DNA from: Prorocentrum cordatum
Lineage: Eukaryota
Length of the DNA: 55,995 nucleotides
NCBI GenBank assembly: GCA_963575745.1
Contig: CAUYUJ010000117.1
Location: 62,001 to 117,995, forward strand
Direction: 5' to 3'
Part shown: positions 1 to 55,995 of the stretch, piece after piece
Numbering within the stretch: the first letter of the stretch is position 1
How the letters are laid out: every line of letters begins with the position of its first letter
Notes under the pieces: model-generated
Database searches by the model: none
The model's input: the letters and a program-made list of their open reading frames with translations, nothing else
Told to the model about the DNA's origin: nothing
Made by a program: the position numbers and the translations under genes

Positions 1-1008
1 CCGGGCGGCTGCCTGGGGCTGCGGAGCTCCGTCGGCTCCAGGCTGCCCCGCTCGGTCGGCTCTGGGCTGCGGCCGCCCGGCTCGCCCGGCGTCGCGCCCG
101 GCGCCCCCTCCGCCTCGCCGGGCCTCGCGTCTGCGTCGCCGGCGCGGAACCGGAGCGCCCGCGGCTCGTGCCGGACGCCGGCGTCCTGGCATCTGCCGAA
201 GAGCGCCGCGTCCTCCTCCTCCTCCTCCTCCTCCTCCTCCTCCTCCTCCTCCTCCCCGAAGTGCGGCACACAGGAGCGCAGCATCCGAACGGCGCGTCGC
301 GCCAGCTGAACGGTGCACCGGACCCTCCAGAGGAGCAGCTGGTGGCCGCGCAGCCCACGGCGCCGGGCCGCCTGCGCCGCCATCGCGGAAAGCATCACGC
401 TGGTCTCCGGGTGCTCGCGGCCCCACGCCGACCAGACCATGGGCCTGTAAGTGATGTCCTGCGCCCGCAGCTCCGCCTCGTACTCCTGGAAGTCCCCCTG
501 CTTCTGGCGGTACACTGCGTCGCAGCAGTCCGCGCCCGCGACGGTAGCGTCGGGGCTCGTGATCCCAATGTCCAACGCCGCCAAGCGGCCCGGGAGAGCC
601 GCTGAGGTCAGGATATCCGCAGGGAGAAGCGCTGGAGCCTTAGAGGGAATGAGCCCGAGAGCTTCGGTCGCGGCGGTGGGGTCTGCTAGGTGCCCAAGCC
701 GAAGCACCTCGCCCCGGACGTCGTAATGCCCGCGGGTCGCTTCCGGCAGGGCAGAACAGGAGGGCGTGGGAGCCAGTCGCACCCAGCGAGGCGCCGCACC
801 GGGCGCAGAGCGAGTCGGGGCTCGCGCAGACTGCGCCCACCCGGAGCCGGACCGCCACCTGGAAGTCGCTCCTGGGCACCACTGGGCCACGCGCGCGCGA
901 GACCCGCCACAGCCACTCGTGCGACACAGAGGGGTCACGCAGCTCCAGGAGGCGCCGGCGACGGTCCTGCAGCACCGGCGCGTCCAGCTGCTCAAGGAGG
1001 CGGACGTT
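1..1008 (-). mobile_element. Element A: 3' fragment of an RLE-type (CRE-like) non-LTR retrotransposon, with CCHC knuckle and restriction-like endonuclease
   Basis: Manual minus-strand translation gives WLWRVSRARGPVVPRSDFQVAVRLRVGA...CARCG...HAL, a +1 frameshift near 758, then CSALPEATRGHYDVR...PADILTSAALPGRLAALDIGITSPD...KQGDF...YRPMVWSAWG. This is the CCHC + RH..PD..D..K layout of RLE retroelements. No RT is present upstream and the frame runs off the window edge. Confidence 0.8.
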
Positions 1009-2184
1009 GCTTGGAAGAGATCTTGGACGAGGTCGCAATATCGACTTCGCGCCTAAGAGTGTCTCCATCGAATCGAAATCATTATTTCGGGGAACCAACT
1101 TTTGCGAAACGGCGACCCCGTCTGAGACTGCATTGAACGCGCCATTTCGACCAAAGTTAACATTTCGGGCTCAGAATCGGCATGGCGCTTCCGCCAAATA
1201 CTTCCTCCAACGCAGAAGTCGAAGCCCGTCCGGTTCAAAATCGAAATGGCGATTTCGCCCATGGTTTCCCCCGAATCCCCATTCGAGCCCTTTCGGATTC
1301 GAAGTCAAAGTGGGGGCGTGCTGCTGCTGCTTGCAGGCCCTGGCGCACAATGGTGCGCTGGCCCCTGCCTGCCGTTGGGACCTCAGTTCGCCACTGTCTT
1401 GGTAGAGCCACGCAATGGGCAACCACTTTGGTAGCGGCGATGTTGAAACTTTTGGCGCTCTTGGACACCTGATTGGGGGGGGCGAGGGAAGGGGATGGGG
1501 GGGGGGCAAGACAATTTATCGGCGATTCTGCAACGCCCCCCCCCCCCTTCCCGAGCCCTATCACGCCCCATTGGCGCGCGCGCTGACGGCGGGGAGCTCC
1601 CTCGAAGAGCGAGCGCAGCCTGGGCCTGCGATTCATGCAAGAGCCCAGCTCTGAAACAGGGGCCCTCTCCCATCCTGAAACATAAAACAAACGCCGCGAC
1701 GCATGTACATGCAGCAGAAGGGGGCTTGAAACATGGGCAACGATGCCTGATGCTGGCGGGCGTCTCATGTAGCAATCCCGATGTGGAAAAGGGGCCGCTC
1801 AGCGTGCGCGCAGCTGCTGCACACGGTTAGGCGCCCGTTTTGAAATGTCTAAGGAGTCTCAAAACTGCGCTCCATGCGAGTTATGGTCGCAAGCCTTTAA
1901 GACGGGCGCGCACGCGCGATGGCCGCGCCGTGAGCGCCGCTTTCGCGCGAAGAAGTCTCAACCATGACGCCCGCTCCCCCTGCCGACTCGCCTGGTGGCG
2001 CAATTGGAACTATTTCACTTAGGAGTGGCATCATTAGCTTTAACATCTAGTATCCCGACCTGGCAAATTTCGCCAGCCGCCACCGTCGACCTGCATGGCC
2101 GCCGCGTCGGGCTTCTCCCCGCAGCGCCAGCCCTGAGGCGCGACTCCTCAGCCCCCCCAACTCCATTACAAGCATAACAAATTG

Positions 2185-2349
2185 CATAAACATAAACTGT
2201 CGGTGCTCCGCGCGGATTTCTTGGATCTGCGCTGGACCCCCTCCCTGGCGCGCGGAGCGCGCCAGTGGCGGTGCCGGATGCGCATCCAGGGGGGAGGCCC
2301 AGCGCGGGTCCAAGAAATCTGCGCGGAGCGCCAAAAGGTTATTGTTATG
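2185..2349. mobile_element. MITE-like foldback, family F1 copy 1
   Basis: About 60-bp imperfect inverted arms (GCTCCGCGCGGATTTCTTGGATCTGCGCTGG / CCAGCGCGGGTCCAAGAAATCTGCGCGGAGC) around an inner hairpin CTGGCGCGCGGAGCGCGCCAG. A second copy lies at 8291-8456. Confidence 0.75.
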
Positions 2350-2397
2350 GCGGTTTTTCGCCTTTGATCCCTGGCACGCGGCACGGTGGCAACGTTC

Positions 2398-2581
2398 TCC
2401 TCCTCCTCCTCCTCCTGCTCCTCCTGCTCCTGCTCCTCCTCCTCCGTCTACTTCTTCTCCTCCTCCTCCTCCTCCTCCCTCCCCTCTCCTCCCCCTCCTC
2501 CCCCTCCTCCCACTCCTCCTCCTCGTCCCCCTCCTCCTCCTCGTCACCTCCTCCTCCTCCTCCTCCTCCTCCTCCTCCTCC
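2398..2581. repeat. (CCT)n microsatellite
   Basis: Directly visible. Similar tracts occur at 212-253, 3955-4039, 5113-5258, 9025-9080, 9930-10058, 12515-12900, 13085-13440, 22603-22790, 39577-39760 and 41693-41850. Confidence 0.95.
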
Positions 2582-3643
2582 CGGCTCCTGGCTCCTTCTG
2601 GCTCGCACTTTGCTTGGCGGCTGCCTCGCTCCACCGCGGCTCGCCCGCGCCGCCGCGGCGGCGCGCCTCGCGAAGCGCAGCGCGCCGGCCTGCGCCCGCC
2701 CAACGGAGGGCGCGCGCGGCAGGAAGGGGGCTCTGTGCTCAGGTCGGGCCTGTCCCCCTACGGGGGGAGTGCGGATGAAGACTAAGCAATAGTCAAACAA
2801 TACTCAACATTATCAAAACTGATCATTCAATCGTCCCCAGACAATTTTTGATTATTTTTGAATATTACTCCTGTAGAGGGACAGGCCCGACTTCACTCTG
2901 TGCTGCCGCGCGGGCGACGGGATCGCGATCGAGGAGGAAGGCCCCAAGGGCTCCGACGATCCGGCCCATTGTCTGTGGGCCCCCGCGCGCAAGCGGCGCT
3001 GCTTCGGCCGATGCCGGGGCGGCCGAGGCCGAGCTCCAAAGGGCCGAGGCGGAGGAGGGAGCGCTGAAGGCCGATGGGCCCTTCGCGATCGAGGGGGAGA
3101 AGGCAGAGTCACTCTGCCAGCACACCTCCACTGATCCCATGTGTTGCGGGAGGGGGTGTCGGGAGGGCGAGGGTTCTCGAGGAGATACTGGGGCCCTGCC
3201 TGTACAAAGTCTGAATGCAGGCCCGGGTGATTCTCCCGCTGTAGCCAGCAAGTGCCAGGCAGGGTGTACATCTCGACCCTAGCCGCCTGCGCCCACTTCG
3301 CTGTCTTGCTTTCACCAAGTGCTACCACTGCTGACAATATTATTTCAGGACTCCCATCCTACCACGCCTCCCCTCTTCTTGGGCTTCGCAAATCTTTATA
3401 TGGCGGTCGTGTTCATTTCCATCCCACCCCCTCAAGTTCGGTACGGAATGCACTTTGTAGTATGTCCCAGGACCTATCGATTGCATGCTTGTAAATCCTG
3501 TTCTTCGTTTTCCCTTGGCCACACATGGGGCGGACAGTGGTGCTCCCCTCAGGGCAGAACAAAAAACATACAATGCCCTACACCTGCACACTTGCCCTGC
3601 TTCATGCCCAGCGTGTCTCCGACGATCCGCCCGCAGCAGCTCT

Positions 3644-4074
3644 CTTCCCAGGCTGTGACAAGACCCCCACCGCCACAGCTGCATGTCATACTTTCCAAAC
3701 CTTGCAGTGCCGTTCGCCGTCAGCCCAGCCGCCCTAACAGTCAAGGCGCTGCCACTAGGAACGCTGGGTAAGGAACGAAGGGGCCTTCCCAGGCTGTGAC
3801 AAGACCCCCACCGCCACAGCTGCATGTCATACTTTCCAAACCTTGCCGTGCCATTCGCCGTCAGCCCAGCCGCCCTACAGTCAAGGCGCTGCCAAGGCGC
3901 GCGCAGGCCTTGGCGCGTGGCTCGCAGAGGATGTTCTCCGCCTCCTGCATTATCCTCCTCCTCCCCCTCCCCCTCCTCCTCCTCCTCCTCCTTCCTCCTC
4001 CTCCTCCTCCTCCTCCTCCTCCTCCTCCTCCCCCTCCTCTAATGCTGGGTAAGGAACGAAGGGGCTTTCCAGGC
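3644..4074. repeat. Tandem 141-bp duplication; second copy interrupted by an insert of about 150 bp containing a CCT tract
   Basis: CTTCCCAGGCTGTGACAAGACCCCCACCGCC... starts at both 3644 and 3785. The unit tail GCTGGGTAAGGAACGAAGGG reappears at about 4044. Confidence 0.85.
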
Positions 4075-4946
4075 CACGGCGGGCCTCGGCCGCGATCACA
4101 TTCCCCGGCCTAGACCTGAGGAACGGCCTGATAACCCCTCCTGCACTCGAAGCGGTCCTTGTGTGAGCGCCCTGAATGTAATTTGAAGCCCTTTCGCCAC
4201 TTCTCGCGCAGCCCGCGTAACCTGCCAACTCCAGCAACCTTGCTTGGACGGGTGCGGGAAGGCTGCCTCAATGGACGAGCACACCACTGGCACTCCGTGC
4301 TATGGCCATGTTGGCCTTCGGCGGAGGGGCACCTGCCCTGCATTGGGCCGCCGGGCGTCAGATCTGCTCATCCTCACCTCTCCTCCTCATCTCATCTATC
4401 TTACTTGTTGATCGTGATCACCTCCATCACTCCACTCACCTGTTCCGTTGACGCTAACTGCACTGGGTACCGGGTTGACATTCACCGCACTGGGTACCGG
4501 CTTACCATCTTGGTCAGCGACCTAGCTACTCTCACGACCAGGCCAACTTACAATATCACTGGCACACCTTTTCTGCGATGGTGCCCGCCTGCACGCGTAT
4601 TTCGTCCGCTCCTCTTCGGGGTCCTCCTTGAATTATGCTGATGGTTATGTTCACGGTTTCTCCGTCTCTTGGCTGTTTGCAGGGTTACGCTTCGCCCTCT
4701 GGGCTTCGTTTGTTTTGCTTTGGCCTCATTACTTCTGTCATCCACATCTGCTGGCAGCTTACTTCGCGGCCATTCTACCTCCATCGGTGTCTCATCGACG
4801 CACGTTGTCCTACGAACGCTGCGAGCCCCCTAACTGGAAGTCCGACAAACGCCAGGAATGAGGAAGAGGTGGAGGAGGAGGAGGAGGAGGAGGAGGAGGT
4901 GAAGGATAGGGAGGAGGATGGGGTGGACGAGGAGCGGGAGGCGGTC

Positions 4947-5024
4947 CTGGCTGCAGCCGCGGGTCTCCTGGAGGCTGCGCGTGCACTGGCCGCCCATGGA
5001 GGGCTCGACGACGACATCTCTGGA
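4947..5024 (-). CDS. Host TSP1-repeat protein exon (SRDVVVEPSMGGQCTRSLQETRGCSQ)
   Basis: AG acceptor and GA donor, phase 0. It supplies the C-terminal half of a TSP1 repeat and joins in frame to the exon at 8894-8953. Confidence 0.8.
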
Positions 5025-5530
5025 CTCGGCGGCGCTCGGGGGTGGGCCAGGGGGCGAAAAGGGGGAGAGAAGGGGCTCTGGGCAGAGGAGGAGGAACGGG
5101 GAGGAGGAAATGGAGGAGGAGGAGGAGGAGGAGGAGGAGGAGGAGGAGGAGGAGGAGGAGGAGGAGGAGGAGGAGGAGGAGGAGGAGGAGGAGGGGGAGG
5201 AGGAGGAGGGGGGGAGGAGGAGGAGGAGGAGGAGGAGGAGGAGGAGGAGGAGGAGGAGAGCTTGGGCAGAGGCTTCCCCCCTCCACTCGCCCCTCCCTCG
5301 CCCCGTCCATCACCCTGTCTGTCCGCCCGTCTTGCCCTCCCTCCCTCCCTCCCTCCCCCTCCCCGTCCCCCGCCCCTGGAGCTCCTTCGCGAGGGGCGGG
5401 AGGAGGAAGAGAGGAACAAAAGCAGCATAGGCAATAAGGCATGTAGGAGCAGGGGCGCGGGAAAGCGACGGGGCATCGGCACCAGAACGATAGGAGGGAG
5501 GACGGCGAGGGGGTGTGAGGATGAGGGGAC

Positions 5531-5687
5531 CAGAAAACAAACGACACCACCCCACCTACGGCGCCACGGGCCGTAGCCTTTTTACAAGACATCTGGCGTG
5601 GGTTTTTGCATGGTCTTCGCTGCGGACCCCGACTGGCCGTAGCGCAACATGGAGGCCCGTAGTTGGGGTGGTGTCGTTTGTTTTTTG
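5531..5687. mobile_element. MITE-like element with 31-bp terminal inverted repeats
   Basis: CAGAAAACAAACGACACCACCCCACCTACGG (5531) versus the reverse complement of 5657-5687, CAAAAAACAAACGACACCACCCCAACTACGG: 29/31 identical. Confidence 0.8.
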
Positions 5688-5774
5688 CCCGAGTGAGGGG
5701 ATGAGGCGGAACGTGCACGCAAGACATAATGACACATCTGAGCGAGAATGAACAGAAAAATAGACAAAGGTCTT

Positions 5775-5797
5775 CTGTGGGCCAGAATGGCTACAGT
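5775..5797 (-). other. Degenerate DinoSL relic
   Basis: Minus strand reads ACTGTAGCCATTCTGGCCCACAG versus DinoSL ACCGTAGCCATTTTGGCTCAAG: three transitions and one inserted base. Confidence 0.6.
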
Positions 5798-6424
5798 TGC
5801 TGGGCGTCCGAAGCCGCCTGCGAGACTCGAAAATCGCCCCGCAACCATCCGAAAGGGCTTCCAAGCAGTCCAAGAGAGCCCCCAAACGGCATAACAAGGT
5901 TCCACGATGGCCTCAGAGAGCCCCATGACGGCCCAAGATGACCCCGAGACAACCTCCAAAGCATTCCAAATCGTGACCCGGTCGTTCAGGGAGACCGCGG
6001 TTGAAGACAGGGTGGCCCGAGAAAGCCCGCAGAGGCCCCCAGAAGACGTCCAAGAGGCCTCCAGACGGCCTCCAAAAAACATGAACAACTTCCGCGAGGC
6101 CCCCAGAGGCTCTCCAAGGAGGAGCCTCCGCAACAAAAGACAGAGGAGGATGGGGAGAATACGTAGGGTAGGGCGAGAATGAGGAAAAAGCATGAAGGAA
6201 GGAAAACTAATCACATTATTATAACGGCGATGCCGGAAAAGGCAGCAAGGAAATATCGCTGAATTGTCGGCTTGACCTTCCTGACATTCCGCCTGCATGC
6301 CAAACTTCAAGACCAAGGTGCATACCGCGAAGCGCAACTGCAATATTGTACATATATACCTATACGACCATCCTTCAGGTGATAAGGAGGTTTGGGGGGG
6401 AGAGGGGAGGGACCAACATCAGAC

Positions 6425-7071
6425 TCAATCGATCTCTCTATCGATCTCTCTATCGATCTCACTCAACGGGACACCACGGGACACCATGGGACACCATGGG
6501 ACACTTGTCGATCTCACTATCGATCTCACTCAACGGGACACCACGGAACACAACGGGACACCACGAGACACCGCGGGACACCTCTCGATCTCACTATCGG
6601 TCTCACTATCGATCTCACTATCGATCTCACTCAACGGGACACCACGGGACACCTGTCAATCCCACTATCGACCTCACTATCGATCTCACTCAACGGGACA
6701 CCACGGGACACCTCGGGGCACCAAATCGATCACAGTATCGATCTCACTATCGATCTCACTCAACGGGACACCACGGGCCACCTCAAAACACCACGGGACA
6801 TCGGCGGGACACCGCGCGCTACCGGCCGCCGGAGGAGAATCATTTGGTCCGGCCGCGGCCCAGCCACAGGAGGATTTCGGGACACCAGCGGGACACCGGC
6901 GGGACACCGCGGCGCACCGGCCGCCGGACGAGTTACATTTGGTCCGGCCGCGGCCCAGCCACAGGAGGATTTCGGGACACCGGCAGGACACTTGCGGGGG
7001 GACACCGCCGCGCACCTGCCGCCGGACGAGTTACATTTGGTCAGGCCGCGGCCCAGCCACAGGAGGATTTC
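6425..7071. repeat. Composite minisatellite: alternating (ATCGATCTCACT)n and (CGGGACACCA)n blocks, then three copies of a ~55-bp unit
   Basis: Units are directly visible. The longer unit GCCGCCGGACGAGTTACATTTGGTCCGGCCGCGGCCCAGCCACAGGAGGATTTC occurs near 6825, 6920 and 7018. Confidence 0.9.
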
Positions 7072-8290
7072 CTCTCGCCCACCCACGCAGCTTCGCCTCG
7101 CCCGCACGCACGCACGGCACGCACGACACGAACCCGAATCCGAAATCGATTTCCTGGTAGGGGGGTCTCCGTTTCACGTCGGACTCACCCCCCAACCTCC
7201 GATACACATACATATCCATGTACTTGTCCGTCTATGTCTTGTTGTCAAACTGCATGACGGCTATGGAACTGTGGTTTCAGGTTGAAACTATGGTTGAACT
7301 GTTAGGAGCGGCACCCAGGCCACAGCTGGACCTTACGACGCTGTCCCATCGAAAACACAATCTATGTTTTAGAAAGCCCACATCCATAACAGGCCCTAAG
7401 TAGAGTCGTTCCTAACAGCCATACGCGTAACGCAAGGACAACGCGCGCGCGACCTCGAGAGCTCCTTGCCTTTGGTTGTGCCAACGTGTAAATGACACGC
7501 GCTGCTAGTCGGGAGACGGCTGAAACTTCAGGAACACTAGCTAAACCATAGCCGGAACTTCAAAACAAGCAATTTCGATTCGCAAGCATGTTGGCTTCTG
7601 ACTCTGCACCTTAAGAGCCATTATCATACCAAAACTGGAACTCATGGTGACCCAGCTTGTCGACAACACTTGTAGTCGAACGCCCCCGGGTCATAGGCCG
7701 GACCTTAGCAGATCTAGAACTACAAACTGATACGCAAGTCGTCAGAAAATGCGGGCGCGACCTCACACAGTCGTGGACCAAGCCATGCTGGAGCTGTTTA
7801 CTGCTCTGCAGTTGCAAACCACCATCGCCGAATACATCATGCCGGTGTTGACGCGGGTTGTGCTCACAGCGGTTCCTCGCACAATGATCGTGGCCCCGCT
7901 GGTCGCGGGACCAATTTCCACAGCAGCCGTGGACTCGGTCGTAAGCTCATGAGATGCGGAGGCCGTGACCCGCGCTCGTCCACGCGACCACCCCCGGAAA
8001 GAAAGGCGCCTCCAGAACAGCCTCGGGACAGCCCACGGGCAGAAGAGCAGGCCACACGTGATGCTGAAGCCTTGGACTCGCCATCGCTCGGACGTCTATT
8101 CCACGTGCATTGTTCGGTTTCGTGCGTGTACTTTCTGCAAGATGATCCCGATTGCTCCTCGATGGGCCTCGCCGAGAACAAAACACACGCCCGAGCGATG
8201 CCAAGGAGGGCCAAGACGGCCTCGGGACAGCGAAAGCCGCAGCAGCAGCCACGGCAGCGGCACCAGCCACAACGACAATATAATACACTG

Positions 8291-8456
8291 CACACACATA
8301 AATCTTTGGCGCTCCGCGCTGATTTCTTGGATCTGCGCTGGACCCCCCATCCCTGGCGCGCGGAGCGCGCCAGGGGCGGCGCCGGAGGCGCCGCTGGGGG
8401 GGGGACCAGCGCGGATCCAAGAGATCCGCGCGGAGCGCCAAAAGTTTATGCTTATG
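8291..8456. mobile_element. MITE-like foldback, family F1 copy 2
   Basis: Same inverted arms and inner hairpin as 2185-2349, ending in ...CCAAAAGTTTATGCTTATG. Confidence 0.75.
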
Positions 8457-8663
8457 CCGTTTTTCTTTTTTGAGCAAGGACCGACCGTCCCGGCGTTCCT
8501 ATAGGCGAACCACGAAATGCTCTTCGAACCCGAAATTTGTTCCAATCACAACAGCCGTGTTCTCAGACCATGAAGCAGAGCCGATGTGTGCAAACAAGGC
8601 AGCCCCAACCAGAGATGCTCTCAGCACCTTCCGTGCGAACCACAAGCATATGGCTCTTTTAGT

Positions 8664-8790
8664 CGGGAGCGGCCAAGAGGGGGGTGTCCAAGACGGGGGG
8701 GTGCGAATCATGACCGGCGGCCATGATATCATGGCCCCCGCCATGATATCCACCCCCCCCCTAGTCATCACCCCCCTCTTTTCCGCCCCC
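8664..8790. repeat. Spacer-less palindrome (foldback)
   Basis: Perfect 18-bp core GGCCATGATATCATGGCC with imperfect arms of about 55 bp (AAGAGGGGGGTG / CACCCCCCTCTT). Confidence 0.8.
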
Positions 8791-8893
8791 GATATAGAGC
8801 ACCCTCCGGTGGGCCTAACCGGCAAGCCGGGACGCTCCGCCACTGCTCGACTCTTCGAGCAGCCGGCGAGGCCGGGCGGTCCGAGGCGCCGGC

Positions 8894-8953
8894 CCTCTGC
8901 TGCTGCCCGTCGCAGGCGCGGTCGCAGGCCGACCACTCGGCCCAGGGCGAGAC
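8894..8953 (-). CDS. Host TSP1-repeat protein exon (VSPWAEWSACDRACDGQQQR)
   Basis: Carries the WxxWxxC TSP1 signature. CAG acceptor, GC donor, 60 nt, phase 0. Confidence 0.85.
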
Positions 8954-9091
8954 CTGGCGGGGCCCGCGCCCGCCCCGGGGCCCGCTCTCGGCGGCTCTCC
9001 TGGCTGCTCCCGGCTGCCGCGGCTGCTCCTCCTCCTCCTCCTCCTCCTCCTCCTCCTCCTCCTCCTCCTCCTCCTCCTCCCTCCTGCACCG

Positions 9092-9261
9092 AGGAGGGGC
9101 CCAGGGACACACACAAAGACACAGATCCCAGGACTCCCCCCCTGTTTTCCCATGTATCTTCTGGGTGTTCTTCTGCCCCACCCCCCGCTTCCCAGAGTTG
9201 CCACATGCTCCTGGGAGTCGACGATGGATTGTGTCTGTTTTTTTTGTTCCCCCCCTCCTGA
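9092..9261. repeat. Dispersed ~165-bp repeat (second copy 39281-39441), possibly a MITE
   Basis: Shared blocks AGGGGCCC.GGGACAC, TTCTGGGT, TCGACGAT..ATTGTGTCTGT and CCCCTCCTGA. The ends are weakly inverted. Confidence 0.6.
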
Positions 9262-10198
9262 TTTACCGCATTCGCCCTGATGCACCGCCTTCGCTTCTTT
9301 CGGGGACGCACGACCTTGGGCGTTGCCTCATGGGAGAGGCGAACAAAACGGGAGGGAGAAAACGTGAACGTTCAGTGACCCTTTGGGGCCCCTTGGGGGC
9401 TCCTTTGTAAAACTAGGGCGCAAACGGTGCACCTTTCTTCACCTCCTCCATCCATTTTTGAGCAGGGGCCGACTGTCCCGGCATCCCTGTAGGCCTACCA
9501 CTGCATGTTCTTAGAACCCAAACATGTTCAAAGAACGAACAATGCTTAGAACATAGAGCCGATGTGCTACAACAAGGCAGCCCCAGCCATACATGTTCTA
9601 ATCACATTCCGCGCAGACCACAACAAGGATCTTAGAACATCCTTTCGCAGGCCTGCCAGGCGAGCCAGGACGCCTCGCCACTGCTCGGATTCCGCAGCGT
9701 CGGGTCAACAGTCAACAGACGCGGTTACCTCGGACTGGCCAGGGGAGCCAGCACGCTTCGCCACTACCCCGGGTCCACCCGACTCCGCGTCGGCCAGGGC
9801 CCTGCCGCGAAGCCCGGCTGGCCGCCTGGTAGCTCCCGAGCCCGGGCCGGCCAGAGGGGATTGGCTGACCCCCCGGTAGCGTTGACCCCCGCTGCCTGGG
9901 CCACCCTGATGCTCGTCCTGGGGAGGGACAGGAGAAGGAGGAGGAGGAGGAGGAGGAGGAGGAGGAGGAATAAGAGGAAGAGGAGGAGGAGGAGAAGGAG
10001 GAGGAGGTGAAGAAGGAGGAGGAGGAGGAGGAGGAGGAGGAGGAGGAAGAGGAGCAGGAGACCCATCCGTCCGTCACTCCTCCTCTCCTTCTTCTCCTCT
10101 TCCCTTCTTTCGCCCCTTGGGTTGAGGCTGCGAATCGGGGGTCTGCCCAAACAGAATCTGTGCGCCCCCTCCTGGCCGGACCTTTCTCCACCACCTAG

Positions 10199-12300
10199 GA
10201 GGGCTGGTACTTCGAGTCCGAGCGGTGCCTGGTCACGGACCTCGGCGACAAGCTGGACCTCGCGCTCCTGGGGCCTCGCGAGCTCGGCCTGGAGGCGGGG
10301 CTCGGCGCGCGGCGGGCCTCCGACCGCCACGAGATGCGGAAGCTGGCCCGCAGCGACGCGCTGCGGGGGCCGCTCTTCTGGGATGCGCTCGCACCGCTGC
10401 TGGGGCCAGGCGGCGACCTCGGTGAGCGCGAGCAGCACGCGCTGATCGCCTACATCTCCAACGCGCACTGGCCACAGGCGAGGCTGCTCGACGCTGGGGA
10501 GCGCGGCCATGCGAGATGCCGGTGCTGCGGGGCGGAGCGGGGCACACTCTGGCACAGGCTGTTCGAGTGCCCCGTGCTGGCGGCGCAGCGGAGGGACTCC
10601 CTCTCTCCGCGGCTCGCGCGGTATGCGGCGCTGGCGCGCGCCCGAGGCGAGGCTGCCGGCGAGAACTTCGCTCGATGCTGGCTGCCAGCGCCTCCGCCGC
10701 CGCAGGGCCGCCGCACCGACGCCATGAGTGTGTGGTGGATCCGTCGGCCGCCCGACGACAAGCTCAACGGGAAGCTGTACCTGGACGGCTCGGCCATCGA
10801 GCCCCACTTCAGCTCCCTCCGCCGCGCGGGCTGGGCCATCGCGCAGTGCGACGACGACGGCAACCTGATCGTGGGCGTCTACGGCACGGTCCGGCGCGAC
10901 CTCTGCCCGCAGCAGACGGCCAAGGACGGCGAGGACTTCGCGGTCTGGATGCTGGCCAACTACGCGGGGCCCTCGGTGGAGGAGGTCAACATCGACTGCA
11001 GCTCCACGGTCGCGTGCCTGCGGCGAGGGCGGGCCTACGCGACGGCGCCCAACAGGGCCAACGTCCATCTCTGGAGCAGGATCCTGGCGGCGTTCGAGCC
11101 TGGCTCCTTGGCGGTGCGGAAGGTCCCAGCGCACTGCAGCCGCCAGGCCGTGCTGGACGGGCGCCTGACGGAGGCCCAGCGCCGCGGGAACCAGCACGCG
11201 GACCGACTCGCCAAGATGGGCGCCAGGCTGCACGCCGTGGACAGCAAGACCGTGGGTGAGCACCACGCGCTGGCTGAGGTGGTCCAGGAGCTGGCGCGCT
11301 TGATCAGCCAGGCGGCGGTCATCTGGCAGGGCATCGACGAGAAGGACAGCGAGGGCCTCCCTGATGCTGGTGAGCGGCGGCAGGTGCGCTTTGAGGTGCC
11401 GCCTGAGCCGCAGGCCCCGCCCGCTGGGCAGGCGAGCGCGGGCCCAGCGCCCAAGAGGCCGCGGCTGGAGAGCGCCCGCTCGACTGGCAGCGCCGCGGGC
11501 TTCTCCGCCAGCGCGGCTGCCTTCTGCATCCTCGGGCACGCCCTCTGCTACGCCCGCAGCTCCGACGGCGAGAAGACCCAGGACCTCGTGGCGTGCACGA
11601 AGTGCGGGGCCTACATGGTCCTGGGCGGCCGCTCGGGACGAAGCCGCGCTTGAAGGAGCCCTGCGTGGGCGACAGGACGGACAGGAGCGGCCGCAACCAG
11701 CGTAGCCTCTGGGCGCGGGGGCTCCACCCAGGCGGCAGGCCGCGGGCGAGCAGCCAGCGCCAGAAGGACGCGGCCATCCCGGTCCTGCGGGCGCAGGGGC
11801 CCGTGCCAGCCGACGCCCAGGAGCGGTACCTGGAGTGGCTCGGCGTGGAGTCGAGCGCGCGCCGTCGGCGGCAGGCGGCGCGGCGTCCAGCTCTGCCGGC
11901 CCCAGCGGCGGCGGCGGCGGCGAGCCCGCAGCCAGCGGAGGGCCTGCGCCCGCGGCGCCCGCGGCGGGCCGCGCGGGCGGGAGTATGTCCGCATTTGCCG
12001 GTTGCGGACACACTCCCGTGCAGGCCCCGGGCGCCCTCGGAGCCGGCGCTGGCTCTGGCGCGGCTGGGGCGCGCGGCGCCCTTCTCGCCGCGTACGGCCT
12101 CGACGAGGACGAGCTCGCCACGAGGGCCGTGGAGGCCGTGAGCGCGGTCGAGCGCAGACGCGTGCGGCGCCGCCTCGAGAGCCGTGGAGCCCGCTCTGAG
12201 AGCGATTGATCAAGTGTAGTATATGTTCTCTGCATTGCTCCGCTTGATTGGCTATGATCATGTAGAGTATATGTTCTTATCTTTCAGAGCTTGCTTCACG
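10199..12300 (+). mobile_element. Element B: 5'-truncated LINE (post-RT region, CCHC finger, RNase H, C-terminal Cys motif)
   Basis: ORF 10334-11653 is open from 10199. It contains CRCCG...HRLFECP and RNase H motifs LYLDGS / GEDFA / NIDC / KVPAH / GNQHADRLAK. CTKCGAY continues after a frameshift into LKEPC...RGLHP. The 3' boundary is approximate. Confidence 0.88.
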
Positions 12301-12959
12301 TGATGCTGGGGGGGCGAGGCGTTTTCAAGGCTCAGCCTTTCGCCTGCCCAGGCCCAAAGCGGCCTCCCCTCGGTGTTGGAAGGGTTTTTTCCTCACCTTT
12401 AGGGCCCCGGCAATACAATACAATTCTCCTCCCTTCTTCCCCCTCCCCCTTCTCCCCCCTAGAAGAAGATAGAAAGGAGGAGGAGGGAGGGAGATGTGGA
12501 AGTGAGGTTGGGGCCCTCCTCCTCCTGCTACTCCTTCCTCCTCCTCCTTCTCCTCCTTCTCCTCCTCCTCCTCCTCCTCCTCCTCCTCCTGCTGCTCCTC
12601 CTGCTGCTCCTCCTGCTGCTCCTCCTGCTGCTCCTCCTGCTGCTCCTCCTCCTCCTGTTGCTCCTGCTGCTGCTCCTCCTGCTCCTCTCCCTCCTCCTCT
12701 CCTCCTCCTCTCTCCTGCCTCCTCCTCCTCCTCCTCTCCTCCTCTCCTGCTCCTCTCCCTCCTCCTCCTCTCCTCTCCTCCTCCACTCCTCCTCCTCCTC
12801 CTCCTCCTCCTCCCCTCCTCCTCCTCCTCCTCCTCCTCCCTCCTCTCCTCTCCTCCTCCTCCTCCTCCTCCTCCTCCTCCTCCTCCTCCTCCTCCTCCTC
12901 CCCCCCTCGCCCTCTTCTCCTCCTCCCCGCCGTGCAGGAGGACGGGGCTTGGCGCTGGC

Positions 12960-13034
12960 CTCGCAGTCCACTAGGCGGCAGCCCGCCACCTCCTCCAGGT
13001 TGCTCTGGCACGGCGCGCCGCCCGAGGCGGCCTC
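12960..13034 (-). CDS. Host TSP1-repeat protein exon (EAASGGAPCQSNLEEVAGCRLVDCE)
   Basis: Encodes the GGxPC...LEE..C end of one TSP1 repeat plus the VDC start of the next. AG acceptor, GC donor, phase 0. Confidence 0.85.
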
Positions 13035-13904
13035 CTCTGGGTGGGGCGCCGGACCCCCTGGGCCAAGGGGGGAGAGGGAGAGGGCGAGGAGGAGGAGGAG
13101 GTGGTTCAGAGGCGGAGGAGGGAGGAGGAGGAGGAGGAGGAGGAGGAGGAGGAGGAGGAGGAGGAGGAGGAGGAGGAGGGCCAGGAGGAAGAGGAGGTGG
13201 TTCAGAGGAGGAGAAGGAGGAGGAGGAGGAGGAGGAGGAGGGAGGAGGAGGAGGAGGGATTGGGAGAAGGAGGAGGAGGAGGAGGAGAGAGGAGGAGGAG
13301 GAGGAGGGGGAGGAAGAGGAGGAGGAGGAGGAGGAGGAGGAGGAGGAGGAGGAGGAGGAGGAGGAGGAATAGGAGGAGGAGGAGGAGAGGAGGAGGGGGA
13401 GGAGGAGGAAGAGGAGGAGGAGGAGGCTGATGAGGAGGATGAGCGGGTGGGGGAGGTTCATGTGGATGGTGAGGTAGAGGGAAGATGAAGAGGACGATGA
13501 GGGAGGAGGTGAAGGAACAGAAGGAAGGAGGGGGAGAGAAGGGTGAGGAGAAGTACAGAAAGTAAAGCAATATTGCAAACATGAGTTGGGACGGAACATG
13601 CGAAGGGAGCAGGAAGAGCAGGAGGAGGAGGAGGAGGAGGAGGAGGAGGAGGAGCAGGAGGAGGGAGAGAGCAAAGGAGGCACGCACGCGAGGACGCCGC
13701 ACGCGGATGCACACGCGTGCAATTCGTCCTCCAGCGCGGATCACGTGTTACGGGCCACGTGACGCACTCACTAAACAGCCACATGTTGCGGGAGAGTGCA
13801 AACCTGAAGAAACGACACGCAGGGCAAAGATGAACAGGGGCACACGCTCGCACAGGACGCGGACCATGAGTTGCATCGCCTGCGTTGAGACGCGCTCGAC
13901 CCAC

Positions 13905-14006
13905 AAAACCACACACACAACACACACACACACACACTTGTTGCGTCGGCGGCTGAGCAGAGGGCGACTGCTCTGGCGGAAAAGGCACACACACACACAC
14001 TCACAC

Positions 14007-14039
<33 letters not shown>

Positions 14040-15110
14040 CACACACACACACTCTTGGCCAGTGAACCGGAGGCTGTGATTACGCGCGCAACTACCGAAT
14101 CCCGCCGCGTGCAAGCCTCGCGACACGCGGCCTGGGCCAACCATGGGAAGTACACACTGCGGCCGTGGTCGACGACGCGCGCCGGCCACCATGCAGGTGA
14201 ACTCCAAATCCATCATGCACCAGATTTCGTAATAAAGGGAGGGGGGTCTCATTTCGGGGGGGGTCTCTTCCAGGCTATCTTGGAGGGCCTGGGAGGTCTG
14301 GGGACGATGTTTTAAAGGGTTCTCCCACGGGGTAGGTTTGAAATGGCTCGTCTTGGAGGGTCCAGACCCCCTCCCTTTCATTTCGAAATCTGGGGTACAC
14401 AAACATAGTGAATGGACTGCAGCTAGGAACTTCTGCCTAGCCTGTTGCGGCGGCGGCCCCTGCGAGACGCTATGCCTTGCAAGCGGATCGCGTCTTGCTC
14501 TGCTCTGTAAGACGGTAGACTGGAAAACACCTGGAGCATTGGTGCCTGGGCACTGGGACGTGCTTCGCGTGTTGCACCGCGGCGTGGTGGGCTTGAACCG
14601 GCGGCGTGACACGCCAAGTAAAAAGTCCAGACCGTCTTGCCCATCCCGAAAACCAGAGCGACACAACGAAGACTGGAACCAAGTAAGCACGGACACGCAT
14701 ACGCACGCACGTCCAGCACACACACACACACACGCACGCGCACGCCCACACGCTCTTTTATAACCGCGGAAACGAAGAAATCATCGGGTCACCAGCATGC
14801 ATGCCACGCAGAAACAAATCGCGCACGACCTCGTGTCGAACTCGCTCGAGCCACACTCGTAATATCCGCGTGAAAAGCTGGAGAAGGCGACAGAAACACC
14901 CCCCCACCCTCACACACAGACACACACACACACACACACCGACACACACACACACAGACACAGACACAGACACAGGCACAGGCACAAACACAGACACCAC
15001 ACATACCACATATTACATAACATATAACACACCACACACACAACACACAACACATACACACCACCCACAGACACAGACACAGACACAGACATAAACATAC
15101 GCAGACACGA

Positions 15111-15141
<31 letters not shown>

Positions 15142-15255
15142 AACACACGCGCGCACACGAGCATCCACACACAAACACTCGCACGAAATCGCACACAAAC
15201 ACACACACACACACACATACACACACACACTCACACACACACACTCATACACATG
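13905..15255. repeat. (CA)n-rich microsatellite cluster
   Basis: CA runs at about 13905-14052, 14715-14750 and 14910-15255. Confidence 0.9.
14220..14393. mobile_element. MITE-like foldback with ~30-bp inverted ends
   Basis: CCAGATTTCGTAATAAAGGGAGGGGGGTCT versus reverse complement CCAGATTTCGAAATGAAAGGGAGGGGGTCT. Confidence 0.7.
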
Positions 15256-16060
15256 TATTCATTAGACGCTCGGCTGAATCCAAACACGTATGCAGGGTGA
15301 CGGGGCGCGAATGCCTTGATGTGACTTCCTTGTGACACAACGCACCTGACGAGGCCAGAACACCGCGCGGAGGTGATCCTACCCCGATGCAGCCGGGCGG
15401 TGCCTGACACACGTGTCCGCCCGCCCGACCCGACCCGACCCGTCCGTTAAGGTCCGACCGCGTAACCCGCGCCTTAGGTTCCACCCGACCCGCCCGTTAG
15501 ATCCTCAACACATTTCCATCGCTCACTTCCCCAACGGCCTCTGGTATACGGTAAGAACGAGGACCACTGCAATGCCAAGAGCTACGGAATGTGATTTTCA
15601 GGTTCGGTGGGGGCGGGTATGATTGCGTTCCACATCCAGGCCGGACTATATAGCATCATGCTAGACCGAAGACCACGGGCCAACAAGTGTGGATCGCGCA
15701 GTCCACCCGCTGGTCTTTGAGTAACCGCTTGGGGACAGAGGCAGACCGGGCCACGGATCAAGACGAATCCGATGAGAGTCCAGCGATTCAAACACCCCGA
15801 TGCTGAGTGGCATCTTCGTCCTCACCCCCTTCCTCTTTCTTCCTCCTCCCTCCTCCTACTCAGCCCACCTGCTCCTCCTTCTCCACCCTCTTTCTCATCC
15901 ACCCTCCTCCTCCTCCTCCTCCTCCTCCTCCTCCTCCTCCTCCTCCTCCTCCTTATCCCCCTCCTCCTCCTCATCCCCCTCCTCCCTCATCCCCCTCCTC
16001 CCTCATCGTCCTCCTCCCTTCTCCTCCCTCTTTTCCCATCGCCTTCTCCTTGTCCCTCCT

Positions 16061-16076
16061 CCTCCTTGTCCCCCCT
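16061..16076. repeat. Target-site duplication of element C (left copy)
   Basis: CCTCCTTGTCCCCCCT is identical to 22590-22605. Confidence 0.9.
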
Positions 16077-16199
16077 GTGATCCTGTGATCCTCTGGCGGA
16101 CAGGTACACCTCCCACAGGGCGCACGAGCCGCTGGAAAAGGGGCAAGAGGGGCGAAGGGGGGTGGACGGTGGAGCAACCCGCCAGGCAGGAAAAGTGAC

Positions 16200-19100
16200 C
16201 TGACTAGGGTTGCCTGGGCGGGGCTGGCCAACTCTTCCCGAACGATTTGCGGGTCGAGGGGTCCACCCCCTTCTTTTAATGCGCCAACGACTGGCTAGCA
16301 CCTTTGTTCCTGGGCCCCTGTGGCACACCTCGATGAAATGCTTGGAGCGCATAGAGCCGTAGGCTCCGCACTGCCTGCGCCACACGATGCCTCCGCGGCC
16401 AATCCACAGCACATGAAAGCTGTGAGCTGAGCGCGCGAGCCTGGGAACTCCGCTGCATGGAGCCATGCACAGCCCTGTCCGTGAAGCCGCTTTGTCCCCA
16501 CAGATGGCACAACAAAACCGATGATACGATTTCCCATACCTACGGACATCATGGCCGTTGGGATTGGAAACCAACTGCAGGGGGCTGGGTCGGGGCCTCT
16601 TGGGAGCCCTAACCTTCTCCACATCAGGCAAATTCCCCTCCGAGAGAGCACATAAAACCGAAGCCTGCAACTGTCCTACCATACGAACCTGCTCAGAGAG
16701 GGAAACGTAACGGTCCTTGATCAGGGGATGGTGTGGGTGGCAACGGGCACTCCCTCCGCCAACCTGTCCGCCTCCCTGTTTCCCTTCCAGGCCCAGATCG
16801 GGTGGCCCCTCTCGAGAGCCTTGGTCAAGCTGAGGTGGGACTTAATTTTTATCAGGATTATGTTCTCCCGTCCAATGCCCTTGCCTTCCTGGAAGATGCG
16901 GGGCCACAGCTCGCTGAAGGCCAGGCGCTCGAGATTCTGCTGCGGCCCTCGCTCCCACACATCGATGACAAGCTTACAGTCCGTGACAACAGCGACAGGG
17001 CCTGCACCGCACATCTGGAAGGCCATCAGAAGAGCATAGATCTCCCCTCCTCCTGCCTCCTGGATGGGGTGGGGGAGGGGCCCGTAGCAGGAGCCGATGA
17101 TGTCACACGTGTCGCTGGCCATGCGGACTACCGCCCAAACTGCCCGAGTGAAGGGCAACTCGGGATCGATCGCCGAGCCATCGATGCACATGCGCACCTG
17201 AAACACGCCATTTTGCGGGTACTTCTCCCGCTGGATGGCTGGCGTCTGGAGCCCACATGGCCAGCCTGCCTCTGGGGTGCGCACCAGACACCTACCGTAA
17301 AAGATGGGGTCTGCTCCTGCTGCGTTGGCCTGGCTGACCGCATCGTCGACGTCCATGCTCTGGCGCAGCAAGTGCGTGCCCATGCAGCGGTAAAAACGGT
17401 GGGTCGGGGTCCCTGCTTCCACCTTGCACCGCCGGCAGTCAGGTCGGATCGCGCGCCCGTCGAGATGCAAAGTGCGTTGGGTCGGGTAACCTCCAGCCAC
17501 TAGTCCCGACAGCAGCCTAGCCTTGAGTTCCCCCTGGGCCCCTTCCACGCCTGAACTCCGTGATCAGCGAGGCCAGGGGCTTGATGAGGGGGGGAACTCC
17601 CACCGCGCCCCAGACTTTACTGCCCACTCTGAGCCCCATGGGGTCCCAGGTGTCCTGCTGGATGAGCTTGGTGAGAGACCTCTTCCCAAGATCCAAGACG
17701 TCTACCTCCTTCTTGCTTCTGGTGAGCCACCGGTGCCAACTGGGAGCCCCCCGCCCCAGCCGCTTCAGGGTAAGCACGACAGCCCCAGCAGGCCCGCGGA
17801 CATCGTGCCAGGCGAAGGATGGGGCCGTCTGGGCCGCCGAAAAACATGCGCGCATAGTCTCCGTAGCAGCCCATCCTTCACGAGCTGCACGGCTCCAGGC
17901 TATCAGCGGCAAAATATTGGCCTGGTACTCTGGGTCTGAGGCTGGGTTACTGGATAGCATGAACTCCAACGTGCGGCTTCGTCCCTTGGCAGCACCGAGC
18001 GAAGCATATGCCAGGGCCGCCCGCAGCCCCTTGATCCGACTGTCCGTCATGCCTCTGACACACGTACCGCGCAGCCCTGCAGGGAGCGCACCGCCACGGA
18101 CGACCTTCATCAGGCCGTGGAACGAGCTCCTCAAACTTCGGAATTTCGCAAGCCTAGCTCTGATCTGGCCGAATCTGGCGTTGAGCACCTTCTTGGACTT
18201 CAGCCCCTTGGGCCTCATTCCGAAATCGCAACCGAGATTCTGAGCGGCATCGATGGCCTGAAAAGCCCAGCGTTCAAGGCGCTTGGCCACACCTCGGGCC
18301 ACCTCCTTGCAGGACGAAGCGATTTTTCCCTTGGATTCAGATATGACCAGGCAGAGCTCTTCCAAAATCTGGCAGAGGTGGGTTGTCGCGTTGCCTAGGC
18401 CCACCTGCGCAAACTTCGCGGAGTCTGACGTGAACAGCGTGATGTCGTCAACAACGTTGAAGGGGAAGACTGTCGGCCACTTTTCAACCATAGAGTCCAG
18501 GGCCCCATAAGAAACAGCCTCAGGAGGCTGGTGGCGAAGGGGCAACCTGCAAGTATTGACGGGTGAACTTGCGTGACCATGGAGCAAACGCCTGCCAGGC
18601 TCAGCACACGAGGGCCACGGTACTGCTGCAGACACACGCGCAGCCTGTACAACGGGAAGCTCCACTTCACCGCTGCCTCGATCAGGGGGTAATGGCATAC
18701 CTTCTCATGGGCCTTGGTGAGATCCATGAGGGATATCCCCGCGGTGCCCCCCTGGAGGTTGGATGCTCGACAGACAGCGACTGCTCCCAGGCGGCCTGCT
18801 CGCAAGAGCGTCCCTGGACACCGTGCTGGTAGTCTCTGTAGTTTTCCCGCTCCCAAGACACCGCTTCAGCTCTATTGATCTTCCCGAAGACCCTCGACAC
18901 AGCAGTCATGATACCGATAGGCCGATCGCACCCCTCAGGTTTCAATAACTGCGCCAGGAGAACCAGGGAGATACAGGAACTCAGGAACCCGTCGGCCTCC
19001 TGCCAGTACCAGAGGAGCCCCAGACACTCCAGAACCCCATCAGAGAGGTTGCCGAACTCGCGGGGGTGGAGCATGTCGGCCCCCATGGCAGTGAAGGGCT

Positions 19101-20690
19101 TGAAACTCTTTGCAGCTGCTCGTATCTCAGCTGGCTGCCGGGGAGCTGGGCAAAGATCAGCGACTCCCAGTCCTCTCTCCTGGGCCTGCCCCCGAAGCTT
19201 CTGGTTCGGAAACGGGAGAGAGTCTGGGAACTGGCCAGCCTTAGGGTGGGGGGCCCAGACCTGGATCCAGAAGTTGAGCAGCTCATCCACCTGCGGCTGA
19301 GGCCCTGGCGGGGGGGGGGGCTTCGAGACTGGCACTGGGGATCCAGGCGGCAGCGGGCTGGGAGTACTTGTGGGCTTCCCCCCCACCCTGGCTGGCGGCT
19401 TCGGCTACCCGCTGACGCCACTTGGCTCCACGCTCGCTCTTGAAGCGCGACTCGCACTTAGTGGCGAGCTTGGTGGCCCGCACAAGCATGTCGCGCCACT
19501 CCTTGGTGGTGTACAGGAACAGAGTGTCGAGCGGTGGCAGCCAACCTTCCCACTCTTTACTGTTGAGCAGCCTTGCAGGTCCCTTGGTAAGCCTGTTGAT
19601 CAGCCTCGCACATTCCTCGTCGCCCCAAGAAACACCTTTCTTAGAGATCTGGTAGAGCTCGAGAGCCCAATGTGCGACCTGCCTCCAGCCCCTGGACCCG
19701 GCGGGCCCCGCGGGATAAGCACCCCCAGCAACCCGAAGAGCAGGCGCCCACGCAAACTTGGGAGGCTGGCCTCGTCCACGGTACTTGGGGCGCTCGAAAG
19801 GGTCGATGGCGTGAGCCTCCAACAGTTCATCCTCCATCTTCTGGAAGAAAGCCGAAAAGGTCGCGTCTAACTTCAGCTGGGAGCCGCGCGAGCTGGCAGC
19901 AGAGATAAGCTCTGACCAGTCTGGCGGCTCTGGTGATGGGCCGATTGGGAGATCGCGAGGGGAGGCACGCGGCCTACGCAGCACCCGAACTTTCGAGTCC
20001 AGCGGCTGGCCTGACAAAGTGAGGGTGATAGGCCAATGCGTCTTGATACCTGAGTCCTCGTTTCTCTTGACCCCTTTGACAACCTTCTGCAGAGCTCTAG
20101 TGATGATGAAGAAACCAATGCAACGCCAAGACTCCCCGTCGAGCGGCACGTTGGCTCAGAAATCGAAACGATGCAGCCTCCAAGGCGCTCTGGCCAGCCC
20201 CCGTCCGAAAGTTGCTCTGGAGCGCAGTTCCAGTCAGCGCCTATAATGAGAGGGGTGTCCATGCCAAAGAGGTATTCCCCAAGACGCGCCAGGATCTGAC
20301 TCCCTTCTGGCCCCAGGGGGTCCTTCTCGTCCAGGTGCACAGTGACTCCCAAGAAACCGCCTTCGATGAACGTGTTAATGTAAGTCACCTTGACCCGATG
20401 GGGGCTAGGCAGTGCACGCGTGACATTGGGGGGCTTCCCCATGCCAATACGCCTGCGCACAGCAATCCACACTCCTGGTGATACCCCGCCAGCCTCTGTG
20501 GCCACCGAGGCGTTCAGCGCGACGTCCCAACCTAGCTTCTTTAAAAAGTCCTCCTTAGCCGGCACAGAGTCACCTAGCACCCCGATCTCCTGGAGGAACA
20601 CCGCAGAGGCCTCCGTCTCCTTCGCATGGTGCGGCAATAACGATCCCCAGGATGTCGCATTGCACGTCTCCACTAGGAAACGTCGGGCTC
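16200..20690 (-). pseudogene. Element C ORF2: EEP endonuclease, reverse transcriptase, CCHC finger, RNase H, C-terminal Cys motifs (frameshifted)
   Basis: EN: ETCNATSW, FLQE, IIGADWN, IGFFI, THWPI. RT: AMGAD, KPEGCDRPIG, MDLTKAHE, ILAGCPFA, VVDDITL, NLGCDF. Finger: CRRC..HRFYRC. RNase H: IDGS, GEIYA, VTDC, IKSH, GNREAD. Confidence 0.9.
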
Positions 20691-21239
20691 TGCGCCGGCG
20701 GCCGCGAGAGGACCTACCTGGGGCCTGTGCGGGGGGGCTCTCTCGGAGGTGGCTGCGGCAATTGAAACTGAGACGATTGCTGGCGCCGCTGAGCGGCGCC
20801 AGCTGCACGGCGCCTAGGGCCCCCAGGTGGTCCCGAGGGGCCCTCACATGGCGTTGATGGGGCAGAAGCACGTGAGCCCCGACCCCCACGCTCAGGACGA
20901 AGCGCAGCTTTGCGCCCCCCCCCCCCTGCCCCCCCCCTCAGGTCCGTGACGGTTTTTTTTTGTGTTCTCGAAACGTGGCTGGGCAAAACGCGGGGAGGAG
21001 GGGGGAACGCCAGGAACGTCGTGACCCTGTTGGCGACGCTCCCGCGGAAAGTGGGGCTCCTGTGGCGCCCCCCCCCAGCCCCTCCAGCGATTCCCAACCG
21101 AGGGGGTCTTCCTGCGGGTTCCTGGACTCCTCCGAACCCAGTTCGCGCAGGTGCCAGCCCCTCGAGCTGGGGGGCCCGTGCCCGTCGACGCGGAACCCGA
21201 CGCCGTCGTGGGGGCCCCTGAACATGCCGCCGCCGTCGT

Positions 21240-22381
21240 AGCCGCAGATGTAGACTGATTTGGCGCCACTGCTGGCGCCCCTGCGGGCGCTACGCAGGCT
21301 GCTCGGCCGCCAGTGCCACTAGGAACACGACCCTGGCTTGTCCTCCTTACCCGCAGGTTTGAGCAGGCCTTGGGCTCGGACGCGGGGATCAGGCCCACCG
21401 ATGACTTTGCCCTTGCCCCCTTGCCCATGCCAATGACTCCTGCCACAGCTGGAGGATTGCCCTCTGACGCTGCGGCAGGCTCGCCTGCGGTGGCACTGGC
21501 GGGACCAGTCTCGCCCTCGTCAGTTTTGCGCTTCTTGTCCTGGAGGCGCCCCTTGGCCTTCTCGTGCTCGGCCTTCGCGGCGTTGGCTTTCTCTCGGGCC
21601 TTGCCGGACAGCTCCGTGGCAGACCGTGGCAGGCTGTCCAGCAACTCTTTTCCCTCTTCTTGGCCTGTTCCAAGTCGGACTCCTCGACATTCACGTAGTC
21701 GGCCAGACCGAAGAGAGACTCCACACCGCTGAACTTGATGACCGCTTCCCCGTCAAGAAGCTGGTCAAGGCTGATCGTAAGCACCTCCTCTGCCCCTGGC
21801 TCCTTGGCGGGGACAGCCGCCGCGTGGAGCTCCCTGATGGCTTGGGAGTAGGTCTCGTCCGGAACTGCAAGCTTCGTACGTGTCGTTTCCACCTTGGTCC
21901 GCTGCTCGTCGAGCTGCGCCTGCAGGGCCTCGAGAGCGTCGCAGTGGTCGAGGAGCTGCTGCTCGAGCCGCTTGATCTCCTGACCAGCCTTGTCAGCACG
22001 GGCCTTTGGCGGGTCAGGTGGTTGTGGAAGCGAAGCCTTCCATGCCAACTCATGCTGCTTTGCCAGCTGTGCGTTGCCTGCCTTGCGGGCCAACAGGATG
22101 AACTGCTGCACCTCAGATTCAGCGAGGCCTGCCACAGAAGGAAGAGCGCCAGGAGGAACACCCTCGGCCACGCCCGACTGGCCTTTCGCCTTGCCCTTGG
22201 ACTTGGCTTTGCCGCCGTAGGTGTCCGCATTCTTGGCCTCGTCCGCTGGCTTGGCATGCCCCTGCTTCCAGTGACGGCCGCAGTGCTTGCACTTAGGCGT
22301 ACTCTACATATTTTTCCCGCAGCCACAAGACTCACAGCGCCAACGCGATAGATTGTCTCGCCAGGGTGCGCCATGCGACAT
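21240..22381 (-). pseudogene. Element C ORF1: N-terminal W-x-C-x2-C...N...C-x2-C zinc finger and coiled coil
   Basis: ATG at 22381 gives MSHGAPWRDNLSRWRCESCGCGKNM*STPKCKHCGRHW, in frame with ORF 21389-22171 (heptad-rich). One premature TAG and a later frameshift; the 3' end is approximate. Confidence 0.75.
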
Positions 22382-22566
22382 GGCCCACTGGAAAGAGAAG
22401 ACGCGCGAGACCTTACCGTACTCGAGGTGTGCAGTGAGGTGTGACCTTGCAGACCTGCTGGCCCAGAAGGGAAAGAAAATATGCAGACTCCTGGCTGGGC
22501 AGCCGCCTGTGGAGCCTGCGGGCACGTCGGACGCCTCCTCGGGTGTGGGGGAGTCCACAGATGTTA

Positions 22567-22588
22567 CTTGAGCCAAAATGGCTACGGA
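22567..22588 (-). other. Perfect 22-nt dinoflagellate spliced leader at the 5' end of element C
   Basis: TCCGTAGCCATTTTGGCTCAAG matches the consensus DCCGTAGCCATTTTGGCTCAAG. It is followed by TAACAT, which is not a GT donor. Confidence 0.97.
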
Positions 22589-22589
22589 C

Positions 22590-22605
22590 CCTCCTTGTCC
22601 CCCCT
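22590..22605. repeat. Target-site duplication of element C (right copy)
   Basis: CCTCCTTGTCCCCCCT is identical to 16061-16076. Confidence 0.9.
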
Positions 22606-22714
22606 CCTCCTCCTCCTCCTCCTCCTCCTCCTCCTCCTCCTCCTCCTCCTCGTCCTCCTCCTCCTCCTCCTCCTCCTCCTCCTCCATCTCCTCCTCCTCC
22701 TCCTCCTCCTCCTC

Positions 22715-22774
<60 letters not shown>

Positions 22775-22844
22775 CTTGCTCCTCCTCCTTCTCCTCGCTG
22801 CTCGGGCCTCTACCCTCCTCCCTCCTGCCGGACCACCGCGGCTC

Positions 22845-22946
22845 CCGCAGCAGCGTGCGGTTCCGCAGCCGCAGACGCTGGTTTGAGCAGGCGCCCCACT
22901 CCGCCCACTCGGACAGCTCGCAGGGCGACGCCTCGCAGGCGGTGAC
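22845..22946 (-). CDS. Host TSP1-repeat protein exon (VTACEASPCELSEWAEWGACSNQRLRLRNRTLLR)
   Basis: Carries the CxLSEWxEWxxCS...RxRxR TSP1 signature. AG acceptor and GA donor join it in frame to the exon starting at 13034. Confidence 0.85.
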
Positions 22947-23050
22947 CTCGGCCGGGCACGCGCAGGACGGCGGGGGCAGAGGGCGCGCGCAGGATCGGCG
23001 GCGCACAGAGAGGGAAACAATAGGGAGCAGGCCCTCTGAGAAGGGCAGCG

Positions 23051-24008
23051 CTCCTCCTCCTCCTGCTCCTCCTCCTCCTACTCATCCTCCTCCTCCTCCC
23101 TCCCCCTCCTCCCTCCTCCCTCCTCCTCCTCCCTCCTCCCTCCTCTCCTCCCTCCTCCCTCCCTCCTCCTCCTCCTCCCCTCCTCCTCCTCTCTCCTCCT
23201 CCTCCTCCTCCTCCTCCTCCTCCTCCTCCTCCTCCTCCTCCTCCTCCCCCCTCCTCCTCCTCCTCCTCCTCCTCCCTCCTCCCTCCTCCCCCCTCCCTCC
23301 CTCCTCCTCCTCCTCCTCCTCCTCCTCCTCCTCCTCCTCCTCCTCCTCCTCCTCCTCCCTCTCCTCCTCCTCCTCCTCCTCCTCCTCCTCCTCCTCCTCC
23401 TCCTCCTCCTCCTCCTCCTCCTCCTCCTCCTCTCCTCCTCCTCCTCCTCCTCCTCCTCCTCCTCCTCCTCCTCCTCCCTCCTCCCCCTCCTCCTCCCCCT
23501 CCCCCTCCCCCCCCTCCCCCCCCTCCCCCCCCCCCTCCCCCCTCCCCCTCCCCCCCCCTCCCCCTCCCCCTCCCCTCCCCCCTCCCCCCTCCCCCTTCCC
23601 CCTCCTCCTCCTCCTCCTCCTCCTCCCCTCCTCCTCCTCCTCCTCCTCCTCCCTCCTCCTCTCCCTCCTCCTCTCCCTCCTCCTGCTCCTCCTGCTCCTC
23701 CTCTCTCCTGCTCCTCCTGCTCCTCCTGCTCCTACCTTCTCCTCCTCCTCCTGCTCCTCCTGCTCCTCCTGCACCTCCTGCTCTCCTGTTCCTCCCTCCT
23801 CCCTCCTCCCCATCCCTCCTCCCTTCTCCCTCCTCCTCCCTCCTCATCCTCCCTCCTCCCTCCTCCCTCCTCCTCCTCCTCTCCTCCTTCTCCTCCCTCC
23901 TCCTCCTCCTCCTCCTCCTCCTCCTCCTCCTCCTCCTCCTCCCTCCTCCTCCTCCCTCCTCCTCCTCCGCCCTCCTCCTCCTCCTCCTCCTCCTCCTCCT
24001 CCTCCTCC
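23051..24008. repeat. ~1-kb degenerate (CCT)n polypyrimidine tract
   Basis: Directly visible; it abuts the 3' end of element D. Confidence 0.95.
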
Positions 24009-24128
24009 TCGACTCGACTCGACTAAGGGGTGTACAAAGTTGCCCGTACCAAGAGGAAAAAGAGAAAGGGAGCATGCACATGCATTCGTGCAGGGGAAGG
24101 AAGGCAGCAGCAGCGGACAGAGAACCAC

Positions 24129-27100
24129 CTACGAAGGCAGCCAGCGCACCACGGGACGCCCCTCAGGTACGGGCGAGGCAGGAGCCACCGCGGCGAAAGC
24201 CCCACTGGACGCGGGCGAGGGAGGCCACGACCCATCGGCGAGACGGGCGGGGGAGGGGAAGGCGTCGAGAGCTCCCACGGAACGTCCAGGGACGCGGCGC
24301 GGGAAGGGTCCGAGGCTGGAACACACGTCCGACATCAGACCAGAGAGGAGCGCCGCCGTGCGGTCCTGGCCTTCAGGGATCCAGGATCCATCATCCTCCC
24401 CCGTCCTGCGGGCAAAACAGAGAGGAGCCTGCCTTCTTCTCCTGCTAAGGGCGGGAGGGGGGGGAGGGGGGGGGGGGAGGGACAGGTGAAGCCGAGGCGG
24501 AGCTGCCTCGTCCACACTCCCACGAACGAGTCGGCCACTCTTTCCCAAACGACTTCAGGAAGGGCCAGAATTTTTTGCACCTGCACGGGCAGACACAGAG
24601 CAGCTCTCGAGGTCGGCGCCTCGGATCGGCAAGGGGTATGAATAGACCACACAGCAGGCACTTGCCTGTCGACAGCGGCCAAAAAAAGGCGAGCGGCGGC
24701 ACGGACCCAAGTGTTCTCTCTCCCAAGAATCTCGCGGGCGGTTTCAGAGGCCCACGGGACCCCCCACTTGAACCTGGAGTCACGCCACGAGCTAACAACT
24801 AGATGGGGTTCGGGAGGACGGTAGGCCATTTCCCAAGACATCCTATCACCGAGAACGCATAGTCCAGCAACGAATCCTTCTTCGATGGCATGCTGAATGC
24901 TTAGAACTAAATCGAGATCCAGCGTAAACTTCTGCGGCTGGCTGGTCCAAGCCGCAATGACCCGCACCTCGATCCCGATGTCGCTGAAATGCTCACATAA
25001 CCAAGGGGACAGGGAGACAAACAAGTCGTAGGAGGGAACGAGGATAACGACATAGGATCTCCCCTGAGGAGAAGGGATCCTGGGCACCGGGGGGTCTTGC
25101 GAGGGACGCGCGGGCTCCTCCACAGAGACAGACGGAACCCCAACCGAAATAGCGCGAGAAGCCACAACGACGGGGTGGAAGGGGGCACCATGCACTTTGC
25201 GAGAAGGGACGTGAACGAAGCACTCACTGAGACCTTTGGATCTGTTGTCGCTCTTGACACGTTTTCTGTCCTCAATGGCTTCAGCCAACTCCGAGGGGGA
25301 GGGGCGGAGCGGGGAGGAGGCCCAAGCCAGCCTACAACCTTGAGCGCCCTGAACACGTTTCAGAAGCCTCGCACCGTCCCAAAATTCGGTAACGCAGACG
25401 GGGCACACAGTGCCCGTGACAAAATTGGTAGGGCTCTCAGAGGTCTCATGGGTCTTACCCACATGAACCTTGATAGTCTTGGGGTCGTCCGCCGTGAATC
25501 CACACGTGTAGCAAAGGTATTTGACGATGGGAGGGGAGGACAATTGCGCACCAGCATTGAGAGTGGGGGGTCCACCTGGGGTCTGACCTTCCACATCCTG
25601 AGTGGCAGGGCGCACAGCAACCATGGGCGTGCGCTCTTCTGCTTCAAAATCTGTGTCTGGTCTTGACTGCTTGAGCTGCTTGACCCAGTGGTCGTGCTCT
25701 AAGTCCTCAACGCAAAAATGCTTAGCCGCCTTCGCAGCCATGGCCCCAAGGCCTTTGAAAACGCCTGGCGTGCGGCGGGCAAGATCGAGGAGTTCTTCGA
25801 TGTACTCTTGGTCACTTTGATCCGTGGGAAACCGAAAACGTCGCATCCATAGCATACCTGCTTGAACGAGCTGGGGCCAACACTTCGGCACACTCCAGAG
25901 AACATCGATCGACACTCTCACAGCTGGCGGGGCGCGAAGCAGTATGCTAGGGAGCATGCGCAATCTGGCAACCGACAAAACTTGGTCGATGGCCAATCGT
26001 TGGGTTCTGAGGTAGACCAAAACATTGGAGTCCTGGTCCCTGGAGTGATTTCGGAGGCCCTTGTTAGCAGCCGTACGTTACACCTGGGAATGGTAGGCAC
26101 GGAGCTTCCTAGCAAGGAAATCAGGGATGTCATCCCAAACTCCAGCCGCATAAAGGAAACGAGTAGCCCCTAACGTTTCAGCGTACCGAACCTTAGTTTG
26201 AATCGAGAGGAGCGGGGAGGGGGACACAACCTTCTTGATGGGTCGGAGAGCACCAACCATGGAGGCGTTCCTGGCACAGATTTCCCTGCCGATCCCCCCA
26301 TTGGCAGACACAAGCACACCCAAAATCTTATGAACTTGAACGACGTCGATGTGTACGTCAAGAGCAGGAAGATGAATCCTGGGCGGGAGGGTATCAAACA
26401 AATTGCGAGAAGCCGCCTTCGCCCCAAGTCCTCTAAAACAGATCAGGGTTTTGGTTTTAGCACTGTTAACGAGAAGCCCACGCTTGCCTACAGAGTCGTG
26501 GATAATTCTGAAGACCTTCGAAAGTTGATGAACGATCGTGTTGGCTGGTCCGCCCACAAGGACCGTCAGATCATCAACAAAAGAGAAATCCGCCACTGGA
26601 TCCTGCCAGTCTTGGGGCCTGGAAGCATGATGGGGAGCAGGCGGGGCCTGCCAGAAGAGATCTTCCGCTTTCATGCGTTCTTGTATTTCGCGAAGGGCAC
26701 TGGAAAACACCAAGTTAAAAACATCCCCCGCCAAAATGGAGCCAGGGCGCGACCCCGCAGACGGAGCAACCCACAAGGCCGAACGGCCAAGCTTCCACAT
26801 GGAACCTGATTGCGATTCCTGCAGTAAGAACAAGATGTGCTCCGTGTCAACATGGGCCTCGAGAAGGGGGTGGGGCACCAAGTTGAGCCCTGACTCCTTC
26901 CTGCAGGAATGGGGTGAGCCCCATAGTTTCCATGGCGTGGGCAAGGGAAGTCTCTTCTCGTGGGAGCGCCAAGGCCACCTGCTTCACGAGATCAATGCAC
27001 AAGGCACCCGCACTTTGTTTAGCCTGCTTCGTAGCATGCCAATGCAGCCGAATCCCCAGCAAGGCGCGTTCGACTCCTTTTCCCTGGATACCACCCACCT

Positions 27101-30100
27101 GCGTGCACAAAAGAGAAGCATAAATGAAGTCAGTGGCTTTCTGACGTAAGAAACGATGATGCATCTTGGAGATCGCGTTGCATTTATGAATGTTGCGCTG
27201 CGCGGCAGCCGTCCAAACATCACCACTGCCTTTGTGAAAAAAAGGCAACCTCCCCGAGCTTAAACCCCAAAGGCTAACGACAATGCGCAGCTGCTTTGAC
27301 CAGGATGGGAGCGAACACCTCGGACAACCCACAGGGATCAGCTTTAAACAACTCATCTCGAAAGAAATCAGGCCCCGCACTGCGGTGGGCCTGAGCCTTG
27401 CTGAACAACAGCTGCAAATCGAAGGGAGAGGGAATCGCCTCAATACTTCGGACGAGGGGGCCCAAGGGATTGATTCTACACTCGTCGTTATACTTACTGA
27501 TACCTTCACAGTACGAGAGCTCCTTGGCCCGTTCAATCTTCGCAAAATGAGCTTGCACAATTTCATGGACCTGTTCAGGGGTGCGGGCGGGTTTTCCTTG
27601 ACAATCCAACATAAACGGGAAACTCGGGGCCTGCTTCGGCGCTCGACCAGCGAAACGCAGAACACGGGAGAGATGGTTCCACTCACGTTGAGGGGCCCGT
27701 CCGTCGATGCTGGCCCTGACACTTGCCAGTTCCTTCTGCAGGAAGGCGTCTTTATCCAACTGAAAAGAACGAGCCACAAAAACGGACTTGCCTAGAAACA
27801 TGCTCTGAAGGCGAAGCATGAAGATATCAGCTCTTATGTCCTTGGGATCAGCACGGCGCGCAGAGATAACAAATTCTTTGGCGCATCCGCCGAGGTCTTC
27901 GAATATTCGCTTCCATTCCTGCATGATCGTCTGGTACGTCCTAGGCAACTGCAAGGCGATGTGGGGGGGCAGCTCAAAATCATCAAAACAAGAGCCGCCA
28001 TGCGACCCCGCAGACAATAGGTCTGGAGGTAACCCCAGGATCTCAGCAACTTGGCTAAGCCACTCCTGACTTTCCGTGTGCCCAAGTGACGTCACTGAAA
28101 GATCCCCTTTCCAAAGGCGGCAAGCAAAACGGCGGAGGGTATCAAGTTTCTGGGAGGACTGGAGAACGCCACTGGCTTTCATTAACACCCTCTTGATACC
28201 CCTCCTGACCCGAAGAAACAGAAGGGAGCGGTTAGACACATAGGGGGGTTGGGTGGAACGCACATCCTTGGGGAAGGCCTCAGCGGCCGCCGACATAACC
28301 TGATCCTGAACCGTGCTCAAGTGGGCATTCATGTCCGTCTCCCAAGGGATAGGCGGGATTTTGGCAATAGCCTCCCGAAAGGCCACCACCGCTTCAGGGC
28401 GCTTCGTTTTTAAACAGTCGAAGGAAGGGCAATCCTTTTTTTTCTTTCTGTGCACCGTCTCAGCCCAAGCAAATTTGACCTGCAGAGGAGCATGGTCAGT
28501 CTCTTCCATTCCGTTGTCGAAATGGTGCAGCACGCTCACCTCCTTGGCGTGCACAAAAAACGCTCTGGAGGTGGCAACATAGTCAATCCTGTGCTTTCCC
28601 CCTCCTTTCGCGACATACGTAAAACTCGGGTCGTGGGGGATAAAGGTATTGATCACTTTGAGCTCGAGGGAGGCCATTTTTTCATGGAAGACATCCCCAG
28701 GCTGGTCCTGACCCTGGATAAAGCCCTCAGCCCCAACGGCCTCACTAGTCACGTCGCCAACTCTGGCGTTAGCATCGACTAAAACCATGTCAATACTATA
28801 CTCCGAAATAAGACGCTCCGCCTGCTCCCAGAACTCCCGCACCTTAGGCATGCCTTGACGCACATGCGGGGCATGCAACGAGGCAACTCTGACAGCAAAG
28901 TGAGGCGCACTGACAGCCACAGCAAGGAAGCGGGGATGGGAGTGGAAGACAGAGTTGGTTGCAGCTCAGGAGGAGCTGCTTTCCTCCGGCTTTGCCATAA
29001 GGGGTCTCCCCATTAAACCAAACTTCGCACCCTAAGCCGGTGCCGTCAACCCCCGAGGAGACCGCCCAGAACTTACCTTGGCGGCGAATCCCTTTTTTGT
29101 TCCAGGCTTCTTGAAGCCCAACCACCAGGGCGTCGGTTTTTTCGAGTTGGGTCGTGATGATTTGAGTCCTCATGAATCTGCGCTTCCCAACCGACCCCAA
29201 CTTTTTCTCCACCGAGATGCTTTTTACATTGTACTGTATAACCGAGAAAGCGAAAGAGGCCTTGACCTTGATTCTTTCGTCTATGTGGGGCTCGGAGTCG
29301 GGCATGGGGACGCCCATGATCTGATGTCTTACTTTAAAGTCCTGCGGGCCATGAGGTAGCTGGTCCTCCGCATCAGCAGTGAACCGCTCAGGGTAGGCCG
29401 CGCGATCCTCAGCGCTCGCAAAATCAAGCCAACTCCACTCCAACGCGTGCACAAAAAGCGTGGTGCGCACAAGACGAGGCGGCAAGACAGTGACACGGTT
29501 GATGTTGCCCTGCATCACATTGCGGGCAATGAAATCAGCGAGTGTGTTCCAGGGATGCTCATTGTGGGCACGAATGTAACAGACCTCCAGAGGTCTGACA
29601 CGACGCACCGTCCGAATAATGGCAACAAGGAGACGCATAACCTCGTGCTTGGGGTCAATAGTAGAAACTCCATTGACAACATCAACAGCATTCTTGGAGT
29701 CAGAAAAAATAGAGACGGGACTCCTATCCTGCGAAGCAATAGATTCTCCTAAGATCTGCACGCAAATCCAAAATATGCCAAGGGCCTCATGGTGCAGAAT
29801 GTCTGGATCGTCTGTCGTTGGTCGAGCCTGGCAAGACGCCCCCCAGTCACAAGACCAGAAGCCCCCGAACGCGCAAAGGTTGTCAGAAAGCTTACGAACG
29901 CACACGGAAGCCCAAGCGCCCTGGGTACCATCACCAGGTTTGGTCGACCCGTCCGTAAAGAAGTGGAGCTCACGGTGAGGTTCGCTGCTAGGGGGGGAAT
30001 CCTCAAGAGCATTCCTGGACACCTCTGGAAGGTCAAAGCTGCTAACATCCTGGTCCAAAGGAGGGCAATTTACCTCCGTCAAAATCTGCTTGAGAGACGG

Positions 30101-32860
30101 CTGATCCGTAGGGATGTGTATCCTATAGAACGAATCTAAAAGCTCCCCAGCCTCGGGTGGGGGGTCGGGTGGGGGGGGGGGACAGGGTCGAGATCTCCAT
30201 GGGCTCCGTCCTGGGGAGGTCCTGGTGAGCGCACTGCCTGGCCTTCATAAGTAGGGCGGCTGTCCGTGACCGCGCTAGGGCAGGGAGAAGCAGGAATAGC
30301 TTCACACAGGCTGATCACGAATTTCGAATTGCCTGTGCTTGGTACGGGCAACCGCTTTTGTCCATCTTGGTCCGAGGTCTGCATGTGGCGGGAGCTGCAG
30401 ACGTCACTTGGGGCGTCGCATGGCTCCTGGGCTGCAACTACTTCTCCCTGCTGAGGCGGTGCTCCGCCGTTTGGCGGTACAACTGTGCTTCCACATTCAT
30501 CATTAAAAACCTGCGCTGCTCCCGTTGATGCGCGGGTGCGTAGCGGAGGACGGCGGCGCCCGCTGGGAGAAGGCAAATCCACGCTGGGCACGTCGTCGGA
30601 ATCGAAAACTCCTGGAGACTCGAATGCGTCAAACAAACGTGCTGGTGCTGGAAAGTGCCCCCACACGCTTCTGGGAAAGGGAATTGCCGTGGAAGTGACT
30701 AGTTCAGTCAAAACCTCACTCAAACAGCGAGCGCCTTCCACTGCAGACAGAACTGTCAGCCGCGTGACAGATCTGCTAGCACTGCTATGCACGCCTACTG
30801 TACCTCGTAGATGTGGTCGGTGGGGTCGTGGTTCTGGGATTGGCACCAGTGGTATGATGGCTCCGAATGCAGGGTCCGACACTTCAGAATCATACAGAAT
30901 ACCAATACCACCTGCCATGCGGTCCAACCGGTCTCGAGCCTGGTTTGCAGCTCTCCGCGCACGTTGAACATGTTCGGTGTGGCGTTCAGGGTCCTGTTCT
31001 TGTAGTCGTCTGAGGCTGCGCTGATACCGAAGCCTGCCACGACGTGCTCTCCGCCAGGCCCTGGAACAAATATCCCTAGCGATGGCCCAAGCATCAGCAG
31101 GATCCCGAATATCCGCCTGGACTGCTGGAAGCAATACCAACATATTGTGCACATATGGCGTACATATGGCCTGCCAATCCTGCATGGTCTGACCTGGACC
31201 AAGGATACTCTCCAAAATGTACCAATGTGGTACTTGGTCACGCACTTCATTCTCGATGCGACGCTGATGCCTTTGCGACTGTAGCCGAACAGGATCCATC
31301 TGTCTGGAATTTGCCCCACGTAGCGCAGTAGCTGCCACCGACACGGGTAACAGCTTGAGATTTGTCTGGACCATAGCAAACTCGTCAAACTCGCTGTGAT
31401 GGCTGTGATCCACGGGAGCTTCTCCATCTTGAACTTCGGAACTTTGCTCGATGTCTGCGTCCCATGGCGGAGGTGGCACGTACAATTGAAACTCGGGTGC
31501 GATGTAATGCTCTAGTGGTGCAGCTTTGACAACCGCTGGGTCTGCAGCATCGTGTGCAACCATCCACTCCAACAGCTGTTGTTCCTCAGCGATTGCTCGC
31601 TGTTGTTCTGCCGTGAGCAATTCATCCATGCCTCCTGAAGCCAGTAGCTGAGCCCGCCGCATGGCTGTGTCGAACATGCGCTGGAGTACATCGTCAATGT
31701 TGGTCTGGGCCGTGATGCCGAGCTCGCTAGCATGTCCCAAGCGGCGTCTGGCTGCGAGTAGTTCGTGCTGGTGGCGTCGCAGAATACCCAGCCACGCTAT
31801 CGGTCCAGCTCTCCATGCCACTGAGTAGCTACGCAGGTAGCTGAGACGGTGAGGGTGATCATTCGCGAATACAGACTCACATATATCACCTGCTACCGCC
31901 CGAATAGTGTCAGTATCTCCGTTGTGTAGGGGCCGCAAAAACTCATCATGAAGAAGACGGTTGCTTACCATGGGAATGCACCATGGCAGCCAATCCCGTC
32001 TCGCTTGATCCTCTGACCACAATGCTGAGTCGTAGGCCCAGCAGGGGCAAAATTGCTCAAGGTGAGACATCAAGTAGCTTCGGGCTGATAAGGCCCTTCT
32101 CTGCGCAGCTCGGTCATCACCTCGCTGTAGTCCCCCATGTGCCGTAGGATAGTGCTCATGGGGGGGGGGGCAACGCACGCTCCTTTGAATTGAGAGCTTG
32201 GCTCACCCGCATGGGCTCTAAGGGTGCGCGCCCCCCCCCCCCCATAGAACGCCATAGGGGTCGCACTTCGTCTGATTGTGAGGGCCCAAGGCCCTGTGCA
32301 CAATGTCTGCCCACTCCACGAGTGTGGGCTGGGAAGCCGCTTCCTTCCCCGAACTGGGAGCGGTCCAGCCGCGGTCCCTGTTGGCGACAGAGCCTCTGGT
32401 ATAGGCATGGGCCCCTGAGGCTGCCAGTCGCGGGGAACATCCTGGAGCATTGACGGCCCCATCTCCAGGGTGCTGGTACAGCTTGTAGAAGAAATGATGA
32501 TACGATTCGTCAACTACCAGGTCCCGAGGTAGAAGTGAAACTTGTTGGCTGGGTCTTGGCCGTGCTGTACCCGGCGGCGTGACGCCACACTGCTGCTGCC
32601 GAGGTACTCCTGACGGCGCAACTGCGTAGTGAGACTGAGGTATTGGCCGTGTAGATCCCAACGGCTTAGCGAAAGCAACTGTCATTGATTCTTTCAAATC
32701 AAAGCTATAACTGTGCAGACCATCAGGAGCTGCGTGTACTGGCTGAATTGGCTCTGTACGACTATCCATCGACGATCCAATCTTTGAATTATTAACGTAG
32801 TAGTAGGTCTCCTGCAGTCCCCAGTAGACCTTCTTCTTCTTCTTGGTGATCTCGTTCACA
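24129..32860 (-). pseudogene. Element D ORF2 polyprotein (frameshifted)
   Basis: RNase H at ~29520-29970: FFTDGS, HHEALG, FSDSKNA, IRAH, WNTLAD. EN at ~28480-29250: QYNVKS, GLQEA, SLHAPH, VDANAR, HRIDYV, TDHAPL. RT at ~26300-27390: SAGPD, CIDL, GSILAGDVF, FVDDL, NSAKTK, ILG. Fingers: CYTCG..HVGKTH and CPVC at ~25390-25515. Confidence 0.88.
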
Positions 32861-35243
32861 TGTCTGTATCCGCTCTGCGTTCGACTGTCTGAGATTTGCT
32901 CTCGGGTGTGGCACCCGTCGGCACCAGGCTGGCTCCCGTTTCGTCGGTAGCGGAGCGTCTGGCGCCCCGAGCCTTCTGTGGTGTGCTGGGTACTGCGACT
33001 GAGGCTGCTGTTGGTACCGCCGTCGATGCCGCCGCCTCTGGACAGAAACCAGGTTGCCGCAGGGAAGCCTGCAGCCTGGCAGCAGACTCCGCCGCTTCTG
33101 TCCGCTGGATCGCATCCAAAGCTTCCGCCTCCTCTACCTTTTCTCACAACTTCCAACGCTGCTGCCACCTCTGACCTCTCGTCCTGAGAGCTGAGGATCT
33201 CGATCGGGGCGGGGGCCGTGACCGAGTGGGAAGGTGCTGGAATGAACTCCGCTTCGAGGGGCTGAGTCGGCGAGATCTCGATGGACGGCTGGGCAGATGG
33301 CTGCGGGGTAGGCGGTATCCCCCAGAACTGAGTCGGTCCCATAGCCCCTCCGCGTTCCCACATAGACGCTGGTACTGTTGCTGGCTGCGCTGCTGGCGAC
33401 CCCTGGGGCTCCGACGCAGGAGGTGTAGGAGACAAGGGCGGGATCTGCGTCGGCGTCAGTGGTGTAGCTGAGTCGGGCGTAGGGCGAGGGGCCAGCCCCG
33501 CTGCCGAGAAGATCGCAACTGGGGCTCCCATGGGTCCTTTTCCTGGCTGATGCTGAAAAAGATGGGGCCCCACCTGGTAGGGATCGGTCTGGGCCCGGAG
33601 AGCTCCACGCCTTTGCCCAACTTGCCGCCCTTCATAGTCTCCAACTGCATCGCGATGTCGGGGGGCATCCCTGGTATCTGCTGCTGCTGCTGCTGGTGGA
33701 AGATGGCTGAGGCCTGAGCTTGTAGCTGAGCATGTTGCTGCTGAGCATGCTGAGCCTCCAGCTGGGCACGGGCCTGAATGGCTTGTTCGTGCTGAGCCTG
33801 CTGAGCCTGGGCTTGGGCTTGCTGGTTGCCCTGCAGCTGACCCTGCTGCATCTGCGGAGCCTGGGCATGATGTTGCTGCTGGAGATGTTGTTGCTGACCA
33901 GCCGTGGTCTGCACCTGAGCCACTTGCTGCTGAGCCGGGCTCTGAGCATGGGTCCATGTATTGCCAGATAACTGTTGCTGCATGTGCTGACCCTGGCCTT
34001 GGAACTGGTACATCAACTGCTGCTGCTGCTGCATGAAACTGGCCAAGAGAGCTTGCTGGTGCTGCTGTTGCTGGTCCATTTCCTCCTGACGCTTCAGCAT
34101 CACCGAGAAGCAGTCGGCCATCGTGGCGTTCTGGCTCGGTGTATACCCTAGGCGAGAGGGAATCGAGCGTCTGGCTTCCACAGCTGCCTGAGACGATGAC
34201 GGTAGTGACGGCCTGGACCTGGGCGGATATTCGCCCGTCGGCTGCTGCTGAGGCGATGTAGGCGGAGGGTGCTGCGGGGGCGGGCAAGGTGGGCCCTCTG
34301 AGGGCGCCACAGGAGCCTGCGCTTGGCCCGTCACAGCCGCCAAGTAACTCTGCCCATGGGTCCACTGATGCCTCTGTTGAGGAGCACCATCCATATTCAC
34401 GTCGCAGTTGGTCGTCGCCTCCTGTTGTGCCGCAGCTCGTTGCGCTGCCAAGGTAGCCTCCTCCTCCTGAATGGCCTGCTCGATGTCCTGCACTGACTGG
34501 CGAGACTCTCCGACCAACTCGATCAGCTCGTCCTCCTTTGACTCCAGATCTCGTAGCTTGGATTGGAGGTCCTTTAGCTGCTCCTCGAAGCGAGACTGAC
34601 GCATGCGTGCGTCTGCTAGTTGCTGGCCTAGAGGTTTCAAGAGCGTGATGGCGTAGCTGATCATGGCCATCTCTTCTCGCTCCTGAGTCTCCTCTTTGCC
34701 TGCCCTCTTCGCCGCAACCACAAGGCGAGCCAGAGTTGTGAGGCGCTCTTTCGCTCTCTTGCTCCAGTTGGCGCGGAGGTTCTCCTGAAGCGGGGGAGCC
34801 CAGCGCTCCCATTCTGGGTGGGACTCGGCCGTCTCCTTGAGGGCGGGGGTGAGCTTGGCGACCACCTGCTGAGTCTCGCGGTCGATCGCCTGAGCCTCCT
34901 GCCACGGCGGCTTGTGCTTGTCCCTGTTGCGCTGGGCAGAACGAGCACGAGTGGGCGCTTTGTAGGTAGTACCACATGCACAGTACCAAGAAGCTGCACT
35001 GTTGAGCTGACCGCAACCGCAACGCCAACGCTGGTCGGCACGCCAGGCCATGTACTGCTGATCTCGTCCTGCTTGGCTGAGGTTGCCCGCAGACGGGGCT
35101 GAATGATGGCGGGCCAACAGGCGCCGTGCCCTCCACACACGTAGAAGGGTCCTGGCAATGGACCTCTTCTTTCGGGCTCGGCGATGCCAGCTGGGCTCCG
35201 CTGGCTGGAAGGTATGCGTGATGGGCAACGGGGTGCCTCGCAC
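32856..35243 (-). pseudogene. Element D ORF1: zinc finger (WRCGCGQLN...CACG), coiled coil, Gln-rich and Pro-rich tail
   Basis: ORF 33456-35243 continues through frameshifts into the Pro-rich frame and the ORF ending at 32856. It sits directly after the SL and 5' UTR. Confidence 0.75.
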
Positions 35244-35348
35244 GCGGGAAGAAAGGATAGTGGTCAGCCTACGTGAGGTGCTGACGCACTGAAGGTCAGA
35301 CGACTTGCTGCGGGTCGGCCTCCCCAGGCGGACCCGTCAAGCCCAAAC

Positions 35349-35387
35349 CTTGAGCCAAAATGGCTACGGTACACAAATGGCTACGGT
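35349..35387 (-). other. Perfect DinoSL (35349-35370) preceded by a partial SL copy (35375-35387)
   Basis: Sense strand reads ACCGTAGCCATTT-GTGT-ACCGTAGCCATTTTGGCTCAAG-GTTTGGG. Confidence 0.97.
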
Positions 35388-35388
35388 A

Positions 35389-36325
35389 CCTCCTCCTCCC
35401 ACCTCCTCCTCCTCCTCCTCCTCCCCTCCTCCTCCTCCTCCTCCCATATCCTCCTCCCTCCGCCTCTCCCCTCCTCACTCCTCCCCCTCTCCACCTCCCC
35501 TCCCCTCCTCCTCCCACCGTCCCTCCTCCCTCCTCCCTACCACTCCTCCCTCCACTCCACCTCCCTCCTCCCTCCTCCCCCTCCTCCCTCCCTTCCCTCT
35601 CCCTCCTCCCTCCTCCTCCTCCCCTCCTCCCTCCTCCCATCCTCGCCCCTCTCCTCCCCTCCTCCCTCCACCCTCCTCTATCTCCCTCCCCCTCCCTCTT
35701 CCTCCAAACCTCCTCCCTCCCTCCCTACCCCCTCCCTCCCCCTCCCACCTCCCCCCTCCTTTCCACCCTCCACCCCTTCCACCCCTCCATCCAGGTATAT
35801 CCCCATCCTATCCCTCCTCCTCCTGCTCCTCCCTGCTCCTCCTGCTCCTCCTGCTCCTCCTGCTCCTCCTCTCCTCTGACTGCTCCTCCTGCTCCCTCCT
35901 GCTACTCCCTGCTCTTTTCTGCACCTCACCTGATCCTCCTGCTCCTCTCCCAGCTCCTCCCATCCTCTCCTCCTCCTCCTACCTCCTCCCTCCCTCCCTC
36001 TTCCTCCCTCCTCCTCGCTCCCTCCTCCTCCATCCTCCTCCCCTCCCTCCACACCTCCCACCCTCCCTCCTCCTTCCTCCTCCTTATCCTCCGTCCTCCT
36101 CCTTCTCCTTCTCCTTCCTCCTCCTCCTCCTCCTCCTCCCCCACTCATTCCTTCTCCTCCTACCTCCTCATCTTCCACCTCCTCCTCCTCTTCCTCCTCT
36201 CTCCCTCTCTCTCCTACCTCCTCCTCCCACTCCTCCTCCCTCCACCTCCCCTACCTCACCCCCTCCTGCTCCTGCTTCCTGTCCTCCATCAAGGACCTCC
36301 CCTCCTCCTCCCTCCTCCTCCTGCT
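35389..36325. repeat. ~0.9-kb degenerate (CCT)n tract
   Basis: Directly visible; it abuts the 5' end of element D. Confidence 0.93.
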
Positions 36326-36674
36326 CCATCGAAGGTTTTTCCCTTTTCGAAGGTTTTCCCGCGCGGCTTTATCAGAAGCTCTCTGCGGCTTCGGAGAAGG
36401 CGTGGCGAGCTTCTCGGAGTACCAGACACCTCCTGGGCCTTCCGCAGAGGCCCAACCCCTCTCTACATTCGCCCTTGGGCGCGCCGCCGATAGGAGGGAA
36501 TAGGTGACCCAAATTTCAGGTTGGGGGGGGTGCGGGTTCCATGTTTTTTCCCAACCATCCTGTGGTGTTGGGTCCTCGTTTTGAAGAGACGGTGCCCCGC
36601 GTTCCCCTCCTCCTTCCTCCTCCCCCTCCTCTCTCCTCCCCCTCCTTGCCTCTGCTCTCGGCACACCTCTCACG

Positions 36675-37448
36675 CGTTTCGTAGCCCCATAGGGAGCTCC
36701 ACCGAAGGCCCCAGTGGGGGTGTTCGCATGCGGTTCCCCCACCCAGGGCAGCGTTTCGTGGCCCCATAGGGAGCTCCACCGAAGGCCCCAGTGGGGGTGT
36801 TCGCATGCGGTCCCCCCACCCAGGGCAGCGTTTCGTAGCCCCATAGGGAGCTCCACCGAAGGCCCCAGTGGGGGTGTCCACATGCGGTTCCCCCACCCAG
36901 GGCAGCGTTTCGTGGCCCCATAGGGAGCTCCACCGAAGGCCCCAGTGGGGGTGTCCACATGCGGTTCCCCCACCCAGGGCAGCGTTTCGTGGCCCCATAG
37001 GGAGCTCCACCGAAGGCCCCAGTGGGGGTGTCCACATGCGGTTCCCCCACCCAGGGCAGCGTTTCGTGGCCCCATAGGGAGGAGCTCCACCAAAGGCCCC
37101 AGTGGGGGTGTCCACATGCGGTTCCCCCACCCAGGGCAGCGTGTCGTGGCCCCATAGGGAGCTCCACCGTAGGCCCCAGTGGGGGTGCCCGCATGCGGTT
37201 CCCCCACCCAGGGCAGCGTTTCGTAGCCCCATAGGAAGCTCCACCGTAGGCCCCAGTTGGGGTGCCCGCATGCGGTTCCCCCACCCAGGGCAGCGCTTCG
37301 TGGCCCCATAGGGAGCTCCACCGAAGGCCCAAGTGGGGGTGCCCGCATGCGGTTCCCCCACCCAGGGCAGCGTTTCGTAGCCCCATAGGGGGCTCCACCG
37401 AAGGCCCCAGTGGGGGTGTTCGCATGCGTCTCCCCTACCCAGGGGTAG
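36675..37448. repeat. 77-bp tandem satellite, ~10 copies
   Basis: Unit CGTTTCGT(A/G)GCCCCATAGGGAGCTCCACCGAAGGCCCCAGTGGGGGTGT..CATGCGGTTCCCCCACCCAGGGCAG starts at 36675, 36752, 36829, 36906, 36983, 37060, 37140, 37217, 37294 and 37371. Confidence 0.97.
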
Positions 37449-37762
37449 CGCCACCGAAAACGATATTCATATTTGCGACATTCACAACTGCATATGGTTG
37501 GGTCCTTCGCCAGGCTAATTCCATGTTCCCCGACCCCCCCACACAGGAAATGGCGGGCAAATTGAGGCCTTCGGGTTGGGTTGGGGTGGTTTGGTGGGTG
37601 GTGAATAGGAGGTGCCGGTGGTGGTGGAGCTGTTGGGGGCCACGATCCATGTCCCGAATCGCATGCGGCGCCCAGGGGAAACACCCGCTCTGCTGCCTGC
37701 GGAGTCTCGCTCCGGCACCCTGGCCAGAATCGAGCGTCGCACCTGCGGGCCCCAAGACTGTG

Positions 37763-37982
37763 TCACCACCACCAACACCACCACCACCATCACCACCACC
37801 ACCACCACTATCACACCACCACCACCACCACCACCACCACCACCACCACCACCACCACCACCACCACCACCACCACCACCACCACCACACCACCACCACC
37901 ACCACCACCACCACCACCACCACCACCACCACCACCACCACCACCACCACCACCACCACCACCACCACCACCACCACCACCT
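37763..37982. repeat. (CAC)n microsatellite
   Basis: Directly visible. Confidence 0.97.
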
Positions 37983-38580
37983 ACATTCCCCCTCCCTCCT
38001 CCACTCTCCTCCTCCCCTCCTCCCTCCTGGGGGAGAGAGGGGGTGAGGAAGGTGGTGGTGGTGGTGGTGTATACTCTGGGGCGCCGTAGCTCCGGCCGGG
38101 GTCCCCCCGCATTGCGAGCAGAGCGAAACCACCTCACCCAGCAACGACGGCGCAAGGGGAGCGACAGGAGGGGAGAACGACGGGTGAGGCACGCGAGAGG
38201 GACCCCGGAACGAGGCGAAGAGGGAGCATGTTCCTCCCCAGGCGGCGCGCCAGGGGGGGAGAGACTGAAAGGGGGCAAGCCTTGCCAAAAGGCAGCGGGG
38301 TTTCTCGGAAGCCCCCGCGCCTTCCGAGAAGCCTCGCGAGCTTCCTCTGAAGCCGCGGGCGGCCTCTCAGCGGGTGCGAGGGCTTCTGCGAAGGCCTACC
38401 TCCTCCCACTCCCATACCCCCAGGCGATCCCAGAATCACATCGATAAGTCGCACCAGCGATCGACACGAAGGGGGCCGGCGGAGATCGGCACCCGAGTCG
38501 GGAGACGTCGATTCGGCGGATCTCGGCAGGCTAGTACGGCCTCCAGTGAGGCATCGGAGCCCCAAAATCGGACTCCGAAG

Positions 38581-38754
38581 TTGGGCGTGGCTTAATGGGG
38601 GGGTCATAGATGAGGGGTCGGAATAAGCACCCTTCCCTGCCCATTTCGGGCCCCTCCGGAGCCCCAGGGGGCTCGTTTAGGTACCGTTTGGGTATCTTTT
38701 CGGACCACCCTCGCCCCCCCCGCAAGTATGACCCCCCCATCACGCGACGCCCAG
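38581..38754. mobile_element. MITE-like foldback
   Basis: TGGGCGTGGCTTAATGGGGGGGTCATA versus reverse complement TGGGCGTCGCGTGATGGGGGGGTCATA, with an inner inverted pair GGTCGGAATAAGCACCC / GGGTATCTTTTCGGACC. Confidence 0.7.
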
Positions 38755-41150
38755 CGAAATCGAATCGAACTGGTGTCGGGAGCCACCGACATGGAGCCGT
38801 GCCGAATCGGAGGCGTCGAAGTGAGCCCTGCCCCCCGTGGGCTCGCCGCCGACTCTCGCTCCCGGCCCCCCTCCCACGACCCCCCCGAGATCCTGATCTC
38901 GTTCCGAACGCCGACCCCCCGAGGTCTCGACCCCTTCCCCGGGGCCGGTTTTTCATCCCGAGTCGTTTCTTGCCCGTCGCCTGCCCGCCCCCCGGCGCCC
39001 GCTCGCCGTGCTACCACGTTCAACACAACACCCAGTACTCAACAGCGTCCGTTCCCAACACAATGCCACCGGGTACTCAACAGATCTCGTCTCCAACGAC
39101 ACACTCAGTACTCACCAGCATCCCGCTGCAAGGGATAATCCTTTCCCTGAGCCGGGTAAGGGCCCCCAGAGGCCGAACATGTCGAAAAACCTGCCGTCGT
39201 TGATCTCTCCGTGGCCCGACAGGGGATCTGGCACGCCCTTGGCGTCTTCGTCTGTGGCCCGCGCGCATCTGGCGTATTGAAGGGGCCCTGGGACACGCAA
39301 ATAAATACACACAAATAAAAAGGATTCCCCATATTTTCACATATTTTCTGGGTTTCTGTCTTCCCGCCAAACTCCCATATTTTCCAATATTTTCTGGGGA
39401 ATCGACGATTAATTGTGTCTGTGTGTTTTTTCCCCTCCTGACGTATGGCTGCTTCGTCCGTTCGAGGGGGGGGGGGCGGGTCTCGCCGCCGACTCCCGTG
39501 CCTCCGCGGCTGCACGCGGGAGTGAGCCCAGGCGCGGCGGGCGTGCGGGTGGGGCGAGGCAGATGCCCGCCGCTGCTCCTCCTCCTCCTCCTCCTCCTCC
39601 TCCTCCTCCTCCTCCTCCTCCTCCTCCTCCTCCTCCTCCTCCTCCTCCTCCTCCTCCTCCTCCCTCCTCCTCCTCCTCCTCCTCCTCCTCCTCCTCCTCC
39701 TCCTCCTCCTCCTCCTCCTCCTCCTCCTCCTCCTCCTCCTCCTCCTCCTCCTCCTCCTCCCCCTCCTTCTCCCCTCCGTCTCCGGGCCCATCCTGCCACC
39801 CTCAGGGGGCGGCGCAGGGGGACGCACACACATCGACACACACATAGATGCCAGGATGTCCTTCTATTGTGACATGCTCCCTGGATCGTCCGCTTCCCCT
39901 CCATTCCCCATCTGCTCCACGATCTTCATGAAGACCGCGTGTTTGCGTCGATGAGTCCCTCCTGACTCCTCCTGACTCCTCCTCCACTTCCTCCTCGGTG
40001 ACCAAGGAGCCCGGGGACGACCCGAAAGCCCTGTCCCTTATCCTCACGACCTCCTTTGCTCCTTGCCGACCTCCTCATCCCCCCGAACCCCTGGGAAAGC
40101 CTGAGGAGGACGAGCGCTGAGGATGTGCAGAAAACGTTGAGACGTAGCACCTGTCACCAGGAAGTGCTCTGGCAGCAGAAACTCTGGAGAAAGAGGAGCA
40201 GGCTGAGGAGGCAGAAGGGGGAGGAGGACGATGAGGAGGCATGAGGGGGCAGGATGGCGAAGGCATGAAGCGCTATCCTCCCCGGCCCATTCCTTCCGCA
40301 CTCCTCCACTCCCGGCCGATACCCTAGAACAGCGCCCATTGACTATACTATGCTTGAACCCTCCAGGCCCCGCCCCAACACGGTACGGTGCACAGTCCTG
40401 TGGCCCTGGGGGCCGAAACAATTGTGCACCGTACCATCCCCTGGGGTCGAAGATCGACGACGCCTCGGGAGAGGCCAACTTTGGACGCCCGAAATGGGCA
40501 CGGAAACCACAGGTACAATGTCAAACAACAAATGTTGTTCAAAACCGACACCGGCCGCTGTTGGGCAAGCGGCCTTCTGCCTCAACTAACTGGACATACC
40601 CCGCGGCGGCACGGACAACGAACCCGGCCCAAAATGGACGGGAACCGCTGTTGGTCGTTGTAACCATATTTTCCGTACCTAATTCTGGAGGGGAAGAAGA
40701 CGGGGACCATGACAAAGACTGAACGCGGGAACGTTGTCTCGATCCTGGTCACTGTCAGTCTTGGTCAGCGTAAGTTCCTGGATCATCCTCGCAAATCGGC
40801 GACGGTCGGCATGGACCATGACAAAGATTGGCATCGACAAAGTCCCGCGACATCCTGGGCATGGTCCTCGTGCTTCTTCCCTCGGGGCCCGCACTCCTCG
40901 GGAACCCCTGGAAGCCCTGACCCGCTCCCCAGGGCCGGCTCTTCATCCCGAGTCGTTTCTATTGACGACCCCGGGGCCTGGCGAGGGCCCCCAGGAGGCG
41001 GAAACTGCGAACTGCGAAACGCCTCCGCTTTGAGTGTCTCGAGACGTTCGAGGTCTGGGTCTGCGTCCCCGCTCCTCTTCCCTCCAGTCTCGATCGTACC
41101 GGCCAGCGCGGCACGGTGCCCGACCCCAGGTCGTCCGCGGGCTCCCTCGA

Positions 41151-41534
41151 CAAGCTGGCGCCTCCTGGCGCTGGGAGGGGCTGGGGCAACCAGCTGCGTG
41201 AGCTGGTTCGCTCGCCCCCCTTTGCTGGAGGCCCCCTAGATGGAGTCCGAGTAGATAGGGTCGGAGGATCTCGCCGCATGGCCGATACATCGGCGATGCA
41301 TCGGCCATGCACTGGCGACGTCGGCGATGCATCGGCGACGTCGGCGTGGAGAACTTTGGGCCGCACATCGAGCCGCATCGCTGCTGCATCGCCGATGCAT
41401 CGGCGATGCGGCGCGATCCTCCGACCCCATCTGCGCCGACCTCATCCAGGAGGCCTAGATTTGCTCCTCGGCAAGCTGGCGCCTCCTGGCGCTGGGAGGC
41501 GCTTGGGGAACCAGCTGCGCGAGCTGATTCGCTC
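41151..41534. mobile_element. Palindromic element (41236-41449) between two ~63-bp direct repeats
   Basis: Arms GGGTCGGAGGATC(T/G)CGCCGCAT match at 21/22, with internal ATCGGCGATGC repeats. CAAGCTGGCGCCTCCTGGCGCTGGGAGG...TTCGCTC occurs at 41151 and 41472. Confidence 0.75.
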
Positions 41535-42257
41535 AGGCCCCTTGGCACCCCCCACCCCCCTCTCGGGCGCGGCCTTCCCGACCCCTAGCACACCATCCCC
41601 TTCCGTGACGTCATCCTCGCCTTTCGAGCTCCCCTCCGGCCGCATAACATTCGCCTTGGGGCGAGGCGAGGGGGACGTCGCGCATGGTCTGCTGAGGAGG
41701 AGGAGGAGGAGGAGGAGGAGGAGGAGGAGGAGGAGGAGGAGGAGGAGAGGGGAGGTGCAGGAGGAGAGGAGGAGGAGGAGAGGAGCAGGAGGAGCAGGAG
41801 GAGGAGGAGGAGAAGGAGGAGGAGGAGGAGGAGCAGGAGGAGCAGGAGGAGGGGGTCGGTTAGGCCGCCCCTCGCCCTCTCGCGCGGCCCGAGGCCCCGC
41901 GGTGGCAGGACGACTGCTGCTCCCTCGCCCGCCCGCCCAGCAGGAGCTGCCGCGGGCCCCAGCGGCGCGCCAGCCCACGGGCCCCAGAGGCGCGGCGCGG
42001 TGCCGCGCGGGGGTCGCCCGCGGGCCCAGCCCCCGCAAGGGGAGGAGGATCGAGGAGGAGGAGCGAGGAGGATCGAGGAGGAGGAGGAGGAGGAGGAGGA
42101 GGAGGATCGAGGAGGAGGACGAGGACGAGGACGAGGAGGAGGATCGAGGAGGACGAGGACGAGGACGAGGAGGAGGAGGAGGAGGAGGAGGGGGAGGAGC
42201 ATCGAGGAGGAGGAGGACGAGGAGGAGGAGGACGAGGAGGAGGAGGAGGAGGAGGAG

Positions 42258-45200
42258 TTTTTAAAACCGCGTGCTCCCGCCCGTGAGTGGGTGCCCCTGG
42301 TCTCGGCACCCCGCGCAGGCAGAACGGCCCGAGGCGGGGTGGGCCAGCGGCCTCATCTCACGGCGTCGTACTGCCGCCACTCAATGACTCATGGAGTCGC
42401 CCCGTGAGCGGCGGCAGTCTGAAGATATGCTGCCGCCGCCCTCTCAGAGCTTGAGGAGCAGCCTGATGGACGGCCGCAGCCGCTCCTCCGCTCTGCGCTC
42501 TTCCAGGGACCGCCCTGGCCGCTGGTCCCTGGACTCGTGGGCTTTCACGGCCGCCTTGCCTGGCGCAGGGCTGTGGCCTAACCCCTCGCCACGCTGGGGC
42601 GCATTGCGGCCTAGCCCCTCACCGCGCCTGGGAAAATCGTGGCCTAACCCCTCGCCACGCTGGGGGCTGCTGCGGTCTAGCCCCTCACCGCGCTGGGGTG
42701 CTCCGTGGCCTAACCCCTCGCCGCGCAGGGGCCTATTGCGGTCTAGCCCCTCACCGCGCTGGGGTCCCACGTGGCCTAACCCCTCGCCACGCAGGGGCCT
42801 GCTGCGGTCTAACCCCTCACCACTATGGGGTCCACCGTGGCCTAACCCCTCGCCACGCTGGGGATCGTTGCGGTCTAACCCCTCGCCGCGCTGGGGTACT
42901 CCGTGGCCTAACCCCTCGCCGCGCTGGGGCCTGCTGCGGTCTAACCCCTCACCGCGCGGGGGAACGCCGGGTCTCGCACTGTCCCCGTCCTCGGTGCTAC
43001 TGCCCACTGGCTCGGGCGAAGTCCCCCGACTATGCCACTCGCTGTGTTCGCGGTTCACGTGGTATCCGCGGGCCAAGCCCTCCCCCTCGCGTTCAGTCTG
43101 TCGGTGTCCCAGGGTATGGGTCCGCTCTGTTAGTTGCGAGGTCCTGTCTACCACACTGTTGGTCAAAAGGTCCGCGTCATGCTCACTGGGCTCGTCAGGG
43201 ACCTCCGCCTCGAGCCTCTGCTTGCCTTTGGCACTGCGGTCTACCCCCTCACCGCGCAGGGGATTGCCGTGGCCTAACCCCTCGCCACGCAGGGGTCCCA
43301 TGCGGTCTAACCCCTCACCGCGCTGAGGAAAGTCGCCGAAAAACTTCTCCAAGTCCCGCTGCGGGTCTGTGTCGTCGTAGCCTGCCGTCGTCTCGGGCTG
43401 CGCAGTTTTGTGGCCTAACCCCTCGCCACGCGGGGGAACGCCGAGTCTCGCACTGTCCCCATCCTCGGTGCTACTGCCCACTGGCTCGGGCGAGGTCCCC
43501 CGACTATGCCACTCGCTGTGTTCGCGGTTCACGTGGTTTCCGCGGGCCAAGGCCTCCCCCTCGCGTTCAGTCTGTCGGTTTCCCAGGGTATGGGTCCGCT
43601 CTGTTAGTTGCGAGGTCCTGTCTACCACACGGTTGGTCAAAACGTCCGCGGCATGCTCACTGGGCTCGTCAGGGACCTCCGCCTCGAGCCTCTGCTTGCC
43701 TTTGGCACTGCGGTCTATCCCCTCACCGCGCTGGGGTCCTCCGTGGCCTAACCCCTCGCCACGCTGGGGTCCTCTGCGGTCTGCCAGGTGGTACCCTATG
43801 CTGTGCTGTACATCTGGGATCTGCTGGTGGTTGTCATCGCTGTCCTGCTTGTCTACGGGCTGCTGGAGGCAATCCTCGCTGTTCTCCTCTTCAAGGAAGT
43901 GGTCGAGGTCTGCCATGTCCATGGTGCTCCGTCCTGCTGGTGGGGGACGGGCACCCCTCTGCATCCCGTCTGGCGCAGGGCTGTGGCCTAACCCCTCGCC
44001 ACGCTGGGGTCCTCTGCGGCCTACCCCCTCGCCGCGCAGGGGTCCATGGTGGCCTGTCCCCTCTCCGCACAGGGGCCTGCTGGAGGGTTTCTGCTGCTCC
44101 TCCGCCCTTCCCGCCTCCAGGGACCGCTCTGGCTGCGGTACCCTGGGTCCCCTGGGCCTCTCGAGCTCGGGCGCTGGCGTTGCCGTGCGCAGCTCGGCGG
44201 GGCTGCTGGTGGCCCTGGCCTCTGGGTTCCTCCTCGGCTGTCTGGCTGGAGCCCTGCTTGGCACTCGCACTGCTGCTTGCGGTCGCGGGCTGCGGCTCCT
44301 CACCACTGGCTCAGTCACGCCCAGGAACTGCTCAGCCATTGCTCTGCGCCGCTCTGCCTCCTTCGGGTCCTGCTGCTGGATCTGCCTGCGCGCCTCTCCG
44401 CTGTTGAGCCATGCCAGGCGGCAGATCTCCTCCGCCGCTCGGCGCTGGCTGCGCTGGCGGCTCGGCCCTGACACGTTGCTGAACAGCCTCTGGTAGACGC
44501 CAGTCTGCAGCGCCCTCAGCACATGGGGCACGCACGCAGCCTGCCACGATGGCCAGCCCTGTTCGCCCTCTTTCTGGCTCCAGCAGCCTGCCAGCGACTG
44601 CATGAGCTGCTCGAGCCTGTTCCTCTTGAGCCACGCCACCTCCTGCTCGGGGTCCTGGTCAGCTTCTCCTTTGTTGTGTCGAAGCCTTGGGTGGAGCAGG
44701 CCGGCCTCATCGGCTTCGCTCACGAACTTCATCAGGTCGGGCCCCACTGGCTTGGTCAGCGTTACTGCCACCTGCACAGCCGTCTGCATCAGGCTGTTGG
44801 CGTCGTGCCTCTGATCAGGTCCTGCCATGGTCTCCATCTCCTGGTTGCTCGGCTCACCCTCCAGCTCTGGGGCTTCACTGTCTGGGGTCGAGTCATCATC
44901 GTCCAGGTTCTCTGGTGACCACTCTCGGCTGGCCTCCGCTGTTCTCGGCAGCGGCCTGCGCTCGCTGCTGGGGATGCTGTGCGCTAGGATGTTGTTCCTT
45001 CTGTTCTGGAAGGCGTCCATGTGCACTCTTGCTGCCTGCTGCCTTGTACCGTACGGGAGGGTAAGCATCCTGGTCATGAGCCTCCGTCGCGCGCGGTGCG
45101 TGTTGCGCCAGACTTCTTCGCAGAAGTCCTTGATCTGCTGAAGCTCCTGCACGGTGACGGCCCTGGTCTGCTCTTGCGTGTCCGTTCCGCCACCCACATT

Positions 45201-47670
45201 GGTGATGGCCAGGAGGTACGGTACGCAATGCTCCATCCAGTCGTCCATGTCGTCCCAGACGTCTTGGTCGACCATGTTCATCCACTGCTCCGCGTAGCCC
45301 TCCATGTGGTCCACGAGCCTCCAGCTGGCGTGGACGACAGAGTGCGGATGGCTGGGTGGCTGCTGTGGAGCTGGCTGCGGGTCCCCTGCCTCTGAGATGT
45401 CCCCGTCCAGGTCGGTCGCCTCGTGGTTACTCAGGCCGAGCTTGAAATCACCAGGCCTGGTGATCTCGTTGAGACCCTCATCAGCTGGGTCTGCTGCTGG
45501 CTTAGCTCCTCTTGGCAGCTTGCCCCTCTGCATGCCCGCCAAGACCCGCCGCCCTGCTGCTGTTGGGGGCTGACATGGCCTTGCCAGCTTCCTTGCCACT
45601 CCTGCCGCGATTCTGCTCTTGTGGTCCCCAAGGTAGCTGGTGCCGCCACATTTCTCGCACCAGAGCCAGCCATGGGTGAACTGCGTCTTGTGGGAGACGT
45701 GCACCACCTGCGTGCCGATCTGCACCGCCTTGAAGTCGAGCCTGACGTTGCCGTGCTGGTCCTGGTGGCCGCCGTACTTCCCGAGGCATTCTCCCGTCTC
45801 TGCCAGCCAGTCTCTGATGCTTTGTCCTTTGGCTGGGCCACTGCGACACGTTGCACACCACCATCGCGGATGTAGCTTGCGCAAGTCGTGTCCCAGCTGG
45901 GCTGCCCTGTCCCTCGCCGTCTGCGGCTTTCGGCGCTTGGCCTTGGGACGCTGAGGGGCCTTGTTGGGGTCCTCCACCGTCACCGCCATGTTGATGGCCA
46001 GCAGCCGGTTTTGCACCGCCGTGGCGATCTGGTCCCTGATCTGCTGCTGCGCCATGATGGCTGGATCCAGTGCTCCATGCTCCGCTCCCCAGCCTGCGTA
46101 CTTGTCTGCCATCTCGTTTCCTATGACCCACCAGGTGGGACCATTCCACCTCTCCAGCTCAGCTGGGTGCTCAACCCGGTGGCTTGGGATGTGGTGGCCC
46201 ATGATGGTGTCCGTGCTGTTCTGCAGCTGCTGCTACGTCTGGAGCCAGAGGTCGTAGTTCGTGCTCCTGTCGTCCAGATCCTCAGGATCCTGGATCTGCT
46301 TGAGTGCGTCCAGGGCGTACTTGCAATCGCTGGCTATGTTGAGCCCCCTGGCTGTCGCCGCCGTGGTGTACCCGATGGCTTTGCTCGTGGCGGTGAGCTC
46401 TGCCCGTGGCACCGTGTGCGGCGCCCTGATCGTGCCGTACCAGGCGGCCACTTCCTGCGGACGTCCTTGTTCGTCGAACCTGAAGGCCACCACTGCCCAG
46501 CCGCAGCGTCTGAGGCGGGGGTCCTTGGCCGTTTCCCCTGCACCGCCTGAGCCGTCCGTGAAGACATAGTCTGCTCGAACCTTGTACCCTGACTGGGCTG
46601 CCGCCTGAGCCTCTTCGCTGGTGCAGAAGATCTGCGCCGCCTTCGCCGCGTCCTCGTCTGGGTCGACCTTGGCTGCCCAGGCCGCTGGCGGGATGCCTCG
46701 GAGCCAGAAGTGCAGGTCTTGCCGCTGGTCCAGCGCGTCCTTCGCCTTCTTCGCCAGGTCGGTGTCATTGCTGTGCCCTATCTCTGCATTGGCAGGGCAT
46801 GCGTAGTAGCGGTGTTCCTCTGTCTCTATCGCCTCGCCGCATCTCGCGCAGGTGTCGTCGCCTTCTTGGTTGAGGTTGGCCGCCCTGCGACGCTCCCTGG
46901 TCCAGATGCCCGCCACCGCTATGGTCTCCAGCATGGCTGCCTCTGCATGCTGTCCTTTGCGCCTCCTCCTCCTCAGGTGGCGCTGCAGCTGATAGAGGTC
47001 GCCTCCAGCCTGCAGTCCTTCCCCACTGCGATGGCCAGCTGCCGGCTGCCAGAGCTGCTGCTGCGCGCTCCGCTGGACTTCATGCAGGAGCGCGCCGACG
47101 TGAGGAATGTCATCTGGCTTGTAGGCCCACTCGTCACCTGCTGGGCTGATCCAGCTGTCCAGGCGTCGCGGTATCCAGCCTAACCCAAGCAGCTGCGCGA
47201 TGACCCCTGCCATAGGCCCCTTGACCTGCTGCCACCTGCGGTTGGGTTCCAGGGCGTCCAGCTTGGCGTAGAGCAGGAGACAGCCTCTCTGGTACCTCTT
47301 GAGCTCCGTCGGGTGGTCGACTATGGTGAGCCGGAACTGCTTGATCTGGTCGCCGATGGCTCGGGTTACTGCCTCTTGCATTCCCCTCTGGAGCAGGAGG
47401 ATGGTGGACGTGCAGCGTCCAGCCTTGTGTCCGCCTGTGAGGAGCGCTGCCTCCGTAGCCCTGGCCGACTTCGCCTCCGTGGGCGTGATGCCGTGCGCTG
47501 GTAAGTCCCAGGCCTGCTGGCAGTAGGCACCTGCTGAATAGACCTTTGCCGCGCCTCTGGCGTCCGTCTTCGCTAGGTCCTTGAGCTTGGCCACCCTCTG
47601 CTTGGCCTTGGCCTGGCGCGCGGCATGGGTTGGGTAGGTGCGTCGACGCCCCAGGGGCGAAGCCACTTCC
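42258..47670 (-). mobile_element. Element E: 5'-truncated LINE (post-RT region, CCHC, RNase H, Cys motifs, long accessory C-terminus)
   Basis: ORFs 46233-47897 and 42444-46202 are one frame split by a single TAG. Motifs: CARCG..HRYYACP; RNase H FTDGS, RAELTA, ASDC, IPSH, GNEMAD; WWCATC; WCEKCG. It ends in TTTTAAAAA next to a microsatellite. The 5' junction is approximate. Confidence 0.9.
42570..44075 (-). repeat. In-frame 33-bp coding minisatellite (GEGL-[GH/DR]-xxP[Q/L]R) and a 474-bp-period duplication inside element E
   Basis: About 12 consecutive units at 42570-42960, with further units near 43240-43325, 43410, 43710-43780 and 43980-44075. Blocks ~42940-43310 and ~43414-43784 are near-identical. 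Confidence 0.93.
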
Positions 47671-48116
47671 GAGCGCCGATCGAGCTCAGGAGCGCCACTT
47701 CCTGAGCTCCTCCTCCTCCTCCTCCGTGCGCCGCTCGGGATCCTGAAGCTCCTCCTCCTTCTCTTCCTTGTCTTCCTGAGCTCATTCTCCCTCCTCATGA
47801 GTTCCTTTTCTTCATCCTCGCCTCGTCCTCGTCCCCCTCCATATCCTGTGACATTAGTTTCGCTGTTTTTCAGCTCTTGTGAAAAGGCAGAGTGCAAGGT
47901 TTACTAATTTCGGGAAACTAAGATTTCAGATTTTCCAGAACCACGAACGTGCAATACATTGGACTGCGTGAGGTAGAGATGTTTGGAAGTCTACGGCTTT
48001 GCATGTGTAGAAACACGTGGTTCTGCACATGTGGATGAGCGCTGTTTGAACAGAGGCACGCCTTGTTTGCCGAGTTCCCGCTCCCTGCTGCCCCTCCTCG
48101 TGCGATTTCAGTGCAA

Positions 48117-48133
48117 AGCCATTTTGGCTGCAG
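48117..48133 (+). other. Relict spliced leader upstream of the transposase-like gene
   Basis: AGCCATTTTGGCTGCAG versus AGCCATTTTGGCTCAAG (15/17), about 33 nt before the ATG at 48167. Confidence 0.75.
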
Positions 48134-48166
48134 CCCTTTAGCTTGTGGCGCAACGTCACGGACCGC

Positions 48167-50990
48167 ATGAATTCGTTTGTGTCGCCCTACATTCAGCAGC
48201 GCGTATTCATTTATGCTACTGCGTTCACGTGGGTGACATCCGATGGGGCAATAGTTCTGCGGCATAGCAGCTTGGAGACGTGGGCGCACCAATTCAGAGA
48301 TATGTCGCCGAGGCGCAGTCTCCGCACTGTGCTTCAGAGAGTGCCAGTGCGTTCGTTCCAGCGCGGGGCAGACGAATACGAGTTTGATGTGTTGCGCAGC
48401 GCTTTCGAAGAGGCTGGCATCTGCCTCGATTGGAGATCACTCGTTTCTCGGGTCCGAAGGCACCATGGGCTACCTCCATTGGCTGAACCTGCAACCGAAG
48501 ATCGTGCCCTAGTCCCATGCGATGGCACCCCAGAGTCTGCTGAGTCATATGTCTCTCGCGGCGCTGCCTCCTCAGCTTCCTCTGCCACGCGTGCCAGCCT
48601 CCACGACCAGTCCAAGGAGGATCTTCTCTCGATCAATGCGGAGCTTGAGAGACAGATCAGATCACTGCAAAGGAAGATTGATCGACTGAACCGCAAGGTG
48701 CGCACAGGAGCGCAGAAGGCTCGGCGGCGTGCCAAGCAGCCTTCGGTCTCTCGCTCACGTGGGGGCACTTCGCAAAGTTTAACCCTTGCGCTGCCCACGG
48801 GTGGGCCGACGAGGCGGAGAGCAACTGCCCCTGACCAGGGCGTAGATATCTGGCATGCGCCCATTAAGAGAGGCAAGCGGTGTGGAGAAAGATATCTTAG
48901 CTGGACTGGCGGCTTCTCCCTATGCATCCGCAGGTGCATGTCGAACGTGGCAGCTCACGCGCTCGGTTTATGCCTTGGGATGGACATTCACAGGACAACC
49001 GTTTGCAGGTGGGAAGTGTGGTTGCGAGCCGCTCTCGTTGCGTCGGCCAAACACTTCCACGCTTCTTGCCGAGCAGAGATGGCTCTCTCTACTAGTGGGC
49101 TTCACGTTCAGCTTCATTGTCTCCGTGGTGACGCAACTAACGCCTGCATCTGGAACAGGCAAAAACTTAGATGTGCAGAGCTTTCGTCGTATTACGTGTT
49201 GGGCGGCGTGTATCCGGACACTGATTGGGATGCGTTTAAGTCGTGCATATCTCACAGAACAATATTGGGCGATCTCCAAGTTGTTAAGGGAGGCGGTGGT
49301 GAGTATACCCATTCAATTGTTACAAAACAGATGGACTCCGTGGGGTTTCACGACTGGGGGTCATGCGGGTCTCAGTTTTACTGCATCGAAGATTCGCGCG
49401 ATCGACTTCCACTGCCGCTATCAGATGAGCCTGGCGAGCCTGGCGGGCCTGAGCCCGCCGTTGACGGCGGCGCGGGCGCCGCCGCTGGCTCCGTTGACCT
49501 GGCCCCCTTCGCTGACGTCGCCGCGGCGCCCGTGGACTCCGTGGACGTCGACGAGGGCGTGCTCACGATCCTCGTTCTCGGCTCCGACGCCGGCGGGGAC
49601 GAGAAGAAGAGCAGGCGCCAAGTGCACGCCGACACGCGCGAGCAGCCCCGCACTCTGGTGCCGCGGGGGTTGAAAATTCAGTGGGCTTTCGCCTCTCCGA
49701 CGACCTGCTGTTTGCTTACTCCAGCATGTCCTGAGGGGAGGTGGCAGATAATAGTAGCAGCGTGGCCGCGACCCCAGCTGCCCCCCCCAATGACGCGCGC
49801 GCGTTTCGCCTGCCTGCCCGCAGGTGTTCGATGGCGACTGCTTGGCCCACCAGTACCACTTGATCGTGCAATCCGAGCAGGCGCTGATGAACGATTTTAT
49901 GCAGGAGCGCGTTGGCATGAAGCGCCCTCCTCCGCTTCTTCTTCCTCCTCCTCCTCATTATTTTTCTTCCCTTGCTCACCTCCTCGTCCTCGACTCGTCC
50001 TCCCTCTCCCTTCTCATCTTTTTCCCTTGCCCACCTCCTCGCCCTCCCGTGCTTTTTCTTCACTGGCCCACCTCCTCGCCCTCCTCATCCTCATTTCTTT
50101 TTTTCCCTTGCCCACCTCCTCTTCTTCCTCCCCCCTTTCTTTTCCGCCTCCTACTCCTCCCTCTCCTGGATCTCTCCATCTCCCTTCCTGTCCATCCTCA
50201 GTCTTCTCTCCCTCCTCATTCGCTGATTCGATGCTACTGTCTACTGATCCCAAGGTACCTCCCGAGCCTGACTAAACTGCTGCTGTGCTGGAGGGGCCGC
50301 GCTGTGAAGGTGTGGGAGACTTGGGCAGCTGTGTACTCCCATTCCGACGCTTCTGTTTGCAAGTGCATCCCTCCGCAGATCATCTCGGGGCGATGGGGCA
50401 ACGCGAGCCGCTGCGAAGCCTACGTGCTACAGGCGCTGAGCAGCGGCCCTCAGCAGATCAGGAGGGTGCTGCCGATCGCCTTCAAGAGGACGCCTTCCAA
50501 GAATTCCAAGAAGGCGCCTGCGGGGTGGGCAGGGGGATCGCGTTAGGGCGTTAGGCCTTGGAGGGCCCCTCGTCTCTGTCCCCCTCCTGCCTCTCTCTTT
50601 CTTCGTCTTCTTCTTTTTCTTCTATCCCCGCTTCCGTCTGTGCCCTTCCTCTTTCCCCCCCCCATCCTCTCCTCGCCCTCCTCGTCCTCATTCCCCTTCC
50701 TCGCTCGCGCCTCCGCCTCTGACCAGGAAGCCCGCGCATGCCCGCTCCTCGGTTTCTGCCTGGCCCTTGCATCTGACTCCTGCTCCTCATCTTAGTCTTC
50801 CTGTCCTGTCTTCTGGCCCCCGCCGCCGCCGCCCTGCCGTTGCCGGGCCGGCGCCCCCCCGCCCTCCCGCCGCCTGGGAGGCCAGCGCTGGTCTCGAGGA
50901 GGCCCGGGCGGAGGTCGCCGCCAGCCACGAGGAGCAGTACTCGAAGTGGACCTCCCAGGCAGCGGCGGAGAGAAGGGGGGGGGGGGCTCG

Positions 50991-51025
<35 letters not shown>

Positions 51026-51301
51026 CACAATAAAGACGGATAGAGAGAGAGAGAGAGAGAGAAACAAAGAGAGAGAGAGAGACTGAGAGACTGAGAGAGA
51101 GAGAGAGAGAGACTGAGAGAGAGGAGAGAGAGAGATATAGAGAGAGAGGGAGAGAGAGAGAGAGAGAGAGGCAGAGAGAGAGAGAGACAGGCAGGCAGGC
51201 AGGCAGACAGACAGACAAACATACAGACAGACAGGCAGACAGCGAGACAAATACAGAGAGAAAAAGAGATAGACACAGAGAAAGAGAGAGAGAGAGAGAG
51301 A

Positions 51302-51359
<58 letters not shown>

Positions 51360-51509
51360 GAGAGAGTGAGAGAGAGAGAGGTAAAAGAGAGAGAGAGAGA
51401 GAGAGCTAGGTGAGCGGCCTGGGTCATGAGTCATGGTGCGTTCAGAAAGCCTCGAGGATATGGCATGTTTCTAATTCCCCATCCGCTGTCGCCCGCAATT
51501 GTTTGTTTT

Positions 51510-51541
<32 letters not shown>

Positions 51542-54500
51542 AGGAAGAGGGGGAGGAAGAGGAGGGTGAGGATGAGGAGAGGGAGGAGGACACGGAGAAG
51601 GAGGAGGAGGAGCCAGAAACGCTGCATCTTCGAAGCGCCCCGTGGCCGCTGTGATATTTTGGAGGCGCGGAGGAAAGGGGGAGGAGGAGGGGGGTGGGTG
51701 AAGGAGGAAGAGGCGGAGGTGTGGAGGCGGAGGAGGAGGAGGAGGGGGGCGAGGGGGGGGCAGGGGATGCACGCGCCACGTCAGTTTTTCTTCTCTCTCT
51801 CTCTCTCTCTCCGCAGGCGTTGGACGCCTTGAACCTTGATCTGTTCCTGCTCCTGATCAAGATCGGGCACCGCAGCAGGGCGCCGTTGGATCACCATTAC
51901 TTTTACTTGCTCGGCGCTAGGGATCACCTGGAGCCGACCGCGTTGGCTGGGCTCGTCTGGCACAAGGCTGACGAGTTGCACCGCGATCTCCTGGACCTCG
52001 CCGATCTTGACGGCGGCGCATGGGCTGACATCTGGCAGGAGGCGTCGGCTTTGTCAGGCGTTGACCAGATGCGCCTCAGATCGTTCGTCCATCGTTTAAC
52101 GTGCTCTCACGCTGCTGACTATGGCATGCGGGTCGCCCAACTCTGTCGGGAAGACCCGTACCGCCTCCTGTGGTTCGCGAAAGAGCTGCCCGGCACAGCG
52201 TGCAATCGCCGCCGCGCAGTGGCAGCAGACATCCTTGCGAAGCCGCTTGACCAGCTCCACGCCACCGCCAGGAAGATCAGGTTGTTGTTCCCTGCTTCCT
52301 TGTCTCAGTGCAGGGCGCATGGGACAGTGCAGCTGGCCATGTGGAATGTCATGCGGCTGGTGAGCGTCACGTGGCGCGCTGACACCCAGGAGATGGAGGG
52401 CGTCAACAGCCTGCTTCAAGCTGTATGTGCCAGGAGCCCTCGCGTCTCATTGCCCCTGGTAGACGCTCGCGTGGCAACGCGGAAATACATTGGTCTCGGC
52501 AACAGGGCTGCCCACGACCGCAAGTGGTCATCCATCGCGCCTTACGCGGAGACCGTGCTGAGGGACGCCTTGGACAGCGTCGACGGCATCCAGCGCGTCC
52601 TGCAGAACATGCGTCGTTTTCACCCCCCAGAGCCGTTGAATCACTTCAGGCCGATGGCCCACCAGGTGATCGCTGGCAAGATGATGCCTCGAGCAGAACT
52701 GCACTGGGTCGCTGGCTACGCGGCGGTCATCAATCGGGAAGTGAGGGACCGCACGAAGGAGAACCCTTGGATAACGCCGATCGTGACGATCGACGGGTCG
52801 CTGTGGGTCTGGGGGCGAACGTGACCCTTGTGCTTCCTTATCTTTTCTTGCAGCCTCAACCCATCGTCGTTGCATTCCTCCTTGCTTCTCCCCTGCCCTC
52901 TCCACCTCCTCTTCCCCAATTCCTCGTCCCTCCTGCTGCTTCTGCTGTTGCTGCTCATCGTTATGTTACCACCTCTTCCTCCACCCCCTCCTCCTCCTCC
53001 TACTCCTCCTCCTCCTCCTCCTCCTCCTCCTCCTCCTCCTCCTCCTCCTCATCACTCCTCATCCTCCCCCCCTCCTCCTCCTTGCCCGTGTCTGAACGCG
53101 GGGTTCAAGTGCGGCGCTGCCCCCGCTTGTTCTCGCAAGGTTTCGGTTTGAGTTCGGCAATTTGGCTCGCGGTGTCTTGTTTGTTCCAGCGAGGTCCCAG
53201 GGCCCAAGCGCAGGGTTTGGCGCGGCCTCTTCGGGCCCGGGTTCCGCGTCCCACGCCCCCTTCTCCCCTTCTCCCTCCTAGTCGCCATCCCTCCGTCCAC
53301 CGCAGGTACGGCGTGGTGCCGTACTTCCTGGAGGGGAGCATGGATGGCGGGCGCTTGCGCATCGCCCGATTCGCATCCACTTCTACGCCCGCGACCTCTA
53401 TGACGGCGGCGTCGATACTGCAGCAGTACCACGACCTCTGCGCCACACAAGGTATGACGATTTCGATGTCGATTGCCTCCGTGGACACGTCCACACCCAG
53501 GGACGCCCCGCTCGTGCTCGAGTTCGAGCGAAAGATTGCAGTTACGAACGTCGCCCCCCGCATCCCTGCAGCCAGCAGGAAGCAACTGGAACCCATGTGC
53601 TTGGAGAACGCTGGCATCGCAGACGCATTCGCTGGCGGCGGCGAGCCCGAGGAGGTGCCCGACGGAGTGCGCGAGGGCCCCGAGGGTGGGGGAGATGATG
53701 ATCTGTGCGGCGACGACGGCGACGACATATATCACGCTTTGGTTGAAGAGCTTGCGGGAGAGGTCCAGGGCGATGACCACGTCCCAGGCGTCTTAGACAA
53801 GGCCGAGGAAGATGGGGTGGAGAGGGTCGCCAAGGGCGACGTCTTGAAGACTGCCGCCGCGACCTCTAAGTTGTCACCGGCAGAGCTCGAGAAGAGGATC
53901 GATGAGTGTTTCAAGGACCAGGGGAAAGGGCCCAGGGGCCCGGGGGGGGGGAAGGAGGAGGAGGGGGAGGGGATGATGAAGGGGGGGACGGGGGGAAGGA
54001 GGGGGAGGGAGGATGAGGTGGGAGGGGGCGAGGGAGGAGGAGGTCCATCCTCCTCCGGACTGCACCTCCGCCTCCCCCTGCCCCATTCCCCCCTCCCCCC
54101 TCCACCCCCCCTCCTCCCCCCTCCCCTCCCCCGCGAGAAGGAGGACCCCACCCCTGCTTTTCCCACGCGCTCCCCCCCCACTTCCCTGCCCGCCCCGCCG
54201 CGCACCGGCAGGAGACGTACGGCGGCGAGGAGATCAGCGAGGACCAGCAGCTGCGGGACACCCATCTCGTCCTGGCCCTCAGCGAGGCTGTGACGGCGGC
54301 CACCCCCGCGTCCTCGAGCTCCTCTTCTGGCGCCGCCGCTCCCCCGCCCCCTGCCGCTGATCCGCCGCTCGCCGCGGGCGCAGCCCGAGCTGACGATGGA
54401 GCTGGCGCCGCGGGGGGGGAGGGGGGGGGGTCGCGGAGGGGGGCCGCCCCCCCCGGCCGCCCCCTGGAGCCTTCGTCGTCGTCGTCCTCCTCCTCCTCCT

Positions 54501-55744
54501 CCTCCCCCCCCTCCTCTTCCTCCTCCTCCTCCCCCTCCCCTCTCCTCCTCCTCGATTCGACTCGTGATTAAGGGGCGGGGCGTGATGGAATGGCTTCAAC
54601 AGAGCCCACTGCAACGCATAAGGCGAAAACGACGTGGTCTAAGACGGCCCCTTGGGGCCCTTGGGGGCTCTGAGGGCAGATCTCAAACCTGGAGTGCACG
54701 CAGCATTCGCCGCCAAGTTCCCTCTGGTTTCAATGCAGTTGTCAGGTTCGGCTAGAAAAGTTGCGTCCGCCACGTTTCCATTGGTTTCCGTGCATTTTGC
54801 ACGTCGTGAGACTCGAGAGCCCGTGAGAGCATGCAGATGGGGGGGGATTACGCGTCGGATGTCGACCTCCAGGGGCCAAGGCCGCCTTGCCACCCACCTC
54901 CCACGATGCATCGCGCTGCTACTCGGGCCCTCTTGGAGTCCAAGAGGGCCCGAGTGGCAGCGCGATGCATCTTGGACCCCACCCCCTCCGGGGCGCTCCT
55001 TTGCGAGGCCTCGCAGAAGCGCGCGCTGCGCTGCTTTGTTGGGGCAACGCTGTCGGGAAATCAGTGGCTGCGCTGCGATGTCGAGCGGCTTCCCTCGCTG
55101 GCGCAGTGGGGGGGGCGAGCTGGGAGGTGCGGCCAGGGACTTGGCAGCGACACATGTCATTGGTTCAGGTGTTTGACCCCGTGGCCCGTCGTTCTACAGC
55201 TCAGCTAGTGCATTGGACGAACGTCTCGGAACGCCTGGGGTTGCGCGTCAGAGTGGACAACTCGACGAATAAACCTGTGTACGCTGTGAAGGGGCCCATG
55301 GGGGGCCCAGTGGGGGGGCTAACGACGCCCGAAGAGTCTTTCAGCGACTGCCTCATCATCCACAACGATGTCGGCGTGGCGATGCAGAAGCTCAAAGTTG
55401 ACAGAGACCCCCTTCCGGATACAGTTCTGCATCTTCGCGACATGTGGAATGCAGCCCTCCACGCGGCAGCTCCAGGCCATGATCCCGGAGTGGGGGGAGC
55501 GCTTGGCGTGTGTTTCATTTGTGAACGCTCTAGCGTCGCCGACAACGGCGTGCACCAGTGCATTTGCTGCCGCCAATCGTTTCACAGGTGCTGGCGTGAA
55601 GTGGCCAGCCGGGCAGACTGGGCCGCAGCGCCTTCGTTTTCCCCCCTTCCAGCTTTGCCCCAAGTATTTCACATCCCAGAGGCCATCTGCCCCGCTTGCT
55701 CTCGCGCCTGGAGCGTCGAGACCACCGTCGGCGGACTCGCCTAG
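48167..55744 (+). CDS. Intron-containing hAT-like DDE transposase with a C-terminal PHD-like Cys finger
   Basis: Inferred exons: 48167-49657, 49824-49921, 50255-50513, 50881-50958, 51817-52820, 53306-53915, 54212-~54378, an uncertain linker exon, and ~55137-55744. The joined frame gives LRGDATN (D 49130), GSDAGGD (D 49586), DCLAHQYHL (CxxH), SGRWG, DTQEMEGVNS (E 52396) and CFIC..CICC...H.C..CPAC. Confidence 0.72.
50989..51406. repeat. (GA)n microsatellite in an intron
   Basis: Directly visible. Confidence 0.97.
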
Positions 55745-55995
55745 CTGGGGGTGGGGGGGAGATAAAGAGCGAGGACGGCAGGGGGATGGGTTTGAAGGCC
55801 CCCGCCGATTCAACTTCTTGCGGTGCCTGCGGTTGAACTGAATTAGAGCGCGCGAGGTGCGCTCTTGTGGCGCGCGTCGCGCGGGGGGCTGGCGGCGGCG
55901 GGGGCGCCTGCCAGACTGCTCGTGCGCAAGTGAGCTCGACAGTTAGATCAGAGGGTCAGAGGGGGGCCATCCTCTAGCCAGATCCTGCCTTCGAT

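What the first reader, a model, noticed from the sequence alone, without database searches (positions are those of the whole stretch)
16061..35388. Two unrelated full-length LINEs both start with a perfect spliced leader: possible trans-splicing-dependent, promoter-less retrotransposons
Seen: elements C and D differ in domain order, yet each begins exactly with the 22-nt DinoSL. In C the SL lies inside a 16-bp TSD, so it was inserted as part of the element. Both are sense to the host TSP1 gene; C is inside an intron, and D probably is too, because the downstream exon starts mid-domain. Established: dinoflagellate mRNAs gain DinoSL by trans-splicing, and relict SLs mark retroposed genes. Inference: the genomic SL ends in AG, which could act as a trans-splice acceptor on host read-through pre-mRNA. 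That would release a capped element RNA with a regenerated, identical 5' end, solving the LINE 5'-end/promoter problem without an internal promoter or ribozyme.
Basis: partly seen in the sequence, partly recalled or inferred. Interest (0 to 1): 0.9.

Follow-up and report, generated by a model that had tools for sequence, protein, structure and literature searches.

The report
Dinoflagellate LINEs starting with spliced leader
Two very different jumping genes in a dinoflagellate genome each begin with the exact 22-letter tag that this organism splices onto all its messenger RNAs, which shows they were copied from tagged RNAs and hints, without proving, that they reuse the tag to be expressed again.

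Summary
The core observation holds. Two perfect DinoSL copies lie on the minus strand, at 22588-22567 and 35370-35349 (0 of 100 shuffles gave any). Each is the first 22 nt of a LINE-like element. C is about 6.5 kb and reads EN-RT-RNaseH. D is about 11.4 kb and reads RNaseH-EN-RT. In C the leader lies inside an exact 16-bp target-site duplication, so it entered with the element.

Three points are new. Both copies are coding-dead (frameshifts, stops). C is a multi-copy family in one DNA run (307 contigs). One unrelated database ORF reads Arg-run, then leader, then an ORF1 homologue (P0026).

The host "TSP1 gene" rests on one sub-threshold motif. No RNA evidence could be obtained, and the 5' ends of other copies could not be read.

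What is shown: the element RNAs were trans-spliced and were reverse-transcribed to the cap, as happens for dinoflagellate retrogenes. What is not shown: that the elements lack a promoter, or that the leader's final AG is reused as acceptor. That remains a plausible inference.

My five literature searches that bear on this found no description of leader-headed LINEs. I rate this a new variant of a known kind.

The parts
22590..22605 (-). 5' copy of C's 16-bp target-site duplication (AGGGGGGACAAGGAGG)
   Evidence: Exact repeat of 16076-16061. It directly abuts the element. The shorter GGGGGGACAAGG occurs only at these two places.
22589..22589 (-). One extra G between the duplication and the leader. 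It may have been copied from the cap.
   Evidence: Sequence. The cap origin is my inference.
22567..22588 (-). Perfect 22-nt DinoSL (T form), the first bases of element C
22382..22566 (-). C 5' UTR (185 nt). No relict leader, no Rfam match.
20895..22381 (-). C ORF1: an N-terminal RanBP2-like zinc finger followed by a coiled coil. It is broken by a TAG at 22306-22304 and by a frameshift near 21650.
   Evidence: 28 relatives at E<=1e-3. P0008 continues in frame where the window copy shifts.
20020..20680 (-). C apurinic-type endonuclease, split over two frames (coordinates approximate)
   Evidence: Pfam Exo_endo_phos at E 0.0055 and 16.9 bits, below the cut-off of 24.5. Motifs read (..FLQE....GADWN....THWP..). 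The motif names are recalled.
17520..19404 (-). C reverse transcriptase and thumb, split over three frames
   Evidence: No Pfam hit. The three pieces tile at 51%, 53% and 35% identity onto one continuous stretch of the Prorocentrum cordatum protein P0002. Motifs KPEG..RPIG, MDLTKAHE, ILAGCPFAT and FNVVDD read by eye.
16754..17494 (-). C zinc-binding motif and RNase H
   Evidence: Pfam zf-RVT at 13 bits and RNase_H at 13.8 bits, both sub-threshold
16076..16091 (-). C 3' tail, (GGATCACA)x2
16061..16076 (-). 3' copy of C's target-site duplication
22606..24007 (-). (GGA)n-rich tract between C's 5' end and D's 3' end. It is part of the purine-rich tract into which both elements inserted.
24008..24024 (-). 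D 3' tail, (AGTCG)x3
24338..26077 (-). D C-terminal region with a C2H2-like motif
   Evidence: Pfam Zf-C2H2_ZNF451_C at E 0.027, weak.
26400..27530 (-). D reverse transcriptase, split over three frames (coordinates approximate)
   Evidence: Pfam RVT_1 at E 0.0028 and 17.8 bits, below the cut-off of 29.6. Motifs FSFVDD and LLVNSAKTK read.
28480..29200 (-). D apurinic-type endonuclease, split over two frames (coordinates approximate)
   Evidence: No Pfam hit. Motifs YNVKS, VGLQEA, VDANARVGD, RIDYV and TDHAPL read. The motif names are recalled.
29516..29728 (-). D RNase H, upstream of the endonuclease
   Evidence: Pfam RNase_H at E 5.2e-5 and 23.9 bits, cut-off 25.8. NCBIfam RNase HI at E 0.015.
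30139..32202 (-). D open frame of 688 aa with no recognised domain
33459..35051 (-). D ORF1: an N-terminal zinc finger of the same pattern as C's, then a Q-rich coiled coil
   Evidence: hhalign against the C-type ORF1 family matches the finger only (probability 2.3%).
35052..35348 (-). D 5' UTR (297 nt)
35349..35370 (-). Perfect 22-nt DinoSL (A form), the first bases of element D
35371..35389 (-). A second, 3'-truncated leader copy (ACCGTAGCCATTT plus GTGT). Together with the real leader it forms a 15-nt direct repeat.
   Evidence: Its origin is unexplained.
35390..35788 (-). (GGA)n-rich tract upstream of D

Best explanation
C and D are copies of two very divergent endonuclease-plus-reverse-transcriptase retrotransposons of the non-LTR, LINE type. 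Both were inserted by target-primed reverse transcription, in the same orientation, into one purine-rich (GGA)n tract.

Like other dinoflagellate mRNAs, the RNA that served as template had received the 22-nt DinoSL by trans-splicing. Reverse transcription then ran to the capped 5' end, so the leader became the first 22 bases of the DNA copy. This is the process already known to tag dinoflagellate retrogenes. Here it is caught on the retrotransposons themselves.

Both copies in this window are dead. Those steps are shown or follow directly from the anatomy.

One step is inferred. Every full-length copy must start with a leader, and neither copy carries a relict behind it. Lineages that persist therefore need a way to make an RNA that again starts with exactly one leader. 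I think the likeliest route is a fresh trans-splice onto the AG that ends the encoded leader, on a transcript that starts upstream of the leader or inside it. The confidence given applies to the shown part. I put the inferred route at about 0.35.
For: The two perfect leaders are far beyond chance.

The leader lies inside C's exact 16-bp duplication, with an extra G at the junction. Both elements have short tandem-repeat 3' tails. The self-comparison shows no terminal repeats.

Endonuclease, RT and RNase H signals appear in LINE-like order. Motifs were read. C's RT pieces tile onto a continuous homologue.

C is multi-copy. In DNA run X1, 307 contigs were laid over all 30 bins: 40 at >=99%, 70 at 95-99%, 102 at 90-95% and 95 below 90% identity. 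Summed depth is about 24 over the 3' 4.6 kb and about 12 over the 5' 1.8 kb. Other copies carry indels at 17543, 16752/16753, 20067, 20132 and 21650, where the window copy changes frame.

The two leaders differ at position 1 (T in C, A in D), as the known leader variants do (PMC7245778, passage). They are therefore not copies of each other.

One independent case exists. P0026 reads adapter-like MCIRDR, a run of Arg, SVAIWLK, about 32 codons, and then an ORF1 homologue with the zinc finger. SVAIWLK is the translation of the leader lacking one T.

Neither C nor D has a relict behind its leader.
Against: Every Pfam domain hit is below its curated cut-off, and C's RT has no hit at all. PDB sequence searches found no RT or endonuclease. 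The AlphaFold model of the continuous homologue was useless (pLDDT 41). The LINE identity therefore rests on anatomy and on motifs read by eye.

No RNA evidence was obtained.

The leader status of other C and D copies is unknown. Only 1 of the 20 ORF1 relatives I fetched shows a leader, and most of them start at a called start codon, so they are uninformative. P0026's DNA could not be seen.

Many frame breaks sit oddly beside a perfect leader and a perfect duplication. The template may already have been defective, or the assembly may carry indel errors.
Confidence: 0.8

Rival explanations
1. The elements have no promoter. Copies that sit in sense orientation in host introns are transcribed by read-through, and the AG at the end of the encoded leader is the trans-splice acceptor. 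Each round thus releases a capped RNA with an identical 5' end.
For: There is exactly one leader and no relict in both elements, and in P0026. No known ribozyme was found. A splice at the terminal AG would leave no trace in transcripts, so relict-based surveys could not have seen it (my inference from the methods passage of PMC7245778). All minus-strand features between 4 kb and 48 kb of the window point the same way.
Against: The host gene and its introns are not established. No RNA data exist. The acceptor would be AAG preceded by a purine-rich flank, and (GGA)n itself offers many competing AG sites upstream. The acceptors documented inside relict leaders are the inner AG and a TG (PMC12014239, passages). 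Both copies here are dead, so they say nothing about expression.
Confidence: 0.3
2. The encoded leader is itself the start signal or a hard-coded leader. Transcription starts at or within it, either through the T-rich motif proposed as a promoter in retrogenes or through a downstream internal promoter. The element would then not depend on host read-through.
For: Song, Chen and Chen 2018 (PMC6050394, passage read) argue that the retroposed DinoSL carries a TTT(G) promoter motif. They also argue that this explains why few retrogenes carry several leaders. There is a parallel seen in passing: giant-virus contigs encode the exact leader right after an AT-rich motif and a median of 47 nt before an ATG.
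Against: The consensus scan tool covers sigma-70 promoters only and was not used. A transcript that starts inside the leader would still need a fresh leader to restore the full 22 nt, so this rival merges with the one above.
Confidence: 0.2
3. The leader came from template switching. The reverse transcriptase jumped from the 5' end of the element RNA onto an SL RNA or onto another leader-bearing mRNA, as in U6-L1 chimeras.
For: D's 5' junction is irregular. It carries an extra, 3'-truncated leader copy plus GTGT. This looks like a jump or stutter at the end of the template.
Against: In both elements the full leader ends exactly at its exon boundary and runs straight into the 5' UTR. No SL RNA intron sequence is present. 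Two unrelated elements plus P0026 show the same exact junction. A jump may explain D's extra fragment, but not the leaders themselves.
Confidence: 0.05
4. The elements are site-specific for SL RNA genes, like SLACS, CZAR and CRE1 of trypanosomatids, and the 'leader' is the remnant of the target gene.
For: Only the co-occurrence of a leader and a LINE.
Against: C's duplication encloses the leader, so the leader is not target DNA. The flanks are (GGA)n, not an SL RNA gene. Rfam finds no SL RNA or other RNA family in the window. The leader is complete, and the endonuclease motifs are of the apurinic type.
Confidence: 0.02

Closest known systems
DinoSL-tagged retrogenes of dinoflagellates (Song et al. 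2017, PMC5585692, and Song et al. 2018, PMC6050394, passages read; Slamovits and Keeling 2008, recalled)
   Same: A leader added to the RNA by trans-splicing is copied into DNA at the 5' end of a retroposed unit. Song 2017 notes that 'RNA-dependent DNA replication' genes are enriched among leader-tagged genes. RT genes with relict leaders have therefore been counted implicitly.
   Different: Here the tagged units are the autonomous retrotransposons themselves. They have a complete leader, a target-site duplication that encloses it, and no relict. The papers I read attribute retroposition more to LTR elements (PMC6050394) and do not describe leader-headed LINEs.
SymbioLINE and other LINEs of Symbiodiniaceae (de Mendoza et al. 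2018, PMC5890265, passages read)
   Same: Two-ORF LINEs that are abundant in dinoflagellate genomes, often in introns.
   Different: A term search of that paper found 'spliced leader' and 'DinoSL' 0 times. ORF1 there is a DNA methyltransferase. Here it is a zinc finger plus a coiled coil.
L1Tc/ingi of trypanosomatids, with the Pr77 internal promoter and an HDV-like ribozyme (abstracts seen in the listings)
   Same: LINEs in an organism that trans-splices all its mRNAs. They face the same problem of defining their own 5' end inside host co-transcripts.
   Different: By those abstracts, L1Tc solves the problem with an internal promoter and a self-cleaving ribozyme, and its transcripts are unspliced. 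Here no ribozyme family is detected, and the RNA did carry the leader.
SLACS, CZAR and CRE1, the SL-RNA-gene-specific LINEs (recalled; only search listings seen)
   Same: LINEs physically joined to spliced-leader sequence, which may exploit it for expression.
   Different: Those elements insert into SL RNA genes at a fixed site. Here the leader is part of the inserted copy, and the target is a (GGA)n tract.
Trans-spliced transposon transcripts in Hydra (PMC12220107, passage read)
   Same: About 30% of transposon Iso-Seq reads carry a spliced leader, so transposons use the host's trans-splicing.
   Different: That is an RNA-level observation. The passage does not report genomic copies that begin with the leader.
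R2 elements, co-transcribed with 28S rRNA and released by an HDV-like ribozyme (recalled)
   Same: A LINE without its own promoter, whose 5' end is cut out of a host transcript.
   Different: There the cutting is done by the element's own ribozyme. Here, if the model holds, it would be done by the host's trans-splicing machinery, which would also add a cap.

Membership tests
Non-LTR (LINE-type) retrotransposon with apurinic-type endonuclease | Reverse transcriptase domain | tested here: inconclusive
   D: Pfam RVT_1 at E 0.0028 and 17.8 bits, cut-off 29.6. C: no Pfam, NCBIfam or PDB hit. RT motifs were read by eye. The fold model failed.
Non-LTR (LINE-type) retrotransposon with apurinic-type endonuclease | Apurinic-type endonuclease upstream of the RT | tested here: inconclusive
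   C: Exo_endo_phos at E 0.0055 and 16.9 bits, cut-off 24.5. D: no hit. Catalytic-type motifs were read by eye.
Non-LTR (LINE-type) retrotransposon with apurinic-type endonuclease | Target-site duplication flanking the whole insertion | tested here: met
   C: exact 16 bp abutting both ends. D cannot be read, because its flanks are (GGA)n.
Non-LTR (LINE-type) retrotransposon with apurinic-type endonuclease | No terminal repeats, and a simple-repeat or A-rich 3' tail | tested here: met
   The self-BLAST shows no terminal repeats. The tails are (GGATCACA)x2 and (AGTCG)x3.
Non-LTR (LINE-type) retrotransposon with apurinic-type endonuclease | Multi-copy family with a 5'-truncation profile | tested here: met
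   C only: 307 contigs of run X1 at 80-100% identity over all 30 bins, with summed depth about twice as high over the 3' part. The tool warns that depth is not copy number.
DinoSL-tagged retrocopy | DinoSL encoded in DNA at the 5' end of the retroposed unit | tested here: met
   Perfect 22-nt leader at both 5' ends.
DinoSL-tagged retrocopy | Truncated relict leader behind a full leader, the sign of repeated recycling | tested here: not met
   Best match to the 15-nt relict within 45 nt after the leader is 6/15 for C and 7/15 for D, which is random level. D instead has a 3'-truncated copy in front of the leader.
SL-RNA-gene-specific LINEs (SLACS, CZAR, CRE1) | Insertion inside an SL RNA gene | tested here: not met
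   The leader lies inside C's duplication. The flanks are (GGA)n. No RNA family was detected.
Ribozyme-terminated LINEs (L1Tc, R2 type) | HDV-like or other self-cleaving ribozyme at the 5' end | tested here: not met
   Rfam found nothing at the gathering threshold over the window, and nothing at E<=1 over 801 bases around each 5' end. An undescribed ribozyme is not excluded.

The most novel reading that the evidence does not exclude
A group of dinoflagellate LINEs may have built their life cycle around the host's spliced leader. The leader is written into DNA at every round. It then serves as the element's exact 5' boundary and as its own trans-splice acceptor, and perhaps as its start signal. 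Any sense transcription through a copy would then yield a capped, full-length, translatable RNA without an element promoter or ribozyme. These elements may also aim at (GGA)n tracts. If so, they are also prime candidates for the long-sought machinery behind the massive gene retroposition of dinoflagellates.
Probability: 0.3. Interest if true: 0.85.

Novelty: new variant of a known kind. Interest (0 to 1): 0.6.

Why it matters
LINEs everywhere face two linked problems. They must be transcribed after landing without a promoter, and they must define an exact 5' end. The known answers are internal promoters and self-cleaving ribozymes. A leader that is copied into DNA and then respliced would be a third answer, one that borrows a host RNA-processing step.

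Independently of that model, these insertions show that LINE-type machinery in a dinoflagellate copies leader-capped RNA to its last base and leaves a target-site duplication. This bears on an open question: which reverse transcriptase makes the thousands of leader-tagged retrogenes. One review I read favours LTR elements (PMC6050394).

The finding also gives a direct test. C's leader starts with T and D's with A, so cDNA from individual copies can tell whether the leader on the RNA is fresh or encoded.

Tried and rejected
- **Own genome:** none is held, so copies could not be tabulated.
- **Earlier scan notes:** nothing relevant.
- **Sequencing runs:** only X1 truly holds the stretch (share 0.34). 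The others, at about 0.07, hit low-complexity ends only. X2 was laid in 2 of 30 bins, X22 in 4 and RNA run X17 in 1. This gives no cover of the element body and no statement on expression. The 5' junction 22590-22625 was skipped as a repeat.
- **Metagenome scan with C ORF1:** 199 pattern matches, none confirmed.
- **DNA pattern GGAGG plus leader in metagenomes:** 17 loci, 13 of them unique. None of the 17 encodes a relative of the 32 stored proteins or of the 14 window ORFs at E<=0.01.
- **Viral contigs:** the leader pattern found 119 stretches, almost all giant-virus contigs and none LINE-like. The C-type RT alignment A3 found none.
- **Homologue search with the leader plus 5' UTR frame (98 aa):** no candidate.
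- **Other homologue searches:** D's endonuclease ORF gave one weak hit. C's RT ORF gave two Prorocentrum cordatum proteins.
- **PDB sequence searches:** no RT or endonuclease.
- **NCBIfam:** only a weak RNase HI hit.
- **AlphaFold of P0002 with a 7-row alignment:** pLDDT 41, so no fold search was run.
- **SLACS-type and template-switch readings:** rejected for the reasons given under rivals.
- **Literature:** the five searches that bear on this returned no paper describing LINEs whose genomic copies begin with a spliced leader. One further search failed on a malformed term. Supplements were not opened.

Full report
**What is in the sequence.** The 21-nt core of the dinoflagellate spliced leader occurs exactly twice in the 55,995-base window. 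Both copies are on the minus strand, at 22587-22567 and 35369-35349. None of 100 dinucleotide-preserving shuffles produced a match, even with three mismatches allowed. With the preceding base these are the 22-nt forms that begin with T (22588) and A (35370). Both are among the variants described for this leader (PMC7245778, passage read). Element C spans 22588 down to 16076, and element D spans 35370 down to about 24008.

**Anatomy of C.**
- The leader is followed by a 185-nt untranslated stretch.
- ORF1 starts at 22381 with a RanBP2-like zinc finger and continues as a coiled coil.
- Next comes an apurinic-type endonuclease, then a reverse transcriptase, then a zinc motif and RNase H.
- The tail is two copies of GGATCACA.
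- The 16-mer AGGGGGGACAAGGAGG abuts the tail at 16076-16061 and recurs at 22605-22590, one base before the leader. Its 12-nt core occurs nowhere else in the window.

The leader therefore lies inside the target-site duplication and was part of what was inserted. The single extra G between the duplication and the leader may be a copy of the cap. That is my inference.

**Anatomy of D.**
- The leader is followed by 297 nt.
- ORF1 starts at 35051 with a finger of the same pattern and then a Q-rich coiled coil.
- A 688-aa frame with no recognised domain follows.
- Then come RNase H, endonuclease, reverse transcriptase and a C-terminal region with a C2H2-like motif.
- The tail is three copies of AGTCG.

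D's target duplication cannot be read, because both flanks are (GGA)n. In front of D's leader lies a second copy of its first 13 bases followed by GTGT. Together with the true leader this forms a 15-nt direct repeat. This is the mirror image of the canonical relict, which lacks the 5' end. I cannot explain it with confidence. A stutter or jump of the reverse transcriptase at the end of the template is my best guess.

**How good the LINE assignment is.** It is weaker by database scores than by anatomy.
- Every Pfam hit is under its curated cut-off. For C: Exo_endo_phos 16.9 bits, RNase_H 13.8 and zf-RVT 13. For D: RVT_1 17.8 and RNase_H 23.9.
- PDB sequence searches and NCBIfam added nothing.
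- C's three RT pieces lie in three frames. They tile at 51%, 53% and 35% identity onto one continuous stretch of a Prorocentrum cordatum protein, P0002, which is evidently a chimeric gene model.
- An AlphaFold model of P0002 was useless (pLDDT 41).

The assignment rests on five things: the duplication; the simple-repeat tails; the absence of terminal repeats; endonuclease and RT motifs read by eye in the expected order; and the behaviour of C as a repeat family.

**C is a family, and this copy is dead.** In DNA run X1, 307 contigs were laid on C. Of these, 40 are at >=99% identity, 70 at 95-99%, 102 at 90-95% and 95 below 90%. They cover all 30 bins. Summed depth is about 24 over the 3' 4.6 kb and about 12 over the 5' 1.8 kb. 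This fits 5' truncation, although the tool warns that contig depth is not copy number. Other copies carry single-base indels at 17543, 16752/16753, 20067, 20132 and 21650, exactly where the window copy changes frame. Relatives of ORF1 continue in frame where the window copy shifts (P0008). C also has an in-frame TAG in ORF1. D has at least four frame changes and one stop. 'Full-length' is therefore true of extent only. Indel errors in the assembly cannot be excluded.

**How different C and D are.** tblastn with 14 ORF pieces found no cross-match at E<=1e-3. A profile of C-type RT against D's RT aligned only the catalytic ..VDD.. motif (E 0.0042, probability 8%). D's ORF1 matches the C-type ORF1 profile only at the zinc finger (probability 2.3%). 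They are two very distant lineages that share an ORF1 ground plan.

**Evidence from elsewhere.**
- An exhaustive search with leader plus UTR plus ORF1 of C (P0004, TAG read as X) found 28 proteins at E<=1e-3. I fetched 20 of them and saw five more in alignment A1. Three were not looked at.
- Most start at a called start codon and say nothing about what lies upstream.
- One of them, P0026, reads MCIRDR (which I recall as an adapter translation), a run of Arg, then SVAIWLK. About 32 codons further on it continues as an ORF1 homologue with the finger.
- SVAIWLK is the translation of the T-form leader lacking one T. An Arg run is what (AGG)n encodes. This looks like an independent leader-headed copy of a related family, in the same purine-repeat context. 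Its DNA could not be fetched.
- All other routes to 5' ends of further copies failed: no genome is held; the junction was skipped in the read layout; two metagenome scans found no relatives; the viral collection held none; and the cluster look-up was off.

**Target preference.** All four ends of C and D abut tracts that are GA-rich on the element's sense strand. Such tracts make up 7.8% of the window, or about 11% if the two elements are left out. Two sense-oriented hits by chance would be expected in roughly 1% of cases. The Arg run in P0026 is a third hint. Both elements may sit in what was once a single tract, so they are not fully independent.

**The host gene.** Among 138 minus-strand frames of >=75 aa and 33 Cys-rich frames of 30-74 aa outside the elements, only one shows anything like a thrombospondin repeat. 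It lies near 8944, and its hit (18.5 bits, cut-off 41) covers only the first half of the domain. I could not establish a host gene, its introns or its transcription. What can be said is this: the weak TSP1-like motif, a decayed leader-like site at 5796-5776, C, D and a third, 5'-truncated RNase H-bearing element at 42447-47900 all point the same way. A decayed leader-like site at 48113-48133 starts a plus-strand frame. This resembles a strand switch between one-directional gene blocks. That is an inference.

**Mechanism.**

*Shown.* The template RNAs carried the leader and were copied to their 5' end by a machinery that leaves a target-site duplication. This is the retrogene process (PMC5585692, PMC6050394, PMC12014239; passages read), seen here on autonomous elements.

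*Inferred.* Every full-length progeny copy starts with a leader. A lineage that survives must therefore make an RNA with exactly one leader from a template that already encodes one. Recycled retrocopies normally betray themselves by a relict. Among 13 unique environmental leader loci, three carry one at >=10/15 directly behind the leader. C and D score 6/15 and 7/15, which is random level.

Three routes would give a single leader:
2. the encoded leader acting as promoter, as Song et al. 2018 proposed for retrogenes partly on the ground that few retrogenes have several leaders (PMC6050394), which would still need route 1 to restore the full 22 nt;
3. transcription of the leader as a hard-coded part of the element from an internal promoter.

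No ribozyme family is detectable. Against route 1, the acceptor would be AAG behind a purine-rich flank that itself offers many AGs. The acceptors reported inside relict leaders are the inner AG and a TG (PMC12014239). In its favour, a terminal-AG splice leaves no relict, so transcript surveys could not have seen it. I put route 1 at about 0.3-0.35. I put the plain 'leader-tagged LINE retrocopies' reading at 0.8.

**Comparison with what is known.**
- Trypanosomatid L1Tc uses an internal promoter and an HDV-like ribozyme and makes unspliced RNA (abstracts in the listings).
- SLACS-type elements insert into SL RNA genes (recalled). C's duplication excludes that reading here.
- In Hydra about 30% of transposon Iso-Seq reads carry a leader (PMC12220107, passage).
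- De Mendoza et al. describe Symbiodinium LINEs without any mention of the leader (0 occurrences).
- Song 2017 found RT-related GO terms enriched among leader-tagged genes, so such copies have been counted but not described.

The five literature searches that bear on this returned no description of LINEs whose genomic copies begin with a spliced leader. I did not open supplements.

**Verdict.** Its simplest reading is an expected consequence of universal trans-splicing plus LINE retrotransposition, and I did not find it described. The bolder model is coherent and testable but has no direct support here. I rate it a new variant of a known kind, with interest 0.6.

Noticed in passing
L001-L119 (viral contigs): The exact DinoSL occurs in 119 stretches of the viral collection, almost all on AT-rich giant-virus MAG contigs. 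Of 134 unique sites, 127 have A at position 1. In 123 of 132 the upstream 40 nt are >=70% AT, often as a conserved motif such as ..AAATATAnnTTTTA. In 99 of 120 the first ATG (median 47 nt downstream) opens an ORF of >=100 aa. It looks as if viruses of dinoflagellates hard-code the host leader behind their promoters. One literature search showed no paper on this.
   Followed up: partly
L067:1-5319: This contig ends exactly at a DinoSL. A 788-aa frame with a viral RdRP_1 domain follows the leader (E 4.9e-7, above the cut-off). It resembles the leader-bearing dinoflagellate RNA virus described in PMC10235124.
   Followed up: partly
window 42447-47900 (minus): A third retroelement remnant carries zf-RVT and RNase H signals (sub-threshold). 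It is followed by a 1262-aa frame full of PQRGEGLGH-like tandem repeats. No leader is recognisable, so it is probably 5'-truncated.
   Followed up: partly
window 48113-48133 (plus) and 5796-5776 (minus): Two decayed leader-like sites, each with 5 mismatches in 21. The first has an exact 12-nt core. About 0.14 such sites are expected by chance in the window. The first precedes a 741-aa plus-strand frame with no Pfam hit. They may be older retroposed units.
   Followed up: partly
window 22381-20895 and 35051-33459 (minus); P0005-P0032: Both ORF1s start with the finger pattern W.C..C...N......C..C. The C type belongs to a family of at least 28 database proteins with a finger, a Gly-rich linker and a coiled coil, and with no Pfam family.
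   Followed up: partly
P0002 (Prorocentrum cordatum protein, 915 aa): This gene model, named as a Rab-GAP TBC protein, carries a continuous C-like endonuclease fragment and RT in its first ~640 residues and the TBC domain only at 771-867. It is probably a chimeric annotation across an intronic LINE.
   Followed up: partly
L120-L136 (metagenome contigs): Among 13 unique loci chosen for GGAGG before the leader, six read TGGAGG(G)T directly before the leader core. Several of these are repeated units (L121/L129/L133). This may be a conserved element upstream of SL RNA genes. The pattern I searched with biases the observation.
   Followed up: no
window 36674-37444 and 42573-43782: Long tandem arrays with periods of about 77 and 66 bp, at 85-95% identity between units.
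   Followed up: no

What the first reader, a model, noticed from the sequence alone, without database searches (positions are those of the whole stretch)
30930..45350. Unrecognised tandem Trp/Cys helical domain shared by two LINE clades at opposite ends of their polyproteins
Seen: D has two copies upstream of RNase H (about 32090-31800 and 31270-30930): LMSHLEQFCPCW..DWLPWCIPMV..GDICESVF and VPHW..DWQAICTPYV..ARDICSRAW..LQEQDP. E has two copies downstream of RNase H (about 45350-45050 and 44645-44330): LVDHMEGYAEQW..DWMEHCVPYL..KDFCEEVW and LAGCW..SWQAACVPHV..AEEICRLAW..IQQQDP. Copy 1 resembles copy 1 and copy 2 resembles copy 2, so the whole two-domain cassette appears homologous. Inference: a mobile accessory module shuffled between retrotransposon lineages. 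I cannot assign it to a known family.
Basis: partly seen in the sequence, partly recalled or inferred. Interest (0 to 1): 0.8.

Follow-up and report, generated by a model that had tools for sequence, protein, structure and literature searches.

The report
Unnamed helical domain in dinoflagellate LINEs
Two decayed LINE retrotransposons of a Prorocentrum-type dinoflagellate each carry two copies of a real, confidently folding, so far unnamed helical protein domain, placed on opposite sides of their RNase H, which adds a new accessory domain family to retrotransposon biology but leaves its function open.

Summary
All four segments lie at the stated coordinates and are each other's best matches in the window. 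D-versus-E pairs beat 2000 shuffles: D1-E1 z 8.5, D2-E2 z 7.1. A profile built without any E sequence finds E1 and E2 at 1.6e-9 and 1.4e-8, against noise at 0.38.

A four-repeat profile found 40 proteins among 1.84 billion; 37 look genuine. Sources are Prorocentrum cordatum, one EukProt set and unnamed ENA contigs. Neither Pfam, PDB sequences, Foldseek, VIA-align nor BFVD names the domain. AlphaFold2 folds D2 as a helical bundle, pLDDT 94.4.

Only two Cys, three Trp/Phe, one Pro, one acidic residue and one Arg are conserved, and no His. A metal or catalytic site is therefore unlikely.

The module is accessory and sits at different places in different LINE types. However, full-length E relatives probably carry a third copy between endonuclease and RT. 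Copy-1/copy-1 orthology, meaning transfer of a whole cassette, cannot be shown: the tree is a star and the AU tests are not decisive. I infer a non-enzymatic binding or RNP-assembly role.

The parts
31834..32082 (-). D1: first copy of the Trp/Cys helical domain in element D (core; the domain's N-terminal helix starts near 32124)
   Evidence: HMM envelope P0001 residues 41-123; translation; nearly neutral, pI 6.2
31021..31266 (-). D2: second copy in element D (core; with N-terminal helix and Arg-rich C-terminal helices about 30895-31290)
   Evidence: HMM envelope P0001 313-394; AF2 model of 30958-31290: pLDDT 94.4, pTM 0.82, seven helices; pI 9.8
45075..45326 (-). E1: first copy downstream of RNase H in element E
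   Evidence: HMM envelope P0002 303-386; AF2 model of 45033-45350: pLDDT 77.1, pTM 0.61, same helix order; pI 5.0
44376..44624 (-). E2: second copy downstream of RNase H in element E
   Evidence: HMM envelope P0002 537-619; pI 10.7
29510..29977 (-). RNase H of element D, downstream of D1/D2 and upstream of the endonuclease
   Evidence: Pfam RNase_H partial hit on P0005 residues 173-243, E 5.2e-5, below the gathering score; the usual acidic motifs are visible in the translation
28400..29230 (-). Endonuclease (EEP/APE-like) region of D, split by a frameshift in the overlap 28844-28965
   Evidence: Read from the translations; Pfam gave no hit on these two ORFs, so this assignment is by eye
26444..26761 (-). 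Reverse transcriptase core of D (weak)
   Evidence: Pfam RVT_1, E 0.0028, 17.8 bits, below the cut-off, on ORF 26983-26078 residues 75-180
30136..30244 (-). Overlap of the module-bearing ORF (32202-30136) with the RNase H ORF (30244-28844): a frameshift, with no Met in the second ORF before RNase H
   Evidence: ORF list and translations; inference: originally one polyprotein
46053..46565 (-). RNase H of element E, upstream of E1/E2, interrupted by one in-frame stop at 46233-46235
   Evidence: Pfam RNase_H on P0004 residues 446-536, E 1.3e-4, below the cut-off; full-length relative P0018 reads K where the window has the stop and gives RNase_H at 33.9 bits, above the cut-off
42444..44300 (-). 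Open C-terminal tail of E after E2: acidic stretch and 33-nt (11-residue) tandem repeats
   Evidence: Translation; TRF period-33 arrays at 42571-42964, 43234-43323 and 43983-44075; part resembles P0018 residues 703-953 at 31% identity
33456..35336 (-). Possible 5' ORF of D: Cys-rich W-x-C-x-C-G motif pair, coiled-coil-like stretch, Gln-rich region
   Evidence: Translation; no Pfam hit; diverged contigs of run X1 cover this part too; membership in D is an inference

Best explanation
The four segments are copies of one unnamed protein domain. It is a compact all-helical bundle with a core of about 85-90 residues, or about 110-130 with its N-terminal helix and Arg-rich C-terminal helices. It is an optional, non-catalytic accessory module of LINE-type retrotransposon polyproteins in a Prorocentrum-type dinoflagellate. 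Element D carries two copies upstream of RNase H, endonuclease and RT, probably in one polyprotein that is now broken by frameshifts. Element E is 5'-truncated, has one premature stop, and carries two copies downstream of RT and RNase H. Full-length E relatives probably have a third copy between endonuclease and RT. The conserved Trp, Cys and Pro residues lie on the same faces of two helices (W-x3-C on one, C-x3-W on the other) and most likely form the hydrophobic core (inferred). The one invariant polar residue is an Arg in the Arg-rich helix after the core. That helix is the most likely contact surface (inferred). I infer that the module is a binding or scaffolding unit for assembly of the element's RNP, contacting RNA, DNA or a protein partner. 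This is the role that ORF1p and other non-enzymatic accessory domains play in other LINEs. What is shown: homology, family membership, a confident fold, absence from the libraries searched, and variable position. What is inferred: the core role of Trp/Cys, the binding surface, and the RNP function.
For: Homology and non-chance. Family: the four-repeat profile found 40 proteins at E<=1e-3 among 1,835,955,588; I dropped 3 as tandem-repeat false positives by eye. Local iteration gave 65 instances in 48 proteins, several with 2-3 copies. Retroelement context: E relatives carry Exo_endo_phos, RVT_1 and RNase_H hits. P0053 has the module at 520-610 followed by Exo_endo_phos at 772-954. Contig pieces of one DNA run (483 pieces, 80-100% alike) cover all 30 bins of 24300-35400, so D with its modules is a diverged multi-copy repeat. 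Accessory status: the third LINE in the window has no module; the next best HMM hit in the window is at E 0.29. Fold: D2 pLDDT 94.4 and pTM 0.82; E1 pLDDT 77.1 and pTM 0.61, with the same helix order. Non-catalytic: among 37 instances under 70% identity, the conserved positions are W 35/35, W 34/37, C 31/37, P 32/37, A 28/37, D/E 32/37, C 34/36, W/F 30/33 and R 30/30. No His is conserved, and there is no acidic or Ser/Cys/His constellation. Unnamed.
Confidence: 0.6

Rival explanations
1. Whole-cassette shuffling: a two-domain unit moved en bloc between two LINE lineages, so D1 is orthologous to E1 and D2 to E2.
For: D1-E1 (68) scores above D1-E2 (50), and D2-E2 (69) above D2-E1 (62). In both elements copy 1 is acidic or neutral and copy 2 is basic: pI 6.2/9.8 and 5.0/10.7. 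Both second copies keep the Q-Q-D-P tail. The AU test does not reject D1+E1 (p 0.19) or D2+E2 (p 0.16).
Against: Within-element pairs score as high or higher: D1-D2 70, E1-E2 74. D-side profiles hit the other D copy far better than either E copy. The free tree is a star with neither grouping, and D1+D2 (p 0.23) and E1+E2 (p 0.30) are equally unrejected. The tail motif also occurs in many single-copy members. E relatives have a third copy elsewhere in the protein.
Confidence: 0.2
2. A cellular dinoflagellate domain that LINEs captured; most family members would be host proteins.
For: Several hits show no RT, endonuclease or RNase H: P0022, P0025, P0026, P0037, P0042, P0044. Gene models P0033 and P0055 join the module to an AAA lid. 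Capture of host domains by dinoflagellate LINEs has a precedent in SymbioLINE-Dnmt (PMC5890265, passages read).
Against: Those hits are short contigs or partial models of 0.6-2.6 kb, as expected for fragments of long elements. P0022 and P0026 also align with D beyond the core. Every long protein with the module that I examined has LINE domains. The D module region is a diverged multi-copy repeat.
Confidence: 0.15
3. A metal-binding or redox module: the two conserved Cys bind zinc, possibly between two copies, or form a disulfide.
For: Two nearly invariant Cys, 31/37 and 34/36. Copies often come in pairs, which could supply four ligands.
Against: There are only two conserved potential ligands per domain and no conserved His. 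Each Cys lies one helical turn from a conserved Trp (W-x3-C, C-x3-W), the pattern of a buried helix-helix interface. AF2 folds the domain confidently without a metal. Single-copy members exist.
Confidence: 0.08
4. Chance similarity or compositional artefact of GC-rich open frames.
For: Single pairwise BLAST E-values are marginal (0.003-0.04). The window has many long spurious ORFs.
Against: Shuffle tests, cross-validated profiles, 37 independent relatives and a pLDDT 94 model.
Confidence: 0.01

Closest known systems
LINE ORF1p-type accessory proteins (for example L1 ORF1p: coiled coil + RRM + CTD; classification recalled, not from a call)
   Same: A non-enzymatic, element-encoded part beside the endonuclease/RT. 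In D and in P0053 it lies N-terminal to the endonuclease, after a coiled-coil-like stretch. It often occurs in more than one copy.
   Different: No Pfam hit to any ORF1 family, RRM or zinc knuckle on the module. It is all-helical. It appears fused into the polyprotein rather than being a separate ORF. It also occurs after RNase H and between endonuclease and RT.
SymbioLINE-Dnmt, dinoflagellate LINEs with an acquired DNA methyltransferase ORF1 (de Mendoza et al. 2018, PMC5890265; passages read)
   Same: Dinoflagellate LINEs with an Exo_endo_phos, RVT_1 and RNase_H backbone that carry an extra, non-standard domain.
   Different: That domain is a known enzyme family taken from the host. This one is a small helical domain with no named family and no catalytic signature.
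Small helical bundles that give the best, noise-level structural matches: UFL1 (8qfc_B), cullin repeats (8q7h_A, 7z8b_C, 1ldk_A, 8gq6_C), RomX (8zna_A), ColE2 Rep DNA-binding domain (3vw4_B)

Membership tests
Any Pfam-A family (2025 copy) | Sequence scores against the family HMM | tested here: not met
   No family on the module in the 12 window ORFs (E<=0.01) or in 24 relatives. Among the 30 members of A2 at E<=1, no family is matched by more than 2 members, and the only strong hits (AAA, AAA_lid_3) lie outside the module in P0033.
Any solved structure (PDB) | Significant sequence or fold match | tested here: inconclusive
Zinc-binding domains (zinc finger, knuckle or ribbon) | Three or four conserved Cys/His ligands within the domain | tested here: not met
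   Only two conserved Cys (31/37, 34/36) and no conserved His in 37 non-redundant instances.
Zinc-binding domains (zinc finger, knuckle or ribbon) | Ligands clustered in space | not testable with these tools
   Model coordinates are not exposed; only secondary structure and pLDDT were returned.
LINE ORF1p (RRM / CCHC / coiled-coil types) | RRM, CCHC knuckle or Transposase_22-type sequence signature | tested here: not met
   No such Pfam hits on module-bearing ORFs or relatives.
LINE ORF1p (RRM / CCHC / coiled-coil types) | RNA binding and chaperone activity | not testable with these tools
   Needs biochemistry. Net charge varies from -9 to +8 between instances.
Retroviral/LTR Gag capsid helical domains | Fold match to CA NTD/CTD | tested here: inconclusive
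   Only noise-level Foldseek rows (HML2 capsid, E 6.7-9.9, TM 0.24-0.25). None among the top 50 VIA-align rows.
LINE (non-LTR) retrotransposon polyprotein context | Endonuclease + RT (+ RNase H) on the same strand and ORF series as the module | tested here: met
   E relatives P0018, P0016 and P0015: Exo_endo_phos, RVT_1 and RNase_H hits in proteins that carry the module. Window D and E: RNase_H and RVT_1 hits below the gathering score. P0053: module followed by Exo_endo_phos.

The most novel reading that the evidence does not exclude
The module is a new fold-level family that serves dinoflagellate LINEs as their RNA-chaperone or target-chromatin adaptor. It would be a functional replacement for ORF1p, adapted to the histone-poor, permanently condensed dinoflagellate chromosomes. 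It would spread among unrelated LINE lineages as a portable acidic-plus-basic two-domain cassette.
Probability: 0.12. Interest if true: 0.7.

Novelty: new variant of a known kind. Interest (0 to 1): 0.45.

Why it matters
LINEs make up a large part of dinoflagellate genomes, and their proteins are almost wholly uncharacterised. This is a well-defined domain: it folds confidently and has a clear signature of W, W-x3-C-x-P, [DE]-[IL]-C-x3-[WF] and an invariant Arg. It is missing from Pfam and from the solved and predicted structure libraries searched here. Naming it would improve annotation of P. cordatum, where module-bearing models are filed as 'unnamed protein product', 'Secreted protein' or fused to an AAA ATPase. 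It would also mark retroelement-derived gene models. Finally, it offers a tractable case of how LINE lineages rearrange or exchange non-enzymatic domains. It does not by itself open a long-standing question.

Tried and rejected
- Complex prediction (E1 against E2, to test whether the acidic and basic copies pair) was not available, so pairing is untested.
- ESM Atlas gave no usable hit for the E cassette or for P0025.
- The search for homologous proteins found nothing with the D cassette (378-1204 aa) or with D's RNase H ORF ('longer'). I therefore saw no intact full-length D relative, and D's domain order rests on this copy plus repeat coverage.
- Two attempts to build a two-domain cassette alignment for folding failed, because MAFFT piled nearly all single-copy relatives onto the second domain (A5, A6). 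No cassette model was made. The second folding job went to E1 alone.
- Sequencing runs: one DNA holder was found (share 0.47) and no RNA holder is listed, so there is no statement on expression.
- Earlier-findings look-ups returned nothing.
- D's 5' ORF against the E-family N-terminus: no significant similarity (best E 0.033, and that on the module-0 stretch) and no Pfam hit. A shared zinc-finger/coiled-coil N-terminus is therefore only a visual impression.
- A uniform basic charge as a sign of nucleic-acid binding is rejected: median pI 6.3.
- Literature: three full-text searches found no description of this domain. They cannot find a domain that has no name, and supplements were not read.
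Full report
**Setting.** The window is GC-rich eukaryotic DNA, and no whole genome is held for it. The E-element protein matches 'unnamed protein product' entries of the dinoflagellate Prorocentrum cordatum at 93-98% identity. The minus strand carries at least three LINE-type elements.
- Element D spans about 35336-24335. In reading order it has a 5' ORF with a Cys-rich motif pair, a coiled-coil-like stretch and a Gln-rich stretch. Then come two copies of the domain in ORF 32202-30136 and an RNase H in ORF 30244-28844. Then come an endonuclease-like region split between that ORF and ORF 28965-27274, and a weak RVT_1 hit in ORF 26983-26078.
- Element E spans about 47900-42444 and aligns to residues 1493-2464 of the 2464-residue relative P0018, so it is 5'-truncated. 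It has a single in-frame stop at 46233-46235 where P0018 reads Lys. Its order is RNase H, a Cys-rich stretch, the two copies, then an acidic tail with 33-nt repeats.
- A third element (about 22303-16757) gives endonuclease, RT and RNase H matches but no module.

**The observation.** The quoted motifs are at the quoted places.
- Pairwise BLAST between the two long ORFs is only marginal (E 0.003 for D2-E2).
- In a six-frame tblastn of the window, the best non-self hits of every segment are the other three. The one exception is E2, where an unrelated hit at E 0.32 ranks above its weak hit on D2.
- Against 2000 shuffles, D1-E1, D2-E2 and D2-E1 were never reached, and D1-E2 was reached twice (z 8.5, 7.1, 7.1, 4.9).
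- Profiles remove any doubt. An HMM made only from D-side sequences (16, no E-family member) finds E1 at 1.6e-9 and E2 at 1.4e-8 among 756 six-frame ORFs, with noise starting at 0.38. An HMM made only from E-family sequences (33) finds D2 at 3.2e-4 and D1 at 1.4e-3, with noise at 0.65.

The refutation condition 'not significant after shuffling' is therefore not met.

**The family.** A profile of the four repeats (A1) was run against 1.84 billion representative proteins.
- It gave 40 hits at E<=1e-3, 10 at <=1e-10 and 5 at <=1e-30. I set aside three of them (P0038, P0041, P0045) by eye as tandem-repeat proteins.
- Of 30 hits looked up, 8 are P. cordatum entries at NCBI, 9 come from a EukProt set labelled Pyramimonas sp. 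CCMP1952, and 13 come from unnamed ENA contigs of 0.5-4.2 kb. The 11 E-family proteins are all P. cordatum.
- Local iteration found 65 instances in 48 proteins, with two copies in P0022 and P0026.
- Full-length E relatives carry a probable third copy between endonuclease and RT. The four-repeat profile gives P0016 residues 676-751 an i-E of 2.3e-4. The D-only profile gives 0.0012 for P0016, but only 0.024 and 0.055 for the half-length matches in P0010 and P0018.
- P0053 (1068 residues) shows the end of an RT, a coiled-coil-like stretch, one module (520-610) and then an endonuclease (772-954). This is either a third architecture or a gene model that runs across two adjacent elements.
- Contig pieces of one DNA run (483 pieces: 103 at 99% or more, 170 at 95-99%, 112 at 90-95%, 98 below 90%) cover all 30 bins of 24300-35400. 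D, modules included, is therefore a diverged multi-copy repeat. These contigs are short, and none that I saw bridges the modules to RNase H.

**What the domain looks like.** In 37 instances below 70% identity the conserved positions are:
- a Trp (35/35);
- the motif D-W-x3-C-[VI]-P-[YF]-[VL]-x3-L (W 34/37, C 31/37, P 32/37);
- a variable loop;
- A-x-[DE]-[IL]-C-x2-A-[WF] (A 28/37, D/E 32/37, C 34/36, W/F 30/33);
- an Arg-rich helix with one invariant Arg (30/30).

No His is conserved. Many members continue with L-x2-L-x3-D-P and a further helix. AlphaFold2 with a 30-sequence alignment folds D2 (111 residues) as seven helices with mean pLDDT 94.4 and pTM 0.82. E1, the most divergent copy, gives the same helix order with pLDDT 77.1 and pTM 0.61. 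Because both jobs used the same relatives, this agreement is not independent.

W-x3-C and C-x3-W each put a Trp and a Cys on one helical face. I infer that these faces pack against each other in the core. I could not check the distance, because coordinates are not returned.

**Is it a named domain?** No, as far as these tools reach.
- Pfam finds nothing on the module in 12 window ORFs, in 24 relatives, or in 30 alignment members at E<=1.
- The profile finds nothing in PDB sequences (best E 0.19).
- Foldseek finds nothing at E<=0.001 in PDB or BFVD.
- Three literature searches found no description. The nearest precedent read is the DNMT-bearing SymbioLINE of Symbiodinium (PMC5890265, passages).

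**Cassette or independent duplications?** Same-rank pairs score somewhat above cross-rank pairs (68 and 69 against 50 and 62). Within-element pairs score highest (70 and 74). D-side profiles hit the other D copy much better than either E copy. A maximum-likelihood tree of 37 instances is a star: 21 of 34 inner branches are open and only family-level groups are starred. AU tests reject none of the four groupings: D1+E1 p 0.19, D2+E2 0.16, D1+D2 0.23, E1+E2 0.30. One shared feature is left unexplained. In both elements copy 1 is acidic or neutral and copy 2 is basic (pI 6.2/9.8 and 5.0/10.7). P0022 follows this pattern (6.3/8.9) and P0026 reverses it (11.2/4.9).

**How it most likely works.** Nothing in the conservation pattern suggests catalysis or an intradomain metal site. 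The module is optional, it is often repeated, and it occupies the positions where LINE proteins usually carry non-enzymatic nucleic-acid- or partner-binding parts: N-terminal to the endonuclease, between endonuclease and RT, and C-terminal to RT and RNase H. That last comparison is recalled from general knowledge of LINE architecture, not taken from a call. I therefore read it as a binding or scaffolding domain for RNP assembly, with the Arg-rich helix and its invariant Arg as the likely contact. My odds:
- about 0.9 that it is a genuine accessory retroelement domain family;
- about 0.6 that it is non-enzymatic and acts by binding;
- about 0.3 that the ligand is nucleic acid. Against that ligand, the median pI is 6.3 and many copies are acidic.

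A test of pairing between the acidic and basic copies could not be run.

**Verdict.** The evolutionary story needs softening. The position is variable, there is probably a third copy in E relatives, and there is no evidence yet for en-bloc transfer. It is a new domain family within a known kind of thing, namely LINEs with accessory domains. That is useful for annotation and for retroelement evolution, and of moderate surprise.

Noticed in passing
window 24335-30244 (-): Element D reads RNase H, then endonuclease, then RT, so RNase H lies upstream of the endonuclease. The RNase H ORF has no Met before the domain and overlaps the module ORF by about 108 nt. From recall, LINEs carry RNase H after the RT, so this order would be unusual if it proves to be one element.
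   Followed up: partly
proteins P0019, P0020, P0023, P0035, P0039, P0040, P0043, P0049, P0052: Nine family members come from a EukProt set labelled Pyramimonas sp. CCMP1952, a green alga by its name. Yet P0019 is 80% identical to D2, P0020 is 74% identical to D1 and P0023 is 67% identical to E2. This looks like dinoflagellate sequence in that set (contamination or mislabelling) or, less likely, horizontal spread.
   Followed up: no
window 42571-42964, 43234-43323, 43983-44075: 33-nt tandem repeats lie inside the open frame after E2 and encode an 11-residue Gly/Arg/Glu-rich unit. The acidic stretch beside them resembles the region upstream of the third module copy in full-length E relatives (P0018 703-953, 31% identity).
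   Followed up: partly
window 46233-46235: A single in-frame stop splits the E polyprotein inside RNase H; relative P0018 reads Lys there.
   Followed up: yes
proteins P0033, P0055 (P. cordatum gene models): The module is joined to the C-terminal AAA and AAA-lid part of an ATPase in two neighbouring gene models on one contig. This is either an exonised retroelement fragment or a chimeric prediction.
   Followed up: no
window 36674-37444: A 77-nt tandem repeat (10 copies, 94% matches; higher-order period 388) lies between elements D and E. A long CCT-rich low-complexity tract lies at 35389-36327.
   Followed up: no
window 16757-22303 (-): A third LINE-type element: a Cys-rich knuckle-like motif and a coiled-coil-like ORF (21389-22303), endonuclease (19772-20673), RT (18503-18933) and RNase H (16757-17437). 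It has no detectable module.
   Followed up: partly
window 32158-32250: Homopolymer runs (about 11 C and 13 G on the minus strand) lie just upstream of D1. Other copies in run X1 differ here by 2- and 4-base deletions and by a 202-nt stretch replaced with 179 other letters. The reading frame entering D1 is therefore uncertain in this copy.
   Followed up: partly
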